A stretch of DNA of 64,000 bases, from IMG/VR virus record IMGVR_UViG_3300035698_006513. One strand, given 5' to 3'. Positions 1-64,000 of this stretch are shown here, one piece after another. Source of the DNA: a virus. How positions within the stretch are numbered: the first letter of the stretch is position 1; the number at the start of each line of letters is the position of its first letter. The notes under the pieces are model-generated. The model saw only the letters and a list, made by a program, of their open reading frames with translations. It was not told the DNA's origin and ran no database searches. The translations under genes and the position numbers were made by a program.

Positions 1-2152
1 GAACTCTAGTTTGTGCATTCGCCGATTCCATAAAGTTCCCCTCTGGAACTTTCATGGGGCGGCGTATAGGTTTATCTGCACCTTCCATCATAGCTGGCTT
101 TGGCCGCATACCGCGTGTAGCGTCTTGTGCAGCAGGGGATAGACTCTTGGAGGGACCACCACTATACCCGTACGCCTTAGTAGGATAGCCACCACCGCCG
201 TGTGTGGAAATATCTGAGTTATTGCTCCTTGCTACAGAATTTGGAGAACTTTTACTGCCGTATGCTGCGGTAGATGACCTTGCAGGAGTTGGCGTGGCTG
301 GGGCGGGGAGGTTTTTACTGCCATCCAGCGCGGACCAAGAGCCCTTGTATGGGGCAGGTTTAGGTGCAGCTGCGGACATATCCACATTGGGTACGTTCTT
401 GGTGGTAGCTCGTGACAGTACTTTGGCCTTCACTTCAGGTGCAGACATACCTAGCGGAGTGTCTGCATTCAGAGGGAAGTTCTTTAACTGGTCGCCTGAC
501 AAATTCCAACCTTTATCGTTAGCACTCGCAGAACCTTGGGCCATCCTCTTTTCGGATACACCCTTGGTCCACGTATTACTAGCAGGTTTGTTTGCAGGGT
601 TCATATAAGGAGCTTTAGCTTTATATGCAGACGAAGAGGTAGGAGTAACACTTTTCACCGCCTTCGACACGCCGCTACCAACTGACTTGGCTGCGTTGCC
701 CACCGCACTACCAACTGACTTGGCAGCACTACCAACTGCTTTAGCTCCAGCAGATGTTACATTCTTCATTGCGCCTAGGAAAGCAACCTTCTCCCAGTCT
801 TCTTCTGTATAATACAATGATGCAAGAAGTGGGTTTGATGGTGTACCAACTAAGTGACCATGTGCACTGGCGACCGCCTCTTTAACAGGGGCAGCTGCCG
901 CTTCAATAGGAGCAGGGGATTTCATCTTGGCAAGCAATGCTGGGCCGCCTTCACCTACTAGTGCTTGGTGACCGGCTGCTCCTACAGCACCTAATCCGCC
1001 CCCGACAACGGCACCCTTAAGTCCGCCTTTGAGAGAATCGCCAACATCCTTTCCCTGCAACACTCCGCCGACTGTTCCGAGTACGCCGCCAGTAGCAGCA
1101 CCCACACCTAAACCTTTAAGTGCAGACTCACCCACAGTACCCCAACTAGCAGCTTTATATTCTTCGTCTGCTTTTTCTAAGAGGGATTCTAAACTGGGAC
1201 TGTCTTCTTTGGGACTAGCGGTCTTTGTGTTTGTGGGAGCAGCGTTACGGATGATGGACAGAATAGCATTCACATCGTTGTCGACAGCGGCAGATTTCTC
1301 TACTAACTCTCTTCGCATGTCCACCAAAGTGTCTACACCGGGGATAAAGTTGGTGTCCACAAATTCGGTATTATCTTTAGCGTTAGATAGACGCAGCTTA
1401 TTGTTTTCTTGCTGCTGGAATCTTCTCTCCAAGTCCACAGCTGTGGCTTCGGATTGAGCCGTACCTGCGCTCATTCTCTGCTTATCCAGAGTCATCTTCT
1501 CAACATGTCTGTTTGTTTCGAGCTGGAGCTTCTCTTTCTGGAGGCGTACGTTCTCTTCAGATAGATCTCTGTTTTGTTTACCTTGATGGTTAATCTCACG
1601 AAGGCGAGAGTCGTGCTGAACTTTGAGTTTCTCTGCATCAGAGAGCGTAGGTTTTAGCGTCTCTCCTACCATACCACTAGCCATAGCCTGACCCACACCG
1701 GTCATTATCTGACCCATTGATCCTGGTCTACCTTGACGATTCATATTCCCTTCCATGCTGATAATTTCTTGTGCAGCTGGAGGAGAGATGGCATGTTCGT
1801 TTACACGAAGAGATTCAGAAATGAGTCCCGCGGCTGCGGATGGGTCAGCCATAAGAGACGGAGACATGCGATAAAGACTATCGAAGCGTGCATCAATAGT
1901 TTCTTTGCCGTAAGGTCCCATGACTTCTTCTTTGTTACCACCCAACTCACCTAAATATCCGTGTAAGCGTCTGCGAGACAACGCTCGTCCTACGAAAAAT
2001 TTAGCGTTAGAGGCTGCAGCGTCAGTAGCGTGTCCTGCTAATGCAAGTGCTCCGGCACCAGCGACCGCCTTTCCTAGACCTTTGATTACGCCCATCAGCT
2101 GGCCGGGTTCAGCGGCAGCTAATTTCTGAAGATCCATTGTAGATACTTGCAT
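1..2152 (-). CDS. Large low-complexity Gly/Ala/Pro-rich putative virion (inner head/ejection) protein, >=717 aa, runs off the left edge
   Basis: Not in the ORF track because its stop is outside the window. ATG at 2152, just after the stop of 2158..3384. My translation reads MQVSTMDLQKLAAAEPG... open to position 2, with glycine-zipper segments and K-x-A motifs. Confidence 0.75.
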   Translation of the reverse strand, partial: MQVSTMDLQKLAAAEPGQLMGVIKGLGKAVAGAGALALAGHATDAAASNAKFFVGRALSRRRLHGYLGELGGNKEEVMGPYGKETIDARFDSLYRMSPSLMADPSAAAGLISESLRVNEHAISPPAAQEIISMEGNMNRQGRPGSMGQIMTGVGQAMASGMVGETLKPTLSDAEKLKVQHDSRLREINHQGKQNRDLSEENVRLQKEKLQLETNRHVEKMTLDKQRMSAGTAQSEATAVDLERRFQQQENNKLRLSNAKDNTEFVDTNFIPGVDTLVDMRRELVEKSAAVDNDVNAILSIIRNAAPTNTKTASPKEDSPSLESLLEKADEEYKAASWGTVGESALKGLGVGAATGGVLGTVGGVLQGKDVGDSLKGGLKGAVVGGGLGAVGAAGHQALVGEGGPALLAKMKSPAPIEAAAAPVKEAVASAHGHLVGTPSNPLLASLYYTEEDWEKVAFLGAMKNVTSAGAKAVGSAAKSVGSAVGNAAKSVGSGVSKAVKSVTPTSSSAYKAKAPYMNPANKPASNTWTKGVSEKRMAQGSASANDKGWNLSGDQLKNFPLNADTPLGMSAPEVKAKVLSRATTKNVPNVDMSAAAPKPAPYKGSWSALDGSKNLPAPATPTPARSSTAAYGSKSSPNSVARSNNSDISTHGGGGYPTKAYGYSGGPSKSLSPAAQDATRGMRPKPAMMEGADKPIRRPMKVPEGNFMESANAQTRV
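678..748 (-). repeat. Imperfect coding tandem repeat (AK[SA]VGS x3)
   Basis: ccaactgacttggc / ccaactgacttggc / ccaactgctttagc. Confidence 0.6.
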
Positions 2153-2157
2153 TATTC

Positions 2158-3384
2158 TTATGCTCCGTAATAGAGAGATCCGAATTGAGGAGATTCGTTG
2201 CCGAAGTCGGCCCCGCTCTTAACTCCTGCTACTATCTTGTTTCCTGTATCTTCCGCCAAGATTCCAGCACGATGTGCGATGTCTGGGCCGAATACAACTC
2301 CGCCGCCGAGTGCCGCAGTGGTAGCGAATGGGTGTTTAACTGCTTGGTTAGCTAGCGTTTCTCCGCCATGAGCTAAGAGATTTCCACCCTTACCTATTAA
2401 CCACCCCATACCTTTACCTACTCCGCCGAGTGCACCACCAACTATATCTGCAACACCAGCTAACTTTTCGCGCATGGTATTTTGCATGTCTGTCCATATA
2501 GGAAGGAGTTGGTCGAGTGTAGCCTTAGCCGCAATGTACTCTTCTGCAGTCTTCCGCATTTCATGATAGGCGGCTATAACGAGGTGGTCGGTATTGATAA
2601 CACCAGAAGACGCGACTTTGTCAAACGCTTCCGCGGTAGGGTATTCTCTTATCAGGCCCTGCTGAAACAAACCCATACCCATGAAACGTACAGCCGCTAG
2701 TTTAGCCCAGGGTTCCGGCGAACACTGCTTGAGTGCTCCGCATAACTCTATATACCCAGTACCACTAAAGGTGGAATCTATAGCAGCAGCCACAAGTGTG
2801 TGCGCAGCAGCAGCATGTTTCTGTAAAGCAGAATGTACTTCTGTACGCATATGGTCGACAGCGTGTTTCGTCTCCGTGATTAGCTGGTCTTGAATATCAG
2901 AGTGATCGATACCTAGATTCTCAACTATCTTCATGAGGGGGTTGTCGGACGAAGCTATCTTCTCTGTAGGTTCCACTGTAGGGAACTCATACTCAGGTCC
3001 TGTGATGTGGTTGTGGTACTTGACGGAGGCAGACTTGAATATCTCGGAAGGTCTTTTGGTATAATCCGAGTGAGGGCGCTTAACTATAACGGGTTGAAAA
3101 CCTGAAGACAGAACCTCATGGGATACTTTTTCTGCGCTAGCAGGACCTCCGGGGATACCTGCTGTTTTGTCTTCGCCATCAAAGATATGGTTCCACGCTG
3201 CGTGGTTAGCAAATTCGCATACGCGTTTTATCTGCTCTTGTGTAACCTGTACGTTTCCTTCCTTTATAATACTAGTTACGCAGGAAGTAAGGTCGTCACC
3301 TGTACGAATGTGTTGTGCAGCGGCTTGCTTACCAAACATCTGCAACGTACCCTGACCTAAATTTTCAGGAATGTGTTTACTCAT
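2158..3384 (-). CDS. Hypothetical virion protein with many K-x-A motifs and a Gly-rich hydrophobic C-terminus
   Basis: 408-aa ORF; GKQAA, FKSAS, EKIAS, TKHAV, QKHAA, AKLAA, DKVAS, RKTAE, EKLAG. Confidence 0.7.
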   Translation of the reverse strand: MSKHIPENLGQGTLQMFGKQAAAQHIRTGDDLTSCVTSIIKEGNVQVTQEQIKRVCEFANHAAWNHIFDGEDKTAGIPGGPASAEKVSHEVLSSGFQPVIVKRPHSDYTKRPSEIFKSASVKYHNHITGPEYEFPTVEPTEKIASSDNPLMKIVENLGIDHSDIQDQLITETKHAVDHMRTEVHSALQKHAAAAHTLVAAAIDSTFSGTGYIELCGALKQCSPEPWAKLAAVRFMGMGLFQQGLIREYPTAEAFDKVASSGVINTDHLVIAAYHEMRKTAEEYIAAKATLDQLLPIWTDMQNTMREKLAGVADIVGGALGGVGKGMGWLIGKGGNLLAHGGETLANQAVKHPFATTAALGGGVVFGPDIAHRAGILAEDTGNKIVAGVKSGADFGNESPQFGSLYYGA

Positions 3385-3413
3385 AATGTTCCCTCACTCA
3401 AAAGGAGTCAATT

Positions 3414-4175
3414 TTGAATCAGCATACCACCCTGCTTACCCGAACGCAAGCTGTTCAACTACTTGGGATTGATGCGGATGCGTTACAGCAATACGAAAAC
3501 GCTGGCCATCTGAGACGCAAGATTCAAGGTACCGAAGTAATGTATGACCATAATGATGTAGTGCGTTTAATGGAGATGCGCGATAGTGATCGCTTACCTA
3601 CGCTGTCACAAGAATCTCTGATGCAGATTATAGCAGAACTGCACGAATTACGCACACAGGTAGAAACAGTAACACAACTGCTAGGTATAGGAAATCCTCC
3701 TTTAGTTGTGGATGGTGCACAGTTAGCGCTGCTATATGAGAAAGTAATTGCAGCTCTGATACAGACAGAATATGCACGCAACGAGATAGAGGATTGGGTT
3801 TCATTGTTCCTGCGTTTACGTGAAGGACACGTTACCGCACTCACATCTGTGACAAACAATGATCGTCCTTGGGAGATGCTCTACCGATTAGCAAATCGTA
3901 TATGCACCTACTTAGCTGAAGACCCTGCCACGGAAAACAACACTCATCTGAGATCCTTGTACATGCAGACAGAATCCGCACGTACGCACGTACGTAATAT
4001 ATGGATAGTGTGTATGGAGCTAGACCCTGCACGTGATTACCACAACAGATTATCTCGAAACGTGCCATCGATAGAAGACATCCTAGAAGATGTATCACAG
4101 CGTAGAGGTATGTCTGCAGTACCTTCTACATTAGAATCTGTACTCATACAATCCGGGCTGAAAAGAAGAGGATAA
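3414..4175 (+). CDS. MerR/Xis-type (HTH_17) helix-turn-helix DNA-binding protein
   Basis: N-terminal LLTRTQAVQLLGIDADALQQYENAGHL...MYDHNDVVRL, followed by a coiled coil; AAGGAG RBS before a TTG start. Confidence 0.7.
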   Translation: MNQHTTLLTRTQAVQLLGIDADALQQYENAGHLRRKIQGTEVMYDHNDVVRLMEMRDSDRLPTLSQESLMQIIAELHELRTQVETVTQLLGIGNPPLVVDGAQLALLYEKVIAALIQTEYARNEIEDWVSLFLRLREGHVTALTSVTNNDRPWEMLYRLANRICTYLAEDPATENNTHLRSLYMQTESARTHVRNIWIVCMELDPARDYHNRLSRNVPSIEDILEDVSQRRGMSAVPSTLESVLIQSGLKRRG

Positions 4176-4177
4176 CG

Positions 4178-4203
4178 GGTATAAGAATACAGTAGTAGAT
4201 AAC
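4178..4203 (+). promoter_or_regulatory. Phage-specific promoter-like motif, copy 1
   Basis: GGTATAAGAATACAGTAGTAGATAAC, followed by GGAG RBS and ATG 4224. Confidence 0.65.
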
Positions 4204-4223
4204 CCTAACGTACGGAGTAGAAT

Positions 4224-4520
4224 ATGTACGTAATAACTTTGATATTCGCCGCCATTGGTTTCTTCTCGATCGCCTCACTAATATCCAGAGCATCCCGTAC
4301 CCTCTGGATGCGACATGTAAGAGGAGGTAGGTACGTGTGGGTAGGAAAACCTACGAGGTACTGCAGTACAAACATCGTCAGAGTAAAATGGCCAAAGGGC
4401 GGAGATAAACGCTGGTTTATCCCTGGAGAGGGCAAAGAACTGATAGGTGCTACGCTTGAAGAGTGTCAGGCGTACATGGAAACAGGTCAGTTACCTGAGA
4501 AGGAAGAGGAATACTGGTAG
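4224..4520 (+). CDS. Small membrane-anchored hypothetical protein
   Basis: N-terminal hydrophobic helix; RBS; flanked by the promoter motif and a hairpin. Confidence 0.7.
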   Translation: MYVITLIFAAIGFFSIASLISRASRTLWMRHVRGGRYVWVGKPTRYCSTNIVRVKWPKGGDKRWFIPGEGKELIGATLEECQAYMETGQLPEKEEEYW

Positions 4521-4542
4521 CAGTAACTCTCTCGCAGGTAAC

Positions 4543-4579
4543 AGAAAACAAGGATCTTCGGTGTCCTTGTTTTCTTAGC
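4543..4579 (+). terminator. Hairpin followed by TTCTTAGC
   Basis: agaaaacaagga / tccttgttttct stem just downstream of the stop at 4520. Confidence 0.6.
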
Positions 4580-4609
4580 CCGCTATGTCCTACCGTAGTG
4601 CCTATATAT

Positions 4610-4637
4610 GGCATAAGAATATAATGTAGTAGATAAC
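4610..4637 (+). promoter_or_regulatory. Phage-specific promoter-like motif, copy 2
   Basis: GGCATAAGAATATAATGTAGTAGATAAC, followed by GGAGG (4651) and ATG 4661. Confidence 0.65.
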
Positions 4638-4660
4638 ACAAACGCTCATAGGAGGATATT

Positions 4661-5048
4661 ATGAGTATGCAACTATCAAAACTCGCACGCAAAATCGCCG
4701 AATCCGCAATCCTTAACCACGACAAGGCCCCTGTGGATTTGAAGAAAAAACTTAGCAGCATCTCTAAGAGATGCTGCTAAGCGAGGAGAGATCGCAGGTA
4801 CGTCGCAGGAAGACAGGAAGCGATGGATAATTGACATGAGCAGCAAGTCGGTACTCGACATGTCCGCACTACTTGTGGCGAAGGGGTACGTGTACCCCGA
4901 ACAAAGAGACGCGTTAGCTCTGCTACTAACGCAATACATACCTCAGGAAACAGTAGAAAACACGAAAAACACCCCGATTATCGGGGATAAGAGTACAGTA
5001 GAAGATAACAGTAAAGTGTCTGACCATAAACCCAGTAAGGAGAATAAC
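4661..5048 (+). pseudogene. Gene interrupted by a +1 frameshift at an A6 run (recoding, pseudogene or assembly error)
   Basis: The RBS/ATG 4661 frame stops at 4780. Removing one A at 4745-4750 joins it to the frame of ORF 4836..5420 (DLKK-NLAASLRDAAKRGEIAG...RWIID). Confidence 0.45.
4984..5009 (+). promoter_or_regulatory. Phage-specific promoter-like motif, copy 3
   Basis: GGGATAAGAGTACAGTAGAAGATAAC (23/26 identical to copy 1), followed by AAGGAG and ATG 5049. Confidence 0.65.
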
Positions 5049-5420
5049 ATGGAAAACATGACCCCAGAACAAATGAAAGACATAGTCGATGGAATCAAGG
5101 TTCTCCCCGAACTCAAGAAAAGTCTTGATGCCATCACCGCATCCGTGTCGTCATTCGACGCACGTGTAAAGAAAATGGAGGAGGTCATCGAGGAGATGAC
5201 TGAGAAAGATCCGACCTGGAAGTCTATCTTAAAGTGGGGCGCTATAGGGGCGTTTAGCCTCGCCTCCGCCATCGTGTTGGTCGAGACGGGAGCAGCCGTC
5301 TTTGGAGTAAACGGAATTCTTGTGAAGCGCACACCCGAGGCGCTCGCAGGACAGTTCCAGCTCGCAAGCAAATGGGCCAATGAAAACAAAGTGAACCTCA
5401 TCTCTGCCTACGCAGAATAA
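5049..5420 (+). CDS. Coiled-coil plus transmembrane hypothetical protein (likely true start within track ORF 4836..5420)
   Basis: Own promoter motif and RBS; hydrophobic WGAIGAFSLASAIVLV segment. Confidence 0.6.
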   Translation: MENMTPEQMKDIVDGIKVLPELKKSLDAITASVSSFDARVKKMEEVIEEMTEKDPTWKSILKWGAIGAFSLASAIVLVETGAAVFGVNGILVKRTPEALAGQFQLASKWANENKVNLISAYAE

Positions 5421-5427
5421 GGTTCAC

Positions 5428-5481
5428 AGAACAAGGTTAGTCTGTCCAACTCCCGTCAAACGGATTAACCTTTGTTCTTAG
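5428..5481 (+). terminator. Hairpin followed by TTCTTAG
   Basis: agaacaaggttagtctg...cggattaacctttgttct imperfect stem after the stop at 5420. Confidence 0.5.
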
Positions 5482-5552
5482 TGCCTTAAAGAACATGTGC
5501 CGTATAGCACGTGAACTCAAGGCCATCAGCTAGTTCGTCATTCATGTAAACC

Positions 5553-5591
5553 GAAACAACGTGTAACTGCCACTATACGTTGTTTCTTAGC
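5553..5591. terminator. Hairpin followed by TTCTTAGC between convergent genes
   Basis: gaaacaacgtgta / tatacgttgtttc stem abutting the terminase stop. Confidence 0.5.
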
Positions 5592-7387
5592 TATAGGCCC
5601 ATTCCTGCTGGTTGGAAGTTAGGTATACCTTCAGGGAAGAGAACTTGTGGTGAGGGGTTACCTGATATAAACGATGTGAGGTAGCAGTACACTAATGCGT
5701 TCCAAGTATCATCTGGACCATTGTGCGAGTACCTATAGAGATGGGATGTACTCTCAATATGCTCTGCGAATATGTTGAGTATGTCTGTCCCACACGGGTC
5801 CACAAACTCACTCCATTCGGGGAAGCGGAAGTACCCTTCTCTGAGAGCTAAGAAAAGCGAATCGTAAATCTCAGGCTTACTGCACATGAATCTACCTAAA
5901 TCGCGATTATACTTAATGACGTACTTAGGCTCTGCATATTGGTAGATGTTTACTTTTTGTCTTCCTAGTCGTCTTACCAACGTTCTATTTCTATCCTGAC
6001 CCATACCGTAATCAGTACCAACAGAAGTAACGTTGAACTCTCTCACTAAACGTACGATGTAGGGTATGAGGTTTGCGGGATCACGCAACTGACCTGTGCA
6101 TCTCTTCGCAAAGAACACGTCAAACTTATTGTCTTTCAGCGTGGCCATTGTGATTACATCGTAGGATGCTTCCGTCTCACCAGGAGACCAATCTATACCC
6201 ATCCATACTGGGTTATTAGCAGACCAATCTCTATACGCACCTAGGTCAGATAGTCTTGCCCCATTACAATGGACAGATAGCGCATCACGTGTGATAGGTC
6301 TAGTAGCAGAATCATCACTGATACCTAGACGCTCATTACGAAACAGTGTAGGGCGCATAGTTTCGTAGTCATGTATAAAGTCTCCCCACGCATCTCGGTC
6401 AAGTATGATCCAGGGCGTCTGCAGCTGAGTAATATGGAATCCCCACCAAGGTCCGCCGTTAGGGTTCATGGGTTGCCAGTGGCATTGAGGTAGGAACGGG
6501 TTGATAGCGCGTTTACATTTACCGCACACTACTCCGTTGCGACCAATATTCTCTTCTGTTAGTGGTTGCCACCGTGGGCCTAGATGTAAGTGTTGCGCGT
6601 TCGCTTTTGATTTCTCTGAGGTTCCACAGTGCAGGCAAGGAACTACCCACTCACATTGTTTAGATCTCTGAAAATCTATTTCAATCTGGTTATCTAATGT
6701 GAGTGGGGTACCTGAACGAATCTGCCTACGCACAGTAGAGTGATGTAAGCAGGCTTCGATAATAGGTACCAGGTCCGGTTTAATGTCTTGGTACTCATCT
6801 ATTTGTAGCTCATCCGCAAACTTACCACGTAGACGATTAGCATTATGATATGCGTAGTAAAGCATATACACAGAACCAGTACCTTGCCACCTCTTAAGGT
6901 ATAGACTCTGGTCACCCATACCGCCCATAAATGGTTGAAGTTCGGGTGACTGGTATATAATGTCATCTACCTTGTCTCTAGAAAATGTCTTAGTCTGTTC
7001 ATTAGAAGGGGATACATAGATAGTACGAAACCCATTGTGAAGACAACAAGATGTGATGGCTCTATTGGCAAGGAACGTACTCTTCTCTGTTTGACGTGAG
7101 CATTTCCAAAGAATCAATCTAATATCAGAGTCGTATATTTCGCGTAGGTAATCTCTGCCGTAGAACGTGAATGGTCTGTACTCCTTGTCGTAGTATACCT
7201 GCACACCCCACTCCACAAATGCAGATGGTGCCACGTCAATTCTAGAATCTTCTACCTCCCAATTAGGACCCATGTCTATGTTGTCCATCTCTATTTCAAA
7301 CTTACTGATCTCCTCCGCCATTTTGTCCGCAGACTTATGTGCCTTAACTACATCCTTGTAGTTTTGGTAACGCATTATGTTAGGCAT
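5591..7387 (-). CDS. terL: Terminase large subunit (lambda GpA-like ATPase + Zn finger + RNase H-like nuclease)
   Basis: Walker A KCSRQTEKST, Walker B LQIDEYQD, RSGTP motif, CxxC...CxxC, nuclease MGIDWS and GPDDTWNALVY. Confidence 0.9.
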   Translation of the reverse strand: MPNIMRYQNYKDVVKAHKSADKMAEEISKFEIEMDNIDMGPNWEVEDSRIDVAPSAFVEWGVQVYYDKEYRPFTFYGRDYLREIYDSDIRLILWKCSRQTEKSTFLANRAITSCCLHNGFRTIYVSPSNEQTKTFSRDKVDDIIYQSPELQPFMGGMGDQSLYLKRWQGTGSVYMLYYAYHNANRLRGKFADELQIDEYQDIKPDLVPIIEACLHHSTVRRQIRSGTPLTLDNQIEIDFQRSKQCEWVVPCLHCGTSEKSKANAQHLHLGPRWQPLTEENIGRNGVVCGKCKRAINPFLPQCHWQPMNPNGGPWWGFHITQLQTPWIILDRDAWGDFIHDYETMRPTLFRNERLGISDDSATRPITRDALSVHCNGARLSDLGAYRDWSANNPVWMGIDWSPGETEASYDVITMATLKDNKFDVFFAKRCTGQLRDPANLIPYIVRLVREFNVTSVGTDYGMGQDRNRTLVRRLGRQKVNIYQYAEPKYVIKYNRDLGRFMCSKPEIYDSLFLALREGYFRFPEWSEFVDPCGTDILNIFAEHIESTSHLYRYSHNGPDDTWNALVYCYLTSFISGNPSPQVLFPEGIPNFQPAGMGL

Positions 7388-7408
7388 GAAACTTCTCCAT
7401 CAAAAACT

Positions 7409-7417
7409 GTATAAGAG
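7409..7417 (+). promoter_or_regulatory. Partial promoter motif (GTATAAGAG)
   Basis: Core of the motif, upstream of AAGGAG and ATG 7462. Confidence 0.4.
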
Positions 7418-7461
7418 GGTGAACCATAATTGTCATCAATAAACTATCATAAGGAGAAGGT

Positions 7462-8409
7462 ATGTACCAGCCGTACAGTAATTATCCCATCCACGAAGAC
7501 CTGCAAATAATTTATACGGAAGATGCGTATAAAACAGCAGTCGCCTACGCCAACTTGTATAACAACTTGGAGTTTATGTTAGTGCCAGTGTGTGGACTCA
7601 TACTTCGTAAAGACGTGTCACCCCTACGAGAGCTGGAGCTATCCGACGTGGAGGCCATCGTTGTACATAAGTACATCCACCCACCACATCAAATAAACAC
7701 AGGAGCGCACACTGGCATAATTCAAAGCAAGCGTCAGGAAGTATCCGACCTGATCACAGAAGAGATAACGCGCCTCCGAGATGAATACCCACGCCTGGGT
7801 AACTTCATTAAGTTCCACGCACATCCGTTTACAGGTGGCAGATTCCTCTCTGGTGGAGACATCAATGCCAACTTAGTGGGTGAAAACCTCCAACGTTGGC
7901 GAAGTGAGACTGGAATAAGTTTTGTACCCATGCAGGTGATCTGGCCACTGGAGGGGATTAGCATGGGAAGAAACACGGACATCCGCGGTGGCGGCAATGA
8001 CAGTACATGGAATATCACAACATTCCTGCACATAGACAACCGCCTACATGTGACACCGCGTCCATCTATCCTTCGAGATAACCCCAAACACAACAGTATT
8101 TACAAACCCCCATTCTGGATGGACCACGAGGGTTGGTGTGTGAAACAGCGGGACAGTCTGAGAAACCGCTGGCCCGAAGCATCGTATAGATTCCTAGGTA
8201 GAGGTTGGGTGCAGTTCTTCGCACCGGGCAAACCTTACGGGATAATAGTGACCTTGGGACCGGACTTTCCTAACCAACCCGCAGAAATATTCATCGTACC
8301 ACCGCAGACATCCGTCGCACAATTCATGAGAGAAAAGACGTTTGCCGTTGAAGACCTGGATACATATGACTTGATGTGGGACTTTGACTCTGTAATGAGA
8401 GGTGGGTGA
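7462..8409 (+). CDS. JAB/MPN+ metallo-isopeptidase with C-terminal E2/UBC-like domain
   Basis: Upstream Glu (NLEF) plus HAHP-FTGGRFL-SGGD (HxH-x8-S-x2-D) at 7816-7860; IIVTLGPDFPNQPAEIFI resembles the UBC/RWD YPxxxP motif; ends in RGG. Confidence 0.7.
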   Translation: MYQPYSNYPIHEDLQIIYTEDAYKTAVAYANLYNNLEFMLVPVCGLILRKDVSPLRELELSDVEAIVVHKYIHPPHQINTGAHTGIIQSKRQEVSDLITEEITRLRDEYPRLGNFIKFHAHPFTGGRFLSGGDINANLVGENLQRWRSETGISFVPMQVIWPLEGISMGRNTDIRGGGNDSTWNITTFLHIDNRLHVTPRPSILRDNPKHNSIYKPPFWMDHEGWCVKQRDSLRNRWPEASYRFLGRGWVQFFAPGKPYGIIVTLGPDFPNQPAEIFIVPPQTSVAQFMREKTFAVEDLDTYDLMWDFDSVMRGG

Positions 8410-8413
8410 AACT

Positions 8414-8626
8414 ATGGACAACATGGAAGATGTAGTGAGGAGCTGGTGTCGGACATCTCCCAGTGAGTTTGACCTAGACACATTGCAAGTAGAGAAGAAG
8501 AAAATAAAAGTAGGATTGAGGAAGCCTCTATCGAGGGAGAAAAAAACACTCATTGAGGCGGCAACAAAGAACGCGGGCGCACGCTGTAGAATCACTACGT
8601 TTGTAGTGGAAGTGTACTTACGTTAA
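8414..8626 (+). CDS. Small basic hypothetical protein
   Basis: Follows the JAB gene; GAGGTG SD upstream of ATG 8414. Confidence 0.55.
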   Translation: MDNMEDVVRSWCRTSPSEFDLDTLQVEKKKIKVGLRKPLSREKKTLIEAATKNAGARCRITTFVVEVYLR

Positions 8627-9159
8627 ACATCCATGTTTTGGAGAGATTCATCGATAAGTTTGACGGTCTCCTGCATATAGGCAGTGCCGCCAGAAAAAGG
8701 TCCCTCTTTTATAATGCATGACATGCAGAAGGGGGACACTTTTTTAGCCATATCTGGACTGATGTCGATAGCGAATGATTTATTACGAGGTCCGTAATAC
8801 TCTATCTTCATACCATTACTAGAGTACCTACTTTCGAGAACCTTGTAGATCTCTTCTGCAATTGCTTCGTCTGCGTGTACATTAAGGCAGCGCATAGCTT
8901 TGGTACGGCCCTTAAAAAACACGTTGATCACTGTGGGGTCGAGGTCTTGATGTACACCTGCTATAATATCTTTCCCTTCAAAACGAGCCCCCATCTCAGC
9001 GCCCCAATGAACCTCGTCCACACTACCTACGTTATCCTGTACGCTGGATTTTTCGTTGTCCGTAGTAGACATCAGAGGTGCGTCAACTTTAGTAGTCATC
9101 CACGCATCTGTCCTCTGCTGTAATCCATCATTGCTCAAACTCATCGGTCTCCAAGCCAT
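8623..9159 (-). CDS. Hypothetical protein
   Basis: 178-aa ORF coupled to the upstream minus-strand genes. Confidence 0.6.
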   Translation of the reverse strand: MAWRPMSLSNDGLQQRTDAWMTTKVDAPLMSTTDNEKSSVQDNVGSVDEVHWGAEMGARFEGKDIIAGVHQDLDPTVINVFFKGRTKAMRCLNVHADEAIAEEIYKVLESRYSSNGMKIEYYGPRNKSFAIDISPDMAKKVSPFCMSCIIKEGPFSGGTAYMQETVKLIDESLQNMDV

Positions 9160-10000
9160 CGTCTATTCCTATTGGTGAGTCCGGACCAGTTCCCAGATCC
9201 GTACGGTCCTGTATTGCCCGTGATTCAGTTGTTCGCAGAGGCTCTCGTTTTTCTAAGAACCTCTTCAGCCTATCGATAGCAGTGTTCATACTCTCACTAC
9301 CCACGGTCTTTGAATTCTTCCACATCCGCGTCAGCGTATTAGCCAACGCTACGATGCGTTTATCTGTATTATCATTGAATGGTTGACTTGACAGCATAGC
9401 TATACGCATACCAAGTTGCGCCATCGCAAGAGTGTGGTACTCATCCGCAGACTGAGTACTACCTAAGCCCAGTCGATTAAGTACTGCATCCCTGCCTCCA
9501 ACCAACGCCTCTATGTAAAAACCGTTACCCTTAGATTTGTGTAGGAAACTGAGCATCTCAGCCCCAGACAACAAATTTGGATTCCAAAAATAATGTTTGT
9601 ATAGCCGGATGTCCCTAACTGTAGCGGACTCAAACTCCACCTCCTTACGGAGGATGTTAGCAATATCGTGTTGGGACATCCCACCTAGCAGCATCTTCTC
9701 TATACTCTCCCGTTGGCGTGGGTACATCAGTATCTTTTCTGCAATACCCAGTTCTGCCCTACGACGAAAGTATAAGTGGATACCTTGCGTACGCAGCCAC
9801 TCCTCTGTTGTATCCGAAATGTCTTGACGAAAGTCCTCCACCGTAAAGTCCCCTAACATCCTGCGTGCAGCTAAGTACACACGGGCGTCAGGAACCATAA
9901 TCCTACGGTAAAACAATTCGTCTGTCACCTGCGTATCCGTGTTTCCTTCGCAGATTAGACACTTTATAAAATACAGAGAGGGGTGGCTGGACGCTTGCAT
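9128..10000 (-). CDS. Hypothetical helical/HTH-containing protein
   Basis: 290-aa ORF abutting 10001; GGMSQHDIANIL HTH-like segment. Confidence 0.6.
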   Translation of the reverse strand: MQASSHPSLYFIKCLICEGNTDTQVTDELFYRRIMVPDARVYLAARRMLGDFTVEDFRQDISDTTEEWLRTQGIHLYFRRRAELGIAEKILMYPRQRESIEKMLLGGMSQHDIANILRKEVEFESATVRDIRLYKHYFWNPNLLSGAEMLSFLHKSKGNGFYIEALVGGRDAVLNRLGLGSTQSADEYHTLAMAQLGMRIAMLSSQPFNDNTDKRIVALANTLTRMWKNSKTVGSESMNTAIDRLKRFLEKREPLRTTESRAIQDRTDLGTGPDSPIGIDDGLETDEFEQ

Positions 10001-12091
10001 TTACTTATCCTGCAGGTTGAAAGGAAGCATGTCCAGAGCTTCAGTAATTTGGTCGAAGTCGTCAATACAACGCTCAACCACTAGTTCTGGAATACCGGGC
10101 ATACCAATACGAGTATAGAGAAGTAATGAACACAGTGTAGACAGTGACTTCTCTAACATAGGCTTCTCGCGAATAAACGTAGAAGCAGTCTGTTGATTTA
10201 CCAGACCAAGGGACAAGATACTGTCCACCGTTTCTTGTTTAGGTAAGACTGGTGCAGCGAGTTTGAAGTGTTGATAGAACATCTCACGTGCACCAAGAAC
10301 AGCAGCAGGTCTACCCTGCATATCAGAGGAGAACTTGCACAAGTGCGCAGCCTCATTAACAAGGAACTTAGGCTTGAGTGTATCAAGTGCTTGAATGTCA
10401 GCAGCAATCTTATCTATCTGTGCTGTTTTTTCTGCTGTTGTGCGTGTGATGTGTAACCTTCCAGGAACTAGTACATCTTCGCCTTGGAACCTTGACGCCT
10501 TCTTTATTATGTCCTTTGCGTCTCGTACATCCGTACCACAACTGACCAATAAGAAATGTGCAGCTTGTTTATTCAAGCCGTGCGTTTCTAATTCGTGGAG
10601 CGCCTCGACAGGGGGGCCGTCGATGTTAAACAAGCCGTTGTGACAGGCTATACTTACTGTACTAGAGTCTTGGTAAATAGCTGCTTGCGCTGTCTTCATG
10701 ATCTCACCTGGCATCAGGAGCTCAACAGTAGAGCCCATAGGTAAGAACTCGATGACTTGGGGAATACCAAACATAGCCTCGCCCAGAGGAACGACTCTCA
10801 GAATTTCAGGGGTGGGTTGCAGTGTGATAGGGGTACCAGTCATAGCGTCCACACAAGAGTACATAGCTGATCCGTCAGGAAGAGCCCCTGTACCCTGTAT
10901 TTGTACTGGGCCGTACGCTTGGATGTCCCCATCATTACGTGTGAGGAAAAATCCTAAGTCTTTGGGCGTAGTTGTGGTTGGGGGGAGATGCCCTGAGCCT
11001 TGCTTAATACCTGCAATCTGAGGCTGCAACGTTCCCGCTGTACCATTAGCAAACACAACAGCATCTCGAGGCTGCCCATCGAAACCTAACGTATTTGGTG
11101 TAGCCCATCCAGTTATTTTATCCCCTTCGGGTGTAAACACTAGGTATTCCCCCGTACTAGCTATAGGGGAAGATGGGTCTTGTTTGGGGAGGGTTGGGAT
11201 ATGCACAGGTGCCTGTGTAGGCATAGTGTGAAATCCATACTCTTCCATATCAGCAGCAGCCTCTGGCGGCATAACTTCTTGTGCTGCTTCCGCAGGAATT
11301 TCTTCTGCTATTTTATGGAAATGTTCCCGGTTAGCGTGTATTACGCGTACACGATTAGAGCCCATTTTCTCGAACTGCATAACTGTGGGTACGTGCGTGC
11401 GATTTGTATCGTTTACGCTAGGGGGAATGCGTGTGCTTACACAAGATGCGAGTTTCTCAACCGCTTCAGGACACACTGCTTTGACGAACACGAATACATT
11501 CTGCTGTGCTACTTTCTCTTGTAGCTCCGCAACTTGCTGCATGTTGCCTGCTGCTGCGCTATCGTCTAACGCACTACCTAACAAGCTGGCAGTCTTAGTT
11601 CCAGGGTAAGCACCGTAAAAAGATCTACCTGGAGGTATCAAGTCAGAAAAGTATGATGTGTCTGTGGTGAGTTGTGTGTTGTCGGGGCTGACACTGGCTA
11701 CAGTGGGATCCAACATCTTACGCTCCATGCGTTTCTGTGACGCAGGAAAGTACAGATCTCCATCGGTGGCCAGATCCAGTGGGGCCAGTTGTAACCCGCG
11801 AATAACAAATGGAAGATAGAAAAGAGGAGTGTCCGTCTCTTCCGTAACCATATCTATATGCGCTACTGGTTTACGTACTACAACTCTACCTGAACCGACG
11901 CCAGTTTCTGGGGAAGACTTTATGATTTCAGCGCGAACATCGTACCCAGACAGGAAAGGGAACGCACGAAAAGTTTCTGCTACAATTTCCCCTACCCATT
12001 TAGGTTCATCTTCTGATAGTACAGTAGGTACGCCTGCCTCTTTACTTAGATACTCAACGGGAGGAGGGGTAATATATAGACTCTCTTTCAT
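10001..12091 (-). CDS. Large virion/head-associated protein rich in K-x-A motifs
   Basis: 696 aa; SKEAG, TKTAS, EKVAQ, EKLAS, HKIAE, MKTAQ, NKQAA, EKTAQ, DKIAA, FKLAA; AGGAG RBS. Confidence 0.7.
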   Translation of the reverse strand: MKESLYITPPPVEYLSKEAGVPTVLSEDEPKWVGEIVAETFRAFPFLSGYDVRAEIIKSSPETGVGSGRVVVRKPVAHIDMVTEETDTPLFYLPFVIRGLQLAPLDLATDGDLYFPASQKRMERKMLDPTVASVSPDNTQLTTDTSYFSDLIPPGRSFYGAYPGTKTASLLGSALDDSAAAGNMQQVAELQEKVAQQNVFVFVKAVCPEAVEKLASCVSTRIPPSVNDTNRTHVPTVMQFEKMGSNRVRVIHANREHFHKIAEEIPAEAAQEVMPPEAAADMEEYGFHTMPTQAPVHIPTLPKQDPSSPIASTGEYLVFTPEGDKITGWATPNTLGFDGQPRDAVVFANGTAGTLQPQIAGIKQGSGHLPPTTTTPKDLGFFLTRNDGDIQAYGPVQIQGTGALPDGSAMYSCVDAMTGTPITLQPTPEILRVVPLGEAMFGIPQVIEFLPMGSTVELLMPGEIMKTAQAAIYQDSSTVSIACHNGLFNIDGPPVEALHELETHGLNKQAAHFLLVSCGTDVRDAKDIIKKASRFQGEDVLVPGRLHITRTTAEKTAQIDKIAADIQALDTLKPKFLVNEAAHLCKFSSDMQGRPAAVLGAREMFYQHFKLAAPVLPKQETVDSILSLGLVNQQTASTFIREKPMLEKSLSTLCSLLLYTRIGMPGIPELVVERCIDDFDQITEALDMLPFNLQDK

Positions 12092-12103
12092 AATAGTCGT
12101 CTC

Positions 12104-12409
12104 CTATGACACTGTGCCTGAGCCTTTTCCTTCTGCGACTGTACCTGACACTGTGCAGGCAACATCAACAGAAACGGTTAATTCTTGTATTATAGCATAC
12201 AACACATCCGCAAAAACTGCAGCTAAATCATCTACTAACTCTTCCGGCGGTGAAACTAGACCAGTAGTAGGTGTTACTGCATACCTAGGGTTGCCTTCAG
12301 CATCTTCAGTTTTGCTTACAGCCGCACCGGTAATTCCTGCAGGTTTAGTGAGGGCAGTTTTTAAGTGCGTACGCGCTATTGATACTATCTGTGCTTTGCT
12401 GATGGACAT
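12104..12409 (-). CDS. Small protein coupled to the baseplate spike gene (possible spike tip)
   Basis: 1-nt overlap with the spike gene; C-terminal GKGSGTVS. Confidence 0.55.
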   Translation of the reverse strand: MSISKAQIVSIARTHLKTALTKPAGITGAAVSKTEDAEGNPRYAVTPTTGLVSPPEELVDDLAAVFADVLYAIIQELTVSVDVACTVSGTVAEGKGSGTVS

Positions 12410-13545
12410 TATTGTAACACCACTGATTTAGATAACATGGTTGGTAATGTTGCACCTTGCGCAGGAGGTGCGCCAAAGGTGGGGTGGCCATGTGTAGCCA
12501 ACCACTGTAGCAACTTCAATCCTAATACTGCAGGTTCTGTAGGATTCGTACCCAACATAATAGATTTAGCTGATATGTGTTTGGATGCCTTTAGTGTCTC
12601 TTTACTTGATACCGCCTCTACAGTGTGTGTGCCTGCCCTAGATATAAGCTTGATGCTGCCGCCGCGAGATTCAAACTTAATGTCGGTAGTAGCAGTTGCT
12701 GTGTACCCTTTGCGAGATGTTAGTGAAACATTACCAGTTACTGTAGTAGTGGATGCATCTAATATAGAAGTTTCTACTGTTCCGTACTCGCCTATAGTCA
12801 TCTTGAATTTACGTAACAATGGGTTCGTACCTACCACTAATTCTACAGCAGCTCTCTCTAGGGTAGTAGGGTCCATAATATCCAGACCGCCCATACTTAG
12901 CGTGGCAATAGCACCTGCGTCTTGTCCGAACTTCTTCGCCGCAACACGAAACACACTACGTGCGCCAGTAGCAGATGACATAGCGCTGTCGTCAGTAAAC
13001 CAAGATAACTCCCCACCTCTGGTGGTCATCAGCCAAGTCTTACATAGATCCTCAATTGCACCTCTAGCGCGTATGTATACGCGCTGGCACTCTTTAGAGG
13101 AAACAATCTCAATGTTGCCACCCCTGCGAAGTATCATCCTGTTATCATCACGCGTCCACATAATGATGTCACCTGGATTCAACTCGCGTCTGCCTGAAGA
13201 CCACTCTAGTGACTTATGTGCAGGAGAACTGAATCCAAGTATCACAGGAAAAGAGTCATATGGATGCCACAGGGTCCAGCAGGTAGCTCCCACCTCGGGT
13301 ATAAAATCTATACCTCCTCCGTCAGGGTGTCTGTACGGAGTAGACCAAGGAACGCCCTTGGCGTAGAGTGTTCCGGGACCTTCTGATATTATATCTACGG
13401 AGTAGCCCTTGGTGTCTACTGCAATAACTTTGGACTCAACCACAGTTATATCAGAGGGGCCTATGTTGGTAGGATCACCCAAAATTACCTCCCGTAAAAC
13501 ACGTTGGTGTTCTGCGGATGCACAATAGAGTCGCCCGCGTTCCAC
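12409..13545 (-). CDS. Baseplate central spike (gpV/gp5-like: OB fold, beta-helix, C-terminal HxH)
   Basis: OB-fold GIDFIPEVGATCW...PVILGF, repeated beta strands, terminal WLATHGHP metal-binding motif. Confidence 0.75.
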   Translation of the reverse strand: MERGRLYCASAEHQRVLREVILGDPTNIGPSDITVVESKVIAVDTKGYSVDIISEGPGTLYAKGVPWSTPYRHPDGGGIDFIPEVGATCWTLWHPYDSFPVILGFSSPAHKSLEWSSGRRELNPGDIIMWTRDDNRMILRRGGNIEIVSSKECQRVYIRARGAIEDLCKTWLMTTRGGELSWFTDDSAMSSATGARSVFRVAAKKFGQDAGAIATLSMGGLDIMDPTTLERAAVELVVGTNPLLRKFKMTIGEYGTVETSILDASTTTVTGNVSLTSRKGYTATATTDIKFESRGGSIKLISRAGTHTVEAVSSKETLKASKHISAKSIMLGTNPTEPAVLGLKLLQWLATHGHPTFGAPPAQGATLPTMLSKSVVLQ

Positions 13546-13883
13546 GCACCCTTAAGTGCACTGGCTGCAGTTAAACCTGCGGCACCTAAAATACCAGCAC
13601 CCATTAAGGGTCTTTTAAACTTCTTAACACCTTCCCACGCTGCACCTAAAGCAGGACGTATTTTCTGGGACATACCCAAAGTCTCATTACCCAACTCTTG
13701 TGCAGCATGAGCAGATCTGGCGGCGAACGAGTCTGCTACGTGCCCGCCCATAGTGCCCGCTTCCGTACCCCAGAGAGAAGGAACGTCTTTAATACCTTGA
13801 CCAATATGATGGAGGACACCAGGAGAAGCACCCTCTGTAGCCAATTTCTTCAGCGTATCTATATATGCAACATGCTCATTCAT
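13485..13883 (-). CDS. Small Gly/Ala-rich K-x-A protein
   Basis: MNEHVAYIDTLKKLA followed by hydrophobic GAGILGAAGLTAA. Confidence 0.6.
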   Translation of the reverse strand: MNEHVAYIDTLKKLATEGASPGVLHHIGQGIKDVPSLWGTEAGTMGGHVADSFAARSAHAAQELGNETLGMSQKIRPALGAAWEGVKKFKRPLMGAGILGAAGLTAASALKGAWNAGDSIVHPQNTNVFYGR

Positions 13884-13897
13884 AACTAACCTCGTGT

Positions 13898-16800
13898 TTA
13901 GTACGCCCAGGGTTTATCTGGTGTGCCTTTACCAAATTCCTTACCCCATACCAGTGCAGGTATTGGATGGCTGCCGTGTATATCAGATTCCCACCCTTGG
14001 AGGGCAGCGTCTGTAAACGTGGACTTTAACTTCTCATAGTTTGCGCGAGCTAAGAAATCTTCTGTCTGTACCAAAGGTAGCACATTCACCCCTTTCAGTA
14101 CAGGAACTGATTTTATGTCTGCTCGCTGCTCTTTATTTAACTTGTTGATGGTAGGTGTAGTCAGGTAATCACCATGTGTGACTCCAGACGCATTACCAGG
14201 ATCAACTACTTCGGCCAAATCCGTCAGTGATTTAACGACCACTTCGACGTTCTTTCTATTGTAGGGATTTGTCCTAAATAACTGGCTGAGCTCGTCAGTC
14301 AAGTACGCTCTTACTTTTTTGATACCATTCTTGGGACCGTGTGCCTGCATCAGCTCCCGCGGATTAACGAACCCCGGAGACAGTGACTGACCCCTCTTCA
14401 CAATATCCCCGTCTTTCACTGTGGGACGGAATTGTGTCTTGTGGTCCTTACCATCTACTGTCACCAAAAATCCTCCAGTGGGAGATTTTCTGACATTGGA
14501 TACCTTACCACTGCGCATACCTAATGTTGTAGCATTAGGTAGCGTGGAGGGGAATGTTGTCAGCTGTGTTGCGCGTTCAAACTGCGACACAGACTTTGCA
14601 CCTCCGCCCTTGGCCACACCACCTTCGTGGAATGCATTCATGGATCCCTGAGACAAGGGCTCACCTATAGCTTGGCCTGCAATGACCCCTATATTCACAC
14701 CAGGATTGTGTAGCTTGCCTTCTTCGTTAAGACCGAAACACTTCGAGCATATACCATCATTGTGTTCGCACTTTAGCGGACTACGTACAACAATAGAGTT
14801 TATGTGGTCTTTGCCTTTGGTAAGTGATTTCTGTAGATCTTTGTCTACCAGAGTTCCTGCTTCGTACACATGCCCGTCCGCGGATACTGATTTGCCTAAG
14901 TATCTACCTATCGTATGCGGATCATTTGCTTTCATAAGCAGACCCTCAGTTGTACCGCAGTCATTCGCGCCTATGATCTGATGCATTGTGGTGTTGATAA
15001 TTTTCTTAGACATAGCTCCCGGATCGGAAGTACCTGTGGCTCTCTGCACAATACCCTTACGCGCACCATGTTGAGTTTCCCAATGAGAACCAAAGTCCAA
15101 CCCCTCTGCATATGAGCGTGTCACGGGATTTTCTCTTGTACGAGAAAGACCATCCTGCACTAACATAGGGGCACCTAACATTTGACGCATCTGCGCTACG
15201 GATCCACGTGCACCAGACGCATTCATATGATAAATGGCGTTGTCCGTGTCTTTAAATTTGTTATTCATTGCGTCTAGTAGTGAATCAGTAGCATCATTGT
15301 ACACACCTATAACGCGTTCCCGTTTCTCGTCTTTACTGATACCTTTCTTTGCGCGGATAGCTGCAGCTTTTTTGTGTGCGGCCTTTAACAAAGGGTCTCT
15401 AACATCTGCTGCGGAACTAAGGTCCTTGATTGATATAGTACGACCGGTTCTATACGCAACATGGTTTCCTTGTTTCAACATACTCTGCACCGTTCGAGGA
15501 TACTCTTTGGGGAACTCGCGTGCAACTTTGTGTAACATTCCTCGCATACGAGACTTGTTGATAACGTACTCTGGGTTAGTGAGGTGTTCACCTCCCCGCA
15601 TACTTTCGGGTAACATGTCATCAATAAGTAAACGTCCTGCAGTAGTACGCATATCGCCTACCCCCACAACGTCATCCATATTTATCTTACCTGCAGATAA
15701 CGCCTGCTGTGCAGCATCTCTGTTTTTGTAGCTCTTATTCGTTTTCTTCCCCCACTTACTCATATGGTACAGACCCCACACGGCCTCTTGCGAAGGTTTG
15801 TGTGCAGGTTCTCCGTGAGTAGTGTTGAACAATTTCTTACTAGGTAACATGTTCTTGGCTTCTTCTATACCACCGGGAGATACGGGTACGAATGCAGCCA
15901 TCTGGTCACCATCGAAGTCAGCGTTAAAACCTTCACACGATAGTGGGTGAAGCCGGATAGCATCCCCGTCTACTAGTACAGGTTTATATGCCATTACACT
16001 AAATGCGTGCAACGCGGGGTCGCGTTTCAGTAGAACAGGATGAAATTCTTCCTGCCCCATACCGTTTTTGCGGCGCATCACATGTTCTAACGCTTTGTAC
16101 GCTTGTGGGTCACCTGAGTCTATCATGTCTTGTGCTTTACGGGCCAAGCCACGGCGCTTCAATTCCGCCTTAACCAACGGAGTAAACATCTTGAGCGCAG
16201 ACTTCTTTGGTAATCCTACCTCATCCATGTCTAGATCAGCACCTACCGTGATTGTGGTACGCATGGATAAATCTTGGCGTTTAGAGACTAACTTGTCCTG
16301 GAAGAATCCCTCTTTAGGTTTCTTGCCTGCAATCAACTCTAAGATACCTAATGTGTCTTCATTCTCTCTGGGGATGATAGATCTGTCTTCTTTATACGGT
16401 CGACTCTCGCCTCCGAACAGTTTCCACACTTGGCCTAACAGCGACCTACGTAATTTGGTCTTCTCGGTAAGAGGCATAAGCGGGTGGAACGTTTTCAATT
16501 GGTGATTAGTCAACCCTACGTATTTGTACAGGCCATTGAGAGAAGACCGGAAAGGACTGTTGTCGTCTGTAGCTAATACCGGTCTGAACTTCGGAGGCAT
16601 GACAGGAATACGTTTCAGCATGTACGACGTAGCTGGTAGTTTTTCGTTATCCAGCGCACGTAGATACTTGACCTTGTTTATCAAGGGACCTCTGGCACTA
16701 GCCGAAGCATTTTCTAACGCACCTTTGGCACTAGCTAACTCACCCTTCACATCAAGGTTATTCAACATGCTGTACAGAGCAGCGCCGCCAGTAGTAGCAC

Positions 16801-19800
16801 CTTCTGTTTCGGGGGCCACTAACTTACCGTCCTTCATCCCCTTTTCGCCCACAGATAAATCGATAAGCTCTTTGCGTTTGAGGCCAGTAAGCGCCACAGC
16901 ACCCTTAAAAAATAAGGGGTTTATCACAGGCTCAGATAACGTCATGTGCGACCACTTGGACCCATTCAATCCGCCAGTTAGGTGCCTATCAAACAATCCC
17001 CCGACCTCTTCTTTGTCACCAAATAATTGAAGCCAAGGTTTACGCAGTTCCCCTGCGGATAGTTTTTCTATCTGACTATCCATGAACGGGAGCATCTTGA
17101 GTTTATGCCCACGCTTTTCTAAATTCAGACCTACGCCTCGTAGGTACGCTTTGAATTTATCTACTGCGAATGACTGTTGGGGTGGGGGAATGGGCATCCC
17201 TCCTTCGATAGCTTCCCACAAACTGTCATTGCGGTTGGACGTGTATGTAGCCTTTTCCTTTATTAGATCACGTGCTCCGTGGGCTAGTAGTGCGTATAGA
17301 CCATACTGATCCATCTTCTGTGCACCAGTCTTTCCACCGCGTTTGGGAGCTTCATTTATATCGTATGCTCCGCGACCACGTACCGCTTGTTTCTTTTCAA
17401 TTTGTTGGTGTAGCTTCAGTATGTACTGAGGACCTATCCCTATCTGACCCAGACTCGTACCGTCTTTATCAAATAGCTCTTCTGTAGGAACGCCATTATG
17501 CTTATCTAGTTCTGCAGCTAAGTCCTTAGACCTATCAGAAAACCCGTGGTAATGATCCGCAACATATGGCTTGCCTGTTTTCTCTGCTATCTTACCGGCA
17601 GCAAGTTCTGACACTTGCCCCAGATTCATACGGGTTGGTACGGTAGTTGGGTTCATGAGTACTTTGACTGCGCGTCCGTCTTTTGTGTGAGGCATGTCCT
17701 CATCAGGCTTTACCTTAACTACAATACCTTTATTTCCGTGACGTCCAGATAACTTGTCCCCTTCGCGCATAGGTTCTTCTGTACGCACGTACGCAGTAAC
17801 ATATTTACCTTTACGTACAACGTCTACCACTTTTCCTGTGGCGTCCTTGTCCCAAATTTCAGACTTATCATCCATTGGGCGGAACAGGACTTTCTTCATC
17901 TTTTGTAGGGAACCTGAAGTAGTATTAGATGTGGACTTGCGTAATACAGACATGATGGTATCACCAGGTGTAAGTTCCTGCCCAACTTTTATTACCCCCG
18001 TATCATCTAACTTATCTTGTTGTCCATGAGTCATAGCGTCTTTATAATAGCGGAGGAAGTCCCTCTTATTAAGAGTTGTGTCTTTGCTGATCTCTGTAGT
18101 GAATCTGTACAGGTGTGGAGATGTCATTTCATCCGCAGCACTCTGTGAGATAACTACTCCATCCTCAAAGTTCTCCCCACCAGAGGGCATAAACGCAGTC
18201 AGCATATTACGTCCCATAGCAAGCACACCATCTTTTGTGTAGTTGGTGTCTGCTAAGGTTTGCCCTGACTTAACTTTATCACCCACTTTGACTAAAGGTT
18301 CTGCGTGCATAAACACACCGACCTTAGCATCGTTTAGGGGGTAGTTATTATAGATGGGTACAACAGTATCCTTACCCTTTTTACCACTTATAGTAATGTT
18401 ATCTTTAGTGATTCTGGTAATGGTACCAGCTGTCGGTGATGTGTGTGACGCAAACTCACCGTACACTTCTTCTACAGATTTACCGTTACCTGCGTTGGAC
18501 TGTACTAAGGGGGCCTGCCTCCTGACCATAGGTATAGCTTGACCCATTTGTCTACCGGACATCATAATACGCGCACCATGATTCTGGTTCACAAATGGTA
18601 CAGCAGATGAGATAGGTCCCATAAGTGCCGGAGCAGATGGTAATATGTAGTCTACGCTTTTAAGACTAACCTGCTGACGTTCACCACCAACATCAGCCCA
18701 CACCGTTTTATTACTACTGGTAGGCTTACCGTCTTTCCACTTGAACTGATCAGGGTATGCAATTTTATTATTGTCATGAAGTTTGATGGGGTCTATCAAA
18801 CTCATACTCTTCTTCTTAGCGTCCCATATCGGGGTAAGAAGTTTGTTGTCTTGTTTTACCACTCCCATAGGAAGATGCTGAACTACACCTGTTCTCTTGC
18901 TCTCTGGGGTATGCGTAGGATCCAAGAATCCTAGGTGCGTTTTATCTATAAGTGTGTTTTCTGGTATGATTTGGTCTTCTGATGTGATACCACCAGATCC
19001 CATCAGAGTAGTCTGTCTTTGATCAGATAACATACTGAGTGGGTTTATTTGACTACCTAGAAGAGTACGTGTGTCTTGTGTGAAGAAAGATTTGACAGGG
19101 AGATTAAACGTCCCCGGAGACATTATCTGCCTAACGTCCGTCTTCTTATCTAAGTTATTCTTAACTCTGCGCATGATTTCGCGACGAGAGTTCTTTATCT
19201 TCTCAGGTATATGGTCTTCTACACTCCACACTTCCTTGAAACCCAAGTCCTCAAGATTATCTACTACGTCTTCATCTCTGGCAACACGGTACAACTTAGC
19301 TGCAGCTGTAGTAAGAAGGTCACCACTGACGGAGGTAAATGCCTTACCTAATGTCTTTTTTGTAGTGTCGCCATAAAGTTCCGTGGTAGCGAAACTTGCC
19401 TTAATACCTTGTATAGCCTCTTCCATGTTTTCCGGCTTCTTGCGATTAAGGGCTTCGTACATCTTATAGATTTCGTTAGCGCCTTTATCCTTCTTCCCCT
19501 TACCGCTAGTAATTGCAGAGCGGTTGATGGCTAGTGTGTCTGCTCCCCACTGGGAAGATATATCATCGTCCGACATACCCATCGCCCGAAGTACGGGGTA
19601 CAGATGTATGTTCTTTTTACTGCCACCACCTGTAGGATAGCTCAACATCATATGACCATTGTCATGCATGTCTAGACTAAACCCTACACCTTGACGCAGA
19701 TTGAACTGACTAGTGAGTTTCCCATTCTGTCTACGTTTAGCGTAAACGCCTGACTTTAACCTGAACTGATTTTGTACGTACCTACCCTGTCCGCGTACAA

Positions 19801-20104
19801 TGTATGTGTACTCTCTGGTTATCTTAGGTAAGCGAAGAAGGTTCATGCGACTCTTCGAGAGTACATCACCCGATTTATTATCTACCAACTCCAAGTCACC
19901 TACTAATGGCGCACCCCAAGTTTGGTTATTTTGTCTAGCCTTTTTTTGGCTAGTGACATCGTTAGACGATAAATTATCGTTGAACACCGCGGAGTTCAAG
20001 TTTATCGTGTGCTGATTCCCAACAATGGGAAAATAATCCTCTACGGATTTCTGTACACGCTCTTTTGTTAAGTCGAACTGATGCTCTGGAGAGAGATTCG
20101 CCAT
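13898..20104 (-). CDS. rpoBC: Fused beta-beta' multisubunit-type DNA-directed RNA polymerase (~2068 aa)
   Basis: Beta motifs: NPLS..., DPTHTPES, NFEDG, GDKLSGRHGNKG, PTRMNLGQ, GAQKMDQY. Beta' motifs: PVMPPKFRP, KRQDLSMR, RDPALH, catalytic NADFDGD (15905-15925), SGARGS, GEPLSQGSMNAFHEGG. AAGGAGG RBS favours a start at 20104. Confidence 0.97.
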   Translation of the reverse strand: MANLSPEHQFDLTKERVQKSVEDYFPIVGNQHTINLNSAVFNDNLSSNDVTSQKKARQNNQTWGAPLVGDLELVDNKSGDVLSKSRMNLLRLPKITREYTYIVRGQGRYVQNQFRLKSGVYAKRRQNGKLTSQFNLRQGVGFSLDMHDNGHMMLSYPTGGGSKKNIHLYPVLRAMGMSDDDISSQWGADTLAINRSAITSGKGKKDKGANEIYKMYEALNRKKPENMEEAIQGIKASFATTELYGDTTKKTLGKAFTSVSGDLLTTAAAKLYRVARDEDVVDNLEDLGFKEVWSVEDHIPEKIKNSRREIMRRVKNNLDKKTDVRQIMSPGTFNLPVKSFFTQDTRTLLGSQINPLSMLSDQRQTTLMGSGGITSEDQIIPENTLIDKTHLGFLDPTHTPESKRTGVVQHLPMGVVKQDNKLLTPIWDAKKKSMSLIDPIKLHDNNKIAYPDQFKWKDGKPTSSNKTVWADVGGERQQVSLKSVDYILPSAPALMGPISSAVPFVNQNHGARIMMSGRQMGQAIPMVRRQAPLVQSNAGNGKSVEEVYGEFASHTSPTAGTITRITKDNITISGKKGKDTVVPIYNNYPLNDAKVGVFMHAEPLVKVGDKVKSGQTLADTNYTKDGVLAMGRNMLTAFMPSGGENFEDGVVISQSAADEMTSPHLYRFTTEISKDTTLNKRDFLRYYKDAMTHGQQDKLDDTGVIKVGQELTPGDTIMSVLRKSTSNTTSGSLQKMKKVLFRPMDDKSEIWDKDATGKVVDVVRKGKYVTAYVRTEEPMREGDKLSGRHGNKGIVVKVKPDEDMPHTKDGRAVKVLMNPTTVPTRMNLGQVSELAAGKIAEKTGKPYVADHYHGFSDRSKDLAAELDKHNGVPTEELFDKDGTSLGQIGIGPQYILKLHQQIEKKQAVRGRGAYDINEAPKRGGKTGAQKMDQYGLYALLAHGARDLIKEKATYTSNRNDSLWEAIEGGMPIPPPQQSFAVDKFKAYLRGVGLNLEKRGHKLKMLPFMDSQIEKLSAGELRKPWLQLFGDKEEVGGLFDRHLTGGLNGSKWSHMTLSEPVINPLFFKGAVALTGLKRKELIDLSVGEKGMKDGKLVAPETEGATTGGAALYSMLNNLDVKGELASAKGALENASASARGPLINKVKYLRALDNEKLPATSYMLKRIPVMPPKFRPVLATDDNSPFRSSLNGLYKYVGLTNHQLKTFHPLMPLTEKTKLRRSLLGQVWKLFGGESRPYKEDRSIIPRENEDTLGILELIAGKKPKEGFFQDKLVSKRQDLSMRTTITVGADLDMDEVGLPKKSALKMFTPLVKAELKRRGLARKAQDMIDSGDPQAYKALEHVMRRKNGMGQEEFHPVLLKRDPALHAFSVMAYKPVLVDGDAIRLHPLSCEGFNADFDGDQMAAFVPVSPGGIEEAKNMLPSKKLFNTTHGEPAHKPSQEAVWGLYHMSKWGKKTNKSYKNRDAAQQALSAGKINMDDVVGVGDMRTTAGRLLIDDMLPESMRGGEHLTNPEYVINKSRMRGMLHKVAREFPKEYPRTVQSMLKQGNHVAYRTGRTISIKDLSSAADVRDPLLKAAHKKAAAIRAKKGISKDEKRERVIGVYNDATDSLLDAMNNKFKDTDNAIYHMNASGARGSVAQMRQMLGAPMLVQDGLSRTRENPVTRSYAEGLDFGSHWETQHGARKGIVQRATGTSDPGAMSKKIINTTMHQIIGANDCGTTEGLLMKANDPHTIGRYLGKSVSADGHVYEAGTLVDKDLQKSLTKGKDHINSIVVRSPLKCEHNDGICSKCFGLNEEGKLHNPGVNIGVIAGQAIGEPLSQGSMNAFHEGGVAKGGGAKSVSQFERATQLTTFPSTLPNATTLGMRSGKVSNVRKSPTGGFLVTVDGKDHKTQFRPTVKDGDIVKRGQSLSPGFVNPRELMQAHGPKNGIKKVRAYLTDELSQLFRTNPYNRKNVEVVVKSLTDLAEVVDPGNASGVTHGDYLTTPTINKLNKEQRADIKSVPVLKGVNVLPLVQTEDFLARANYEKLKSTFTDAALQGWESDIHGSHPIPALVWGKEFGKGTPDKPWAY

Positions 20105-20132
20105 ATTATAATCCTCCTTACAATGCACTCAT

Positions 20133-20160
20133 ATTATCAACATAACGTACGTGCAGTCAA
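20133..20160 (-). promoter_or_regulatory. sigma70-like promoter for the RNAP gene
   Basis: TTGACT-16 nt-GATAAT on the minus strand, upstream of the RBS. Confidence 0.45.
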
Positions 20161-20181
20161 CGCAGTAGGTGTAATTACTTC

Positions 20182-20195
20182 GGTATAAGAGTATG
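20182..20195 (+). promoter_or_regulatory. Promoter motif core (GGTATAAGAGTA)
   Basis: Matches the first 12 nt of copies 1-3; precedes AGGAG and ATG 20238. Confidence 0.55.
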
Positions 20196-20237
20196 AGAGC
20201 CGTCCCCACCTTTAACTTTAGAGTAGGAGTATACACT

Positions 20238-20381
20238 ATGAAGGATCTAAAATCTTGGAACACTAACGTAGTGAACGCATTCTTGCCAAAAACCAAGCCA
20301 GAGATGAGTAAGCTGTACAATGCTGTACTACATCCAAAGCCATTACCACAAATACCCAGAACACCAAAAGGTAAAAAATAA
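20238..20381 (+). CDS. Small basic hypothetical protein (47 aa)
   Basis: AGGAG RBS; in frame with track ORF 20193..20381. Confidence 0.55.
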   Translation: MKDLKSWNTNVVNAFLPKTKPEMSKLYNAVLHPKPLPQIPRTPKGKK

Positions 20382-20500
20382 TGTGGATGCTGTTCTTAGT
20401 CTCATTCGCATTTGGTTTTTCGTCTTCAGTAAGCGGCGCATTAACAATGGAAGCGATAAAAATCGCACAAGAGGAGGAAGGATACGATGGGGATGGATAA
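20381..20500 (+). CDS. 39-aa hydrophobic peptide
   Basis: TAATG stop/start overlap; MWMLFLVSFAFGFSSSV... Confidence 0.45.
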   Translation: MWMLFLVSFAFGFSSSVSGALTMEAIKIAQEEEGYDGDG

Positions 20501-20963
20501 CTATTGTCCCTTCTGTGAAAACAAATTGTACGAAGGTGACGAGATAATAATAGTCACCGCAGGATCGATGTCTTGGGGCGACAAGTCCCGACTTCTGTAC
20601 TGTGACCCGTACGAAAGATTCGGACGTAAACCTGCAGAGTTAATACTCCACATGGAGTGTTTCGAGGACGGACCCCAAAGAGATGAGACAGAGTTACTCG
20701 CGGTGGTTCTGTCTGAACATGCACTGATGTGGCCACAGTGCTGTTTGTGTGAAGAACCTTTGGCAGCGGGGGATGAAGTGTATATGTTTCAAGAAGGAGC
20801 GCTTGAACGTATGGAAGTACACATTCAGGAAATAGCCCGCGTAAATGAGTTCTGTGCAGTGAGAGCTGCATATTCTCATACTGGGTGTGTAGGTAAATCC
20901 GCTAAAGTATGGCTACCCAAGGATAATGGAGTATACCAGGAGGAGATGAAAGGTATATTTTAA
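20487..20963 (+). CDS. Protein with two CxxC...HxxC zinc-finger repeats
   Basis: CPFCENKLYEGDEI...HMEC and CCLCEEPLAAGDEV...HTGC; GAGGAGG upstream. Confidence 0.65.
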   Translation: MGMDNYCPFCENKLYEGDEIIIVTAGSMSWGDKSRLLYCDPYERFGRKPAELILHMECFEDGPQRDETELLAVVLSEHALMWPQCCLCEEPLAAGDEVYMFQEGALERMEVHIQEIARVNEFCAVRAAYSHTGCVGKSAKVWLPKDNGVYQEEMKGIF

Positions 20964-22831
20964 ATGACAGAGGTCTCAGGACCTCTCCTTGGAGGGAGTT
21001 GCTCAGGTAAGTTGCGTACTTCACCTGGGCTATTTTCTTTCATAATACGAACAACTTCCGCGGCCATTGCAGGCTGTTCCATACGAACCTGCGCTAACGC
21101 AGCAGCTCTGGCCTGTGGTTCTAGTGTCATCAATCGAGAAGAAACCTGTTGTGCATACTGTAAAAGATTAACCTGGATGTTGTTTCCGTCTGCCTCTGCC
21201 TCCGGTGTCATAGAATCTTGGGTAAGATCTGACCCTGCTTGGTCTTGCATCATTTCTCCAGATGCCTGGGGCATCTGCTCTTCTGCAGGCATACCTGTCT
21301 CTTCTTGCATCTCCATTTGAATGTCACGTTGTGCAAGTGTCTGCAAGCGTGTCGCCTTATTCTGCGCCTCCGTCTGAGCGAGTAAGCTACGTTCTTGCTC
21401 ATCGAACTTAGCTTTTTCTTCGTTCTGACGATTTTCGCGCTCTTCCGCAGCATCAAAACCGGACTCTTCCAAAAGAGCCTGATCACTTATTAGCCCAGAC
21501 TGCCACAGGTTGAACAAATATTGTCTGCGGTTCAGGTCGTCAGCCATACGGAAGTCACGAAGCTTTAGGGTGGAGGATGGCCAACCCATATATCCAGATA
21601 CTTGTTGTACGATCCAGCGCATATAACGCAAGTGCTCTTGTCTGTAGTTGAGCATCACGTTTTCCAGCATACGCATAGACACACTGGTACCAGAGTAAGA
21701 CAATCCGCCGAACACAAATTCTACAGGAACACCCATACCTGCAACTATTTGTTCGTTCACTGCACGAATCTCTTGGTGCAATAAAAGTGCTCTACCTTCC
21801 CCCGCGATGGTTTGGTTACCTACAGGGACAGGTAGTACGGGAATATAGTTGCGGTCTCTGCGGTACTTGGTAAGTTCCTCTTGAATCTGATCCTTCCAAT
21901 CAGTCAGATTCATCATGGTGTAGGGAGCGTCTCCCTGACTAGTACCTTGGGGAAACAGTACCCTTAGTGGAACTAGGTGTTCAGACGCAATCTGCTCTTG
22001 TGCTTTACGTAGTACCTGCAGATAATACACATCCTCAATGACAGGTAGAATCATAGGTACGCCCCACGCTCGTCCAAGTGTTTTGGAAGATATGGAGGGA
22101 CGTTTCATATGGAACAACCGGTTCTCGTTGAAAAGAAGGGGCTCATTGTCTCGGACAGACGCGAGGAAATCTTGTGGAGTTTTAGATACAACGCTGTGCT
22201 TCCCTACGACTATATCGTGACGCAGTAAGCTAGGCATAGTCCATCTGTATATAGTGTCCCCAGTGACTTCATTGTGAGAAATCTGAAAATCAGCAGGGTT
22301 CCAGCGCACAATGCGGATGCCTTGAGGATTCTTTATGTATACATCCTCTGCGTTTGCTTCACCGTAATTGCCGCACTTCTTACAGTTGAGTGAGAATGCT
22401 CCGCCACTGTAGTCAAACCTAGTACTCTTGGCCTGAACTTTGTGTCCGCATCTTTTGCACTCAAGGTACTTAATAAATGGGAACATGATACTGGAGAACA
22501 TATTTCCGTACACATTGTAATCCAGACCGGCCTCAATCAAGTGCGTATGTAGATCCATACTGTTGGTGAAGTAGTCTTCATAGAAATGTCGTACTTCCTT
22601 GTCCGCATCCTGCACAATAATCTCTGTGATAGGATACATCGCCATCTTGGTGGTAGCAGCGTTGATGAGAGGATTCATCAGGTAGTAGAACTTGCAGGTA
22701 TTCATTAGATAACGTACCTGCATAGGAGTCCACATTCGACCCTGAGTAGCAAAGGGGGAATCATATGGCATACCTGAATGTCGTGACTGATCCCCCATAC
22801 CGGAGCTTGGGCTGTACCCAGATAATGTCAT
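20960..22831 (-). CDS. Portal protein with zinc-ribbon insertion
   Basis: Portal-like NPLINAATTKMA, LFHMKRP...WGVPMI, GMGVPVEFVFGG, GLISDQALLEESGFD; inserted CKRC...CKKC. Confidence 0.75.
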   Translation of the reverse strand: MTLSGYSPSSGMGDQSRHSGMPYDSPFATQGRMWTPMQVRYLMNTCKFYYLMNPLINAATTKMAMYPITEIIVQDADKEVRHFYEDYFTNSMDLHTHLIEAGLDYNVYGNMFSSIMFPFIKYLECKRCGHKVQAKSTRFDYSGGAFSLNCKKCGNYGEANAEDVYIKNPQGIRIVRWNPADFQISHNEVTGDTIYRWTMPSLLRHDIVVGKHSVVSKTPQDFLASVRDNEPLLFNENRLFHMKRPSISSKTLGRAWGVPMILPVIEDVYYLQVLRKAQEQIASEHLVPLRVLFPQGTSQGDAPYTMMNLTDWKDQIQEELTKYRRDRNYIPVLPVPVGNQTIAGEGRALLLHQEIRAVNEQIVAGMGVPVEFVFGGLSYSGTSVSMRMLENVMLNYRQEHLRYMRWIVQQVSGYMGWPSSTLKLRDFRMADDLNRRQYLFNLWQSGLISDQALLEESGFDAAEERENRQNEEKAKFDEQERSLLAQTEAQNKATRLQTLAQRDIQMEMQEETGMPAEEQMPQASGEMMQDQAGSDLTQDSMTPEAEADGNNIQVNLLQYAQQVSSRLMTLEPQARAAALAQVRMEQPAMAAEVVRIMKENSPGEVRNLPEQLPPRRGPETSVI

Positions 22832-22834
22832 TTT

Positions 22835-23353
22835 TTACCTACCATTTCGGGTGTTGGTTATAGGGGCTGGTGTAGAATTGGGCGTGTTCGGTGTAGGTAA
22901 GTTACTGGGTTTAGGGGCCTTGCCCCAACCAAACATATCGTCTACAGCTTCCCCTCCACGTTCAAGTATACCTTTATGAACCAAAGCTCCTCCACCCAAT
23001 ACTTCTTGTGCAGCCATTCCTCCCAACATACCTGGAGACTTTAGCCCCGAACGCCGCTGGAATAAAGGCATGGGAGCAAGTTGACCTATCGTCCTACCTA
23101 TTTTCCTCCCTGGGCCACCTTCAACAAAAGGTGCCTGTGCTACTCCTAACCCAGTCATAGCCTGAAAATACCAAGGCATTTCTCTGAATGCGTTTATAGT
23201 ACCAGACACAGGATTAGACAATATTTTACCTACGCCCTTGAGTCCGTGTGAACCTACTAAACTCTGTTTAGCGTTATGTCCAACTAAACGTAGCATATCC
23301 ATCTTACTTAGAGCCTGCTTCTCCAGTATAGGATCGAACACATCAGAAAACAT
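22835..23353 (-). CDS. Gly-rich K-x-A protein
   Basis: MFSDVFDPILEKQA then amphipathic Gly-rich body. Confidence 0.6.
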   Translation of the reverse strand: MFSDVFDPILEKQALSKMDMLRLVGHNAKQSLVGSHGLKGVGKILSNPVSGTINAFREMPWYFQAMTGLGVAQAPFVEGGPGRKIGRTIGQLAPMPLFQRRSGLKSPGMLGGMAAQEVLGGGALVHKGILERGGEAVDDMFGWGKAPKPSNLPTPNTPNSTPAPITNTRNGR

Positions 23354-23356
23354 AAG

Positions 23357-23983
23357 TCATTCTCCTACGTTGGCTTCTTGCACAGCCCACTTAGATACCG
23401 TTTCACGAAAAGATTCCAATTCCGCCCTGCCTAATATAGCCTGTACACCCTCATTATGACTGTCGTTTATCTCAACATCCTCAATAGGAGTATCTCTAGT
23501 AATCAGAAATGTAGCCTCTGCTCCTGCATTATAAGGCCGTATAAACTTTCTAGCGAAACTCAGCTCAGGGATGGGAGGGTAATGCAGACCTGCGTACATA
23601 AGTTGCGCAGCTACATATCTAGGCGTATCGTCTTCGTATGACTCCGTCCTAACCTTATTCATAACATACACACCTAGACCCAACTCATGTGCATCTAGGT
23701 GTGTATGCATATTAAAATCCACAGATATAGCATTAAATGCATGTACAACAGGAGAGAACACCTCAAATCTAGTCCAAGGTGCACCCGTAGCATTACAAAC
23801 ACGTAGTGCTCGAATCTTCTCTTGGACCAGCTCGTGGGGGCGCACAAACTTCTCAGTTATACTTGTAATCGCCGCCTCAAAATCTTCCACCAACACCTCT
23901 TTACCAAAATGCTGTAGGAGCATCTTTAATAGTGCAATAGGGGATACGGTTGGGTCTAGAAGAAGTTGATTATCGTAAGGCAT
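23357..23983 (-). CDS. Hypothetical protein (head module)
   Basis: 208-aa ORF in the minus-strand operon. Confidence 0.65.
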   Translation of the reverse strand: MPYDNQLLLDPTVSPIALLKMLLQHFGKEVLVEDFEAAITSITEKFVRPHELVQEKIRALRVCNATGAPWTRFEVFSPVVHAFNAISVDFNMHTHLDAHELGLGVYVMNKVRTESYEDDTPRYVAAQLMYAGLHYPPIPELSFARKFIRPYNAGAEATFLITRDTPIEDVEINDSHNEGVQAILGRAELESFRETVSKWAVQEANVGE

Positions 23984-24003
23984 TGGATACTCTATCCTTG
24001 AAT

Positions 24004-24046
24004 GTAACGTAGGTAATACAGGAATTGTGTGTATTACCTACGTTAC
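24004..24046. repeat. Perfect 17-bp inverted repeat (stem-loop)
   Basis: gtaacgtaggtaataca-9 nt-tgtattacctacgttac. Confidence 0.85.
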
Positions 24047-24054
24047 TGTAATGT

Positions 24055-25986
24055 TTAGGTCAAGGCGAGAATGCGATATTGAGTAGTGATCTGGACGGTG
24101 GTGGTAGATGTTCCGGGGTCAACAAAAGCGGTTCCGTTGTTGATAACTTCGATCCCTTCGTTCTGGGGGGTAACATCTTGGATAGTGGGGGTTGCAATAT
24201 CCGCTCTTTCAGGGCGAACTGTACGCAATTGTGTCGTAGCAGCAAGATCAACAACACCATCAGCTTCGGATTCGGCAATGCGTCGATTGCTTACAATATG
24301 TTGAAAAAGGAGGTTCCCATTTCCGGCCACATCATTGAAAGCTGCTGTGCCATAAGTCGCCAAAATCGTAAACGAGATGGGTTCTAGGTAGAAGCCTGCA
24401 CCGGGGGCGGGGGCAAGTGAGATGGGTGTGGCATTCAACGCAGCCAAATCTGCGGCAGTAAGAACAGTAACGTTTGTGCTGTAATAAGGAGTTAGGTACT
24501 CCAACCAGCTAAGAGAGTCGGTATCAACATCGACAGGATTAACCTCAGTCAAATACCAAAGTCTGTTTGCAAGTGTCCCTTCTTCAGAAAACACGCGACA
24601 TCCGCCGACAGCTTGAGAAACTCCTGCAATGAAATCCGTGGGGCGAGTCAGTGGAACAGCAGCAGTATTCCAAACCCAGATGCCGTTCTCATCGGGAGCG
24701 GCTTGTCCTGTCAATAGTACACGATCCCCCAAAACCATAACCACGCCGTCAATGTTAGCTCCGGGGGTTGCAATAGTGATTGGAGAGGTTTCGATGACTC
24801 GAACGTTAGTTTTGACTTCACTAGCCAAACGAGCGGCGGATTCTATAGTCATCTCTGTGAGGGTTTGAACTGGGTTTGCACCGGTAGGAACGTTAGCGGC
24901 AAGGCCGTCCTTTTCGTTTGCGGTTGGGTAGTATGGTCCTGCACAAGCTGCGTACACAGGAGTTCCTGTATCAACAACTAAAACCGCAGTGTTGGTCATT
25001 TGGAACCACTGGTTAACGTGTATTGCGCCCTCTCGCACTTGAACGAAATTATTACGAGGCACTTCTGCGTCAGTATCCGCATCAGTTCGACGAGTAAGGA
25101 TAGCCGCAACAGCGCCAGTCCCTTCCGTGGTCACGGTGTATATTCCGCCATCAGCGTTACCCTCGTCTTTAACGAGTATGTCATCACCCAAAACCATCGC
25201 AACAGCATCGATAGTAAGAATACCTACGGCTCCCGCCGTAAAGGTTTTACCTACACCGGTGCCAGAAGCAACATAACCAGCCAGAGCACCTGTGGTTGCT
25301 ACTCTAACAGATTTCTTCGCCGGAGATGCCGCCGTACCTACACCAATAGCGGCAGTCTGCGTTGCGAGTGTTTGGAGGGGGTCAGCCGCTGTAGGCGTAT
25401 TAGCAGCGACGCCTGCTTTTTCATCAGCAGTCAAATAGTTTGGTCCCGCGAAAGGAGCAAAAACCAGAACCGTAGTGTTAAGAGTGATTGGGTTGTTCGT
25501 CGTCAACTCAAAAGCTTCATCTTTGTTGGCGGTGCCTTCTTCAACTGGAACAAGCATTCCGGCAGTAACTTCTGCGCTAGTATTGGCATCGGTGGATCGA
25601 GTCAAGATCCAAGGTATTACGCCTGTACCCTGTTGGGTCATCACGTAGATACCGTTAGTCTGTCCAGCAGGAGTACCGAGTTCTTGCTGATGCTGTAGGA
25701 GCACACGGTCTCCGGCGACGAGCAAGACGCCGTCCACAGTAAGCGCCCCACCAATGGGAGATTCGGTCAGCACGTTTGCTGCGAATGTTCCTACAAGGGG
25801 GCTACCCGTAACAGTAGCTGCGCGGACGCTACTTTTTATGTCATTGGAGATAGCTGCTACAGAGGTTTCGATAGCTAAAAGAGCAGATCTGATGTCTTCG
25901 CGAAGAACGAGGAGATCCTCGTCGAACCACTTAGTGGCTATTTTCTTTGCGATTGTTGCGGGCCAAGAAACGGGATACGTAGTCAT
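24055..25986 (-). CDS. Virion decoration/fibre-like protein with three tandem beta-rich domains
   Basis: Three copies of K.xVR..T...D[GA]V...GD.[VI]L....GI[YW]....LTR.TD.....EG; AGGAG RBS. Confidence 0.7.
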   Translation of the reverse strand: MTTYPVSWPATIAKKIATKWFDEDLLVLREDIRSALLAIETSVAAISNDIKSSVRAATVTGSPLVGTFAANVLTESPIGGALTVDGVLLVAGDRVLLQHQQELGTPAGQTNGIYVMTQQGTGVIPWILTRSTDANTSAEVTAGMLVPVEEGTANKDEAFELTTNNPITLNTTVLVFAPFAGPNYLTADEKAGVAANTPTAADPLQTLATQTAAIGVGTAASPAKKSVRVATTGALAGYVASGTGVGKTFTAGAVGILTIDAVAMVLGDDILVKDEGNADGGIYTVTTEGTGAVAAILTRRTDADTDAEVPRNNFVQVREGAIHVNQWFQMTNTAVLVVDTGTPVYAACAGPYYPTANEKDGLAANVPTGANPVQTLTEMTIESAARLASEVKTNVRVIETSPITIATPGANIDGVVMVLGDRVLLTGQAAPDENGIWVWNTAAVPLTRPTDFIAGVSQAVGGCRVFSEEGTLANRLWYLTEVNPVDVDTDSLSWLEYLTPYYSTNVTVLTAADLAALNATPISLAPAPGAGFYLEPISFTILATYGTAAFNDVAGNGNLLFQHIVSNRRIAESEADGVVDLAATTQLRTVRPERADIATPTIQDVTPQNEGIEVINNGTAFVDPGTSTTTVQITTQYRILALT

Positions 25987-25998
25987 GAATAACTCCTA

Positions 25999-27060
25999 TT
26001 AACGTGATTCTTCACGTACGTCTTTCGCCAAATTGGTGAGAACCCGCTTCATTGTAGGCTCTGCCTTGTCGAAAAATTTAATGGGGTTTGTTAAAAATTC
26101 CTGGCCCAAATTTCTGCCAAGAACATCTTCGATATATTTAGGTCTGAAGTTTGTTATGCGAAGCAAGTCTTCTCCGGTGATTGTCTCACCGCCGAAGGTA
26201 CATTCGTACTTGCTCTCGGCTAATTTGATATTGTTTTGGTATGTGGTTGCCCACGGGTCAGAGATAGCGGCATCCCAAAACACATTAACTTGTGAGTCCA
26301 TGTCAATCTCAGCTAGCTTCACCGCGATTTCTTCTAAGGGAGAGTCGTCTTCCAGAAGCGCATTGTATCTCTCCTTGAATTCTGGGACAACCGCAGCACG
26401 AGCTTGCATGGCCGACTTGAATAGGAATGATCTCTCTTCACCTAGATACGCACCTGCAAGCTCCCCTACAGGAACTTCATACACACTGGCGTGTTTATCG
26501 AAAGATTTAGCGACTTCTCTGCGCAGCTCAAAGGGGATCTCGGACATGTTATTCTCAAACCACACACACGCCAACTTAGCAGAATCCTTGGAATAGATTG
26601 GGAAGTGTTGCTCTCCGTTTATATTAAGAGTGTACGCATACTTCTCAAAATACTGAGCCTCTTTTACGTGAGGATTTGGGTGAGCTTCACACTCAGCGGC
26701 TATTTGTACCGCTTCAATATCTCCCGCATCCGCAGCCAACTTAGCAATGGGGTCTGGTACGGGTAACGAGAAGCGGAAGAAACCTTCATGTAAACGCTTG
26801 GCTATAATAGCAGACGCTTGCTTGGTGAGGTTATGGTCGCCATGAAGCAGGTACCCCGCAGACATTGCTGTATTATCTGCAGTGTTCATAGGAAATCTTC
26901 CTTGAGCATGTCCCTGCTCATCCACAAAAACACCACCATACTGATCCGAGGGCAGACCCATCACAGTTTCACGACTGACGGAGGCCATCTTGTCGAAGGT
27001 ATCATTAGGCAAATAGGCTGCTTGCCAGAGTTTGTCATCGATGAAATCTCTAATTTTCAT
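25999..27060 (-). CDS. Head-associated hypothetical protein rich in K-x-A motifs
   Basis: DKMAS, TKQAS, AKLAA, VKEAQ, EKYAY, DKHAS, VKLAE, IKLAE. Confidence 0.7.
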   Translation of the reverse strand: MKIRDFIDDKLWQAAYLPNDTFDKMASVSRETVMGLPSDQYGGVFVDEQGHAQGRFPMNTADNTAMSAGYLLHGDHNLTKQASAIIAKRLHEGFFRFSLPVPDPIAKLAADAGDIEAVQIAAECEAHPNPHVKEAQYFEKYAYTLNINGEQHFPIYSKDSAKLACVWFENNMSEIPFELRREVAKSFDKHASVYEVPVGELAGAYLGEERSFLFKSAMQARAAVVPEFKERYNALLEDDSPLEEIAVKLAEIDMDSQVNVFWDAAISDPWATTYQNNIKLAESKYECTFGGETITGEDLLRITNFRPKYIEDVLGRNLGQEFLTNPIKFFDKAEPTMKRVLTNLAKDVREESR

Positions 27061-27092
27061 AGTAACCTCGCACAGTGTAAATATTCGATGTT

Positions 27093-27121
27093 AGTGTACA
27101 ACTACTTCCAGTTATGGTCAA
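27093..27121 (-). promoter_or_regulatory. sigma70-like promoter for the leftward structural operon
   Basis: TTGACC-17 nt-TACACT on the minus strand. Confidence 0.5.
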
Positions 27122-27191
27122 GAGAATCCCTGTCTGCTGATGCGGCACAAGATACAGAACCGTATATAATAATGATACAGAAGGAGATAAT

Positions 27192-27635
27192 ATGCCTCGT
27201 TCATGTAATTCTTCAGTTTCTACACAGGTGCAGTTCTCTGCGTCCGATCCGCAGTGCATCCAATGTCCTGAGTTTGTTGCTTGCCAACAGGCGACGATGA
27301 GACGGATGCAACAGAATAGCTCCACTAACAGAAGACAGAGCTTAGGGGGTTCCTACGTACCTACAAGCAATTCTAGCACTTCCTCTGCACCAAAACAACC
27401 TACGTACAAACCCCCCCAATCCCAACACAGGTCATCCGCACATGAATACTCTCTTCAACCAGAGTCCATGTTGCAGTATGACATTTTGCCTCGAGAAGAA
27501 GAGGGAGAGACCTTCATGGAAAGAATATTACTTAACGGCGCGTCTTCTGCTGCGTCCGCATTTGCGAACGAGACTTCTGTGCTATTCAGAAAACACCGAT
27601 TCTCGTTCAGAAGGAAGAAACGTGTAAAGGAGTAA
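27192..27635 (+). CDS. Hypothetical Cys-containing protein, first gene of the replication operon
   Basis: TATAAT at 27165, AAGGAG RBS; C..CIQC..C motif. Confidence 0.65.
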   Translation: MPRSCNSSVSTQVQFSASDPQCIQCPEFVACQQATMRRMQQNSSTNRRQSLGGSYVPTSNSSTSSAPKQPTYKPPQSQHRSSAHEYSLQPESMLQYDILPREEEGETFMERILLNGASSAASAFANETSVLFRKHRFSFRRKKRVKE

Positions 27636-27637
27636 TT

Positions 27638-29761
27638 GTGCGTATTATACAAAGAGACCCAAATACCGGATACAGATCCGACATGTTATGGTTACCTAAA
27701 TCCCTAGTTAACCATCACACTATTCGTGCGTGTACAACGGCATACACTACTAGTGGGCAAGAGGTATATGCGTTCCATGATATGGGAACGCATATAGTAG
27801 TCCCTAGAGAGTTCAGGATTAACAATCAATTCCTCATACACGATATAAACCCAACAACGTGGGAACACATAAATTTTGAGTGCATGGCTGTGTCTAGAGA
27901 TAAGTACGACATAGCTACATGGGAAAAGTTAGAAGAGCAGGATAATGGAGTTCTGCAACTAGCGTGTGTGTCTGGGGACACACTGATTTCAATAAATAGG
28001 GGGGGGAAAGGGTTTAAAATTCGGATCGCAGACGCGTACATCAGATACAACGGTATAGCCTCTCGCTATCAGTGGGACAACAGTATCCCTACTAAGATAA
28101 GGTCTCTAGTGGGAGATAGAGTGCGCCTGAATGGGATAGATAATATTATCTTCTCTGGTATTAAAAACACCATAGAACTTACGTTTGAGGACACCACATC
28201 TCTCCGCTGCACCCCAGACCACGAAATACTTACTCCTGTAGGATATGTACCAGCTGCCAACTTGGTGTTGGGAGATTTAGTTTGTGCAGACACTATCCGC
28301 ACCGAGTCCGTAAGAAAAAGAAAACGTGCGTATAGACGACTATCTTGGTATAGGCACCATCCATTCGCACGAAAAGTCAAAAACAAAACAAATAACTTTG
28401 TTATAGAAGAGCACAGAGCTGTTGCAGAAGCTGTAGCCAACGGCATAAGCTTGTCTGAATATAGGAGTAGGTGTAGATCTGGGAACACGGAGGGTTTTGT
28501 ATTTATAGACCCAGCTACACACCACGTCCACCATTTAGATGGAGATATAACAAACAACGCCCCGTATAATTTGCAAGTTGTTCTCGTTGAAGACCACTTA
28601 TCCTCACATAGACCAGTGTATGCAGCCTTTGGGCATGGTGAGGTTGGGACAAAAAAAGTTACACAAATTACCCCACACGGACTAGAGCCAGTATACGATA
28701 TTGTATGCGAAGACCCTCACAGAAACTTCGTAGCCAACGGCGTTATAGTACACAATTGTGGAAAAGGAAAAACAGTAATGGCGTTGCGTAAGCTTGCGCA
28801 GGTACAAGCACCCGCCATTATATTAGTGCACACAACACAATTGATGGGCCAATGGTTGGAGCGTATTATTGAGTTCGTACGCATAGACGGGAGAATACTA
28901 CTCGCAGAAAATGTAGGGCTAGTACAAGGTCAATATGCAGATACCGAGTGGGATAAGCCTATCGTAATAGCTATGATGCAAACACTGTCAAACAGAAAAA
29001 TACCAGCACGGATACGAAGACGATTTGGGTTGTGTATATACGATGAGTGTCATCACTTAGCAGCGAGGTCGTGGCTGAGACTAAGCTCGTTTGGTTTTGG
29101 TAAGAGGTTAGGTCTCACAGCTACCCCTGACACTGAGTCTGGTGCGCACGTTCTATACATGATGCATCTAGGAGAAATATTCTATACCGATCTGCATCAG
29201 GATCTAATTCCGGACTGTTATTTCGTGCACACATCTAGTGGCTATAACTTAAATGACCCCAACATAAGGGACTCGACAGGGGCCATTTCCACTAGTAAAC
29301 TGTACATTGCGCTTGGAAAGGACTACGGGCGTAACCGCCTAATTATAAAGCACTTACAAAGAGCTTTAGATGCAGGGCGAAAGATATTGGTACTGTCTGG
29401 GTCTAAGGAACATTGTGAAACGCTACACACGATGTTCCCTGATTCAGGTTTGTGCATAGGACGTATACCATATGAAGATAGACTGCGTACGCTCAAGACA
29501 AAGCGAGTGATATTTGCCACCATGCCGCTAGCAAAAGAAGGTCTAGATCAGCAGGACCTAGACACTGTGTTCATCACTACAGGTTTCCGTCGTAGAAATA
29601 TGTTGCAACAAATATTAGGTAGAGTGCAGAGGCCAAAGGGAATGAAACCTATCGCACTACTCATCGTGGACCAAGACATACCTATGTGCGTTAGCCAGCA
29701 AGCTGACTTAAGGAAGCATACAGAAATGTGGGGGTATAAATGTGTCACGATAAGGGAATAG
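27638..29761 (+). CDS. Superfamily 2 (UvsW/XPB-like) DNA helicase containing an intein
   Basis: After splicing, Walker A LACGKGKT; DECHH, GLTATP, EGLD, QILGRVQR. Confidence 0.9.
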   Translation: MRIIQRDPNTGYRSDMLWLPKSLVNHHTIRACTTAYTTSGQEVYAFHDMGTHIVVPREFRINNQFLIHDINPTTWEHINFECMAVSRDKYDIATWEKLEEQDNGVLQLACVSGDTLISINRGGKGFKIRIADAYIRYNGIASRYQWDNSIPTKIRSLVGDRVRLNGIDNIIFSGIKNTIELTFEDTTSLRCTPDHEILTPVGYVPAANLVLGDLVCADTIRTESVRKRKRAYRRLSWYRHHPFARKVKNKTNNFVIEEHRAVAEAVANGISLSEYRSRCRSGNTEGFVFIDPATHHVHHLDGDITNNAPYNLQVVLVEDHLSSHRPVYAAFGHGEVGTKKVTQITPHGLEPVYDIVCEDPHRNFVANGVIVHNCGKGKTVMALRKLAQVQAPAIILVHTTQLMGQWLERIIEFVRIDGRILLAENVGLVQGQYADTEWDKPIVIAMMQTLSNRKIPARIRRRFGLCIYDECHHLAARSWLRLSSFGFGKRLGLTATPDTESGAHVLYMMHLGEIFYTDLHQDLIPDCYFVHTSSGYNLNDPNIRDSTGAISTSKLYIALGKDYGRNRLIIKHLQRALDAGRKILVLSGSKEHCETLHTMFPDSGLCIGRIPYEDRLRTLKTKRVIFATMPLAKEGLDQQDLDTVFITTGFRRRNMLQQILGRVQRPKGMKPIALLIVDQDIPMCVSQQADLRKHTEMWGYKCVTIRE
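27965..28756 (+). mobile_element. Intein (264 aa) with HNH homing endonuclease, inserted in the helicase Walker A motif
   Basis: Starts CVSGDTLI, block B CTPDHEILT, ends NFVANGVIVHN followed by Cys; HVHHLDGDITNNAPYNL. Confidence 0.93.
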
Positions 29762-30381
29762 AAGCGGATAGCCTCCTACATGACATAGTCAACTGTACTA
29801 TGTGCGAATTGTACGAGACCCGAAACACAGCCATTCCAGGAAGAGGTAATACTTCAGCAAACATAATGCTGATTGCAGATAAACCGGATGTCACAGATGA
29901 GAATGAGGGTTGGGCATTTACGGGGCATACATTACCTTACCTGGAAAACACAATGACTGCTCTGGGTATAGAAGAGGATGACGTATGGGTTACTAACTGC
30001 GTCAAGTGCCGACCACCAAAGAACCGTGAGCCATTCATACCCGAGTTAGATATATGTAAAGCACACCTGCAAAGAGAGATACGGATGGTAGACCCTAACG
30101 TTATTATAATGTTAGGTAAGATACCTATAAAAACACTCACAGGTGTGACACAAGCTGTTGTCAAAGCAGTTGATAAAGAGTGGATACTCTACGTCCCCAC
30201 AGCCAGAGGTGGCGAAGATCCGCCACTTCAGTACTTCGCCCTTTCTACCTATGACTTCACCTACATCAGAAAAAACCCAAGCCAAAAACCTGGGCAGCCT
30301 TGGCATCGCCTATTCAAAACATTTAAACATGCTCTATGGGTAACCATAGCACTGGAGGAAACTTATGAGAGGACAGAATGA
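29740..30381 (+). CDS. Family-4 uracil-DNA glycosylase-like protein with degenerate active-site motifs
   Basis: CTMCEL and VTNCVKCRPPKNREP Fe-S cysteines retained; GEAPG replaced by ADKPD and HP replaced by YDF. Confidence 0.8.
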   Translation: MCHDKGIEADSLLHDIVNCTMCELYETRNTAIPGRGNTSANIMLIADKPDVTDENEGWAFTGHTLPYLENTMTALGIEEDDVWVTNCVKCRPPKNREPFIPELDICKAHLQREIRMVDPNVIIMLGKIPIKTLTGVTQAVVKAVDKEWILYVPTARGGEDPPLQYFALSTYDFTYIRKNPSQKPGQPWHRLFKTFKHALWVTIALEETYERTE

Positions 30382-30826
30382 GTCGGAAGTAGAAAAGACT
30401 GTTACCGAGAAATCATACGAAGAGTATCTGGAGGTGAAGTCTGCGTACGATAATTTTCTGGTAGACCACGGAGAAGTGTTTTCGGAGTTCTTTCCGCTTC
30501 TCCGTGATTTAGGAGAGGCTACTGAAAAGGTGCGTACACACCTCAGACACGATGCGGATGCACCTATGAGTATAGGTAAATTCCGTAAAGCAGTGTCGTC
30601 TAAGTTTACTATAGACGCATACGCCCTAATCCAACAACACCCCGAAATAGAGGAGGAACTAGAAGGTCTAGTTGTTACGACTAAGTCCATCGACCCTGCG
30701 GTACTGAAAGGTTACCTGGCGTCAGGAGAAATTACACAAGAAATGCTCACGGCAGTGAGTACGGAAGTAGAAAGTACACGTATGTATGGCCCCAAGCCAG
30801 CTCACAAGGAGATTACTAGTATATGA
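30365..30826 (+). CDS. Hypothetical protein
   Basis: Coupled ORF with GGAGG RBS. Confidence 0.65.
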   Translation: MRGQNESEVEKTVTEKSYEEYLEVKSAYDNFLVDHGEVFSEFFPLLRDLGEATEKVRTHLRHDADAPMSIGKFRKAVSSKFTIDAYALIQQHPEIEEELEGLVVTTKSIDPAVLKGYLASGEITQEMLTAVSTEVESTRMYGPKPAHKEITSI

Positions 30827-31179
30827 CAACCAACGATCAATCCCAAGACGCAAACACTGTCCAAATTATGGCCCTGCTTCAAGGAAACTCAAACACTCGC
30901 TCCGAGATAATTGAGCGATGCCGTGCAAACCCCCTCGAGGTATCCGAGGGTATCCGCGGAAACGGTGAGGGTGAAGTCGGATACGCACTCGACTTAGGAC
31001 GGAACTCTGTAAAGGGTACCGTTCGTGTCGTGGTCTCAGGAAAAATAACCTGCGACTCCAATCCCGAAAAGCAGTTCGGCGCTATGGACCACATGAAGGC
31101 GTTCGTAAAGTCTGCCCTTGCAGAAGAACTGACGCTGGTTCAAGGTCTCATGGAAAAAGTTAACGGTGAAGAAGCATGA
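30823..31179 (+). CDS. Hypothetical protein
   Basis: AAGGAG RBS, overlapping starts and stops. Confidence 0.65.
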   Translation: MTTNDQSQDANTVQIMALLQGNSNTRSEIIERCRANPLEVSEGIRGNGEGEVGYALDLGRNSVKGTVRVVVSGKITCDSNPEKQFGAMDHMKAFVKSALAEELTLVQGLMEKVNGEEA

Positions 31180-31484
31180 TAAAAAGCGTACGTGTCACGA
31201 AGGTGACCGTAGCGCTAGCTCCTGCTAAAGGAACCATCGGGCAGACCAACTATATTCCTGCGCACAAAAGTGCGGAAGCAGAATATGTACTGTTGGATGA
31301 CCGTGGTGTTCCTACCGGAGCTACAGGGAAACTCGCTGTGTTCTCTAATGAGGCACGGAATCTCACAGAATCTTTGTGGGCAGACTTAGAAGAAAAACTG
31401 GGCGAGTTTCTCTTAGGTATTGAAGCTACATCATCTACACAAAGTAATGAAGTTCCTCCATTAGTACCTATAACCAAGGAGTAG
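31176..31484 (+). CDS. Hypothetical protein
   Basis: ATGA overlap with the upstream gene. Confidence 0.6.
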   Translation: MIKSVRVTKVTVALAPAKGTIGQTNYIPAHKSAEAEYVLLDDRGVPTGATGKLAVFSNEARNLTESLWADLEEKLGEFLLGIEATSSTQSNEVPPLVPITKE

Positions 31485-31488
31485 ATTC

Positions 31489-32913
31489 ATGGGTAGCTGG
31501 GCGTTGCAGTTCATTGTCGCAGTACTGAGGTCGAGAGACTACGCGGCAATAAGCCGGTATAAAATAACCCCTGCCATTATCCCTGCGGAAGTTAGACCAC
31601 TTCTACAGTACATAGTGAATTACTTCGAGAACCGCAGGACATATGGAAGTCTACCTCCCCTTGATTTATTAGAACAGCATTTCCCTACACTAGGACTTAA
31701 TGAGGTTACACCGTCATCAGGTGACCTCCAGGTACTAGGTGATATGATTCATAGGGAAGACTTAGCAGCCACATTACGTACTGAGGCCCTAAATATACAT
31801 CGATATGCAGAGACCGACCCATACTCAGGTTTAGAAAGGTTACGCAGACTTGCGTTTGAACTGAACCAGACACACGGAGAAACTGCTAGTGACTTGATAC
31901 TATCGGGATCCGCAGATCGTGTTACGAGCGAATTGCGTTTGATCATAGAATCCGATGGTCTAGTAGGTATACCTTGGGTATGGGAAGAATTAAATAGGGT
32001 TACACGAGGGTTGCGTAAAGGGGATATGGTTGGAATATACGGACGACCTAAAAGCATGAAGTCTCATATAAAAATACTTCAAGCTGCGTACGCATATTCT
32101 AGGGGATGGCGAGTTTTGTGGTGCAACACGGGAGATATGGACAAAGTCCAAGTAGAACGACGTGTGGCACTTGCTCTGATGCAGTGGGACTATGGAGCAG
32201 TAATGTCTAATCCTACGTTAGAGCACATACAGTTATTAGAGGATGAGCTTAATTCTCTAAAAGAAACAGAAGAGTTCGAGGCCGAAGCACTGAACCGAAC
32301 ACGTACAAAGAACTTCGTCACAGTGGACGCGTTCACGCCATCGGAGCTGAGAGCAAAGATTGAAGAGATACGTCCAGACCTAGTACTGATCGATACTGCG
32401 AACGAAATGATCGACGACCAAGGGTCGAAGAAAGATAACGTACGACAAGCGAACGTCGCGCGTGCCATACGCAAGATGAGTAGAGACGAAAGACTGGGTA
32501 CTCCTGCCGTACTCTACTCTGTACATGCAAATCGCGAAGGCGAGACGGAGATTGCATATGGATACAACGAGATAGGGGGGTCAGATCAATGGGGTAAGAC
32601 TTCAGATTTGCTTCTTAGAAATATCAGAATAAAGACTGATGAAGGTTGGGTCATAGCACTACTACCTCCGGCTGGAGGAGGTAGAGAAGTTGTGTGGGAC
32701 GGTATGTTAATTGGTGCAGGTGCATATCACAACATGGGATATATACGCAATACAAACCGCGAGGATGTACTCGAGCTTATAAAACAAGCAAGAGGAGATT
32801 CTGGCGGTGCAAGAGAACGTACTCCTGCCGCCCCTCGTGGAAATACAAGAACCAACACTCCTAATGCCCCAACATTGGCTAATGCGTCTTGGGTAAATCA
32901 TACGGAGGAATAA
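31489..32913 (+). CDS. dnaB: DnaB-like (SF4) replicative helicase
   Basis: WEELNRVTRGLRKGD, Walker A YGRPKSMKS, Walker B LVLID, HANR, GGSDQWGKTSD. Confidence 0.85.
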   Translation: MGSWALQFIVAVLRSRDYAAISRYKITPAIIPAEVRPLLQYIVNYFENRRTYGSLPPLDLLEQHFPTLGLNEVTPSSGDLQVLGDMIHREDLAATLRTEALNIHRYAETDPYSGLERLRRLAFELNQTHGETASDLILSGSADRVTSELRLIIESDGLVGIPWVWEELNRVTRGLRKGDMVGIYGRPKSMKSHIKILQAAYAYSRGWRVLWCNTGDMDKVQVERRVALALMQWDYGAVMSNPTLEHIQLLEDELNSLKETEEFEAEALNRTRTKNFVTVDAFTPSELRAKIEEIRPDLVLIDTANEMIDDQGSKKDNVRQANVARAIRKMSRDERLGTPAVLYSVHANREGETEIAYGYNEIGGSDQWGKTSDLLLRNIRIKTDEGWVIALLPPAGGGREVVWDGMLIGAGAYHNMGYIRNTNREDVLELIKQARGDSGGARERTPAAPRGNTRTNTPNAPTLANASWVNHTEE

Positions 32914-35055
32914 ATGGATATTCTGCGTATGATGCGTACGTACCTAGCTGTACGCGGAGAAGTATCCTCCGGAGGATGGCAAAGTGCGTTATGCCCATTC
33001 CACAGTGACAATGCGTCTAGCTTCGGTATTCATGTGGAAACTGGAGTAGCCAACTGCTTCGTCTGTGGGTCATTTACATTAAAAGTAGTAATGGAGAGAG
33101 CCGGTGTACCATTAGGTATCCGCGCCGAAGTACTCCAGCGACTGACGGGCAGAACTTCTGAAGACCTGGGTCAAGAGCTTGTCATCCCAGAACTACCTGA
33201 GAGCGACCCAATACTGAATGAGCTGCTTCTTAGCCGTATGTTCCCCATAAACCCAGAAGCAGTAGGTACAGGATTTACACAAGAAGTGGTGTCTAGGTAT
33301 GGCGTGTTGCTAGACCCTCTGAACGGTAGAACCGTGTGGCCGATAAGAGATAGGTTTGGGAGATTACGCGCCTTGTCTGGAAGAGACCCTAACCCAGACG
33401 CAAAACCTAAATACAAAGTGTATAAAAAAGAACTGCAAAACATCCACCCAGGATATGACCCGAGTAATCGCAATTACTTGTTTGGTATGGAGTTTGTGTA
33501 CCCGAAGATAGTAGCCGGAAAACCTGTGACGCTGTGCATAGTAGAAGGTTATAAAGCGGCGGCATGGTTATATATGGCCGGATTCCCTGATGTAGTTGCT
33601 CTTATGGGCAGCAAAATAAGCCCTAAGCAATTTACGTTACTATCCATTTTAGGGGGGATAGAAAAAGTAATATGGTTTCTGGACAATGATAGGGCAGGAC
33701 TCATAGGTACAGACAAGGGGTGCGCGTTATCTATACGCAGATTCCCTACCTACGTGTTCCCCTACAAAGATGAGTATAGTCAGCCGGATGATATACCTCT
33801 TGATGAGGTAAAACAGGGCATGGAAGAACCATGGCCATTTCTCGAATGGAGTAACCGAATGAGACACAGAAGATCCCAATCTGCTAGCCTAGGAATGTAC
33901 GGAGCACCTCCCAAGAGACGCAGTAGTGGTATGGGCAGTTCTAACAGACTAGCGCTGCCGATCAAAGACGGACGGATAAAACGAGTGCGTTTCATCCCCG
34001 CAAAAGTAGAACAGAAACTGTGGGACAGATACGCCGAACGTGTCGTAGATGTCACCCATGATTATCTTTTGCGGAAGATTCACTGGTCTGCCTACGGCAT
34101 CAGTCCTGATAACGCAATATACAAGAACCTCAGATGGAAGGGGCCAATCGACTGTACCGCAGGACCCGACCTCAATGATCCACAGCCATGCGTCGGATGC
34201 TACCTCAACAATGAATCCTTTATCAACAGCCAAGGCAAACAAGACCGCCAAGCCTCAATGGTAGACATGGCTGGTTTCAGTTTGGTGGAATTAACCTTCT
34301 TCCATGCTGTACCCAAAACCAGTGATGCAGGCGTATCTTATATGTCATGGGAACCTTGTACAAAAGACGAGCGTACAGGTAGAGGGTCCTGTGTACATTG
34401 TGAGAATAACCTTGACCGTGTATGGGGTTCTCGTAAGTTCACCGAGATTACTCCCGCTCTATACCGACAATTGTTCGCGTTCAACGACCTTATCGCAAGC
34501 AAGGGTATCTGCGGGTGCACCATTTACTCTAACAGTTTCCACTGCGAGTCCTGTGACCATATGCTCGTGGACTTAGAAGATTCCAATATGGATGACATGG
34601 CTGCGGCTGAGTACAGAAAAGACCCAAAACTTTGCCCTGAGTGTAACCACTACGGTCCCATTACGGAATCCATTGCCTGTGATTCCTTCACAGAGCAGGG
34701 TGAAGAGATTCACGATTGTGCTGGAGTTGAGTGCCGTTCCATCTGGAACACTGATATTGAAATCAGTAGCGTCAGAGAAGGTACAGGTGACAACACAAAG
34801 TGGAAGACCACCTTCGCTGCAGGTAAATCTGGACCCCTACCGTACGCTCCTCCATCCGTGGAGAACTGGGTTGACTTGTGGGAGAAACTCAAAGAGCCCT
34901 TCGACATGCAGTCGATGGTTCGACACTTGTCCGTCACAGAACAAATGAGACATGTGGGTCTCGAGTTCAACCCATTCATGGTTGACCCCGCAGATGAGCC
35001 CTCACCAAACGCACCAACAATAACTACACCCAACTCAGTCGACTGGAACGGATAA
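32914..35055 (+). CDS. dnaG: DnaG-type primase (CHC2 Zn finger + TOPRIM) fused in frame to a Cys-rich gp32/SSB-like domain
   Basis: CPFH...CFVC, IVEGY, VVALMGS, FLDNDRAG; second half RVRFIP...HW...C...PCVGC with internal GGAG/ATG 33859. Confidence 0.8.
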   Translation: MDILRMMRTYLAVRGEVSSGGWQSALCPFHSDNASSFGIHVETGVANCFVCGSFTLKVVMERAGVPLGIRAEVLQRLTGRTSEDLGQELVIPELPESDPILNELLLSRMFPINPEAVGTGFTQEVVSRYGVLLDPLNGRTVWPIRDRFGRLRALSGRDPNPDAKPKYKVYKKELQNIHPGYDPSNRNYLFGMEFVYPKIVAGKPVTLCIVEGYKAAAWLYMAGFPDVVALMGSKISPKQFTLLSILGGIEKVIWFLDNDRAGLIGTDKGCALSIRRFPTYVFPYKDEYSQPDDIPLDEVKQGMEEPWPFLEWSNRMRHRRSQSASLGMYGAPPKRRSSGMGSSNRLALPIKDGRIKRVRFIPAKVEQKLWDRYAERVVDVTHDYLLRKIHWSAYGISPDNAIYKNLRWKGPIDCTAGPDLNDPQPCVGCYLNNESFINSQGKQDRQASMVDMAGFSLVELTFFHAVPKTSDAGVSYMSWEPCTKDERTGRGSCVHCENNLDRVWGSRKFTEITPALYRQLFAFNDLIASKGICGCTIYSNSFHCESCDHMLVDLEDSNMDDMAAAEYRKDPKLCPECNHYGPITESIACDSFTEQGEEIHDCAGVECRSIWNTDIEISSVREGTGDNTKWKTTFAAGKSGPLPYAPPSVENWVDLWEKLKEPFDMQSMVRHLSVTEQMRHVGLEFNPFMVDPADEPSPNAPTITTPNSVDWNG

Positions 35056-35059
35056 TCCC

Positions 35060-37858
35060 ATGAGGCTACTCCCTCAATACGAAATTGTACAAACAGAGGG
35101 AGAGGCTCAGAGGTTATTATCTCGCATAATGCTGCAACCCGAGGTCTCTGTTGATACAGAGACTGAGGGAGATAAGAAGGCAGACCGCTTAAATCGTTGG
35201 AAATCAACGGTTAATTGTTGGTCTGTCTCCTTTAAAGATGTAGCCTGTGCAGGTGGAGCAAATCGTATAGCAATACCTTATGATTTGCTTTTTATGTTTG
35301 AGCCCTTCTTTCAAGCAGAACACATAGACAAGATCTTCCATAATGCGCCGTTCGACTTGTGTATGCTGCATAATTCAGGAATACGTAATGTTAAAGGTAG
35401 GATCATCTGCACAGCAGCATTAGATGCTGTCATAGATGAGAACCGTTTTGGGGCACATGGGCTTAAGGAATGTTCGTGGGACTACTTGCAACTCATCATG
35501 CGTACCTTTGAGGACACGTTTGGTAAAATACCCCTTAACGAGTTTACAATAGTAGAGAAAGCGGATTACGCAACAGAAGATGCATGGGCTACACTGCTAC
35601 TATATTGGAAACTTCGGGATCTTGCTGAGGGTGAAGAGTTAGGTGAGCAGCATGGAGAGACGTATTCCCTTTGGAATATGTACGAAGACCACATCATACC
35701 ATTCAATCGCACTATTACTAATATGTGCATCCGCGGGTGGAGACTAGATAGAGAATACCTATCTAGACTGGGACCTGCAATCCAAAATGACATAGAGCAG
35801 ATAGACTTTGTGTTTAATAGGTATGCAGCCATACACGCCGCACATCAAGGTATCGCGTTACACGAATTAGAGTGGGAACGTGGCGTTAAACACAAAAGAA
35901 TGCGTCCCGTATTCCCAGACGGAATAATAAATCCCGGATCTAATAAACAACTCGCGTATTTCTTTGTGGAAGTTCTAGGTCTTCCTATCATCAAGATGAC
36001 TGAAGGGGGGCAGTCAGGTGTACCAGACATCTCTATGGATGACTCTGTGCTCAAAGAGTATGTCAAATCACATGACTGCAACTTCGCGTCATTAGTACTG
36101 CAACGTAGAAGCCTAAACAAAAGTCTAGGCACATATGTACGTGGTCTCCAGAAATGGATGGATACGCGAAACAAGATACATGCGTCATTAAGAGTTATGG
36201 GTGCGCGTACAGGTAGACTATCCTGCTCTGATCCCAACCTTCAAAATATACCTAGGCCGGACGGGGATATATACGGTCTACGATCTGCATTTATTGCAGA
36301 TCGAGGACACGTACTCATCGTTGCTGACTACTCTACACTAGAGATGCGTATTGCTGCATCTATGTCTAAATGCCCTGACCTCATTGAGGCAATTAACTCG
36401 GGCTTAGACCTACACTGCCAAACAGCAGCGAATATGTTTGGTATACCTTACGACGACCTCTACTACGCCAAGGAAAATATCCATAACATGGAACTTAGCC
36501 TAGCAGAGCGACTCACACTGGCTCCTTTAGTAGCACAGCGTGGTGCAGCTAAAGCTATTGGATTCGGTTTGACCGGAACTGATTCATTTGGTATTGTGTC
36601 TCTATAAGGAGACAACTATGAAAACTATACAAGTTACTTGTGAGCACTGTGGAGTACATTTTACATATGAGCGTGTACGTATCGACGGAGGTAGGTACCG
36701 GAAGACATGCGACGTGTGTAGAAAAGATAACCGCCGTATAAAACAGCGATCTGCGGATATGAAATTCCGTGAAAATAGAGGTCATGTTGTTGGGTGCGGT
36801 TCTGGTGGTAATCAGTGGGGTGATCACAACCATTCATGGAAGGGTGGTTGTGTACGAGTATGGAGACAGCTGTGTTTCGAGGCACACGGAGCTGTATGTG
36901 CACATTGTGGGTTCACACCACAATCACGTGAAACATGGCACCTACTCGTAGCTCACCATATTAACGAAGACCGTACTGATAATAGAACGGAAAACTTGCG
37001 CGCAGTGTGCAAGAAATGCCATCAGAATATTGAACATCTACAGGTGCGCAATACCAAAGGTCAGTATGATGGCCGAAATAAAACTGCGGAATAAAGCGGG
37101 GACGTCCTAAAAGCAGGATAACCCGAACCGAAGACTAGGAGTAATATTCTAGTCAGGGGCAACGACTAGGTGACGAAACTATCTTAGATAGAATGTAATT
37201 CACCCACGAGGCCGCGGCACCGAGATACTTAGGTATGGTGGTGAAAAGATAGTCTGGACTGTGCATATAGCTTAATAAGAAAGCACAGAAGTATTGGATA
37301 AAGAGCCAGTACGGTAACAAAGCGATTCTATACGGTAGAGGCCCTAGGTCTCTTGCAGAAATACTAGGTCTACAGGAAAAGCATGGGATTAGCGAAAGAG
37401 CTGCTATCCGCATGGCGCAAGACCTAATCAACCAATTTTACGCTGTGTACCCGAGACTACATGCGTATACACAAGAAGTGCTCTGGCAATGTCAGAGAGA
37501 TGAATACGTCCAGACCTGGCTACTTCGTAAACGCAGACTCATATCAATCAACTCTGAAGATGATGCAGCACGGTCTCAGGCAGAAAGACAAACTCTAAAC
37601 TCCATCATTCAAGGTACAGCTTCAGATGTAGCTATGGTGGCGATGAATATGGTCGAGTACGATCCTGTAATGAATGAGATCGGTGCCTCATTGCTGATGC
37701 AAATACACGATGAGCTAATCATACAAGTGCCAGAGCAGCATAGAGTCGTAGCAGAGGCGAGATTGCGATTCCTAATGGAGGAGCCATTTGTTGGGCATTT
37801 CGCAGTAGCATTATCCGTTACTAGCGATAGCGCACTCACATGGGCAGATGCAAAATGA
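35060..37858 (+). CDS. polA: Family A DNA polymerase with 3'-5' exonuclease, in two exons: join(35060..36568,37325..37858)
   Basis: ExoI VDTETE, FHNAPFD, YATEDA, TGRLSCSDPNLQNIP, motif A DYSTLEMR, motif B KAIGFG|ILYG restored by splicing, motif C QIHDEL. Confidence 0.92.
36569..37324 (+). ncRNA. Group I self-splicing intron in polA motif B
   Basis: Exon ends in U and intron ends in G; P3 ctgcgg(37084)/ccgcgg(37212); P7 gacta(37164)/tagtc(37250); R-like gcaacgactag and S-like aagatagtct. Confidence 0.88.
36618..37094 (+). CDS. Intron-encoded HNH homing endonuclease
   Basis: AAGGAG RBS; CAHCG...HHINEDRTDNRTENLRAVCKKCH; N-terminal CxxC pairs. Confidence 0.9.
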   Translation: MKTIQVTCEHCGVHFTYERVRIDGGRYRKTCDVCRKDNRRIKQRSADMKFRENRGHVVGCGSGGNQWGDHNHSWKGGCVRVWRQLCFEAHGAVCAHCGFTPQSRETWHLLVAHHINEDRTDNRTENLRAVCKKCHQNIEHLQVRNTKGQYDGRNKTAE

Positions 37859-38301
37859 GAAAAGACTCAAAAGATGCTCAAAGAATTATCCACGCGTACA
37901 GAAAGGTACAAGGGGAACTTGGTGACCCCGATTACCGAGATGACCATGCGATTCTTTCTGTACGTATGTGGCTGGAGGTGTTAGCGGAGGAGTTCGCAAC
38001 TGCAGGTAAAATTGTCATCCCTGAAATAGGGACGTTAATCTGTGAGCGTGTATCAAGCAAGAGACATTTATATGCGTTCAAACCTAGCAACAACATGCGC
38101 AAGCGCATACAGGAGCAGAGTATGTCGAAAGAAGATCAAGATAACCAAGGTATGACTAAACTTGGTGTGTACACAGGTGAACCAGGTGAAGACAAAACTG
38201 CATCTCCTCGAGGGCGATGTCGTAAGTGCGGGAAAGCATTAGTGTATCAACACGGCCAATACGTGTGCCCGGAACACGGAACCGAGGGGTCAGAGAGATG
38301 A
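37855..38301 (+). CDS. HU/IHF-like DNA-binding protein fused to a C-terminal Zn ribbon
   Basis: KIVIPEIGTL...FKPSNNMRKRI HU signature; CRKC...CPEHG. Confidence 0.65.
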   Translation: MRKDSKDAQRIIHAYRKVQGELGDPDYRDDHAILSVRMWLEVLAEEFATAGKIVIPEIGTLICERVSSKRHLYAFKPSNNMRKRIQEQSMSKEDQDNQGMTKLGVYTGEPGEDKTASPRGRCRKCGKALVYQHGQYVCPEHGTEGSER

Positions 38302-39464
38302 GTAAATTAGAACGCATACGCGAGATGCGTGCAGATATGGGAGAAACCTTACCTAACGTACGTATGACTTCGGCAAGAGATTCACACAATCCACTCATGA
38401 TTAGGTCCCCTGTGGGGATTGCATCAATAGACTTGGCTATAGGTGGTGGGCTGCCTCCCGGTCCTGTTGAGTTCTGTGGACCAGAGAACTCAGGAAAGAA
38501 TGTACTGTGTAATAGTGCTATGGCTATGAATCAGAGTCTGCACGGAGAAAACAGCGCCATCGCACTAATCAGCACAGAAGGTCCTTGGGATATGAATCTG
38601 TCTCGTAAAATGAAGGTGACCATGCCTTACTCCGAATCGGAGATCTGTGCACTGGAGAGCCAAGCTGGTTACGATTTCTCTGATTCAGTCAAAGGAGAGC
38701 TGCAGCAGGAGATGGGTATTGTCGAGTTGGTACGCGCATCTACCGCGGAAGAAATACTAGAGTCTGTGATTAAACTCATCGAAATAGACGAGTTCCAAAT
38801 TATAGTGTTGGACTCTATTGCTGGGCTGCTCACGCATGAGGAAGGTACTCACGCATTGGTAGAGCGTAAAATGCTTTCTATGGAAATACCTCGAGTGATG
38901 GCCAGATTCTTCCGTAGAGCAAATGAAGCCTGGCTGAACGAGCCTCACGGAAGACCAAACCTCACAACACTGATATTTACTAATCAGCTGATGGCTAGAG
39001 TCGGGGGGTTTAGTAACCCCAACTTACCACCGCCTACCCAAACCAAAGGTGGATGGGCTACTAAACACTCGAAGCTGCTTAGCATATCCCTGAAACGAGG
39101 TACCTGGATTAACACAGGGCGGACCAAAATCGGTCACGAAATAAAATGGCAGATTGTTAAAGGCAAAGCAGGCTGTGCGGATGGGGCGGCAGGAGCGTTA
39201 CAGTTCCATACCACCGAGGACAACTTCGGGGTAGATGTGAAAATGGACACGCTGACCGCAGCCCAAACCTGTGGGATAGTTATCCGCAGAGGTGCTTACT
39301 ACGACATACCGTGTGCAGGAATAGAAAACAAGCGTGGAAAAGATTCTGCACTACGCGCACTAGAGCAGTGGGATCCTAATTGGGAAATAAAACTTCAACC
39401 TGAAATAATAAGAGCGAGCGGCCTTCATGTCTACTCAACCTGGTCAGAGGTCCAAGATAGCTAG
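38298..39464 (+). CDS. recA: RecA/UvsX-like recombinase
   Basis: GIASIDLAIGGGLP, GPENSGKN, IVLDSIA, LIFTNQL, GGWATKH; ATGA overlap at 38298. Confidence 0.9.
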   Translation: MSKLERIREMRADMGETLPNVRMTSARDSHNPLMIRSPVGIASIDLAIGGGLPPGPVEFCGPENSGKNVLCNSAMAMNQSLHGENSAIALISTEGPWDMNLSRKMKVTMPYSESEICALESQAGYDFSDSVKGELQQEMGIVELVRASTAEEILESVIKLIEIDEFQIIVLDSIAGLLTHEEGTHALVERKMLSMEIPRVMARFFRRANEAWLNEPHGRPNLTTLIFTNQLMARVGGFSNPNLPPPTQTKGGWATKHSKLLSISLKRGTWINTGRTKIGHEIKWQIVKGKAGCADGAAGALQFHTTEDNFGVDVKMDTLTAAQTCGIVIRRGAYYDIPCAGIENKRGKDSALRALEQWDPNWEIKLQPEIIRASGLHVYSTWSEVQDS

Positions 39465-40665
39465 ACGTCAGGCATTTGACACGGTTGCGCGACTAGGTGG
39501 AGTTGTGCAGCCGGGGTCGGGGAATCAGTGGCATTCCCGAGGTGACGTAAGAATTGAAGATTACATGCTGGTAGAGAACAAGTTTACCGATAACCAGCAC
39601 ATTGTATTAAAGGAGGAGGTGGTACTGAAGATTATGGATGAGTCCTTCGGTTCAGGGAAGGACCACTGGGCGGTGGATTTATGGATACGACCTTTGCAGT
39701 GGAGAGTGGTGGCTGTGTGTTCACATTTTGTGAGTAGAGCTGTGGATGGCGGGTATACACTCCCCTCCGATATACCCCACATGCATATACAAAGGAAACA
39801 AGTCACACTTCGCCCACGCTCACACACAGAGAGCCCATTTATTCACATCACTACAAACTGGGGACAGGACTTAGAGTTTTACCTAGTGAGTATGAAGTAC
39901 ATGGAGAAGATGATGGTAGCAGTTAGAGACCCGGAACTCAGACAACATCTAGGTCAAGCAAAATTACTTTACCGATTCTACGGAGAAGACCTCTCTCGCA
40001 AACCTCGCGAGAGAGCTATCGGAGTTATAGGCGGATCTGACTTAGGGAGCTGCAAACGCAAAACATGGTATCGCCTTACAGGGAATGAGCCTCGATCTCT
40101 GTTCTCTGCGGATACGCAGGTCATATTCCGTATTGGACACGCTGTGCACAAATTCATACAGGATGATTTTACATTCCTGTATGGACCACGTGTGTTTACC
40201 CCAGAAGTAATGACTCGAAGAGATGAGTACTGTTTCCAGGGCGCGTTAGACGGTACGTTTAACTTAGACGGCATAGGTGAGTACTCCCCAGAGGAGTGGG
40301 TAGGTGACGCTACGCTGATAGGACTAGAGCATATGCATATGGCTATTGCCGACGGAGCTAAACTGCTGCTGGAAATAAAGTCATGCTCCACTATACCAAA
40401 CACACCTAATCCAAAACACCTGCTACAGGCCATTGGGTATGGTATGTCCGCAGGTATGACTGACATATGTTTCCTCTACGTACATAAATCTAGCGGACAG
40501 ATCGTAGACTTCGTACGAAAAGTAGACAACCCGTCCGTGCAGCGTACTGTTAACACAGAATTAGCATATATCGTAGGGAAAGCAAATGACGGAACGCCAC
40601 CTCCAAGAGAGCAGACAAGAAACTGCAGAGACTGCGAATACCGATGGGTATGCCAGCCAGAGTAG
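39427..40665 (+). CDS. Double PD-(D/E)xK nuclease: Holliday-resolvase-like domain + Cas4/RecB-like Fe-S exonuclease
   Basis: PGSG...GDV...LVENK; then SCKRK...GHAVH...LDG...LEIKS...LQ...CRDCEYRWVC. Confidence 0.8.
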   Translation: MSTQPGQRSKIARRQAFDTVARLGGVVQPGSGNQWHSRGDVRIEDYMLVENKFTDNQHIVLKEEVVLKIMDESFGSGKDHWAVDLWIRPLQWRVVAVCSHFVSRAVDGGYTLPSDIPHMHIQRKQVTLRPRSHTESPFIHITTNWGQDLEFYLVSMKYMEKMMVAVRDPELRQHLGQAKLLYRFYGEDLSRKPRERAIGVIGGSDLGSCKRKTWYRLTGNEPRSLFSADTQVIFRIGHAVHKFIQDDFTFLYGPRVFTPEVMTRRDEYCFQGALDGTFNLDGIGEYSPEEWVGDATLIGLEHMHMAIADGAKLLLEIKSCSTIPNTPNPKHLLQAIGYGMSAGMTDICFLYVHKSSGQIVDFVRKVDNPSVQRTVNTELAYIVGKANDGTPPPREQTRNCRDCEYRWVCQPE

Positions 40666-41248
40666 CGAGGGCATAGAAAGTGGATTCTTTGGTGCGACTG
40701 TAGCAAGAGTGCATAGTCGATTAGCCGACGACGTAGGATTCTTTGCGCGTATGAATAACTCATACCCCGTACCTGAGAACCCTGGAACACCAGCACTACC
40801 TCCTCCACATCAGCTCCTATCTATGGACCACAGGGTAATACTCGAAAAGGAGATTGAGTACAGTAGGTACCTACGTCACCTATACTCTGTTGTAGCCAGG
40901 CTAAAATCTGACCACAACAACATAAGTGATCGTATGGAAGCAATCATATACGCTGTACGCAAAGATTACCGTGATACGTCTACTAGAGACGACTTGAAAG
41001 AGAAGGTAGAGACTGACTCCCGCGTACTAGATGCAAGACACGCCCTACATGAAATAAAGCGAGAGATGGGTATTGTGGAAGGTGAGATTAAAGGTTCAGA
41101 GCGGGATTATGATACCCTACGCGAATTGTCATTCGTATTCGGTAGAGTTGGTAATTCTGCTCCAGGCCAATCAACCCCGCCACAGTCCGCACACAAACCT
41201 ATGCCTAGTTCCAGCGGCAACCGCAGACCTGCAAGGAGAGGTGGATGA
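40586..41248 (+). CDS. Coiled-coil protein, possibly a UvsY-like recombination mediator (start uncertain)
   Basis: Long helical region; context between nuclease and resolvase genes. Confidence 0.45.
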   Translation: MTERHLQESRQETAETANTDGYASQSSEGIESGFFGATVARVHSRLADDVGFFARMNNSYPVPENPGTPALPPPHQLLSMDHRVILEKEIEYSRYLRHLYSVVARLKSDHNNISDRMEAIIYAVRKDYRDTSTRDDLKEKVETDSRVLDARHALHEIKREMGIVEGEIKGSERDYDTLRELSFVFGRVGNSAPGQSTPPQSAHKPMPSSSGNRRPARRGG

Positions 41249-41865
41249 GTCAGTTACCGGAATTCATCATCAATAGGTATGAACTTTGGAATGCTGTGGT
41301 AGACATTGTGCTTACGGGGGAAGATATACTCCCTCCTAGCATTAACGTCATGTACCAAAACCGTAGGGGAGGTGGTCTAGTTCTTACACCTGTAGGTAAG
41401 GCGTATATCAACAAGATGCGGCAAGTCTTTGCAGAACATTTCATGTTTGAGAAATATCCAAGGTGGGCGTATTACTTTCATATGTTTGTAATAAAGGATA
41501 CGCTGGTCAATGATTCTTTCGTACAAGAGTTCTACCGCGCAAAGAAAGCCTCCAGACCAATGCGTACGCATATGCCGCGTAAGAATAAAAACACAGGTGC
41601 GGTGGAGCAGCGACCAGCATTCACCGATCTGTTAGCTGTAAATGACGCTGACGCTCCGCTAAAAAAAGTACAAGATGTATTCTTCGAGTGCATGGGTGCC
41701 AAGGATCATTGGTCAATTATATCCTCTGCTGCCAAACTACCAAAACCTCCTGGAGGCGAAGTGGGTATGGAATTATACCTAATTCCTCTATCCGCAGAAG
41801 AAGTCAAATACGTGACACAAGTAAATGAGGAGGTAATTAACGCATGGACAACGAAGCCTATTTAA
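41245..41865 (+). CDS. RusA-like Holliday junction resolvase
   Basis: LPPSIN N-terminus and DADAPLKKVQD (DxDNxxKxxxD-like). Confidence 0.7.
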   Translation: MSQLPEFIINRYELWNAVVDIVLTGEDILPPSINVMYQNRRGGGLVLTPVGKAYINKMRQVFAEHFMFEKYPRWAYYFHMFVIKDTLVNDSFVQEFYRAKKASRPMRTHMPRKNKNTGAVEQRPAFTDLLAVNDADAPLKKVQDVFFECMGAKDHWSIISSAAKLPKPPGGEVGMELYLIPLSAEEVKYVTQVNEEVINAWTTKPI

Positions 41866-42146
41866 ACAAATCTGAGCTGGTGCAGCGGTTATTATCCACA
41901 GGAGTACCCGCGCATCGGGGGTTGTCGTACCCAACGTTGCGTGATATGTACGCTGCAGATAGTCAGGGGGACATCGTTGATAGCGAGTACGTTAACCCTG
42001 TAAACGCACTGCGTACAGAAGTAATGGAGTTCATTACACAGTACGCAGATGTTCTGTTGCCTCAGCTAGGATGTGACGGCAACTGTTTCAATCACACGGA
42101 TGCGCAGGTAGTATCCTGCCACCTAAAAGTAAGGAGTGCTAGATAA
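41844..42146 (+). CDS. Hypothetical protein
   Basis: GGAGG RBS; C..C.....C cluster. Confidence 0.65.
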   Translation: MDNEAYLNKSELVQRLLSTGVPAHRGLSYPTLRDMYAADSQGDIVDSEYVNPVNALRTEVMEFITQYADVLLPQLGCDGNCFNHTDAQVVSCHLKVRSAR

Positions 42147-43408
42147 TGGAGTTCACTAATGCAGCGCAATTTCAAGACGTACTGGACGGAATGCCCCGAA
42201 ACCAGGACGGGAGCATCATCAGAGGGTCGGCCCACACGTATATAGTTGGCTTGTGTGGTCGTGCGCCAAAGCGCACGAAGGTCCGAAAATTGGCTATAGC
42301 CTGTGGTATGCCTGGTGCAGACGCAGTGTCAATTCAGGACCACGGACAAATAGCCACATTCATACTAGACAAACTTTTGTCTAGTGAGCCCATTGTAGCC
42401 GCGCCCGCTCCACCCCCACCTCCAGCAGAAGTCCCTCATGAAGAACGACTTCGACTCATTCAACATGTACGTGGTTACGAGCGTACCTTCGTAATAGAAC
42501 GTAAACCCGAAGCATGGTGGGCGTCTGCTACTATTGACGCACTCAATTTGTACAAAGTGGAGATCGAGCAGAACGTAGCTGCAGGCGATACTAACACCTC
42601 CGGATCCGAGGAAGAAGTTAGCGAAATGGTAGTAGCACCTACTCCTACGATGGATACAACACAACCTCAACCTCAGCCAATAATTCCAAACACTCCTATG
42701 CACACTCCTATGCACACTCCTGTATACACAGGTGAGCGTGTAACTACTCCCACCAAACGTGACGAGTGGGATGGTATCATTGCAGACTTGATTGGGGACG
42801 GTGTCTCTCCCACGGTCGCATCCCCCACAGGATTCACATGCCCTCAGTTCTTGTGTGACAAAGACCAAGCCCTCGCATGGAAGCTTTGGGTGATTTCTTG
42901 TATGGACCCCACTCAAACCAAAAAAGTCATGGGGGCACGAGACTTAGTTCAGTTGCTAGGTAGAACCGGATTAGAGTGTGATGGAGTGAATGCTCGTAGC
43001 ACTAAGCCTGTGCTACTAAATCTTCTCCAGACTTACCTACTCGAAAATTCCGCAGGTATATTGGAGTTGGCAGAGACACCTGAGCCCTGTCTGCCTGAAA
43101 ATTCACCTACAGAAGTAATCGAGGAATATTCGCCAATCGAATCCGCATCATCTCATGCAGGTGCTTACGAAGAGCGTAGCGGCACACAGCGGTCAAGTGA
43201 AAACATCGACCCCAACCTCATCACTGGTGAAGAAGCGAGACAGATTCTGTTGAACCAGCAGCAAGTATTCACCAACCAGCTAAAATTATGGGAAAATGTG
43301 TCTAGTATAGATGCCGTATTAGCAGAAATGGCTGTTGGTATGCTGCGCGTGCGCACCGACGAGGAGCCCTTGACATGTGCGTCGATCCTCAAGGCTATGA
43401 AGCAGTAG
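42146..43408 (+). CDS. Hypothetical Pro-rich multidomain protein
   Basis: AAGGAG RBS; 420 aa. Confidence 0.65.
   Translation: MEFTNAAQFQDVLDGMPRNQDGSIIRGSAHTYIVGLCGRAPKRTKVRKLAIACGMPGADAVSIQDHGQIATFILDKLLSSEPIVAAPAPPPPPAEVPHEERLRLIQHVRGYERTFVIERKPEAWWASATIDALNLYKVEIEQNVAAGDTNTSGSEEEVSEMVVAPTPTMDTTQPQPQPIIPNTPMHTPMHTPVYTGERVTTPTKRDEWDGIIADLIGDGVSPTVASPTGFTCPQFLCDKDQALAWKLWVISCMDPTQTKKVMGARDLVQLLGRTGLECDGVNARSTKPVLLNLLQTYLLENSAGILELAETPEPCLPENSPTEVIEEYSPIESASSHAGAYEERSGTQRSSENIDPNLITGEEARQILLNQQQVFTNQLKLWENVSSIDAVLAEMAVGMLRVRTDEEPLTCASILKAMKQ
42690..42721 (+). repeat. 12-bp coding tandem repeat (ACACTCCTATGC x ~2.7; TPMH)
   Basis: Seen directly in the sequence. Confidence 0.75.
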
Positions 43409-43557
43409 AGTTCTTCCCTGAAGTATGCACCCTAGAAGATCTACAGGAGATTGCCATCGAGCTTCTAGGGTGTGACCCCCTATTTCTATTCGCAATGAAT
43501 CGGGATACGCTGTTAGAGCTCTTAGAGCAAAACGCATATTATCCTGACCCCCAGTAG
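43375..43557 (+). CDS. Small acidic hypothetical protein
   Basis: GAGGAG RBS; last ORF before the terminator. Confidence 0.55.
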   Translation: MCVDPQGYEAVEFFPEVCTLEDLQEIAIELLGCDPLFLFAMNRDTLLELLEQNAYYPDPQ

Positions 43558-43560
43558 ACT

Positions 43561-43593
43561 CCCCCTTACGCCGTGTGTGTAAGGGGGTTTTTT
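43561..43593 (+). terminator. Rho-independent terminator ending the replication operon
   Basis: cccccttac / gtaaggggg stem followed by T6. Confidence 0.85.
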
Positions 43594-43613
43594 GTTTGTA
43601 GTAAGGAGATATA

Positions 43614-45431
43614 ATGAGTACCGACCTTAGAGAACGCATCCTCCCCGTAGTGGGAGACAATTTCATCAATAAGAACATCACATTCTTTAATGTAGACATC
43701 ACAGGAAAACTGGCAGATGCAGCATACCGATGCGGCAGCAATCTAACTCTCATGTATGATGAGGCACCAAATGTAAGTAGACATCAGCACACTTACCCTG
43801 ATTATACGGCTGCTGCCGCGTGGATGGAGCGTATCAGTGACCATATGCAAGATAATGCCCCTGACCAGTACATGTGTTTAACCCCCTTCGGCATTACGGA
43901 TAAGTCTTACGAGACTGAGCTGATAGTCGCAGCTGGAAATCCTGCCACCGTCTACGTAGCCCTACATGAAGCCAACAAACTGGGGTGTGGTGCTATTGTA
44001 GGAGTGATGACGGAATCTCACGTCGTGGTGTTTTATCGCAACCCTGACGACCCCAAAGTAAAAGAATACACTCAGACTTTTCTTGATGCGTTGGAGAAGA
44101 CCGACTGTATCCAGCCAGGGGCAAAAAACCTTCGTGTGATGGAGTTGCAAGATGCTTTGGGGTGGTTCATTAAAGCACACATGCTTCGCAACGACGAAGA
44201 GCACAGACCGGAGTGGTTGCATAATCAGCTGAACACCAAAAGAAATCTGCTGATACGAGGTGATGCTACTACTCCATACGCAACCTGGATGAACGAAGTA
44301 ACTTATTGCCGTGACTACGGCAGCGTCAAAAGCTATACCCCACCACTGAAAGACCTAAAGGACAAAGAAGTGTGGGTCATTGGTGCTGGTACAGGGTCTC
44401 TGTTCATCCAAGAAGGAATAAAATTCTTCCGGAAATGGACCGTGATTGATTGCAAACCATTCTCCAAATATAATCCTGTGCGACAAGCTGTCGGGTTCGA
44501 GCATGTAGATAAGGAGGTAAAATCCCACCAGATTATGAAACTCATGCGTGACCGCATCAAGAGTTACACTCACGACACCTCCGAGTGGAGTGAGTGGGAG
44601 TCTGCAGACAAAACCGTGCGCAGATACACATCGACACGGAGTACCGCAGACGAAAGCGGAATCTCTGCCTACGTGCGCGGAGTAATTGCGGAACCCACTT
44701 CACAGCTGGACATGAAACACTTGCTTGATAGATTCGGGGAGCCTGATGTAGTTGTGTTAGCCACTGGAGCAACACAGGGTACCAACCAGATGCTCGCAGA
44801 AGAGCTACGCAGACGAGGAATACCTCATGTAGTGCCTTCGGCACTTCCAGGTGCTCTGTACCATAAGCAGATATTCTGCCTTCCTGAACAAGGTACCCCA
44901 TGCATTTCCTGTCTTCAGGGAACGATGGGTATCGACCGAGTAGGACCAGACCTCCCCAGAGAGGCACGAGAACTGTTCTACGGTGGGTCACAACCTGCGA
45001 CACTGTTTGAGACTTACCCATCCGCCCATGCGCTCCTCAGAGTCACGATAGAAATCCTAACCACACACCACCTACGCTCTCCGTGGTTCAGAGAGCTGGT
45101 AAACAATGAGCACACCTGTCTCTTATGGGGTAATGTGGTCCAAACCAAAGATGGCAAACCTCTGTATGACATAGAGACTTTAGGAGAGTTGGTTGCGTAC
45201 TCTCCTGCGCACATGATTGGGTGGCCAGCCTGTGATACGTGCGGTAGATTGAATGGTGCAGCGAGTGCACAGCCGTGTATGCATTGTGGTGTAGCAGGAA
45301 GAGCTAAAGGTAGTGAATTCTGCTCACCTGGACATGCGACCTTGTACCAAGTCAACATGGCGCGAGCTAAAAAGGAGAGAGAGGCGGCTGTGCAGGAGTC
45401 TATTGAGCCATCGGGACTTATTACCTTATAA
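43614..45431 (+). CDS. ThiF/MoeB/E1-family adenylating enzyme with unknown N-terminal domain and C-terminal Zn finger
   Basis: VWVIGAGTGS Rossmann motif, VIDCK..SKYNPVRQ...K, DVVVLATG, PCISC and CDTC Zn pair; AAGGAG RBS. Confidence 0.8.
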   Translation: MSTDLRERILPVVGDNFINKNITFFNVDITGKLADAAYRCGSNLTLMYDEAPNVSRHQHTYPDYTAAAAWMERISDHMQDNAPDQYMCLTPFGITDKSYETELIVAAGNPATVYVALHEANKLGCGAIVGVMTESHVVVFYRNPDDPKVKEYTQTFLDALEKTDCIQPGAKNLRVMELQDALGWFIKAHMLRNDEEHRPEWLHNQLNTKRNLLIRGDATTPYATWMNEVTYCRDYGSVKSYTPPLKDLKDKEVWVIGAGTGSLFIQEGIKFFRKWTVIDCKPFSKYNPVRQAVGFEHVDKEVKSHQIMKLMRDRIKSYTHDTSEWSEWESADKTVRRYTSTRSTADESGISAYVRGVIAEPTSQLDMKHLLDRFGEPDVVVLATGATQGTNQMLAEELRRRGIPHVVPSALPGALYHKQIFCLPEQGTPCISCLQGTMGIDRVGPDLPREARELFYGGSQPATLFETYPSAHALLRVTIEILTTHHLRSPWFRELVNNEHTCLLWGNVVQTKDGKPLYDIETLGELVAYSPAHMIGWPACDTCGRLNGAASAQPCMHCGVAGRAKGSEFCSPGHATLYQVNMARAKKEREAAVQESIEPSGLITL

Positions 45432-45665
45432 CCTAATACCTTTGTTACGCAGCCCACGCATTATATGCGTAATGACTTTGTCCATAGGTTGAACAATTTG
45501 GCCAGGTACTTGTAAATGCCCTCTGGCAGCAAGTGGTTGTAGCTCATATCCACAATGTACACATGCCCCTTTGGTTCTGTAATCAGACATGGGCATTTTT
45601 TTTGTAGTACTTACTGTACCACAGCCCTTACAGAATACTTGGTCTGGAGATGGTTTGCTGCTCAT
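45426..45665 (-). CDS. Small Zn-ribbon protein
   Basis: CKGC...CVHC; ATGA overlap with the upstream gene. Confidence 0.6.
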   Translation of the reverse strand: MSSKPSPDQVFCKGCGTVSTTKKMPMSDYRTKGACVHCGYELQPLAARGHLQVPGQIVQPMDKVITHIMRGLRNKGIRL

Positions 45666-47416
45666 CTCAAACCCTTCAATTTATTCACAGCATTCTTACC
45701 TATATCCCATAAGTACGGTACAGCCAGCGTACCCAGTCCGGCAACCTCTGCTGCGTGTGTTGTAGTTGGATTCTGCATCACACGATGGAACGCGCTGTCT
45801 TTATCTGACGGCTTGTTGGTATGTGTCAGGTGGTAGGCAGATGGTGCAGCTAGCATACCGAGACCACCTAACTCTAATCCAACCTCCACACCATGTGGCA
45901 AAGAAGCAAGCTTATCTTCCACATATCCATCATCTGCACTAGGTTCTAGTTGGTCTTGAGTTGTAGGACTAGCCTGATCCAAATCACCTAAATCCTGTAT
46001 CACGTTAGAACCTTCCACTGCTTTGGGATCCGTAGGAGCCTCCGCTAAGAACAGATCATGTAAATTCGCGTTCACATGGGGTAACGCATCCGGAATAGCT
46101 ACCGTATCCATTAGGAGTCCTGTTCCTTGCGTGGGAGAAATACTCTTCGATGACTTATCGTAGTATTTGCTGTCAGGGCTGGCAGACAGAGGATTAGGCT
46201 CTCTGTCCATCTGCTTATCCGCAGGTATTGGCTCTGAGTATACGGTTGTGTCCGTAGGATTTATTGCTCCAAACCCTCCACCGTAGTACGCAGCGGTCTT
46301 GGGTGCTTCGGTGTTTGTTGTGAGAGCTGCTGTTTGGTCCGCAGGAGGTACCGCATCAATCTTAGGCATAGGCATAGGTGTTGGTGCAGGGGGTTTTGGT
46401 GTGATGGACTGCCCCATAGGATTAGGTATGTTACCTAGCGCACTAGTTCCAGTATTAGGGAGTTTGGGCATCTTAGGCATGGACACAGAAGGAGTGCCTA
46501 CAGATGAGGCCGTAGGCATTTTAGGTATACCCATCGCTTTTTTAATAATCTCTCTAGCAACATACGCAGAGATCTTATTAAAACTACCGCCGCTAGCACC
46601 CATAGGCCCAGAATTAGAACCTGTGTTCTGGCCCGTCATGTTTTTATTGGCGTTAGGGTCTGTCTGTGTTCTCTGCAACGAGCTGGATTGTGCATTAGGT
46701 GATGCTGGAGGTGTGTTTACCTGGGTATTAACCACACCGGGTTGTACACCCTTGTTATTCTTTACTATAGAAGGTACCCCAGTCTGAGTACTACCCACAC
46801 CAGGTTGCACACTTTTGTTGTTCTTTACCACTGGAGGTCTAGCAGCATTTATGGGATAGCTACTTCTCTCCCCTGGATTAGGAGGGGAAGTATTTACAGG
46901 TATATCAGGAGTATGGTGCGCGTTTGAAGCCGCAGACCTTGGCTGTGCGGACGGGGCAATCCTCGGTGGGGGATTGAGTTTACCTCGCCCCATAGCTTCT
47001 GGTATACCTAAGTGCATACCTGTAGCATCAGGATTACCCTTGCGCACCATGTTAGACAGGCCACGTATCTTATTTTTAGCGTGGGATACCTGCTGTTCCT
47101 GCTTGCCCATCAATTCACGTGCGCGATTCTTTGCAAACTCTTTATTTGCCTGAGCCATGCCTGCTTCCGACTTAGCATAACTCCCTGCTAAAAATTTAGC
47201 ATCCTCTTTCATACCTGCGGCAGCAGTTGGTATGCCCCTGATGACATTAACCGCTTTTTTTGCTGCAGGCGTGATCAACTTCTTTCCTGCACCTAAGAGT
47301 GACCGAGTAGCGCCAACCGCAAGACCTCCCCCCAGCAGAGCTAAGGGGAGTCCCATCTGTATGGCACTATCTGTACTGGAACCCTCGTATTCTGGTAAGG
47401 GAGGTTCGTACGGCAT
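45662..47416 (-). CDS. Low-complexity Pro/Asn/Gly-rich K-x-A protein with terminal hydrophobic segments
   Basis: 584 aa; NKISA, IKKAM, PKTAA, DKLAS. Confidence 0.65.
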   Translation of the reverse strand: MPYEPPLPEYEGSSTDSAIQMGLPLALLGGGLAVGATRSLLGAGKKLITPAAKKAVNVIRGIPTAAAGMKEDAKFLAGSYAKSEAGMAQANKEFAKNRARELMGKQEQQVSHAKNKIRGLSNMVRKGNPDATGMHLGIPEAMGRGKLNPPPRIAPSAQPRSAASNAHHTPDIPVNTSPPNPGERSSYPINAARPPVVKNNKSVQPGVGSTQTGVPSIVKNNKGVQPGVVNTQVNTPPASPNAQSSSLQRTQTDPNANKNMTGQNTGSNSGPMGASGGSFNKISAYVAREIIKKAMGIPKMPTASSVGTPSVSMPKMPKLPNTGTSALGNIPNPMGQSITPKPPAPTPMPMPKIDAVPPADQTAALTTNTEAPKTAAYYGGGFGAINPTDTTVYSEPIPADKQMDREPNPLSASPDSKYYDKSSKSISPTQGTGLLMDTVAIPDALPHVNANLHDLFLAEAPTDPKAVEGSNVIQDLGDLDQASPTTQDQLEPSADDGYVEDKLASLPHGVEVGLELGGLGMLAAPSAYHLTHTNKPSDKDSAFHRVMQNPTTTHAAEVAGLGTLAVPYLWDIGKNAVNKLKGLR

Positions 47417-50392
47417 TTACTTTGCCCTCGATGTAGTGATTCTTTTTCTAGCGGATAAGATACAGTCACCTGTATCTGGACCACCTACATATAAGTAATG
47501 ACTTTCTGCGTCATTAGACTCACCAACAATAGGTGCACCTGTTGCCCACACAAACACCCATTCTGCCGAAGGCGCTGACGAGTACGTACCGGCTATATCA
47601 TAACCATTAGTTATAGTCACCGCGCCTGTGACTGGACCTGCTTGACCATGATCTTCCGCCAGAATAAGCACACTATCACTCAACACTTGAGCAATCTGCC
47701 ACGCACCAATACCATCAATTGAGTAGTAGTGCCCAGGTAGAACTGCGCCTGCTAAACCCGCGAGACCACTAACAACACGAGAGCCTGTCTGTATATTAGA
47801 CGCCCCGAGTGCCAGATAGGGGGATGCACCTGCGTATGTGACATACCCAAGGTTATTAAGAAGCGTCTGCGCGTACACTGCGGCAACTATAGCTGCATTG
47901 GGATCCCACACGGCGTTTATCAGCTTAACTCTAAACTCTAACCAGCGAACTGTGTCATCTGATTTTATAGGGAAGCTGCCGTAATATACCCAAGGAGTAG
48001 CATTTGAGACCAGACCTATATCAAAAGCAGAAATAGTTATTGTACCCTGCCCTTGTAGCAACCCTACCGTGTATGGCGTAAACCTGTCTTTCTGTCTGGA
48101 CAGAGACACTTCTGTAGCAGATACCTCACCATTCATATTCATCACTATGCCGCCTTTGCGCTTAACGATGAAGGGCATTTGGTAGGTGTCTACATAACTA
48201 GTAAACGTCGGTGCTGGAGTAACACTGACCAATGGTCCACACACCTCGGTTACTGTGAACTCTACGCCAGCCTCGTCTCCTTCCAACGGGACAATAATAT
48301 CATCACGCTGAATACCTAGGTCCTCTGGTAGAGCAGCAGTAATTGCCCCGACCTGTAGCCACCCAGCTATGGGGTATACACTCAAACCATCCGCAGAAAG
48401 CGTAGGCTTGACAGTCACATCACCGGAAAGCAGGGAATTAGATACGAGAGTCTCGTCCCCTCTACCGAGAAGCTGCATACCTTCGCACGCAGCTCCAACG
48501 AGATTTCTATGTGTACCTGCAGACATTGCTGTAATACGGTCATGTAGACGATTCGTACCAATTACGTTGGAATCCTTAGTAGACACTATATTGAATAGCT
48601 TCACATCAACAGTAGAATCACGCAGCCATACAGTAGACCCTCCGTTCAACATAGAGATTGACAGACGATTTCCCGAAAACCCGTCAAGCATGAAGGATTT
48701 ACCGAAATGCATCGTGGGGTCTATAAGATGGTAAGTGACACCAGTCTCGCTCTCAATCATTGTGTGGTCTAGTCGTAAGGTAGTTGCGTCTACTACAGCT
48801 ACAACTGTGTGAACCTGTGTGGCATTGAAGGATTTGCCTACAACGTACACTAGGAATCCGGCTGTTATCGCTTCTGTCACGAAGTCTCTAGAGGTATCAA
48901 CTAAGGTATCAGATGCGGATACAAATTCACCCGCGATTCCTGCGATATAGATGGGTGTTACTGTCCCTATCACATTCCCATTCGGAGTCAGCGCAGTGTA
49001 AGCGGCACCAAATATAGTAGCGTATATTATGAAATCTACTGCCGCAATTGCTCCGGGGTCAGGATCTACGCGTAATCTATTGTTAGCAGCACCGGGAGCT
49101 ACTTCCACAATAATATAATTGACTGTTGATGTGCCTAAACGAATTGACATTCCTACAAATGCACCATCTGCCACAAAGTCTCTCGTAGCAGACTGAATCA
49201 CTCCAGGAAGAACTTGAGTTACGTCTGCTAGAGCAGACACCAGTACCGCCGTATCGTGGACGACTCCTGGTAATAGGGTTTCTGTGGCTAGGGATGCGAA
49301 CTCTACGATTGTGCTGAGACACATATCCGCTGCTGTATTGTTGCTTTTGTCTGATGTATGTACTTCGGTTATCTGGTTGTCTATACCAGACTCTGCGCGA
49401 CGTACTTCAGTACCACCAAACACCCCAATAGACGCCGATGTCTGACGCTCAATCTCCAGCTCAGTTACGGACATCGTGTTGTCAGTTTGGGGATCTTTGC
49501 CATAGAACGGGTTGAGATTGTTGTCGTACACATCCTGCTCACCAAACGCACCGTGTAATACGCGCTCAGGAGAATCCCCAGGAAAAATATTCCTAGCTAA
49601 TGCGTTAGTACGAGTACCGATATAGAACCAGACTTTGTATGTCAGTCCTGGTGTGATTGTTTCTGAGAAATGTACCCGAGCATCTGCGGGTTCTGTAGCA
49701 TCTATTCTGTGCGCGAAGTACCCATTGGTTGAGGCAACAATTGTTGCACTGTAGGTATTCGCAGTGAAAGCGTCTTCTACTCCGGAGATTTTACGTACCC
49801 TCGCAGATAACGCAGTTAGTATCTCCTCGAATACGTACACTCCATCATTTGGAGTACCACCTGACACTGTCAGTGTGTCTCCTAACTGGCAATACGAGAA
49901 CGGGATTAACACATCTGTGTGTGTAAGTGTTTGTTGTGAGAAGGTGACGTTTGTAGTCCCAGAAACAATTACTCTAGGTAGCCCAATAACTGAGGTAGGT
50001 CCTGCAGATAAGTCATTCACATAAGTGACTGCCACCGCCCTACCGCCCACAAATATAGGAGCATTCTTCTCGTCTGTGACTCGGAAGAATCTGTATAGAG
50101 ATGATGGTAGATCATCTGCAATCGACTCACCCGTGTATATTCTTCCTGTGATGTCCGCATAGGTATCCCCAGCAGAAACTAATGTTGTGCTGTCCGGTGT
50201 TGCCATCTCTTTGCGAAATACAGCATCATGCTCATCCAAGTTCTCCCATATAGGGAGTAAACTGCGGTTGTGGATAGGACCTGTTACGTACTCAGTATCG
50301 ACAATTGCACGTACGCCTGTAGGCTCACCTGGGGTAGAGGCTGTATTTACAGGCACATTTCCTAAGACTTCACCTTTAGACTGGTGTGACAT
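47417..50392 (-). CDS. Large beta-rich tail/baseplate fibre protein
   Basis: 991 aa, Val/Thr/Gly-rich repeated modules, baseplate context. Confidence 0.6.
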   Translation of the reverse strand: MSHQSKGEVLGNVPVNTASTPGEPTGVRAIVDTEYVTGPIHNRSLLPIWENLDEHDAVFRKEMATPDSTTLVSAGDTYADITGRIYTGESIADDLPSSLYRFFRVTDEKNAPIFVGGRAVAVTYVNDLSAGPTSVIGLPRVIVSGTTNVTFSQQTLTHTDVLIPFSYCQLGDTLTVSGGTPNDGVYVFEEILTALSARVRKISGVEDAFTANTYSATIVASTNGYFAHRIDATEPADARVHFSETITPGLTYKVWFYIGTRTNALARNIFPGDSPERVLHGAFGEQDVYDNNLNPFYGKDPQTDNTMSVTELEIERQTSASIGVFGGTEVRRAESGIDNQITEVHTSDKSNNTAADMCLSTIVEFASLATETLLPGVVHDTAVLVSALADVTQVLPGVIQSATRDFVADGAFVGMSIRLGTSTVNYIIVEVAPGAANNRLRVDPDPGAIAAVDFIIYATIFGAAYTALTPNGNVIGTVTPIYIAGIAGEFVSASDTLVDTSRDFVTEAITAGFLVYVVGKSFNATQVHTVVAVVDATTLRLDHTMIESETGVTYHLIDPTMHFGKSFMLDGFSGNRLSISMLNGGSTVWLRDSTVDVKLFNIVSTKDSNVIGTNRLHDRITAMSAGTHRNLVGAACEGMQLLGRGDETLVSNSLLSGDVTVKPTLSADGLSVYPIAGWLQVGAITAALPEDLGIQRDDIIVPLEGDEAGVEFTVTEVCGPLVSVTPAPTFTSYVDTYQMPFIVKRKGGIVMNMNGEVSATEVSLSRQKDRFTPYTVGLLQGQGTITISAFDIGLVSNATPWVYYGSFPIKSDDTVRWLEFRVKLINAVWDPNAAIVAAVYAQTLLNNLGYVTYAGASPYLALGASNIQTGSRVVSGLAGLAGAVLPGHYYSIDGIGAWQIAQVLSDSVLILAEDHGQAGPVTGAVTITNGYDIAGTYSSAPSAEWVFVWATGAPIVGESNDAESHYLYVGGPDTGDCILSARKRITTSRAK

Positions 50393-50401
50393 AGATCTCT
50401 C

Positions 50402-51031
50402 CTAATATCGTAATTCCCAAGTGATTTGCAGTTTGTACAAACCTGTTTTCGTAATAGGCGGTACGCTGCGATATGCGATGAGGTACCCATTATTGAATGG
50501 CGTAGCATATTCGTAAGGACTGACCCCTGCACCTAACTGTATACCACCGGGAGTTCCGGGAGCAGCATTTTTAGTAACAAGCCCAAATTCTGTAATAGGC
50601 ACAGCAGTGGCTGTGCCAAAACTAATGTCTGTCTCTAGGAACGTAGTCTGATACTGGTTGGTGTAGGCATCTGGCTCTAACGTAGGTCGGTCAATTTCCT
50701 TAAGGTAGAGACCTGCTTGATACAACACAGGAAATTCTATACGAGTTACTGTGGCAATCTCAGTCTGAAGACCTACTCCAGGTGGTGAGATAGACTGTTG
50801 ATCAGAGCCCTGACCTACCGCGATATAGTACGGAGTAGTATCTACTTTACGCGTACCGTCGGGTCCAGGAACAGGACCTACAACTCTACTACTCTCGGCC
50901 AACCAATTTCTACCCATATTCGTGAATACGTTATGAAATCGTTTGTCCTCTACGACGGTTCCCTGCTGGTCAACTAATTTAATGACCAGATTCATTTCAG
51001 GGCTAATTCTCTCAATAAATTGTACTGACAT
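50402..51031 (-). CDS. Tail-collar/fibre attachment baseplate protein
   Basis: NVFTNMGRNWL...YIAVGQG...ITEFGL...ITK...ITWELRY pattern. Confidence 0.65.
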   Translation of the reverse strand: MSVQFIERISPEMNLVIKLVDQQGTVVEDKRFHNVFTNMGRNWLAESSRVVGPVPGPDGTRKVDTTPYYIAVGQGSDQQSISPPGVGLQTEIATVTRIEFPVLYQAGLYLKEIDRPTLEPDAYTNQYQTTFLETDISFGTATAVPITEFGLVTKNAAPGTPGGIQLGAGVSPYEYATPFNNGYLIAYRSVPPITKTGLYKLQITWELRY

Positions 51032-51047
51032 ACAACTTCCTCACTTT

Positions 51048-54000
51048 TTACGGGTAGAATACTGTCGTGAATGGTCCTGTCGCAACTACGTTATATTGTA
51101 TAGGATCTCCGTACTTATGTACACTCCCATACTGAGGTACCCCGCTTGTTAGCTGCGTACCCGTAACCAGGATGCTTTCCGAAGGGCATATGCGGTCTGC
51201 GTATCCCCAAGCTAATGAAGCACCATATTGCCATATCTGTACACCTAGGCTATCTACCTCACCATACATACCAACACGACTGTCTGTGCAGATCTTTTCT
51301 GTGAATTTAACCATCAACACTGCGGACAGAACTTCAGTCACTGAAATTGTGTCTACTAATGTCTGTCTAAGCATAGCTACAATGTCTGTGTACACAGGCT
51401 TGACTCTGCGCACGTAGTTTACGACCTCTGTAATGAACTCTACTATAAGTGTCCGATCCTCTATAGCGTCTACCTCAATGCCGACCATAAAGGTGAAATA
51501 CTTCTCTATCTCACTAAGACCTGCCTTTTTCCACCAAATATCGTCTATAAGCCTGTCGATTATTTCGACGCCATTAGATAAGGGTGCGTATACAGATACT
51601 GTATCGCCTACGGCGTAAGTGCTGTTAGTTGTAGGATTGGTTGCGATACCCAGGGATCTTTTATATGTATAGGTTCTGATTTTTGTTGAGTTCTTATCTT
51701 GGATCGCAATTTGTCCAGTGCTTGACGTAAAGCTAGATTCAATTCTGACAATTGTACCCTCTGCATATGAAAATGGTAGTCCGCAGAAAATCTGTACACC
51801 TCTATGTAGGTTTTCTACAGATGGTCCAAATAAGTAGCAGTATAACAGCCCTCTTACCGATGACAGGTAGTCCAGTCCCAATACTTCTACAACGGGTGAA
51901 TCCTTTGGTAAACCTATCTCGTACCCGAAGTTAGCTTCAATAGTTGGGCTGTTCGATAGATGTGCATACTCCGCCCACAGTGTATCAGGAGGAAGAAGAG
52001 TAGTACTATAGGGGACCGCAATCTGTATGTATTTACCCTCATCGCTATCCTCCAGTGAGAAGTCTCTGTTCTCCAGCAAAACGTCACTAGCAGGTGGGTC
52101 CTTTATGACACTCTGTAGTCTGGGTATGGAAGATGTGTCCGGTGCTACAGGCACTCTACTAGCACGGAGAAGGTGAGTAAGTGTGACATCGTATGCACTG
52201 TCCTGCAAAAGAGCATCCAATGACGCATCATAAGTTACGCCAATAGAATCGCCAGATGCACCATTGGCATATACGAAGAGCTGTGTTTCTTCTTGTGTGT
52301 TTTTATTTATAGCCGACCATAAGGTGATGTCACCTGAGAATAGACGCAGGTCGTTAGGGACAGCAAACCCAAAAGAGGCTCTTGCAGCAGAAGTATCCCA
52401 TATCACGCCAACACAATTAGTAGGTAACGGAGAGTTGAGCTGTATAGTGCTAGGTGACACGTCTAGTACCTGCCTAGCGCAGACTCCTCCAACAGTAGTC
52501 ATACGTATAATCTGCCCGCGGGATATGCCTGCAAGCAGGAAATTTGCAATACTTGCGTCTGTAAGGACACTCAAGTCACCAACGCGGTAGACTAGTCCCG
52601 CGTTTGGGGGAATTGGCTTATCTAACTGCAGAGCAATATTAGATATTACATTCACCACTGTAGCAGTCATTGCAGGGCTATCTATATTAAGAATAGCACC
52701 TACTGCTATATTGTTATCTAAAAACGTGCCTGTAGCAGAGGTAACAAACTCTGTCCCCACTGCGACCATATCCGTACCAGCGGCTTGAGATATAGCTCCT
52801 GTAGCACTAGATACTGCAGTTGCCCTGGAGTAAGCGAAGGTTTCGTCTTCTAATGAGACCTTACAGTCATAATCCAACCACTTACGTTGCAGTCTCCTGC
52901 CTATGGTACCTATAGATTTGTCTCTATCATGCTGATACGCGGTGAGCATGTCGGCAGAGGCCAGCTGCATGAGAGCGGACCAAAACACTACAACAGCATC
53001 CTTGCCTTCAACTCCGTCCCATACGTTACCTAAAAGTTGCCACATAAAATCGGCTTCGGGGACATACCCGGAAGACACGCTGGATGTACTGACCACAACA
53101 GAAACAGCATCAGCCACACTATCCAGCGCGCCATCATTTACCACCAAAGAGAAGATGTACTCCCCATCTTTATCTGGAATAAACGCAGGGTCTCTGTCAT
53201 ATTTACCGGGGTATGTTTGGTTAGTGGGTGTTCCTATGGTACGTACTGCGCCACTCTCTCCCAGAATATCTTCCCCTGGAGTAAATGGATCTGTTACACT
53301 TGTGAGGTATAATTTACCTCCCAGTTCGCTGACGAATCTACCAGAGGTACACGATGTACTCCCTTTAACAAACTCCCCAGCTACAAATACACCAGAACCC
53401 CCAGCAGCATCTACCTCAGTAGAACTGGACAAGTTATGCGTGGGGAATAAGCTAACGTCGGATATAGAGCTTCCTGCAGGAGCGGATGCCAGCGCCCACT
53501 CGTATGTGATAGGCATATTTTCTGGGTCGTATGATCCGCTACCGTCTAGTGCTACAGATTTACCTGTAGACCCTTCTGTGTCGGGAGCTAGCGCTATAGG
53601 GCGTTTATTAGGAATCATTAACGAGGATGACACATGTAGCGTATGGAGCATAACCTCTGTGGCTGATAACGCAGCACCCACTACAGAAAGCGTAAACCCA
53701 TCAGAATAAGAAACGGGTGTAGTTTCAGACGCGGAGGAGTAGCGTAGTACATGACCTGTCACCCCAATTTGAGCAGACTCGGTAACGTATAAGTCCACTA
53801 CACGATTAACTCCGTCCAGTACAATGCGTATTGTATAGCGGGTTCCAGCAGAGAACAGAACAGATGAAGGTACAGGAAGAGACATAGACCCTTCCTGTAT
53901 AGTAAATGTTATACCGTCCGCCGCAATAGATAATCCGAACATATCCCCAGATATATCATGCAGTGCGAAAAACATGAATGCGTTAGACATATCAGCGAGT

Positions 54001-54218
54001 ACAGGAGGCAACACCACAGGGGTAAACTCGAACTGAAACGTAGATGTTTGTGGGATAGCAGTGCCATTGGATACCAACCTAGACACAACGGTATCATCGC
54101 TGTAGTATCTAATGGATGTTCCGCTGACAGAGATGTGAGGACCACCTCTGCTCGGAGTTAGTACAGGACCCAGTGCGGCACTAAGATCAGACAGATCTAG
54201 AATATCAAATGTAGCCAT
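51048..54218 (-). CDS. Baseplate wedge-like protein with PKD/Ig domain
   Basis: VALDGSGSYDPE..ITYEW...F.PD.DGEY.FSLVVNDG PKD motif; C-terminal VRRVKPVYT. Confidence 0.65.
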   Translation of the reverse strand: MATFDILDLSDLSAALGPVLTPSRGGPHISVSGTSIRYYSDDTVVSRLVSNGTAIPQTSTFQFEFTPVVLPPVLADMSNAFMFFALHDISGDMFGLSIAADGITFTIQEGSMSLPVPSSVLFSAGTRYTIRIVLDGVNRVVDLYVTESAQIGVTGHVLRYSSASETTPVSYSDGFTLSVVGAALSATEVMLHTLHVSSSLMIPNKRPIALAPDTEGSTGKSVALDGSGSYDPENMPITYEWALASAPAGSSISDVSLFPTHNLSSSTEVDAAGGSGVFVAGEFVKGSTSCTSGRFVSELGGKLYLTSVTDPFTPGEDILGESGAVRTIGTPTNQTYPGKYDRDPAFIPDKDGEYIFSLVVNDGALDSVADAVSVVVSTSSVSSGYVPEADFMWQLLGNVWDGVEGKDAVVVFWSALMQLASADMLTAYQHDRDKSIGTIGRRLQRKWLDYDCKVSLEDETFAYSRATAVSSATGAISQAAGTDMVAVGTEFVTSATGTFLDNNIAVGAILNIDSPAMTATVVNVISNIALQLDKPIPPNAGLVYRVGDLSVLTDASIANFLLAGISRGQIIRMTTVGGVCARQVLDVSPSTIQLNSPLPTNCVGVIWDTSAARASFGFAVPNDLRLFSGDITLWSAINKNTQEETQLFVYANGASGDSIGVTYDASLDALLQDSAYDVTLTHLLRASRVPVAPDTSSIPRLQSVIKDPPASDVLLENRDFSLEDSDEGKYIQIAVPYSTTLLPPDTLWAEYAHLSNSPTIEANFGYEIGLPKDSPVVEVLGLDYLSSVRGLLYCYLFGPSVENLHRGVQIFCGLPFSYAEGTIVRIESSFTSSTGQIAIQDKNSTKIRTYTYKRSLGIATNPTTNSTYAVGDTVSVYAPLSNGVEIIDRLIDDIWWKKAGLSEIEKYFTFMVGIEVDAIEDRTLIVEFITEVVNYVRRVKPVYTDIVAMLRQTLVDTISVTEVLSAVLMVKFTEKICTDSRVGMYGEVDSLGVQIWQYGASLAWGYADRICPSESILVTGTQLTSGVPQYGSVHKYGDPIQYNVVATGPFTTVFYP

Positions 54219-54280
54219 AGTTTACCTCCTGAACAGAATATAACAGAAACTCGAGTTAGTACCTAGAGGAGAATATCAAA

Positions 54281-54508
54281 ATGAAGATCGTAGAGATGGA
54301 CGGAGATTTACGTAAGAGACTGATTGCAACTGAAGAGGACGTGCTCACCCCTATGGTGAGGCATATTGCCCCTCCACCCAGTTGTAGTAGATGTAAAAAA
54401 GAGATGGTAGCGTGTAGGCCCGAAAATCTAGTAGGGATTATCGCTTCTTATGATTATAAATGTAGCAGTTGTAATCAAGGAGTTAGTGCATCAGGAATCG
54501 TCACATAG
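54281..54508 (+). CDS. Small Zn-ribbon protein
   Basis: GAGGAG RBS; CSRC...CSSC. Confidence 0.6.
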   Translation: MKIVEMDGDLRKRLIATEEDVLTPMVRHIAPPPSCSRCKKEMVACRPENLVGIIASYDYKCSSCNQGVSASGIVT

Positions 54509-55166
54509 GGAACATTATCCGCTCTAGCTTGCCACTAATACACTCATCTCTCACTTGGGATATAACCCCGTCAGCCAGCTCCTTCGCTCTAGACTTTGTA
54601 CAAGTCCACGCATAAGTAGGACCGCTCAGATAAGAGTAGATCATAGCGTGCATTCTAGGACTTATATTCCCACTGCTTATATATGCGTACTGGCGCACCT
54701 GTTGTAGATACCCCCATCTCTCTACGTACGCTCTATAAGATGCATATCGTATAGGTAATTTATAAAACAGGTATTTCCAGCAGTACATGATTTTATGTAC
54801 GCTACTTTTCTCTTCCGCAACAAGAGTACCTTTGGCGTGTAGGTCCGGGTCACCAAAGTACATCTCATCCATGTGGGAAAGTTCGTGGCGGAACATACCC
54901 CACTTGCTGCTTGCCTCTAGTGCCTCCCAAGATGACCCATCTCCAGGAGCAAATATCATTCTACCTATCGTAGTATAGAAATTGGTCATCAACCAGGGTG
55001 CCTGAAACCCTGAGAATACCTGATGTAACACAGCCAGTACGAACCATATGATATTCCAACCTGCTGTATACTTTGGGATAACACGTATCTTACCTCGATG
55101 CCGTATGTTCGCCCTCTCCCACAGTACGTCGAACTCGTGTGCCCAACTAGTCAGTGTAACGTCCAT
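54501..55166 (-). CDS. Putative zincin metallopeptidase (HExxH) with a hydrophobic segment
   Basis: FYTTIG...RHELSHMDE...VERWGY. Confidence 0.6.
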   Translation of the reverse strand: MDVTLTSWAHEFDVLWERANIRHRGKIRVIPKYTAGWNIIWFVLAVLHQVFSGFQAPWLMTNFYTTIGRMIFAPGDGSSWEALEASSKWGMFRHELSHMDEMYFGDPDLHAKGTLVAEEKSSVHKIMYCWKYLFYKLPIRYASYRAYVERWGYLQQVRQYAYISSGNISPRMHAMIYSYLSGPTYAWTCTKSRAKELADGVISQVRDECISGKLERIMFPM

Positions 55167-58100
55167 TATGTCCTCCTAACATCAGAAAGCACACCATCGT
55201 GTACAATAAAAGCAGAGTTCCTTCCCGGAGAAATTCTATCCAGTGACCTGTCTACTTCTATAGTGCGGTCTAACCCCCACACGATACCCACCAACTGTAG
55301 AGGCCCTGTTATATCTGAAACGTTATACTTACGGAATTGTTTTATTATGTTGAATACCGTGAGGTCTTCTTCTGGTGGAAGATTCTCTATGTAACGTTTC
55401 AGTGCGATGCGTATGACGGCTTCGGATGACCCCTCTGTGTAATCAGTGTTCATATACACAAACGTTGGTACAAGATGTCTTATCAGGGGGTCGGAGCATA
55501 TAACTCTGTGTGCGGACCTCATAAAGGCACTCATGTCGTTTATGAGGTCAGGATTGTTGTATAGGATACGAATACCACTACCTTGCAGCAGTGTCCTATT
55601 TGTTTTGTACGCAGGTAGCCCTGTCTCTAAGAATCTTCGAGTAAAACGTATATGCAGATCCTCTTGATTAGAGAATGAAAGATTCTCGTTTGCAGACTCC
55701 ATATACCACCCTTCTTTGTAGAATGAACTGGTCATATCGAGTCCCAATTTAGTGCCTGCGTCGAGATTGTACGCAGAACCCAGACCTAGAGAGTTCATTT
55801 CTATATCAACATAGTAGAATGGGCTGTTTACGTTATCTTCTATTGATGTTGCGTCTATACCCTGTGTTCCGGGATTGACGATCTTGAACTGCACGCCTGC
55901 AATGGGATTTGTTAATCCTCCAGGGGACACCGTCAATATGTCATTACCTACGTGCGTGACGGTTTGATAAGATGATATGCTGGCATCTGGTCCAGAGTAT
56001 ATGTACAGCCTGTTACCAACCTCTACACCTAACGCGTTGAAATCACTACCGACCAACTGAACCTGTGTAGCACCTATTTGGTCTAGGGTGGATGGTAATA
56101 CTGTTGTCGCAGGATCAGGCACTATTTGGTAATCGAAATCTGTAAACCCGGGTTCAAATTCATACACAGGTCCTCCGGCAGACGCTTGGTACGAAAACAA
56201 CGTACCCTCTCTGTATAAAGCATTAACCTCATCGTAATGAGAGGAGAACGCCTCGAACGAAACCTTATCTAGAAAATACAACCTGGCTGTACCTACAGAA
56301 GGTGCGCCCAAGTTAAACACATCTGTCGTAGAGGTTGCTGTCATAGGTTTGTCAACACGCACCGAGGAGCCTGTAACAATTTCCGTAACCCTGTAATAAC
56401 CTTTATTATCTCCTGCAGTGACTACTATCCGGTCGTCAACAGCAGGACTAACAGCAGAGAAGTCAGCAGATGATACCAATGTAGAAGACACCGTGGTGTT
56501 GAGTACACCATCTTCAATCTTGGGGGAAACTCCTAGATTTGAAAAGGCGTCAATAATACGCACGTCCACGGGGTATGCGTAAGGAATAACAGAACCTGTA
56601 GGTCGCCCTGTGGAATCTATGAGCTGTATATCTTTGATCTCACGTACAGGAAGCGTGATAGGTGTGTACCTATTAACAATCTTATACGACATGTTTGCAT
56701 CATCAGCTGGCATAGCTTGACCTACATATAGAGATGTGGCGCTTATTATCCCCGCTACTGTGTACGACCCTACATTATCGCCACCCTCAATTATTACGTC
56801 ATGCCCCAATGCCACCCCTAGCGCTGTGAAATCTTTAGTAAGATCAGTAATGATATTATGTCCGTGTAGTCCAGACATTCCAGAGGATCTCACAATGACC
56901 CTAAATGGGGTTGCGGTGCTAACGTCAATATCATCATCGGCGACTACAGACCACTGAACGTTAACCGCTGTAGCCGTCAATCCAGTAGCAGGTGCGTCTA
57001 GTCGCACGTAATATAGTGGCCCTGCTGTATGTTTCTCTAGTACAGTATATGTACCTGTGTCTGACCCCGCGTATATGTAGATAACATCCCACACATTGAT
57101 TGCATTCCAATCTACCACATTAGTAATTTCTGCAGACGTACTGCCTGCCGATGTACTCATAGTGTCCTTTATTACATCGGGATCTGCGTCTTCCGTCACA
57201 GGTAGTGCCCAACTTAACTCTTGCACAGTTCTAGGTACGGTATATAGGTCAATGGCACCCGCACCAACATGTACGCTGTTTCCTGGTACTACAATATTAC
57301 CGTCCGGTGTATTTGGTCGGAGTATGCCTCCGGGTATACCATCTAAAGATAACGTACCCGACTGACCGCCGCTATATGTGACCCCAACTTTGCTCGATAA
57401 ATTAGCACTCCCTCCTACATCAAGAAGGAACAAGCTGTACATATCACTGGCAATGGAGAGTATCTCAATCTCACTCTCATCCCCAAGCACAATAGAGTCT
57501 GAATGCCAATAAATACCTTGTTCGCTACCATTAACCCAAGGAGTAACTAAGTAGCTGTTTCCGCCTGCACCAAGCCATGCTGTGTTTATTGCCCCTGCGA
57601 TGTCAAACACGTTAGTGTAGGCAGCTATAGGTATAAAGAAGCTAGAAGAGTATGCGTCTGTGCGCACATTAGCAAAGTGATTTGCGGGAGTTACCGTAAA
57701 GGGGAACTGCACCCATGTCTGTATCTGCGCACGGAAATCACCATTTGCTGTGATTATATCCCTCTGCATCTCAGGGTCGTTCCTACCTACAGCCATAACC
57801 AGCCGCAGCTGTCCCTCAAACTCCTTACCCAGTGTGTGGGCAATACCTAAATCCGATACCAATGAAGCCTGTGACTGAGCAGCGGCAGCTCGTACTAGGA
57901 GCTCGTCGTTAGAGTCTTGGTTAGCGCCAAAAGATGCCCTAGAAGTATTGGTTACACGGATGTACTGCAACCCATCAACAGACGCGATAGAGTTTTGCGT
58001 AATATTGTATTGCTCTCCCGGTTCTGCAGCTACGTAGGTGAGATCCCAGTAGTAATAAGACCCTTCTTTCTGGAGAGACATTTGAGTCTTGGATATTCGC

Positions 58101-58591
58101 TGCACTTGTGTAGGAATAAACACTAGGCCGCTATTAGCCCTAGCTAGGTTGTCGGGCTGCACCTCTTCATCCATTGGGGCGGATTTGTACACGCGTATGC
58201 GTATGTATGCAAACTCTCCGGGATCCCTGACAATAAAACGGTTTGCAGAGAATGCGTCTATATCACCGTCCGTCATAACCTTTTGATTTAACAGTGATTG
58301 TACTACGCCTAATCGATGAACCTCTCTACGGTAGGGTTCCAGTAAAACTTGCCCGCCTTTGTCTAAAATGTCCTCCAAGAACGTACCATCTCTAATGTCC
58401 AGTCCCAGTTCCTGCTGCATCCGTGTACGGATAAACTTGCTGATATTAGCCGCATAAGGATCGTGATTAAGTGCCTCCAGCATGGGGTTTATTACATCCA
58501 CTACAATAGGCGAGTCATCCGCTAAATCTATTGTGGGATCGTGTTCGCGGATAAGTTTAAGAAGTAGTTGCTTATAATTTATTTCGCTCAT
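55166..58591 (-). CDS. Baseplate J-like protein (expanded)
   Basis: IDAFSANRFIVRDPG, AAEPGEQYNI, GANQDSNDELLVR baseplate-J-like motifs. Confidence 0.75.
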   Translation of the reverse strand: MSEINYKQLLLKLIREHDPTIDLADDSPIVVDVINPMLEALNHDPYAANISKFIRTRMQQELGLDIRDGTFLEDILDKGGQVLLEPYRREVHRLGVVQSLLNQKVMTDGDIDAFSANRFIVRDPGEFAYIRIRVYKSAPMDEEVQPDNLARANSGLVFIPTQVQRISKTQMSLQKEGSYYYWDLTYVAAEPGEQYNITQNSIASVDGLQYIRVTNTSRASFGANQDSNDELLVRAAAAQSQASLVSDLGIAHTLGKEFEGQLRLVMAVGRNDPEMQRDIITANGDFRAQIQTWVQFPFTVTPANHFANVRTDAYSSSFFIPIAAYTNVFDIAGAINTAWLGAGGNSYLVTPWVNGSEQGIYWHSDSIVLGDESEIEILSIASDMYSLFLLDVGGSANLSSKVGVTYSGGQSGTLSLDGIPGGILRPNTPDGNIVVPGNSVHVGAGAIDLYTVPRTVQELSWALPVTEDADPDVIKDTMSTSAGSTSAEITNVVDWNAINVWDVIYIYAGSDTGTYTVLEKHTAGPLYYVRLDAPATGLTATAVNVQWSVVADDDIDVSTATPFRVIVRSSGMSGLHGHNIITDLTKDFTALGVALGHDVIIEGGDNVGSYTVAGIISATSLYVGQAMPADDANMSYKIVNRYTPITLPVREIKDIQLIDSTGRPTGSVIPYAYPVDVRIIDAFSNLGVSPKIEDGVLNTTVSSTLVSSADFSAVSPAVDDRIVVTAGDNKGYYRVTEIVTGSSVRVDKPMTATSTTDVFNLGAPSVGTARLYFLDKVSFEAFSSHYDEVNALYREGTLFSYQASAGGPVYEFEPGFTDFDYQIVPDPATTVLPSTLDQIGATQVQLVGSDFNALGVEVGNRLYIYSGPDASISSYQTVTHVGNDILTVSPGGLTNPIAGVQFKIVNPGTQGIDATSIEDNVNSPFYYVDIEMNSLGLGSAYNLDAGTKLGLDMTSSFYKEGWYMESANENLSFSNQEDLHIRFTRRFLETGLPAYKTNRTLLQGSGIRILYNNPDLINDMSAFMRSAHRVICSDPLIRHLVPTFVYMNTDYTEGSSEAVIRIALKRYIENLPPEEDLTVFNIIKQFRKYNVSDITGPLQLVGIVWGLDRTIEVDRSLDRISPGRNSAFIVHDGVLSDVRRT

Positions 58592-59247
58592 TACGACCTC
58601 ACAGCAAATATGGCTTTGTCTTCACCTACAGTTTTGACTTCTACTACAACTCGTATCCCTCGGGATAGCTTCAGTGTACGCGAAATCACTGCGGATGCTA
58701 GTTTTTCTTCTGGGGGTATAGATAGATCCTGTGCTTGTATTTTTTGTATGTACGACACTACACGGGACAATCCTAGGTTTAGGTCCGGTATCATAGAAGC
58801 ACCGTCATCAGCTGTATCTGCGTACGTCAACGCCTGCTTCCACCCACCACCTGCTTCGGGGTTCCATGCGTCTGTATTAGGGTCAGTGAATAACCACTTT
58901 ACAAGAAGCTGTACGCAGTACTGTGCTCCTGTAACTCTTGTTCCTGCGCCTATACGTAGTACTAACTTAGACGCCTGCATATCATGAGCAGAATCGCTGT
59001 ACGCTTGTACGCTAGTGATGGTTGATGTCTTAAGAATATTTGGTAGAGATACCAGCAGTTTCCCTGTACCCTTATCCTCCCAATCATTTTCTATAGACTC
59101 CCCCTCCACAACAACTTCAACCACTCTACTGAAGTCTCTACCACTAAGTAGAAGTTTACGTGGTGTGGTGGCCCCTGCGGGTACATTCTGAACAGACACG
59201 AGCGGTATCGCATCTAGTAACTGCACTATATATAAATCCATCAGCAT
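58591..59247 (-). CDS. gp25-like baseplate/sheath-initiation protein with N-terminal IPT-like domain
   Basis: VTGAQYCVQLLVKWLFT.P.TD...PE.GGG; immediately upstream of baseplate J. Confidence 0.6.
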   Translation of the reverse strand: MLMDLYIVQLLDAIPLVSVQNVPAGATTPRKLLLSGRDFSRVVEVVVEGESIENDWEDKGTGKLLVSLPNILKTSTITSVQAYSDSAHDMQASKLVLRIGAGTRVTGAQYCVQLLVKWLFTDPNTDAWNPEAGGGWKQALTYADTADDGASMIPDLNLGLSRVVSYIQKIQAQDLSIPPEEKLASAVISRTLKLSRGIRVVVEVKTVGEDKAIFAVRS

Positions 59248-59714
59248 TTACCCATCACGTTTTCGACCTCAGACCGCACGACACCAGCTACACCTTCTAC
59301 ACCCAGCTCATACGGATCTATACCTAGTTCTGGGAGTTCCAGGCTAGAAACCTCTTTTATAAGGCTAATCATATCTGTGGATACCTGCTGCAATCCGGAA
59401 ATTATATCTTTCAAATCGTTAAGATCTTCCGCAATAGATTGTCCTACTGACTTAGGTGCAGCAACGTCTTGGGTGTCTACGGTAGTCAGCATATTTCCTA
59501 TCATACGCAGGGTTTTACTTTTTAGCCCCATCTGTATGAGATCCATAGCCCCTAGGTCACCAGACGTAGCTGCGTCTATACCTGAGTCTATATCTGCACC
59601 TAAACCTGCAGATAGATTTGACAGCATCCTTCTTTCATCATCGGATAGAGGTGACCTTTCTGAGTTTAGTACTTTATTCCTCAGTGCTTCCGCGTGACTA
59701 CATTTACCTGTCAT
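59241..59714 (-). CDS. Hypothetical protein (tail module)
   Basis: Overlapping ORF within the operon. Confidence 0.6.
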   Translation of the reverse strand: MTGKCSHAEALRNKVLNSERSPLSDDERRMLSNLSAGLGADIDSGIDAATSGDLGAMDLIQMGLKSKTLRMIGNMLTTVDTQDVAAPKSVGQSIAEDLNDLKDIISGLQQVSTDMISLIKEVSSLELPELGIDPYELGVEGVAGVVRSEVENVMGKC

Positions 59715-62550
59715 CTATTTCCTCCACACTTACACTTAAGCTGTCCGGCACGTCTGTACCAATATTCAGAAGTCTCCCACCATAACGTATCATATCAGAC
59801 ATGTATCGCGCTGTATTTGCCGAAGATATACTTGTAGAGAACGCATCGCGGTATCTCCCTAGAGTGATATTCTCCAGTGTACGATCTGCGTTCTCATCTA
59901 AGAGCATCCTCCTTGCAGACTCTGTATCATCTAACTCTGCAGGAGTGTACTCAGTAAGCGCGGGCAATATACCACCAACTCCGGATAGCACATCCAACAA
60001 CAAAGCTACAGAAATAAGCGCATCGCCTACAAATACAGGTGAGTTCGTGTTCAACGCTCTGCTGATGAGATTTATCACTTGACTCATCCCATACGCACCA
60101 TTCTCCACTAAAATCAGCTTATTACTAACCCATGTTTGTAGGGATGCCTCTAGTGTAAGATATTGAGTTAGGGACTTAGACCTGATTATAAACTGCGTGG
60201 AGATGAAGTTATTGTCGACCGCGTCTTCTAGTGTCAGTACATATGTAGCTACATCTATAATGTCAGCGTTCAATGCAGGAACTACAGAACGTAGCTCATC
60301 ATTGTCTGTAATATTAGCCTCTTCTAAATCAACTAGGGCACCCTCAGCATCCAGCAGCTCAATAGTAGTGACTTTACCTCGCACTTCCCCAACAGACATA
60401 CCTAAAACAGTGAGTGCTGTGCCGCCTAATACTTCGAGTGCTGACGCAAGTGATATGTCTGAAGAAGTCAGATTCAGTGTAGACCTAATAACGTTATACT
60501 TGACCTCCGACTGATTCCCTACGGAGGCCGCTAAGAAATCTACGGCATCTAACGTTAGACTATTCAGCGCTACTACGCTAACGTGGTAGTACCCAAGGTG
60601 CGTTCCACTTTGTGTGTGCACAACATCACCAGATATTATGCCTGCTGCGACAAAATCTACTGAGGTGTCTTGTACAATTTGACTTCCTGCACTTGTGGAC
60701 AGCTGATCAGACGACAAAATAACTTCTTCTTCATGTTCCGCAATCACGCCGAAAGTAGATGTGGCCGTTATGTACTTAGCTACGTCTTCTCCAGATATAG
60801 AGTCTCCTGTACTATTAAGACCAGCGGACACACCCACAACTGTATTTGACACGTCACACATGAGCGTAGAGTTCTGACCCAAAGATGTGGATCTGAATAC
60901 GATGTACCCATTGTGTGACACAGTATCCCATGTCCCAGCGGCAACCAGGCCGTTGATAGTGGTTGACAGGTTTGCTGCAGTATAAGTAGCAGGAGGGACA
61001 CTAATAGTAGAAGATCCTGTGTCAGATGTGAAACCTAAAAACGGGTTTCCCCCTACACCTTGACCTTGTGATGTAGGAAATCCCATAGCACTCATTGGAG
61101 ATAGAGCTACAAAGTTAGCCGCTATTACACTCTCTTCTCCTGTGGTTATCTGCTGCGCCTCCGTGATGGTGATTAGCCCACCAAGTGAGGATATAGTAGC
61201 GCCGCCTGCAAGACCTAATGTCAACTCGCCTGCCCAAGTAGCGAACGCTATACCTATACCGACACTTAGAGCAACAACATACTTAGTGCTGCGTGACATA
61301 ACCGTCACTCTGTTATCTGCGTACGCGCTGTAGGTAACTGCTACATTAGTAGAAGGTACAGGTCTGTCCAGTAAAAGAGTAGTATTGTTAATCACACCCG
61401 CCACATACGCGTCTAAAACAACCGGACCAGATAGCCTAATGAAATCTCCAATGGTCAACGCTGCAACAAATGCAGCTGCAGCAGATGAAACTACCATACT
61501 GCCAGCGGTAGTAACCATGTCCGTCTGTGTAGCCTTCACTACCGTGGTGTACGGACCTACGATAGTCGCAGAAATACTCCCCTTAGTACCAGAGGTGACC
61601 ACATAATTCTCTACATTACCTGCGTACATTTCCGCAGCAGGGGCATGAGGCAGTGTAAATAGCTGCGTGTTTACTTCGTCCGATAGTAGATTCAACGTGT
61701 CTGCCGAACTATCCAGTAGGTATGGGGCAGATCTAGTAGATGGTAATGTGGCAGCGGAACTTGTACCCTGCGCCTGCGCAGTACCCGTGTCTACTTTATT
61801 GCTTATAGGAGATACATTCAACAGAATGTCATCTATCGCAGACTCCGCTAAAGTCACGTGCAAGAAATCATCCAGACCTGCATTGGCTCTATCAGAGGGT
61901 TCCGCGTCCTCGGCTTGCCATTGGATACGCGTCATCTCTTCTAGTACAGCGGCAACCACAACCTTAGCTACAGCTACATCTGCTTTGGATTCTGCCCAAG
62001 AAGTAGCGACTCCTATCAGCCCTATATAATCTTCTACTATGTCCTTCCATAGATATTTTACTTCGTCTAGTACATCAAAGATCCGACTTCTTGCTTCCGC
62101 TGCGGATAAGCGGAAGCTGCTACTCTGCATAATAGTAGGGCGTAGCTCCTCCACAAAAGCACTAACACCGGTACGCATCAAAGCCAAATCGTTATTACCC
62201 ATTCTGCCTGAGTAAGTGAGTGTGTCCTCTGCTCTTTGCAAACCTGACACGACCTGGTCAATGCTTCTAGTGGAGTCTATTGGCTGATTTGTATTGAGTG
62301 TGTCCGGGAGGGCATCCTGTATAACTTCTATGGCAATCACAAGTGCATTAACGTTAGATATTATGGAGTTGACACCTTGACGCAAAAAGTCAAACATCAC
62401 ATCAAAGTTAGTTTGGATGGACAGACCAATAACCCCCAGTAGCTGTAGGTGTCTACGTTGCTGGTCATCATCCGTAACGAATTTAACGTAATCTATGCCT
62501 GTATGGTATTTCTCCAATACAGATGTAATCATCTCTTCTGTTATAACCAT
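59704..62550 (-). CDS. Large structural tail/baseplate protein
   Basis: 948 aa; helical ends and a beta-rich repeated core. Confidence 0.6.
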   Translation of the reverse strand: MVITEEMITSVLEKYHTGIDYVKFVTDDDQQRRHLQLLGVIGLSIQTNFDVMFDFLRQGVNSIISNVNALVIAIEVIQDALPDTLNTNQPIDSTRSIDQVVSGLQRAEDTLTYSGRMGNNDLALMRTGVSAFVEELRPTIMQSSSFRLSAAEARSRIFDVLDEVKYLWKDIVEDYIGLIGVATSWAESKADVAVAKVVVAAVLEEMTRIQWQAEDAEPSDRANAGLDDFLHVTLAESAIDDILLNVSPISNKVDTGTAQAQGTSSAATLPSTRSAPYLLDSSADTLNLLSDEVNTQLFTLPHAPAAEMYAGNVENYVVTSGTKGSISATIVGPYTTVVKATQTDMVTTAGSMVVSSAAAAFVAALTIGDFIRLSGPVVLDAYVAGVINNTTLLLDRPVPSTNVAVTYSAYADNRVTVMSRSTKYVVALSVGIGIAFATWAGELTLGLAGGATISSLGGLITITEAQQITTGEESVIAANFVALSPMSAMGFPTSQGQGVGGNPFLGFTSDTGSSTISVPPATYTAANLSTTINGLVAAGTWDTVSHNGYIVFRSTSLGQNSTLMCDVSNTVVGVSAGLNSTGDSISGEDVAKYITATSTFGVIAEHEEEVILSSDQLSTSAGSQIVQDTSVDFVAAGIISGDVVHTQSGTHLGYYHVSVVALNSLTLDAVDFLAASVGNQSEVKYNVIRSTLNLTSSDISLASALEVLGGTALTVLGMSVGEVRGKVTTIELLDAEGALVDLEEANITDNDELRSVVPALNADIIDVATYVLTLEDAVDNNFISTQFIIRSKSLTQYLTLEASLQTWVSNKLILVENGAYGMSQVINLISRALNTNSPVFVGDALISVALLLDVLSGVGGILPALTEYTPAELDDTESARRMLLDENADRTLENITLGRYRDAFSTSISSANTARYMSDMIRYGGRLLNIGTDVPDSLSVSVEEIDDR

Positions 62551-63461
62551 TACACAACCGTGATTGTAAACGTGTCTACCGTGATGGCATCACTAGGGGA
62601 AACAGCAGGCGGATAGTTATTTCTTGTAGCTGTAATAGTGGCTGTTCCTTGCGATACCCCTATTATCTGTATCGTACCATTAGACTGGACAATTACAGTA
62701 GCTACTGCCACGTCACTAGATGCATATGTAATAGATTCGTTCTCAGCTGTCTGCGAATCTATGGTATTAGTCTGCCTAACAATCAAAGACGTAGAGCAGT
62801 CAGTTACACCAACACCTACAGATACAGCTGGAACAGAGAACAGGATTCTCGCAGGTCTAGGTAAGAGGAGGTTTCCTAAAGATACTGACGCTTGATCTGG
62901 CACCTCTCGTATCTTAGCAGAGAATCCGCCATCCTCCAGATCTGTAGTACCTTGCCAATCCTTGTCATAGAGTAGCGTAGGTACGTATATCATATAGGTT
63001 AGGCCACGATAAAGTTCCACATCAACCGCACCAGTTTTCTGGTCAGATTCTGTGTGCCCATCCTTTATGATCATATCACCACCGGCCAGGATGGAGTCAT
63101 CCATCGCACGGAACACCAGCCTAACTCCCTTGACCGGTGTGCCGAATGGGTCTCGAAGTATCCCCCAAACCCTACACCTCAATGCGTCTGTCGCAGTAGG
63201 TAGTGACACTACTTCGCCAGTAATATCAAATTCTGCGTCAGCAGATACGACGAGTGACCATGGTACAGGTGACCAAACAACACCTTGTTTATAAGGAGCC
63301 ACTAAATAAGAGGCATCAGGTAATGCGATGGGGCCTGCTTTCCCTGAGACATCCGTAGTAACTTCCGTAACTAACGCTCCCGCCACAGACAATACACGCA
63401 GTACTGCATTTTCTATTGGTGCGCCTAAAGGAGTCAGTGCATATAAAGATACGGTACTCAC
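62550..63461 (-). CDS. Virion protein with carboxypeptidase-regulatory-like and Big_2 Ig domains
   Basis: TTDVSGK, GILRDPFGTPV.GV, YASSDVAVATV..NGTI..VSQGTATITAT. Confidence 0.7.
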   Translation of the reverse strand: MSTVSLYALTPLGAPIENAVLRVLSVAGALVTEVTTDVSGKAGPIALPDASYLVAPYKQGVVWSPVPWSLVVSADAEFDITGEVVSLPTATDALRCRVWGILRDPFGTPVKGVRLVFRAMDDSILAGGDMIIKDGHTESDQKTGAVDVELYRGLTYMIYVPTLLYDKDWQGTTDLEDGGFSAKIREVPDQASVSLGNLLLPRPARILFSVPAVSVGVGVTDCSTSLIVRQTNTIDSQTAENESITYASSDVAVATVIVQSNGTIQIIGVSQGTATITATRNNYPPAVSPSDAITVDTFTITVV

Positions 63462-63859
63462 TGTAACTCTCCATTGATCAGCCTGTTCAGCTGCTCTAAA
63501 GTCATAGATTTCAATTTGCGTTTGGCTATTTCACTTTCTTTTACAACTCGCTCCCGTTCCTTACGCAACAATTCGTTCTTTTTCCGTATCTCTGACAATT
63601 TACCAACAGCAGCCACATCAGTTTTTTTGTATTTGTTTAGTAGCGCTTGGTTCTTCATTTCTTTTATTGTCAGACCTTGACTACGTATCGTAGTGTCTTG
63701 CCAGATGATCCGCTCCTGTGCACTTTTCAATACATTCCTGTACTGCACTCGTCTCACTACGTAATAAATACTACTCCCAATTACGTACACGGTAAGTAGA
63801 AGAACCACTAGATTTTTTTTAGCTAATTCCAATATTGACTCTAGTACTGAACGTAACAT
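63458..63859 (-). CDS. Membrane-anchored coiled-coil protein (Rz/i-spanin-like candidate)
   Basis: N-terminal TM LVVLLLTVYVIGSSIYYVV followed by a coiled coil. Confidence 0.5.
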   Translation of the reverse strand: MLRSVLESILELAKKNLVVLLLTVYVIGSSIYYVVRRVQYRNVLKSAQERIIWQDTTIRSQGLTIKEMKNQALLNKYKKTDVAAVGKLSEIRKKNELLRKERERVVKESEIAKRKLKSMTLEQLNRLINGELQ

Positions 63860-63923
63860 TGTCCTATCCTTTCATATGTAATAGCTCCTGGACACATAAT
63901 ATACGAGACGGAGGGTTTCTACA

Positions 63924-64000
63924 ATGACCAGAATAATCCTGCTAGTGATAGCATTTTTTGTTCTAGTACCTAATGTTGCACACGGAAGTACGGAGATAGG
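63924..64000 (+). CDS. Partial secreted/membrane protein running off the right edge
   Basis: GGAGGG RBS; MTRIILLVIAFFVLVPNVAHG signal-peptide-like. Confidence 0.5.
   Translation, partial: MTRIILLVIAFFVLVPNVAHGSTEI

Follow-up and report, generated by a model that had tools for sequence, protein, structure and literature searches.

The 64,000-nucleotide viral DNA analysed here at its full length (IMG/VR record IMGVR_UViG_3300035698_006513, hereafter the window) carries genes reminiscent of ubiquitin-type conjugation, which raises the question of whether these genes form one functional set and what they would do for a phage. An earlier note, made from the letters alone, had proposed a dispersed toolkit of three plus-strand genes encoding a fusion of a JAB peptidase and an E2-like domain (7462-8409), a double Zn-finger protein (20487-20963) and a ThiF/E1-like enzyme (43614-45431). 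All three ORFs are present; they are listed here together with a small gene and a hairpin, and with the evidence used.

7462..8409, plus strand: JAB-UEV protein P0001, 315 aa (family alignment, AF2 model, Foldseek, VIA, Atlas)
8414..8626, plus strand: small conserved gene, 70 aa (homologous ORFs directly 3' of the JAB gene in relatives)
20487..20963, plus strand: Zn-finger gene with two CxxC-based units
43561..43587, plus strand: intrinsic-terminator-like hairpin, 11-bp stem and T run (sequence)
43614..45431, plus strand: BilD-like E1 P0002, 605 aa (alignments, profile versus PDB, AF2, Foldseek, VIA)

The JAB-UEV protein and the small gene next to it

Residues 1 to ca. 205 of P0001 correspond to a JAMM/MPN+ metalloprotease domain in which the JAMM set, exactly E37, H119, H121, S130 and D133, is invariant in the family alignment (68 sequences), with a catalytic spacing of HxHx8SxxD. 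The AF2 model (pLDDT 90.7) was matched by Foldseek to CSN5, Rpn11 and a Caldiarchaeum Rpn11 homologue (E 1.6e-7), the latter with a TMt of up to 0.74. VIA aligned the MPN fold with Rpn11 (Z 14.0), PfJAMM1 (Z 12.8), Cap3 (Z 12.1) and BilC (Z 11.2), and P0001 with the Bub structure 9ea5_A (Z 8.6). The proposed JAB peptidase is thus borne out by both residues and structure. P0001 itself has no match in Pfam, PHROG or PADLOC, and Prok-JAB is matched by just 3 of its 68 relatives (best E 4.8e-4); the family is too diverged for this model.

The C-terminal part (residues 217-315) corresponds to a Cys-less domain of the UBC superfamily (UEV/RWD-like) that stops shortly past strand 4. Its Z scores in VIA are moderate, with 7.3 for the UEV domains of Tsg101 and Vps23, 6.9 for Ubc9 and 6.2-6.7 for RWD, and the structure rows of the Atlas correspond to E2-CBASS, Prok-E2_E and UQ_con (TM 0.54-0.59). 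No conserved Cys, Ser, His or other nucleophile occurs in this domain in the alignment of the 68 relatives, and the only near-invariant positions reported for the C-terminal part are W183, G248, W249 and P270. As regards the E2-like domain claimed earlier, the fold is retained, whereas a working E2 is not supported because no Cys is conserved and the closest folds are inactive UEV/RWD domains.

In five phage relatives (42-50% identity), the JAB gene adjoins the terminase. Its description as abutting convergent virion genes does not hold directly, since a conserved small gene of the plus strand adjoins it. This 70-aa gene is preceded by a GAGG Shine-Dalgarno site and has an alternative GTG start at 8402 that overlaps the JAB stop, and it is predicted to be translationally coupled to the JAB-UEV gene. 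Homologous ORFs occur directly 3' of the JAB gene in L006, L022 and L023, and a 73-aa gene has been called directly 3' in the case of P0014. The 70-aa protein has no match in Pfam or PDB, lacks both a recognisable fold and a conserved Gly at its C-terminus, and is unrelated to the small protein of the cellular cassette described below; it is considered a candidate partner or tag.

The tandem E1-like enzyme

P0002 is composed of an inactive adenylation domain (residues 1 to ca. 240), an active adenylation domain (residues ca. 245-546) and an extra CxxC...C...H finger with a helix (residues 550-605) that is specific to the phage clade. The active domain displays the motifs G257xG259T, D279, N287xxR290Q291, K303 and N391, with G257, G259, D279, N287, R290, Q291 and K303 invariant in an alignment of 15 sequences. 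The two positions before the invariant N391 (389/390) are G-T in P0002, D-D in most cellular members and S-D or M-L in other phage members, and the usual E1 Mg-binding Asp (DxxDN motif) is not obvious in P0002 by alignment. A Zn site comprises C430/C433/C540/C543, and these four ligands are the only invariant Cys of the family, C502 being replaced by S or V in two members. The crossover loop F455-Y456-G-G-S/T-Q-P-A-T463 is invariant as well, with Y456 constant in 15/15 sequences; in the AF2 model (pLDDT 78), where residues 430-500 form a helical insertion, this loop is modelled at a pLDDT below 50.

P0002 has no match in Pfam, PF00899 included, but this model exceeds its cut-off on the relative P0005 (33.5 versus 28.1 bits) and is assigned, in precomputed annotation, to 4 of 9 relatives. 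The E1 relatives otherwise gave weak CBASS E1-E2 and ThiF matches only, with PADLOC 'E1-E2' down to 3.8e-7, and the phage proteins are matched by no PADLOC or NCBIfam model. When compared to PDB, the family profile detected ATG7 (1.7e-7) and, over the N-terminal region (residues 19-173), the E1 domain of Cap2 (1e-3), while Foldseek matched the P0002 model to UBA7, UBA1 and BilD (8tyz_A). In VIA, BilD 8tyz_A gave a Z of 23.6 and an rmsd of 3.2 A for 379 residues aligned over 1-546, followed by UBA1 (Z 21.2) and Bub 9ea5_A (Z 19.4). The active domain was also aligned with MoeB (Z 21.3), MccB (Z 20.0) and PaaA (Z 18.2); single-domain E1s align to P0002 only from ca. residue 168 onward, and its full-length tandem architecture is matched only by BilD and eukaryotic E1s. 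According to the model, P0002 groups structurally with the protein-conjugating E1s BilD, UBA1 and UBA7 and not with ThiF, MoeB or TcdA; the suggested ThiF/E1-like enzyme is confirmed.

The terminator-like hairpin lies between the replication module and the E1 gene, whose location at the end of this module is also found in L001 and L003. Besides strong Shine-Dalgarno sites, no regulatory motif is shared by the JAB and E1 genes.

Coupling of the two families and the cellular cassette

In the phage, the JAB and E1 genes are 35 kb apart and belong to different modules; the earlier statement that the genes are unlinked is thus correct for this phage but not for the homologues, which are tightly linked elsewhere. 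JAB occurs directly upstream of E1 in 11/11 cellular (non-phage) loci (L002, L005, L008-L012, L014, L016, L017 and G016), and one further contig has genes of matching size and order. Two natural fusions were detected, one of JAB-UEV with a full tandem E1 (P0077, hhalign 4e-53) and the other of JAB-UEV with the active E1 domain (P0056, hhalign 9e-33). Among 201 genomes of the phylum of G005, which constitute the co-occurrence sample (the phage relatives being short contigs), two encode both proteins and the other 199 neither. The JAB and E1 trees are congruent, with the same three groups in both and a phage clade that is monophyletic in both (support 100/99) and shares 23-31% identity with the cellular members. 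Each of the two genes is retained in several phage relatives (28-50% identity), and the two proteins of the phage are full length with all family-invariant residues preserved in the alignments. Functional coupling, which the earlier note had offered as hypothetical, is supported by adjacency, fusion and perfect co-occurrence, and the JAB-UEV and E1 of the phage very probably work as a pair because their homologues adjoin or are fused in rare bacterial and archaeal Ubl-tagging operons.

The cellular cassette has a scarce, patchy distribution (2/201 genomes) and encodes, in this order, a small Cys protein, a zinc-ribbon protein, JAB-UEV, E1 and a ClpB-like ATPase, so that small protein, second protein, JAB and E1 parallel the Bil order Ubl-E2-DUB-E1. 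No library model matches the cassette, for which PADLOC has none. Its small protein carries a CxCC motif and a VDLxxDxFY C-terminus in which no terminal Gly is conserved, with no beta-grasp shown. The zinc-ribbon protein has one invariant Cys and may represent an E2-like arrangement, by motif only; PDB and hhalign searches gave no support for an E2 fold. No CD-NTase family was found with Pfam among the eight genes scanned in the L008 cassette region. Within the 64-kb window, BLAST and HMM searches detected no homologue of the tag, E2, ClpB-like or SPFH proteins, and there is no genuine small Gly-terminated gene or Gly-Gly carrier, in agreement with the earlier remark that no Ubl was recognisable there.

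Among described systems, BilABCD (bacterial ISG15-like, types I/II) comprises the JAB peptidase BilC and the E1 BilD (PDB 8tyz, 8tyy; 10.1101/2023.09.26.559546). BilD is the best structural match of P0002, over its full length, BilC resembles the JAB domain, and the cellular relatives share the Bil gene order. Differences lie in the E1 insertion, which has no conserved catalytic Cys in the phage family whereas BilD has C417, in the extra Cys-less UEV-like domain of the phage JAB (BilC is ca. 160 aa) and in the dispersed phage genes, with E2 and Ubl not found in the window; the cellular cassette further departs from Bil by its attached ClpB-like ATPase and by the CxCC motif and Gly-less VDLxxDxFY end of its small protein. 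In the Bub (6E/DUF6527) operons, BubCD is a JAB-E1 fusion (PDB 9ea5) and the E1 is Cys-less with an invariant crossover-loop Tyr (10.1101/2024.11.21.623953), features that recur here together with JAB preceding E1 and with the fusions P0077 and P0056. However, the Bub E1 is a single-domain homodimer and P0002 a tandem pseudo-dimer, no DUF6527 serine protease or Ubl-E2 fusion was seen, and oxyester chemistry is inferred in the present case.

Type II CBASS also has a JAB and E1 pair, with Cap3 resembling the JAB domain and weak PADLOC 'E1-E2' matches on the E1 relatives. Unlike Cap2, which is an E2-E1 fusion, P0002 has an inactive adenylation domain and not an E2 in its N-terminal 240 residues, and the CD-NTase is missing from the L008 genes mentioned above. 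In lambda-type tail assembly, K combines JAB with NlpC/P60 and I is a Ubl (PMC1779556); the phage JAB domain is likewise encoded beside virion genes and next to a small protein, but has no NlpC/P60 and no recognisable beta-grasp partner, and it has a cognate E1, which lambda lacks. Finally, E1-like genes of the Asgard-archaeal virus Nidhogg were proposed to exploit ubiquitin-like systems (10.1101/2021.07.29.454249). These are also virus-encoded ThiF/E1-family proteins, set apart by their description as UBA5-like single E1 homologues with no JAB partner reported.

Possible roles of the pair in the phage

From the observed folds, catalytic residues and family coupling, we infer a chemistry, tag, target and biological role as follows. 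In the reading that we favour, with a probability of about 0.5, JAB-UEV and E1 are the core enzymes of one Bil-type tagging machine inherited as a pair by the phage lineage. A BilC-like peptidase and a BilD-like tandem E1 would form the conserved core of this ubiquitin-like machine, and the lineage would keep their genes apart, each at a fixed position and with its own expression. The active adenylation domain would bind ATP and adenylate a small tag (protein or peptide) at its C-terminal carboxylate. Because no Cys is conserved outside the zinc site of the E1, the activated tag would then be transferred to an amine directly, or via an oxyester on Tyr456 (or Ser/Thr) of the FYGG(S/T)QPAT loop as in Bub E1s. 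The JAMM domain may mature the tag precursor or take the tag off, with the Cys-less UEV-like domain as a putative docking module for tag or E1; other components would be dispensable or encoded beyond the window, the 70-aa gene being the first candidate partner. By their conserved positions in relatives, JAB and E1 are core rather than sporadic phage genes, and the pair most likely serves the infection programme of the phage itself, with phage or host proteins as the tagged targets. Points against this reading are the lack of tag, E2, ClpB-like and SPFH homologues and of a small Gly-terminated gene in the window, the missing C-terminal Gly and fold of the 70-aa protein, the altered 389/390 positions of P0002, and the 35-kb distance between two genes that share no regulatory motif besides strong Shine-Dalgarno sites.

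Work on prokaryotic Ubl conjugation (CBASS Cap2/Cap3, Bil, Bub) has until now treated it as a weapon of cells against phages; in the present case, intact relatives of the activating and removing enzymes of such systems are stably maintained by a phage lineage. The family differs from those described by its Cys-less tandem E1, by a JAB joined to an inactive E2 fold and, in cells, by a ClpB-type unfoldase. Use of the pair by the phage itself would amount to protein tagging run by a virus among prokaryotes. A more specific proposal, which we hold to be rather unlikely, is that large phages run their own minimal thioester-free tagging with a Cys-less tandem E1, a non-beta-grasp tag and a JAB-UEV, as a core function and neither defence nor anti-defence. 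The tag would possibly be the 70-aa protein co-translated with JAB, transfer would proceed by a Tyr/Ser oxyester or direct aminolysis, JAB-UEV would mature or erase the mark, and the system would serve virion assembly or host takeover.

The pair could also, more tentatively than in the favoured reading, act in counter-defence: a host Bil-like cassette would be anti-phage, the phage JAB-UEV would strip its tag and the phage E1 would divert or exhaust this tag, e.g. by activating it unproductively or by competition. Among characterised systems, those closest to the pair (Bil, type II CBASS and probably Bub) are anti-phage, Bil tagging a phage tail protein, and the cellular cassette shows the scarcity and patchy distribution that defence genes often have. 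In addition, the enzymes kept within the window are those of activation and removal only, without E2-like protein, tag or unfoldase, and both genes stand alone at module borders, E1 with its own putative upstream terminator. However, the phage clade is deep, monophyletic and distant from the cellular members, which argues against a recent capture mimicking a host enzyme, and the positions are constant across distant phage relatives, unlike those of typical variable anti-defence genes. An intact E1 would also be left unexplained because a deconjugase alone would do, and the cellular cassette, for which PADLOC has no model, is not known to act in defence. Should counter-defence apply, the literature searched describes no phage that counters a Bil-like system with a deconjugase and an E1; either way, the pair offers a compact two-protein entry to Cys-less E1 biochemistry.

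It is quite unlikely that the pair cooperates in a non-tagging chemistry, be it with a sulfur carrier (CysO/Mec+/MoeZ type) or in C-terminal peptide modification (MccB- or PaaA-like), serving nucleic-acid or small-molecule modification by the phage. An E1 that has no catalytic Cys, like MoeB and MccB, whose active domain is well fitted by MoeB, MccB and PaaA and whose gene ends the DNA replication and recombination module would suit this chemistry, as would the lack of an E2 within the window. Yet the tandem architecture shared only with BilD and eukaryotic E1s speaks against it, as do the ClpB-like unfoldase and the zinc-ribbon protein with its invariant Cys (E2-like by motif only) in cellular relatives, the missing Gly-Gly carrier and the neighbourhood, where no rhodanese, sulfurtransferase or biosynthetic gene was found and the few ORFs scanned there matched just RecA, zinc-ribbon and MerR families. 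That JAB and E1 are relics which no longer cooperate in the phage, with separate uses or with one of them decaying, is improbable: they lie far apart in different modules, the window lacks the rest of the cassette and the D389/D390 positions are altered in the phage E1, but neither protein is truncated or has lost a family-invariant residue, each is kept in several phage relatives and the phage clades are congruent in the two trees.

The Zn-finger protein had been counted as a third toolkit member, and a role as E3 or adaptor of JAB/E1 is highly improbable. Its two CxxC units were confirmed; it matches Prok-RING_1 weakly (E 0.022, 15.1 bits versus a cut-off of 29.1) and zf-FLZ slightly below threshold (23.1 versus 23.4 bits), but a RING fold is not supported, the Atlas RING rows having a TM of only 0.30. 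No homologue was found in the GenBank phages, IMG/VR or family libraries searched, the cellular cassettes have no counterpart, and the protein is unrelated to the cassette zinc-ribbon protein (hhalign probability 0.7%) and to the extra C-terminal finger of P0002; toolkit membership is not supported, and no link to the JAB/E1 pair was detected. Its closest Atlas cluster is a tandem zinc-binding 'CopZ-like' small protein.

Coupling of the JAB-UEV and E1 families

The main result of this analysis is the coupling of two protein families that are represented in the window by P0001, in which a JAMM/MPN+ metalloprotease (JAB) is fused to a Cys-less E2-fold domain (UEV), and by P0002, an E1. An earlier note had gathered both, together with the double Zn-finger protein P0003, in a dispersed ubiquitin-pathway-like toolkit whose coupling was hypothetical. 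The three ORFs that it claimed are all present as stated and are listed here with the large terminase gene:

5591-7387, minus strand, large terminase
7462-8409, plus strand, JAB-UEV protein (P0001)
20487-20963, plus strand, double Zn-finger protein (P0003)
43614-45431, plus strand, E1 (P0002)

All non-phage loci that were retrieved have a JAB-UEV homologue immediately upstream of an E1 homologue. They come from two metagenome contigs of JGI, five contigs of Myxococcota MAGs, three contigs placed in archaeal bins, and the genome G016. One more contig, for which gene sizes but no DNA could be used, is alike in gene sizes and order. Two natural fusions join the same partners: in P0077 the JAB-UEV part is followed by a whole tandem E1 (hhalign 4e-53) and in P0056 by the active domain of the E1 (hhalign 9e-33). 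Among 201 genomes sampled in the Myxococcota-labelled phylum of genome G005, both genes occur in the same two and neither occurs in the other 199. Adjacency, fusions and this sample thus indicate that JAB and E1 do co-occur in relatives, a point on which the earlier note had made its proposal depend.

Maximum-likelihood trees of both proteins contain the same three groups, namely phage, "archaeon" MAGs and Myxococcota, and the phage clade is monophyletic in both (support 100/99-100). In the MAG that contains the L007 phage fragment no JAB homologue turned up, which is uninformative since the MAG includes no more than a 7.6-kb piece of that phage. In tblastn searches of 50,697 GenBank phages, P0001, P0002 and P0003 were all without match, and scans of IMG/VR gave no relatives. 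Overall, we estimate at roughly 0.8 the probability that the JAB-UEV protein and the E1 act together.

Folds and conserved residues of the two proteins

Direct scans of standard family libraries gave no match for P0001, and single-sequence PDB searches with P0001 or P0002 returned nothing useful. A JAB-UEV profile compared with 1.84 billion representatives retrieved 83 clusters, nearly all of ca. 300 aa and with the same two-domain layout. The sole invariant columns of a 68-sequence alignment are E37, H119, H121, S130 and D133, which correspond to the JAMM catalytic set. In the confident AF2 model of P0001 (pLDDT 90.7, pTM 0.89), residues 9 to ca. 210 match JAMM deubiquitinases by Foldseek, with CSN5 and Rpn11 at 1.6e-7 and a Caldiarchaeum Rpn11 homologue at a TMt of up to 0.74. 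VIA scores for this part were Z 14.0 for Rpn11, 12.8 for PfJAMM1, 12.1 for Cap3, 11.2 for BilC and 8.6 for BubCD. Residues 217-315 were matched by VIA to folds of the UBC superfamily (Tsg101 and Vps23 UEV, Z 7.3; Ubc9, 6.9; RWD domains, 6.2-6.7), in agreement with structure rows of the ESM Atlas (E2-CBASS, Prok-E2_E and UQ_con); the E2 fold that had been proposed for this protein is hence recovered. The 68-sequence alignment contains no conserved nucleophile in these residues, and the C-terminal domain has the E2 fold in an inactive, UEV/RWD-like form.

The terminal Arg-Gly-Gly of P0001 was considered as a ubiquitin-like end and rejected because it is unconserved even among close relatives. 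The profile search also brought up a giant protein of 2559 aa (P0039), 26 separate stretches of which match profile positions 244-300 of 302 (the last ca. 57), suggesting a repeat array of a C-terminal sub-motif of JAB-UEV.

For P0002, direct family scans produced chance-level rows only (DUF6716, E 0.13; NF002018, E 0.088). Nine E1 relatives were found, four of which had a precomputed PF00899 assignment, and the relative P0005 scored above the Pfam threshold; genome contigs yielded five further relatives and a second profile search added nothing new. The best match of a 15-sequence E1 profile was ATG7 (1.7e-7), via the GxGT...NPVRQ...K region, while its N-terminal part (residues 19-173) matched the E1 domain of Cap2 at 1e-3. 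Foldseek matched the AF2 model (pLDDT 78) to the full-length canonical E1s UBA7, UBA1 and UBA6 and to the bacterial 8tyz_A. This last structure, BilD, was also the best VIA match, with Z 23.6 and an rmsd of 3.2 A for 379 residues over model residues 1-546, and UBA1 reached Z 21.2. The single-domain E1s MoeB, UBA5, MccB, BubCD and Cap2 align only from ca. residue 168 or 241 on. Given the full-length matches and the later start of the single-domain E1s, P0002 is a tandem inactive/active adenylation-domain E1, an architecture reported for BilD and eukaryotic E1s alike, and it did not group with cofactor- or tRNA-modifying enzymes, a grouping that would have spoken against the earlier note.

Invariant residues of the E1 family comprise G257, G259, T260, D279, N287, R290, Q291, K303 and N391, the zinc ligands C430/C433/C540/C543, and a loop F455-Y456-G-G-S/T-Q-P-A-T463 that is followed by E466-T467-x-P-S470. 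Beyond the zinc ligands, the alignment has no further invariant Cys. The FYGG(S/T)QPAT loop is situated in a helical insertion that follows the first CxxC; its confidence in the AF2 model is low, as would be expected of a mobile catalytic loop. Bub E1s have no catalytic Cys and form an oxyester through an invariant Tyr of the crossover loop (10.1101/2024.11.21.623953); by analogy, we infer that Y456 of P0002 would form an oxyester as well. E1s of the phage clade carry an additional C-terminal CxxC...C...H finger and a helix.

Cellular cassette and possible roles of the phage pair

In cellular loci, four further conserved elements surround JAB and E1. The spans of this cassette are:

L008:4170-14050
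L017:1237-10572
also on contigs L009, L011, L012, L002 and L005

The gene order is a CxCC small protein (120-170 aa, with an invariant C-terminal VDLxxDxFY), a zinc-ribbon protein of ca. 276 aa with the motif WPxxDPPVxV...PPDH...RLC, JAB-UEV, the tandem E1 and then, downstream, a double AAA+ ATPase resembling ClpB. In archaeal-MAG contigs, the small protein is preceded by two SPFH proteins together with a putative membrane protein. With a small protein, a second protein, JAB and E1 in that order, the cassette follows the Ubl-E2-DUB-E1 arrangement of the Bil operon. Read by motif only, the zinc-ribbon protein is a candidate E2-like protein with an invariant Cys; searches gave no support for kinship with the UEV-like domain or with solved E2s. 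Apart from weak matches of the E1, the set is covered by no model in Pfam, NCBIfam or PADLOC.

Homologues of the cassette small protein, zinc-ribbon protein, ATPase and SPFH proteins were not found in the window by BLAST and HMM searches. The only small Gly-terminated ORFs were spurious overlapping frames with no real gene among them. The JAB gene lies between the terminase and convergent virion genes in five phage relatives. The E1 gene is at the replication module's end, where a strong terminator precedes it, and it occupies the same place in the relatives L001 and L003.

Bil, CBASS and Bub are known from the literature as cellular systems, and E1-like genes have been described in an Asgard virus (10.1101/2021.07.29.454249). 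No description of the JAB-UEV/E1 family or of a phage JAB and E1 pair was found in a literature of which coverage was incomplete, and novelty is therefore not proven. That the pair serves the phage's own programme has, in our view, about an even chance: the gene positions are fixed and the conservation is deep and monophyletic, but the window lacks the partners. Counter-defence directed at a host cassette is possible, if distinctly less probable, since the family is related to anti-phage systems, the cassette occurs rarely and patchily (in 2 of the 201 genomes sampled from the Myxococcota-labelled phylum) and the phage keeps in the window the activator and the eraser only; yet the divergence of the phage genes is ancient and the need for an E1 would be left unexplained. 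Less likely than service to the phage's own programme or counter-defence are three other readings, of which a non-protein chemistry performed by the pair is improbable and a loss of coupling between JAB and E1 in the phage still more so.

The third, a toolkit of three genes that includes the Zn-finger protein, is very improbable. Library scans with P0003 gave near-threshold or sub-threshold zinc-finger matches only and its RING resemblance is negligible; it has no relatives in phage collections and no counterpart in cellular cassettes, and its kinship with the cassette zinc-ribbon protein or with the extra finger of the E1 was rejected for want of similarity. P0003 should thus be dropped from the proposed toolkit.

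Other genes of the phage window

The window belongs to a large phage. Head and tail-fibre-like genes occur within it, as does a replication block on the plus strand that includes PolA, RecA, helicases, a primase-like gene and a nuclease-like gene. A sigma-70 promoter scan was not above chance. Further features are:

8414-8626, plus strand, small gene after the JAB gene (homologues L006:5008-5256, L022:3970-4260 and L023:1316-1549)
13898-20128, minus strand, single-chain beta/beta'-like RNA polymerase, 2076 aa
35060-36607 and 37412-37858, plus strand, PolA-type polymerase in two ORFs ca. 800 bp apart (single gene in L001, 2885-4897)
43375-43557, plus strand, 60-aa ORF upstream of the E1 gene
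45426-45665, minus strand, double-zinc-ribbon protein, 79 aa, converging on the end of the E1 gene (conserved in L001, 11601-11834)

Directly 3' of the JAB gene, a gene of 70-96 aa with translational coupling to it is present in all those of the five phage relatives whose DNA was readable. Its product has invariant positions (W11, R13, P16, S17, F19, T23, L35, R36 and K37) and a basic tail that varies, and neither homologues nor a family could be detected for it; homology to the small protein of the cassette was rejected (hhalign probability 0.15%). The 60-aa ORF lies in another frame, overlaps the end of a 420-aa gene and stops just before the terminator. Its product has a helix-extended-helix (SAP/HeH-like) motif, LEDLQEIAIELLG...LLELLEQ. 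This motif recurs 5' of the E1 gene in both L003 and L001, and the 420-aa protein contains it as internal repeats; the ORF could be a small gene in its own right or an extension reached by frameshift. The single 2076-aa ORF matched several PHROG families for the beta and beta' subunits of phage RNA polymerase; it looks like a fused multisubunit-type RNA polymerase and has virion genes around it. Finally, the split of PolA suggests an intervening element or an intein/intron-like insertion.

Follow-up and report, generated by a model that had tools for sequence, protein, structure and literature searches.

A connection of bacterial ubiquitin-like conjugation, as in CBASS (Cap2/3), Bil and Bub, with anti-phage immunity has emerged only recently. 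BilABCD consists of a beta-grasp ubiquitin-like protein (Ubl), an E2 with Cys, a JAB peptidase, and an E1 with IAD-AAD-CYS domains, and type I Bub consists of a JAB-E1 fusion, a Ubl-E2 fusion with Ser as the catalytic residue of its E2, and the serine protease BubE. UEV and RWD domains have the E2 fold without its catalytic Cys and bind ubiquitin or partner proteins. To our knowledge, phage answers to bacterial ubiquitin-like conjugation have so far been a matter of speculation. The study of Bil, the bacterial ISG15-like system in which BilC is the JAB peptidase and BilD the E1, raised the idea that tail-protein JAB domains might be such an answer (PMC10557695; 10.1101/2023.09.04.556158). In type I Bub, the JAB-E1 fusion BubCD has an invariant Tyr in its crossover loop, and the JAB of Bub processes a precursor (10.1101/2024.11.21.623953). 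Among phage proteins, the lambda-type tail assembly protein K joins a JAB domain to NlpC/P60 and is accompanied by the Ubl-like protein I (PMC1779556).

We analyzed a 64-kb stretch of a larger phage genome (the window, the part to which the phage negatives below apply). It encodes a JAMM/JAB peptidase fused to an E2-like domain (JAMM-E2L, P0001) and, about 35 kb away, an E1-like enzyme (P0007), whose features are listed in Table 1. The JAMM fold of P0001 is close to that of BilC (8tyy_B, Z 11.0), and P0007 shares with BilD, its best structural match, a tandem of inactive and active adenylation domains. However, the JAB of P0001 carries a Cys-less E2-like domain in the same chain, and P0007 has no room for BilD's roughly 80-residue CYS domain, since only about 27 residues separate its first CxxC from its QPAT motif. 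Also different from Bil, no beta-grasp Ubl or active E2 was found in the window, the tag candidate of the related cellular cassette ends in Tyr, and the two genes are phage-encoded and not part of one operon.

Bub resembles the locus in holding a JAB peptidase at an E1 without catalytic Cys, and Y456 of P0007, an invariant Tyr in the loop after CxxC, matches the reported crossover-loop Tyr of BubCD, which is a structural match of both P0001 (Z 9.1) and P0007 (Z 19.5). In contrast to Bub, the fusion partner of the JAB is an E2-like domain and the E1 is a separate gene, P0007 is a single-chain pseudo-dimer rather than a homodimer, and neither a BubE/DUF6527 partner nor a Ubl-E2 fusion is seen in the window. 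In type II CBASS, too, a JAB and E1/E2-type enzymes act on a C-terminus that is not that of ubiquitin, with Cap3 (9ild_A) matching the P0001 fold at Z 12.2 and Cap2 (7to3_A) matching P0007 at Z 18.8. Yet the E2 of Cap2 is active and resides on the E1, whereas that of P0001 lacks the Cys and resides on the JAB; no CD-NTase or effector was found with P0001 and P0007, and neither these two nor the large neighboring proteins match any PADLOC family. Lambda K, too, is a JAB peptidase that a phage encodes near its virion genes, but P0001 has no NlpC/P60, has no adjacent Ubl-like gene, and lies on the strand opposite to the virion genes. UEV (Tsg101/Vps23, Mms2/Uev1) and RWD domains provide the best structural matches of the C-terminal domain, which differs from them in having no detectable sequence similarity and in being fused to a peptidase. 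As far as the literature could be searched, no JAB-E2L fusion paired with such an E1, no such cassette, and no phage-encoded E1 have been described.

Table 1. Positions of the features of the JAMM-E2L gene, its surroundings, and the E1-like enzyme in the window
Feature	Coordinates	Strand	Remarks
GTATAAGAG, possible phage promoter core	7409..7417	+	45 nt 5' of P0001 ATG
JAMM-E2L gene (P0001)	7462..8409	+	315 aa, stop codon included; ORF and translation
N-terminal MPN/JAMM metallopeptidase domain	7462..8091	+	about residues 1-210; Foldseek, VIA-align, profile match
E37 codon, catalytic Glu of JAMM motif	7570..7572	+	invariant in 41 sequences
H119-x-H121-x7-S130-x2-D133 zinc-binding/catalytic motif	7816..7860	+	all four unchanged in 41 sequences
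20-residue insertion 163-182, unique to P0001	7948..8007	+	gap in all other aligned sequences
C-terminal E2/UEV/RWD-like domain, no catalytic Cys	8104..8406	+	about residues 215-315; VIA-align, ESM Atlas
DFPNQPA, local form of the family LPPxFP flap motif	8263..8283	+	residues 268-274
Arg-Gly-Gly codons, also Shine-Dalgarno (SD)-like sequence of next gene	8398..8406	+	AGA GGT GGG
Small gene	8414..8626	+	70 aa; translation apparently coupled, with the RGG codons as SD-like site
Partner E1-like enzyme (P0007)	43614..45431	+	605 aa; inactive and active adenylation domains, two CxxC pairs

The peptidase domain and the E2-like domain

Searching P0001 against Pfam, PHROGs, PADLOC, and NCBIfam gave zero matches, and Prok-JAB is touched, weakly, by 4 of the 41 aligned family members. 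Four close and about 45 distant homologues were found; among 50,697 phage records tblastn found no match, and IMG/VR scans found no relative. The AF2 model of P0001 (pLDDT 90.5, pTM 0.89) suggests, from its pTM, that the arrangement of the two domains is fixed; pLDDT drops below 50 at residues 171-178, within the insertion unique to this protein. With this model, Foldseek retrieved CSN5/Rpn11/AMSH (E 2e-7 and weaker), and VIA-align superposed it on Rpn11 (Z 13.7, rmsd 3.4-3.5, 150-156 residues) and its JAMM domain on PfJAMM1 (Z 13.1) in addition to Cap3 and BilC. A profile of the family matches an archaeal Rpn11 homologue (E 0.0026), with the metal motif aligned on HSHP...S..D of the Rpn11 homologue 6fju. 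Throughout the alignment of 41 homologues, in which mean column identity is 25%, the only invariant columns are E37 (within LEF), H119 and H121 (H119-A-H121-P), S130, and D133 (S130-G-G-D133). Because these residues are invariant and the fold is MPN, the E...HxH-x7-S-x2-D pattern is no chance match, and because the five JAMM residues are the sole invariant columns, the peptidase, whose active site is intact, is probably active. The JAB/MPN fold and the metal motif (E...HAHP-x7-S-x2-D), both proposed in an earlier note on this DNA, are thus confirmed.

For the C-terminal domain (residues 217-315), VIA-align matched Tsg101 UEV (Z 7.7), Vps23 UEV (7.6), Ubc9 (7.5), and GCN2 RWD (6.8), followed by the RWD/UEV domains of KNL1, RNF25, and VPS37A, a coherent set of matches, but at such scores (Z 6.3-7.7 overall) perhaps only a common arrangement is shared. 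Structure rows of the ESM Atlas for this domain are E2-CBASS, Prok-E2_E, and UQ_con. Conservation is concentrated in RGW and LPPxFP, with P267 and P270 nearly invariant among the 41 sequences, and no conserved Cys or Ser is present in the domain in alignments of 41 and of 16 sequences. The sole Cys of the domain in P0001, C226, is not conserved, and the 41 residues after DFPNQPA contain none. Judged by its sequence, the E2-like domain is predicted to be incapable of forming a thioester, and the earlier description of a Cys-less E2/RWD-like domain agrees with these matches. We also compared the domain with the Zn-ribbon E2 of the cellular cassette, for which hhalign placed DFPNQPA on PxNWPRxxPxIY, but weakly; with E just 0.073, homology between the two was not accepted.

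The E1-like enzyme and the cellular cassette

P0007 (AF2 pLDDT 76.5) is, as modeled, a tandem-domain, canonical-type, CYS-less E1 fold. It matches BilD (8tyz_A, Z 23.4, 375 residues aligned), MoeB (Z 21.3), and UBA1 (Z 21.1) ahead of BubCD and Cap2, and its profile matches ATG7 (4.8e-7). It may be unable to adenylate, since Thr-Asn occupies a motif position that we take to be the Mg-binding Asp-Asn site of E1s. The cellular E1 homologue has weak PADLOC E1-E2 matches.

The two phage genes are joined by their cellular relatives. P0007 is similar over its full length (BLASTP, 6e-61) to the product of the gene directly 3' of the JAMM-E2L homologue P0015, and JAMM-E2L is directly upstream of the E1 in 8/8 informative cellular GTDB loci (L019-L024, L026, L027), with the same adjacency in L003, L012, and L017 and weaker support in L006; the cellular subclade of P0014 (L016) has a different gene downstream of JAMM-E2L. 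Proteins of L003 used in tblastn against the window recovered both JAMM-E2L (2.6e-18) and the E1 (2e-57), so that the window carries orthologues of both. In a related phage from one sample, with like coverage, both genes are present in the same split positions. Together with the cellular adjacency, this co-occurrence backs the connection to the enzyme at 43614 that the earlier note had drawn. In phylogenetic tree analysis, phage and cellular sequences form two sister clades, each supported at 100/100.

In addition to these two genes, the cellular cassette encodes a Zn-ribbon E2 with Cys, a ClpA/B-like unfoldase, a 2-TM protein, and a small Tyr-tailed protein, the tag candidate. The tail of the latter, with a conserved Asp-x-[Phe/Tyr]-Tyr and a Tyr end rather than Gly-Gly, reads VDLxxDx[FY]Y plus 0-3 extra residues in 8 loci. 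Cassettes occur in archaea (including a Woesearchaeota MAG), Parcubacteria, Myxococcota, and Proteobacteria, and apparently represent a rare family of ubiquitin-style tagging systems, as yet undescribed, in bacteria and archaea. Only JAMM-E2L and the E1 of this cassette are visible in the phage: tblastn and HMM searches of the window for the cassette E2, the Tyr-ended small protein, and the 2-TM protein returned nothing, and neither the tail pattern nor an unfoldase homologue was found in the 64-kb window or eight related phage loci.

Function of the phage pair

We consider it fairly probable that P0001 is a JAMM/MPN zinc peptidase whose E2-like domain is inert, and that it belongs to the phage branch of a JAMM-E2L/E1 unit. 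Its most likely function is to process tags or to remove them from conjugates, jointly with the E1. By analogy with the binding of ubiquitin by UEV domains and the docking of E2s on E1s, the inert E2-like domain could be a module that recognizes or docks the E1 at 43614-45431 or the tag, and the JAMM domain would cleave at the C-terminal end of the tag, to shave off the 0-3 residues that follow Tyr or to free targets from the tag. The earlier note had proposed a deconjugase for Ubl or CD-NTase conjugates. Since the fold, the metal site, the E2-like domain, and the linkage to the E1 all stand, a deconjugating or processing role is reasonable, but its CD-NTase part fell away, as no CBASS or PADLOC component was found.

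That note had also offered the possibility that P0001 is itself activated through its terminal Gly. As a modifier or substrate, the protein would have its RGG end adenylated by the 43614 E1 and be conjugated in the manner of ubiquitin or of type II CBASS CD-NTases. It does end in VMRGG, directly before TGA, and the genome that encodes it also has an E1-like enzyme. However, of 41 homologues just 2 have the terminal GG about whose conservation the note had asked, with RRGS, KEL, NGMKL, or FRH at the C-terminus of close relatives; residues 304-314 form a helix in the AF2 model rather than a flexible tail; and the RGG codons, located 7 nt 5' of the ATG at 8414, at the same time supply the next gene with its ribosome-binding site, an overlap with the SD of that gene to which the note had itself correctly drawn attention. 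Because the GG is rare, helical, and shared with a ribosome-binding site, we reject self-activation of P0001, to which we give almost no credence, the more so as the cellular cassette has its own Tyr-ended tag candidate, and we conclude that the terminal GG is incidental.

With tag processing or deconjugation as the preferred function, the question becomes whose tag is processed. A full tagging pathway run by the phage itself, with the tag and an active E2 encoded outside the window and JAMM-E2L as its processing or editing enzyme, would modify phage or host proteins, for example in virion assembly or host takeover. Retention of both genes through deep divergence (identities within the near phage clade of 28-45% for the E1 and 42-50% for JAMM-E2L) would fit such a pathway, as would the phage-specific Cys/His tail that the phage E1s gained at their C-terminus, the conserved small gene 3' of JAMM-E2L, and the fact that the window is a minor part of the phage genome. 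We nevertheless regard it as unlikely, given the absence of the cassette E2, tag, membrane protein, and unfoldase from the 64 kb and eight related phage loci and a small downstream protein without conserved C-terminal Gly or Tyr. A JAMM peptidase without any tagging role, such as a virion or tail maturation protease like the lambda gpK JAB, or a RadC-like or other MPN protein in which the C-terminal domain is a mere structural add-on, seems very unlikely to us. JAB domains do occur in phage tail-assembly proteins (PMC1779556), and the gene has the large terminase on one side and virion genes on the other, but it is on the strand opposite to both flanking modules and has neither an NlpC/P60 domain nor a PHROG match, its cellular homologues belong to E1/E2 cassettes rather than virion modules, and the added domain has the E2 superfold.

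Within the preferred tag-processing or deconjugating function, the phage pair most plausibly intercepts or reverses tagging by a host cassette as a counter-defense, a reading that we hold tentatively and short of probable. More specifically, a lineage of large phages would have captured, and long kept, the E1 and a decoy-E2 JAMM from a Tyr-tag tag-and-unfold system to disarm or hijack it, a scenario we rate as rather doubtful. If true, and as far as our searches reached, no E1-type enzyme would have been known from a phage before, nor any viral counter-measure that turns the enzymes of a bacterial ubiquitin-like pathway against that pathway. The locus itself shows a deep phage clade that retains an intact JAMM with an inert E2-like domain and a CYS-less E1. 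Eukaryotic viruses use ubiquitin-system enzymes against their hosts, and this pair offers a testable case of whether viruses of prokaryotes do the same, as well as of the way in which an E1 recruits a peptidase that is not part of the same chain.

The downstream and upstream regions of JAMM-E2L

The small ORF that follows the RGG codons (8414-8626) has no family match of note, and homologous small ORFs are located directly 3' of JAMM-E2L in the related phage loci L001 (5008-5256), L002 (3970-4260), and L009/L010. It was evaluated as a tag and rejected: it is conserved, yet a C-terminal Gly or Tyr is not. ORF 40586-41248, which ends in RRGG, was rejected as a modifier, as its orthologue in L013 ends in HQRP.

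JAMM-E2L starts with an ATG preceded by AAGGAG at 7451-7456. The GNATAAGAR count in the window is 8 versus 4.2 +/- 2.3 by chance, which is no excess, and GTATAAGAG as the promoter core of this gene is therefore only a lead; the same promoter-like core is also present 5' of plus-strand islands at 4179, 4611, 4985, and 20183.

The JAMM-E2L protein and its family

The P0001 gene, whose ATG lies 5 nt behind an AAGGAG ribosome-binding site, encodes a JAMM-E2L protein that has no match in the curated libraries Pfam, PHROGs, PADLOC and NCBIfam. Its family is rare: four relatives (42-50% identity) emerged from 5.8 billion proteins in a word-indexed search, and 45, nearly all of about 300 residues and aligned across both halves, from 1.84 billion cluster representatives in a profile search. 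An alignment of 41 sequences (mean column identity 25%) has no invariant columns other than E37, H119, H121, S130 and D133, precisely the JAMM catalytic and zinc-binding residues. The metal motif proposed in an earlier, sequence-only note is found in full in the translation (E37, H119-A-H121-P, seven residues, S130-G-G-D133), and the site is intact in every phage-clade member. Over the HSHP...S..D stretch, the family profile matches an archaeal Rpn11 homologue (E 0.0026) and also AMSH/Sst2.

An AlphaFold2 model built from the 41-sequence alignment (mean pLDDT 90.5, pTM 0.89) folds residues 9-210 as an MPN domain, with Foldseek matches to CSN5, Rpn11 and AMSH (from E 2e-7) and VIA-align matches to Rpn11 (Z 13.7), Pyrococcus JAMM1 (13.1), CBASS Cap3 (12.2), the Bil deubiquitinase BilC (11.0) and BubCD (9.1), confirming the MPN fold implied by the isopeptidase reading. 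For residues 217-315, the top VIA-align matches are the UEV domains of Tsg101 (Z 7.7) and Vps23 (7.6), Ubc9 (7.5) and the RWD domain of GCN2 (6.8), followed by RWD/UEV domains of FANCL, KNL1, RNF25 and VPS37A; the Z values are moderate, and the majority of matches fall within the UBC/UEV/RWD superfold. An independent structure search of the ESM Atlas with residues 205-315 found clusters with E2-CBASS, Prok-E2_E and UQ_con, and two further clusters, made up of MPN/Prok-JAB proteins 331-345 aa long, whose match likewise covers this C-terminal region. Both family alignments conserve RGW and LPPxFP in this domain, the latter presumably the counterpart of the YPxxPP flap in E2/RWD domains, and neither holds a conserved Cys or Ser. 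The DFPNQPA motif noted earlier lies at 268-274 and is followed by 41 residues without Cys; P0001 has none beyond residue 226, so the description of a Cys-less E2/RWD-like domain stands. Together, the invariant JAMM site, the MPN model, the UEV/RWD matches and the lack of a conserved Cys or Ser indicate that P0001 is, as modelled, a fusion between an intact JAMM peptidase and an E2-like domain of UEV/RWD type that is not catalytic.

The E1-like enzyme, its pairing with JAMM-E2L and their phage setting

P0007, the E1-like protein of the window, has no Pfam match of its own. Its family profile matches ATG7 (E 4.8e-7) over the nucleotide-binding motifs GxGTxG...VDxxxVSxxNPVRQ, and the family invariants are GxGTxS, D279, K281, N287, R290, Q291, K303 and two CxxC pairs. 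The AlphaFold model (pLDDT 76.5, pTM 0.80) best matches the Bil E1 BilD (Z 23.4, 375 residues aligned over model residues 4-546), then human UBA1 (Z 21.1, 423 residues), and its active domain matches MoeB (Z 21.3), Atg7 (20.1), BubCD (19.5) and Cap2 (18.8). These structural matches indicate that P0007 is, on its predicted fold, a single-chain E1 with inactive and active adenylation domains. The first CxxC and an invariant QPAT motif are only about 27 residues apart, which leaves no room for a CYS domain of about 80 residues, and the loop between them contains an invariant Tyr (Y456). At the presumed position of the Mg-binding Asp-Asn in E1s, cellular proteins have D-N, P0007 has T-N and its homologue P0053 has L-N. 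Phage E1s carry an extra C-terminal segment, C-x2-C ... F-C-S-x2-H, that cellular E1s lack; in P0007 it reads P-C-x-H-C ... F-C-S-x2-H, followed by a charged helix, and by these motifs resembles an FCS-type zinc finger.

Gene context is the decisive evidence tying P0001 to this enzyme, a tie suspected in the earlier note. In MAG contigs, the gene of the distant cellular homologue P0015 is followed after 4 nt by a 582-aa gene that encodes a full-length P0007 homologue (BLASTP 6e-61). Scanning the E1 alignment against one genome per GTDB species gave ten loci, two of which were set aside: a 3-kb fragment (L025) and a 7.6-kb phage-type contig (L018/L014), which carries the closest relative of P0007. 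In all eight cellular, uncut loci the JAMM-E2L HMM matches the ORF directly upstream of E1 (E 1e-85 to 1e-108). The adjacency is also seen in L012 and L017 and more weakly in L006; the exception is a subclade (P0014, L016) with another gene downstream of JAMM-E2L. The two genes travel together in phages too: among contigs of one metagenome with coverage 5.5 and 5.7, L009 has JAMM-E2L beside the terminase, and in L013 the replication block closes with E1, which follows a RecA-like gene; these split positions match those of the P0001 and P0007 genes. A maximum-likelihood tree of JAMM-E2L resolves two clades of 9 and 32 members, each with 100/100 support, the former holding all five sequences of known phage context and the latter the cellular ones; being unrooted, it does not give the direction of transfer between phage and cell. 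The pairing with an E1 is conserved, and a deep phage clade has retained both genes.

The window is phage DNA, with a terminase at most 27% identical to that of any deposited phage. The P0001 gene is divergent from the terminase gene and convergent with minus-strand virion-type genes, a placement repeated in every related contig examined (L001, L002, L009/L010, L011). The replication block encodes a DNA polymerase of family A that includes a 3'-5' exonuclease domain (3e-41), a protein resembling RecA (1.9e-14) and a protein of 412 aa whose C-terminus is weakly PD-(D/E)XK/Cas4-like. In the window, L001, L002 and L009/L010, the stop and start of JAMM-E2L and the small downstream gene overlap or closely abut. 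The small proteins (70-108 aa; L001 5008-5256, L002 3970-4260, L009/L010) share an N-terminal W-x-R-x2-P-x2-F motif and have variable, basic C-termini; the window's copy has no notable family match. As a candidate tag this protein was rejected, with no conserved C-terminal Gly or Tyr in these loci.

A core G-N-ATAAGA-R occurs at 4179, 4611, 4985, 7409 and 20183 (+), in front of islands of plus-strand genes within minus-strand surroundings. A phage promoter is one possible reading; with 8 copies in the window against 4.2 +/- 2.3 by chance, the core is not enriched. The GTATAAGAG core at 20183 lies about 300 nt upstream of the gene for a 158-aa protein that matches zf-FLZ (FCS-type zinc finger; 4.9e-5, just under cut-off) and Prok-RING_1 (0.022) and has no similarity to the Zn-ribbon E2 of the cellular cassette.

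Features of the window and locations of the cellular cassette
Feature	Coordinates	Strand	Remarks
Large terminase	5591-7387	-	GpA_ATPase 2.7e-12; phrog_675 2.8e-52
P0001 (JAMM-E2L) gene	7462-8409	+	ORF of 315 residues
Gly-rich insertion in MPN domain	7948-8007	+	20 residues (163-182); absent from the other members of the 41-homologue set; low-confidence modelling
Small gene after JAMM-E2L	8414-8626	+	70 aa; apparently translationally coupled
ORF in virion-gene block	13898-20128	-	2076 aa; counterpart of ~1950 aa at same position, L009 7062-11311
158-aa protein	20487-20963	+	two tandem CxxC...HxxC modules; weak zf-FLZ, Prok-RING_1 matches
Replication block upstream of E1	35060-40665	+	gene order kept in L013
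P0007 (E1-like) gene	43614-45431	+	605 aa; homologues carry ThiF
Cassette loci	L003 2909-12988; L012; L019-L024, L026, L027

The cellular cassette and readings of the phage pair

In cells, JAMM-E2L and E1 are part of a cassette that, by record title, occurs in MAGs of archaea (one of them Woesearchaeota), Parcubacteria, Myxococcota and Proteobacteria. Across eight loci, the gene order is a small protein, a Zn-ribbon E2-type protein with a Cys, JAMM-E2L, E1 and a ClpA/ClpB-like ATPase with two rings (NCBIfam ClpB at 1e-216, under the equivalog cut-off); in many cases, a pair of SPFH/Band-7 paralogues and a two-TM protein whose tail is Gly-rich come first. The E2 joins an N-terminal Zn ribbon to an E2-type core that reads PxNWPRxxPxIY ... 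H ... L-C-N-Y-x2-W in most copies and YPHGFP ... H ... M-C-L-Y in the L007 subclade, with Trp five residues beyond the Tyr. At the C-terminus of the small protein, V-D-L-x2-D-x-[FY]-Y is conserved (8 loci), followed by nothing in three loci and by R, G, RS or LGS in the others; such tails are what one would expect of a tag precursor trimmed by a peptidase, with Tyr replacing the Gly of ubiquitin. The cassette is nameless in PADLOC and NCBIfam, PADLOC giving nothing but weak Cap2-type E1-E2 and generic AAA+ matches.

Of the systems described so far, Bil, Type I Bub and CBASS Cap2/Cap3 come closest, and the phage pair falls outside each. Unlike Bil, it has no beta-grasp Ubl, and its E1 lacks the CYS domain, which in BilD spans about 80 residues (PMC10557695). 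In contrast to BubCD, the JAB domain is fused to an E2-like domain in P0001 and not to the E1, and in contrast to CBASS there is no CD-NTase. Y456 of P0007 is reminiscent of the single invariant Tyr reported for the crossover loop of BubCD, which is Cys-less (10.1101/2024.11.21.623953). Phage JAB domains are known from the lambda-type tail assembly protein K (PMC1779556), and they have been speculated to counter Bil (10.1101/2023.09.04.556158); P0001 differs from protein K in its gene context and lacks both an NlpC/P60 domain and a PHROG match. Neither this JAMM-E2L architecture nor a phage-encoded E1 turned up in a full-text literature search, which does not prove that none has been described. 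We rate the pair as a variant form of the prokaryotic ubiquitin-like conjugation/deconjugation machinery, and its main interest is that of a phage-borne E1 and JAMM-E2L tied to an undescribed cassette with a putative Tyr tag.

JAMM-E2L and E1 are the only cassette genes found in the window: tblastn of the cassette proteins recovered these two (2.6e-18 and 2e-57), with no other match below E 0.03. Neither HMMs built for the Zn-ribbon E2, small protein and two-TM protein nor a regex for the Tyr tail gave a match in the 64 kb, and the regex was likewise negative in eight related phage loci. The JAMM domain would cleave the pathway's tag at its C-terminus, to trim the precursor or to free targets of the tag, and the inert E2-like domain would provide binding, to E1 as real E2s dock on E1s or, alternatively, to the tag as UEV domains bind ubiquitin. 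The peptidase may in this way be held at E1 without a covalent fusion of the BubCD type. Tentatively, we favor a role for the phage pair in intercepting or reversing the action of a host cassette, a reading that fits the retention of only two genes, the intact peptidase and a possibly altered E1. That the phage instead runs its own pathway, with the remaining parts in the rest of its genome, seems somewhat less likely, and a peptidase role unrelated to tagging is more doubtful still; a share of the probability goes to none of the readings considered.

We give hardly any credence to activation of P0001 through its own terminal Gly. The VMRGG C-terminus on which the earlier note based this idea is present, but GG ends just 2 of the 41 family members, the four close relatives ending in RRGS, KEL, NGMKL and FRH, so the idea does not survive the conservation check that the note had set for it. 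E1 activation needs a free C-terminal tail, whereas residues 304-314 form a helix in the model. Moreover, the AGA GGT GGG codons lie 7 nt ahead of ATG 8414 and serve as the ribosome-binding site of the downstream 70-aa ORF, so the caveat of double use was correct. A 220-aa protein encoded three genes upstream of E1 (40586-41248, +) has a Pro/Ser-rich tail and also ends in RRGG; its orthologue in phage contig L013 (7464-8012) ends in HQRP, so that GG is not conserved there either.

Follow-up and report, generated by a model that had tools for sequence, protein, structure and literature searches.

The window, a 64,000-nucleotide stretch of the IMG/VR virus record IMGVR_UViG_3300035698_006513, carries on its minus strand a gene for a single-chain β-β′ RNA polymerase (RNAP) set among phage genes (Table 1). 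The longest reading of its open reading frame, 13898..20128, would give 2076 residues from a GTG codon; the real start is the ATG at 20104, which lies 8–9 nt downstream of an AAGGAGG ribosome-binding site (RBS) and gives a product of 2068 residues. Pfam domains Rpb2_3 and Rpb2_6 (residues 360–924) and Rpb1_1 to Rpb1_5 (residues 1150–1979) match the chain above their cut-offs, and PDB chains of both β′ (E = 1e-103) and β (E = 1e-71) are recovered. Motif alignments place the bridge helix and trigger loop alongside the NADFDGD motif, and the catalytic motifs are kept in an alignment of 31 relatives at 37–68% identity. The first-pass annotation had described one ~2068-residue β-β′ frame with its motifs in order and NADFDGD intact; Pfam, PDB matches and translation agree, and show the predicted product to be a bacterial-type RNAP catalytic core on one polypeptide, β followed head-to-tail by β′, with the catalytic elements complete. 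Sigma-70-like promoter matches around the gene occur at chance level (20 found, 18.4 expected), and the GNNATAAG motif is not enriched in the window (23 found, 33 expected).

Table 1. Features of the RNAP locus, in window coordinates.
Feature	Position (nt)	Strand	Evidence or remarks
Large terminase (TerL), far end of conserved block	5591..7387	minus	phrog_675, PF05876 GpA_ATPase, synteny
Conserved downstream gene, 696 aa	10001..12091	minus	Synteny in relatives
Conserved downstream gene, 357 aa, possible spike or VgrG-like	12409..13482	minus	3′ of RNAP in most relatives
Single-chain β-β′ RNAP gene, 2068 aa	13898..20104, stop codon included	minus	ORF list, translation, Pfam, PDB matches, start-site sequence
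β′-like module, ~1050 aa	13901..17053	minus	Alignments, PDB matches
Catalytic NADFDGD motif	15905..15925	minus	Intact; D1404, D1406, D1408 invariant in alignment A1
Site of deleted β′ N-terminal zinc ribbon (ZBD)	16940..16990	minus	Alignments; flanking GLFxxxxxG and HxxLxxP kept
β/β′ junction, ~17 residues	~17054..17104	minus	hmmalign
β-like module, ~1000 aa	17105..20104	minus	Protrusion/lobe, fork, DPBB, flap, C-terminal clamp
Rifampicin cluster I equivalent	18998..19087	minus	Alignment with E. coli rpoB from NC_000913
RNAP gene 5′ region	20105..20160	minus	AAGGAGG RBS and sigma-70-like TTGACT-16-GATAAT
Portal gene, co-oriented, upstream of RNAP	20960..22831	minus	Arash portal match, AF2/Foldseek

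In the β-like module the lobe is shortened and the SI1 and SI2 insertions of E. coli are absent from the clade HMM alignment, which spans E. coli β residues 52–232, 425–932 and 1048–1338 and covers Bacillus β to ~28 residues short of its end. Residues of the rifampicin pocket are replaced (Q513L, D516S, H526D, R529Q and S531T in E. coli numbering). The junction, which hmmalign sets where it had been expected (near 17100), joins the equivalent of E. coli β residue ~1338 to that of Bacillus β′ residue ~9 with no domain added, leaving the β C-terminus covalently continuous with the β′ N-terminus as in natural rpoBC-type fusions. A stop between β and β′ had been named beforehand as evidence against a fusion, and none lies at the junction. 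The joint is ordered in an AF2 model of residues 600–1330 (block pLDDT 83–96), for which Foldseek returned only bacterial β chains at high rmsd, a result that confirms the fold and says nothing on interfaces. The β′-like module keeps the N-terminal conserved region, lid, clamp helices, active site, bridge helix, trigger loop and second zinc site (Cys 1724, 1787, 1794 and 1797, invariant in alignment A1) and lacks SI3, while the ZBD deletion is common to all fused relatives, Salmonella phage Arash and Vibrio phage D69. Divergence from the bacterial consensus is seen in the sigma-docking flap tip, in the clamp helices and in the phage sigma factor described below, and the rudder has diverged too; the chain shows neither a packaging signal nor an additional domain.

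The product of the upstream gene is 29% identical (E = 1e-84) to the protein annotated as portal in Arash, and Foldseek matches only portals at the top of the list for its AF2 model (E = 3e-9). Of the proposed portal and baseplate-spike neighbours the portal is confirmed; the spike label comes only from a match of the 357-residue product to Pfam DUF2345 below the cut-off. The order portal, RNAP, three conserved genes and TerL is common to the clade, and the fused gene belongs to this module of packaging and virion genes.

Relatives were recovered from IMG/VR with an alignment as query; an exact 44-mer search and a single-protein scan of the same database gave no match. About 110 distinct related contigs bear the same β-β′ fusion. 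The first scan found 77 loci (61 a single frame, 10 cut by contig ends and six split, in one of which an in-frame TGA alone breaks the frame), and the second found 64 fused, five cut and nine bounded by TGA. The identical RNAP protein occurs on an independently assembled ENA contig, and a homologue of 68% identity is likewise fused. Relatives with an apparently separate β′ were weighed as counter-evidence to an ancestral fusion and set aside, being TGA-recoded, contig-truncated or nested among fused forms: one (P0140) matches at 100% identity a portion of a contig in which nothing but an in-frame TGA interrupts the RNAP frame, and another (P0123), with a 1104-residue β, a 26-nt gap and a 994-residue β′, could reflect either a genuine secondary split or an error in sequencing. 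Because ~110 contigs share the fusion and the cases of separate β′ are recoded or cut, the fused frame is not an artefact. These comparisons of predicted proteins show the fusion to be older than the diversification of a large clade of uncultured phages (roughly 140–190 kb).

The chain shares only 26–30% identity with any bacterial rpoBC product. A phylogeny that nested it within a bacterial clade, with cellular genes as neighbours, would have counted against the first-pass reading; instead, in a quick LG+G4 search with bacteria as the only cellular lineage and without mReC sequences, the RNAP clade falls outside 24 bacteria of about ten phyla, on a branch of ~1.4 substitutions per site with support of 100, and phage genes flank the window gene. 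Its sister clade comprises Arash and the Vibrio phages D69, D148 and D181.

The first-pass annotation had recognised no α, ω or sigma gene in the window and read the enzyme as minimal. Within the window this holds, with none of the three detectable and no match by phmmer to the sigma factors of Arash and D69 or to the Pfam-positive sigma frames of relatives; the sigma gene sits outside it. Walking outwards along contigs, for ~27 kb on the right of the window and 4.4 kb on its left, revealed a sigma-70-family gene of 254 residues ~3.2–4.0 kb beyond the right end (L180:4416-5180), inside the virion gene block, and the reading of an enzyme lacking a sigma factor is corrected accordingly. A profile of this family (A3) matches SigA, RpoS and FliA over regions 2–4 (E = 6e-14), and an orthologue is found in all 15 long relatives, 13 of them at E = 1e-35 or better; the match in G011 reaches only E = 3e-6, and that in G001 contains one in-frame TGA. 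Searches for α and ω (PF01000, PF01193 and PF01192) found neither in five relatives that are 91–100% complete and were positive in all 14 control genomes, which makes α-independence of the predicted chain plausible. Complete relatives have one RNAP locus per genome.

The explanation we favour, at a probability of roughly 60%, is a virion-associated single-chain core with a dedicated phage sigma factor, for which we infer packaging, α-independence and the core-sigma partnership. Packaging of the fused enzyme has only indirect support, from conserved synteny and from published mass spectrometry of its split homologue: in sucrose-gradient-purified Arash virions gp206, which comprises β and the N-terminal half of β′, yielded the most spectra, with gp216 and the sigma factor gp10 detected as well, within a proteome of 116 proteins that includes nucleotide-metabolism enzymes and for which the authors allow carry-over of abundant proteins (PMC10585845). 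Co-occurrence of core and sigma genes, together with co-detection in Arash virions, leads us to infer that the two proteins are partners. The covalent β-β′ linkage would replace the α/ω scaffold, so that the chain would need neither an α dimer nor ω; we lean slightly towards such assembly. Promoter specificity would come from the phage's own 254-residue sigma-70-family factor. Core and sigma would be packed in the capsid, leave it together with the DNA and initiate rifampicin-insensitive transcription of early genes from phage promoters, a course of events we find somewhat the better bet and which would parallel the early role of the N4, phiKZ and crAss-like enzymes, themselves unrelated or split. 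The sigma-70-like promoter of the RNAP gene would be in keeping with late expression driven by a sigma-70-type holoenzyme. Since the many relatives share the fusion, in every case together with a phage sigma factor and with neither α nor ω, this may be a two-protein transcription machine of the virion. Its fullest form, a self-sufficient holoenzyme of one ~230 kDa β-β′ chain and one sigma factor, without α or ω, that is packaged, injected and responsible for rifampicin-insensitive early transcription, is a tentative proposal that we place a little short of even odds.

Alternatively, the fused polymerase would not enter the virion at all and would be made after infection to take over middle or late transcription, its adjacency to the portal being mere gene order. 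The single RNAP of each genome speaks against this, since no separate injected enzyme would then be present for early genes, as does a location within the portal-TerL block that is kept across deep divergence. The long Arash virion list, with RNR and ligases among its proteins, speaks for it, yet the homologue out-counted the major capsid protein in spectra after gradient purification. With a sigma-70-like promoter and strong RBS directly upstream and no packaging domain seen on the chain, a non-virion enzyme has points in its favour, and we consider it unlikely.

Less probable again is a fused core that borrows host α2 and ω, and possibly a host sigma factor, with the phage sigma-like protein reprogramming host RNAP. 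Host α and ω could still bind a chain that retains almost all conserved β and β′ modules, and the phage sigma factor could redirect the host core, many phages encoding sigma factors for host RNAP (PMC7824862). Set against this are the low identity to any bacterial β or β′ (26–30%), the diverged flap tip, clamp helices and rudder, the joint presence of sigma and RNAP in every one of the 15 long relatives, as well as in Arash virions, and the precedent of phiKZ-type RNAPs, which bind no host α, sigma or ω (PMC13282480). Finally, a recently acquired or contaminating rpoBC of cellular origin, or two genes merged artefactually through assembly or a frameshift, has a negligible chance and is already contradicted: cellular rpoB and rpoC do lie adjacent in the same order, and phage databases do contain bacterial rpoBC contaminants, but phage genes flank the RNAP gene on both sides, the identical protein comes from an independent assembly, the 68% identical homologue and ~110 relatives are fused, and the 24 bacteria lie on one side of the branch (support 100, ~1.4 substitutions per site).

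If one chain and one sigma factor suffice, the virion-associated core with its own sigma factor would be a minimal bacterial transcription machine that occurs in nature, and could provide a rifampicin-insensitive system for orthogonal expression. No complete member of the cellular RNAP lineage would be simpler than such a two-protein holoenzyme, which would be widespread in environmental phages and would aid structural work and the study of what α and ω contribute to assembly. The architectures of phage multisubunit-type RNAPs now number three (split, separate β and β′, and fully fused), and among these only the last was found here to have a sigma-70-family partner throughout its clade. Metagenomes contain the clade in abundance, and its cultured members, the Vibrio D phages and Salmonella phage Arash, make these predictions directly testable.

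In Helicobacter and Wolbachia the end of β is likewise joined to the start of β′ in one rpoB-rpoC frame, although these are ordinary cellular enzymes of ~2900 residues that work with α, ω and host sigma factors, whereas the phage chain is ~800 residues shorter, phage-borne and without a ZBD. The N4 vRNAP and crAss-like gp66 are single giant chains carried in the capsid for early transcription and use no sigma factor; the former has a T7-like fold and the latter a YonO/RdRp-like two-barrel fold, which have no relation, or only a remote one, to the fold of phage β-β′, while the proposed role is alike. Arash and the Vibrio phages D69, D148 and D181 share with the window the order portal, small ORF and RNAP, the covalent β/β′ junction, the loss of the ZBD and an orthologue of the sigma factor. 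Unlike the window chain, their β′ is cut after the active-site half, at query residue ~1490, into proteins of 1525 and 606 residues, which homing endonucleases separate in some cases; they carry AADYDGD in place of NADFDGD, have a second sigma factor (gp196 type) and share only 29–31% identity with the window protein. The Arash genes are labelled simply β and β′, the fusion being undescribed there (PMC10585845), and a fully fused phage β-β′ is not described in the literature searched, which left most subscription journals out of reach.

The phiKZ and AR9 phages likewise encode a multisubunit-type RNAP without α or ω, one form of which is packaged and injected, but theirs are far more divergent, consist of four to five polypeptides with two enzymes per genome, and have no sigma-70-family factor (PMC7598289, PMC13282480), as against the one chain, one enzyme and sigma factor of this phage clade. 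The mReC group, uncultured tailed phages whose cellular-like β/β′ branch outside cellular clades (PMC7481178), corresponds to the deep-branching RNAPs of uncultured phages named in the first-pass annotation. The window RNAP is not simply of that group, because every mReC RNAP listed has separate β (~1000–1400 residues) and β′ (~900–1010 residues), with two sets on some contigs (PMC7481178), and because the TerL family differs (PF05876 here; the mReC markers are TerL PF03237 and MCP PF07068; PMC7481178, Weinheimer and Aylward 2020). No mReC contig is among the nearest relatives of the window RNAP, and on these grounds of gene fusion and terminase we do not accept membership. As predicted from its gene, the fused RNAP is distinct in architecture from both the phiKZ-like and the published mReC enzymes.

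The phage clade represented here encodes an intact, conserved single-chain β-β' RNA polymerase (RNAP) core within its packaging and virion block, with a sigma-70-family companion found clade-wide and without alpha or omega genes. An uninterrupted minus-strand frame runs from 20128 to 13898, or 2076 residues from GTG (ORF list and translation). As AAGGAGG lies 8–9 nt 5' of ATG 20104, the product is therefore taken as a 2068-aa protein, which an independent ENA assembly encodes identically, letter for letter. Just before the AAGGAGG is a TTGACT-16-GATAAT, sigma-70-like matches occurring only at chance level. Matches to Pfam locate Rpb2 domains 3 and 6 in residues 360–924 and Rpb1 domains 1–5 in residues 1150–1979, and solved bacterial chains match the protein (β' E 1e-103, β E 1e-71). 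The first-pass annotation was right about the gene's coordinates, the order of its motifs, where the junction lies and that NADFDGD is intact.

E. coli and Bacillus subunits were aligned to a profile of 31 fused relatives. The conserved β C-terminus (E. coli 1291–1338) is followed, after ~17 residues, by the conserved β' N-terminus (from Bacillus β' residue ~9); judged from this alignment, the junction is a head-to-tail fusion without an added domain. It is predicted to be ordered (block pLDDT 83–96) in an AlphaFold2 model of residues 600–1330 (44-sequence alignment, mean pLDDT 79), the β half of which matches bacterial β chains in Foldseek. Alignments to fused relatives reveal exact deletion of the β' zinc ribbon with its flanks kept; the second zinc site, bridge helix, trigger loop and NADFDGD are retained in the β' half. 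SI1, SI2 and SI3, which are insertions in E. coli, are absent, as is the β' C-terminal tail, and the β lobe is partly shortened. Clade-specific sequences take the place of the bacterial flap-tip helix, clamp helices and rudder, none of which varies among the bacteria sampled. From substitutions in the rifampicin pocket (Q513L, D516S, H526D, R529Q and S531T, E. coli numbering) we infer that the fused RNAP would be insensitive to rifampicin.

A protein search returned 737 relatives, the best 120 of which are almost all 2040–2160 aa long with 36–68% identity; their contigs reach 210 kb, and some of these proteins contain intein domains. An alignment-based IMG/VR scan gave at least 508 related stretches. 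Among the 77 loci kept, a single ORF spans the whole match in 61 (14 with inserts), contig ends cut 10, and the RNAP is split in six, four of them resembling the cultured Salmonella phage Arash, with a break after query residue ~1480–1490, and one interrupted by in-frame TGA only. Shorter 'separate β'' matches were rejected as unfused forms, being pieces of TGA-recoded contigs, truncations or nested among fused proteins; a second scan seeded with them found 64 loci fused, 5 cut and 9 TGA-bounded. A cellular or artefactual origin of the fused RNAP is excluded.

Many longer homologues carry intein or LAGLIDADG Pfam domains. In a close relative of the fused P0051 (L171:4660-10985), β (1104 aa) and β' (994 aa) are distinct ORFs separated by 26 nt exactly at the junction, owing to a secondary split or else to an error in sequencing. 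In L048/L184 (IMGVR_UViG_3300000172_000001) and L185–L200 the fused frame is broken solely by in-frame TGA (five in L048) and ends at TAA, which suggests that TGA is a sense codon in this subclade; gene callers list the pieces as 'separate β''.

Relatives share a one-strand order of portal, RNAP, homologues of 12409-13482, 10001-12091 and 9128-10000, then TerL (see table). An AF2 model of the portal (pLDDT 82) matches only portals (HFTV1, phage 812, T1, lambda, T4; E 3e-9). The gene at 12409-13482, previously called a baseplate spike, does hold a conserved position; its spike identity comes down to a sub-threshold DUF2345 match. Replication genes lie in the rest of the window.

Features of the window and of the sequence past its right end
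Feature	Position	Strand	Remarks
Portal	20960-22831		Upstream of RNAP; 29% identity to annotated Arash portal, E 1e-84
TerL			PF05876
Sigma-70-family gene	~67,205-67,969 (window numbering)	-	L180:4416-5180, 254 aa
Zinc-finger protein	20487-20963	+	158 aa, between portal and RNAP, opposite strand; FCS-type match at Pfam cut-off
SNF2/ResIII-type helicase	27638-29761	+	Intein splicing domain and HNH_3 endonuclease
Family A DNA polymerase	35060-37858	+	Two pieces (515 aa, 148 aa) flanking HNH endonuclease ORF 36588-37094
G[GC][CTA]ATAAG	20182-20189	+	Between portal and RNAP genes

The motif G[GC][CTA]ATAAG, a candidate promoter of the phage holoenzyme, is also intergenic 28–35 nt 5' of gene starts at L183:6847 and 9906 (L183 being a contig of the same phage) and directly adjoins that at L183:14957; it is not enriched across the window as a whole. 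On L181/L183, ~13–17 kb past the window's right end, genes for a histidine-kinase ATPase domain protein and a receiver-only response regulator adjoin a class II ribonucleotide reductase.

Five relatives of 181–193 kb (91–100% complete by CheckV) have one RNAP locus each and no match to alpha or omega families, for which 14 of 14 control genomes were positive. The covalent β-β' linkage would take the place of the alpha scaffold. The earlier report of no recognisable sigma holds inside the 64-kb window, where none was detectable. Past its right end, a walk along further assemblies of this phage reached a sigma-70-family gene among large virion-type genes. Arash gp10 is a homologue (E 4e-11), and four complete relatives each have one homologous ORF. 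Regions 2, 3 and 4 are visible in the family alignment, Sigma70_r3 matches all six members, and the family profile matches regions 2–4 of SigA, SigB, RpoS and FliA (E 6e-14). All 15 long relatives, including Vibrio D69, have a match (four supplied rows of the model, 11 are independent), 13 at E 1e-35 or better; the weaker two are G011 (E 3e-6) and G001 (one in-frame TGA). This sigma would be the initiation factor of the fused core; alternatively, the core may form a hybrid enzyme with alpha, omega or sigma of the host. A second sigma family occurs in the Arash/Vibrio branch (Arash gp196 and D69_0246, which match each other at E 1e-65); neither the window nor the walked flanks yielded a homologue of it.

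In sucrose-gradient-purified Arash particles the RNAP piece gp206 gave the most spectra of all (3516 versus 1333 for the major capsid protein), the other piece, gp216, reached 1210, and coverage of sigma gp10 was 100% (PMC10585845). The authors allow that abundant proteins may be carried over (PMC10585845). In the favoured reading, the fused core and its sigma would both be packaged, and injected for early, rifampicin-insensitive transcription; as a rival, the fused RNAP may be a non-virion enzyme.

Bacterial rpoBC of whatever phylum is 26–30% identical to the fused RNAP. In an unrooted tree (54 rows, 1978 columns, LG+G4, quick search; without archaeal/eukaryotic outgroup, long-branch effects possible) all 24 bacteria (~10 phyla) lie on one side of a branch of length ~1.4 (SH-aLRT 100), and the fully fused group has Arash plus D69 as its sister. 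The phage RNAP set mReC has β and β' as separate genes on every contig, the paper's main text mentioning fusion for crAssphage only (PMC7481178), and its TerL family differs from PF05876; the fused RNAP is therefore not filed under mReC. Among cultured phages, Vibrio phages D69, D148 and D181 and Arash come closest (29–31% identity). In these, the portal and a small ORF are followed by a 1525-aa protein comprising β and the N-terminal, active-site half of β', and the 606-aa C-terminal half of β' is encoded a few kb away, in contrast to the one chain found here.
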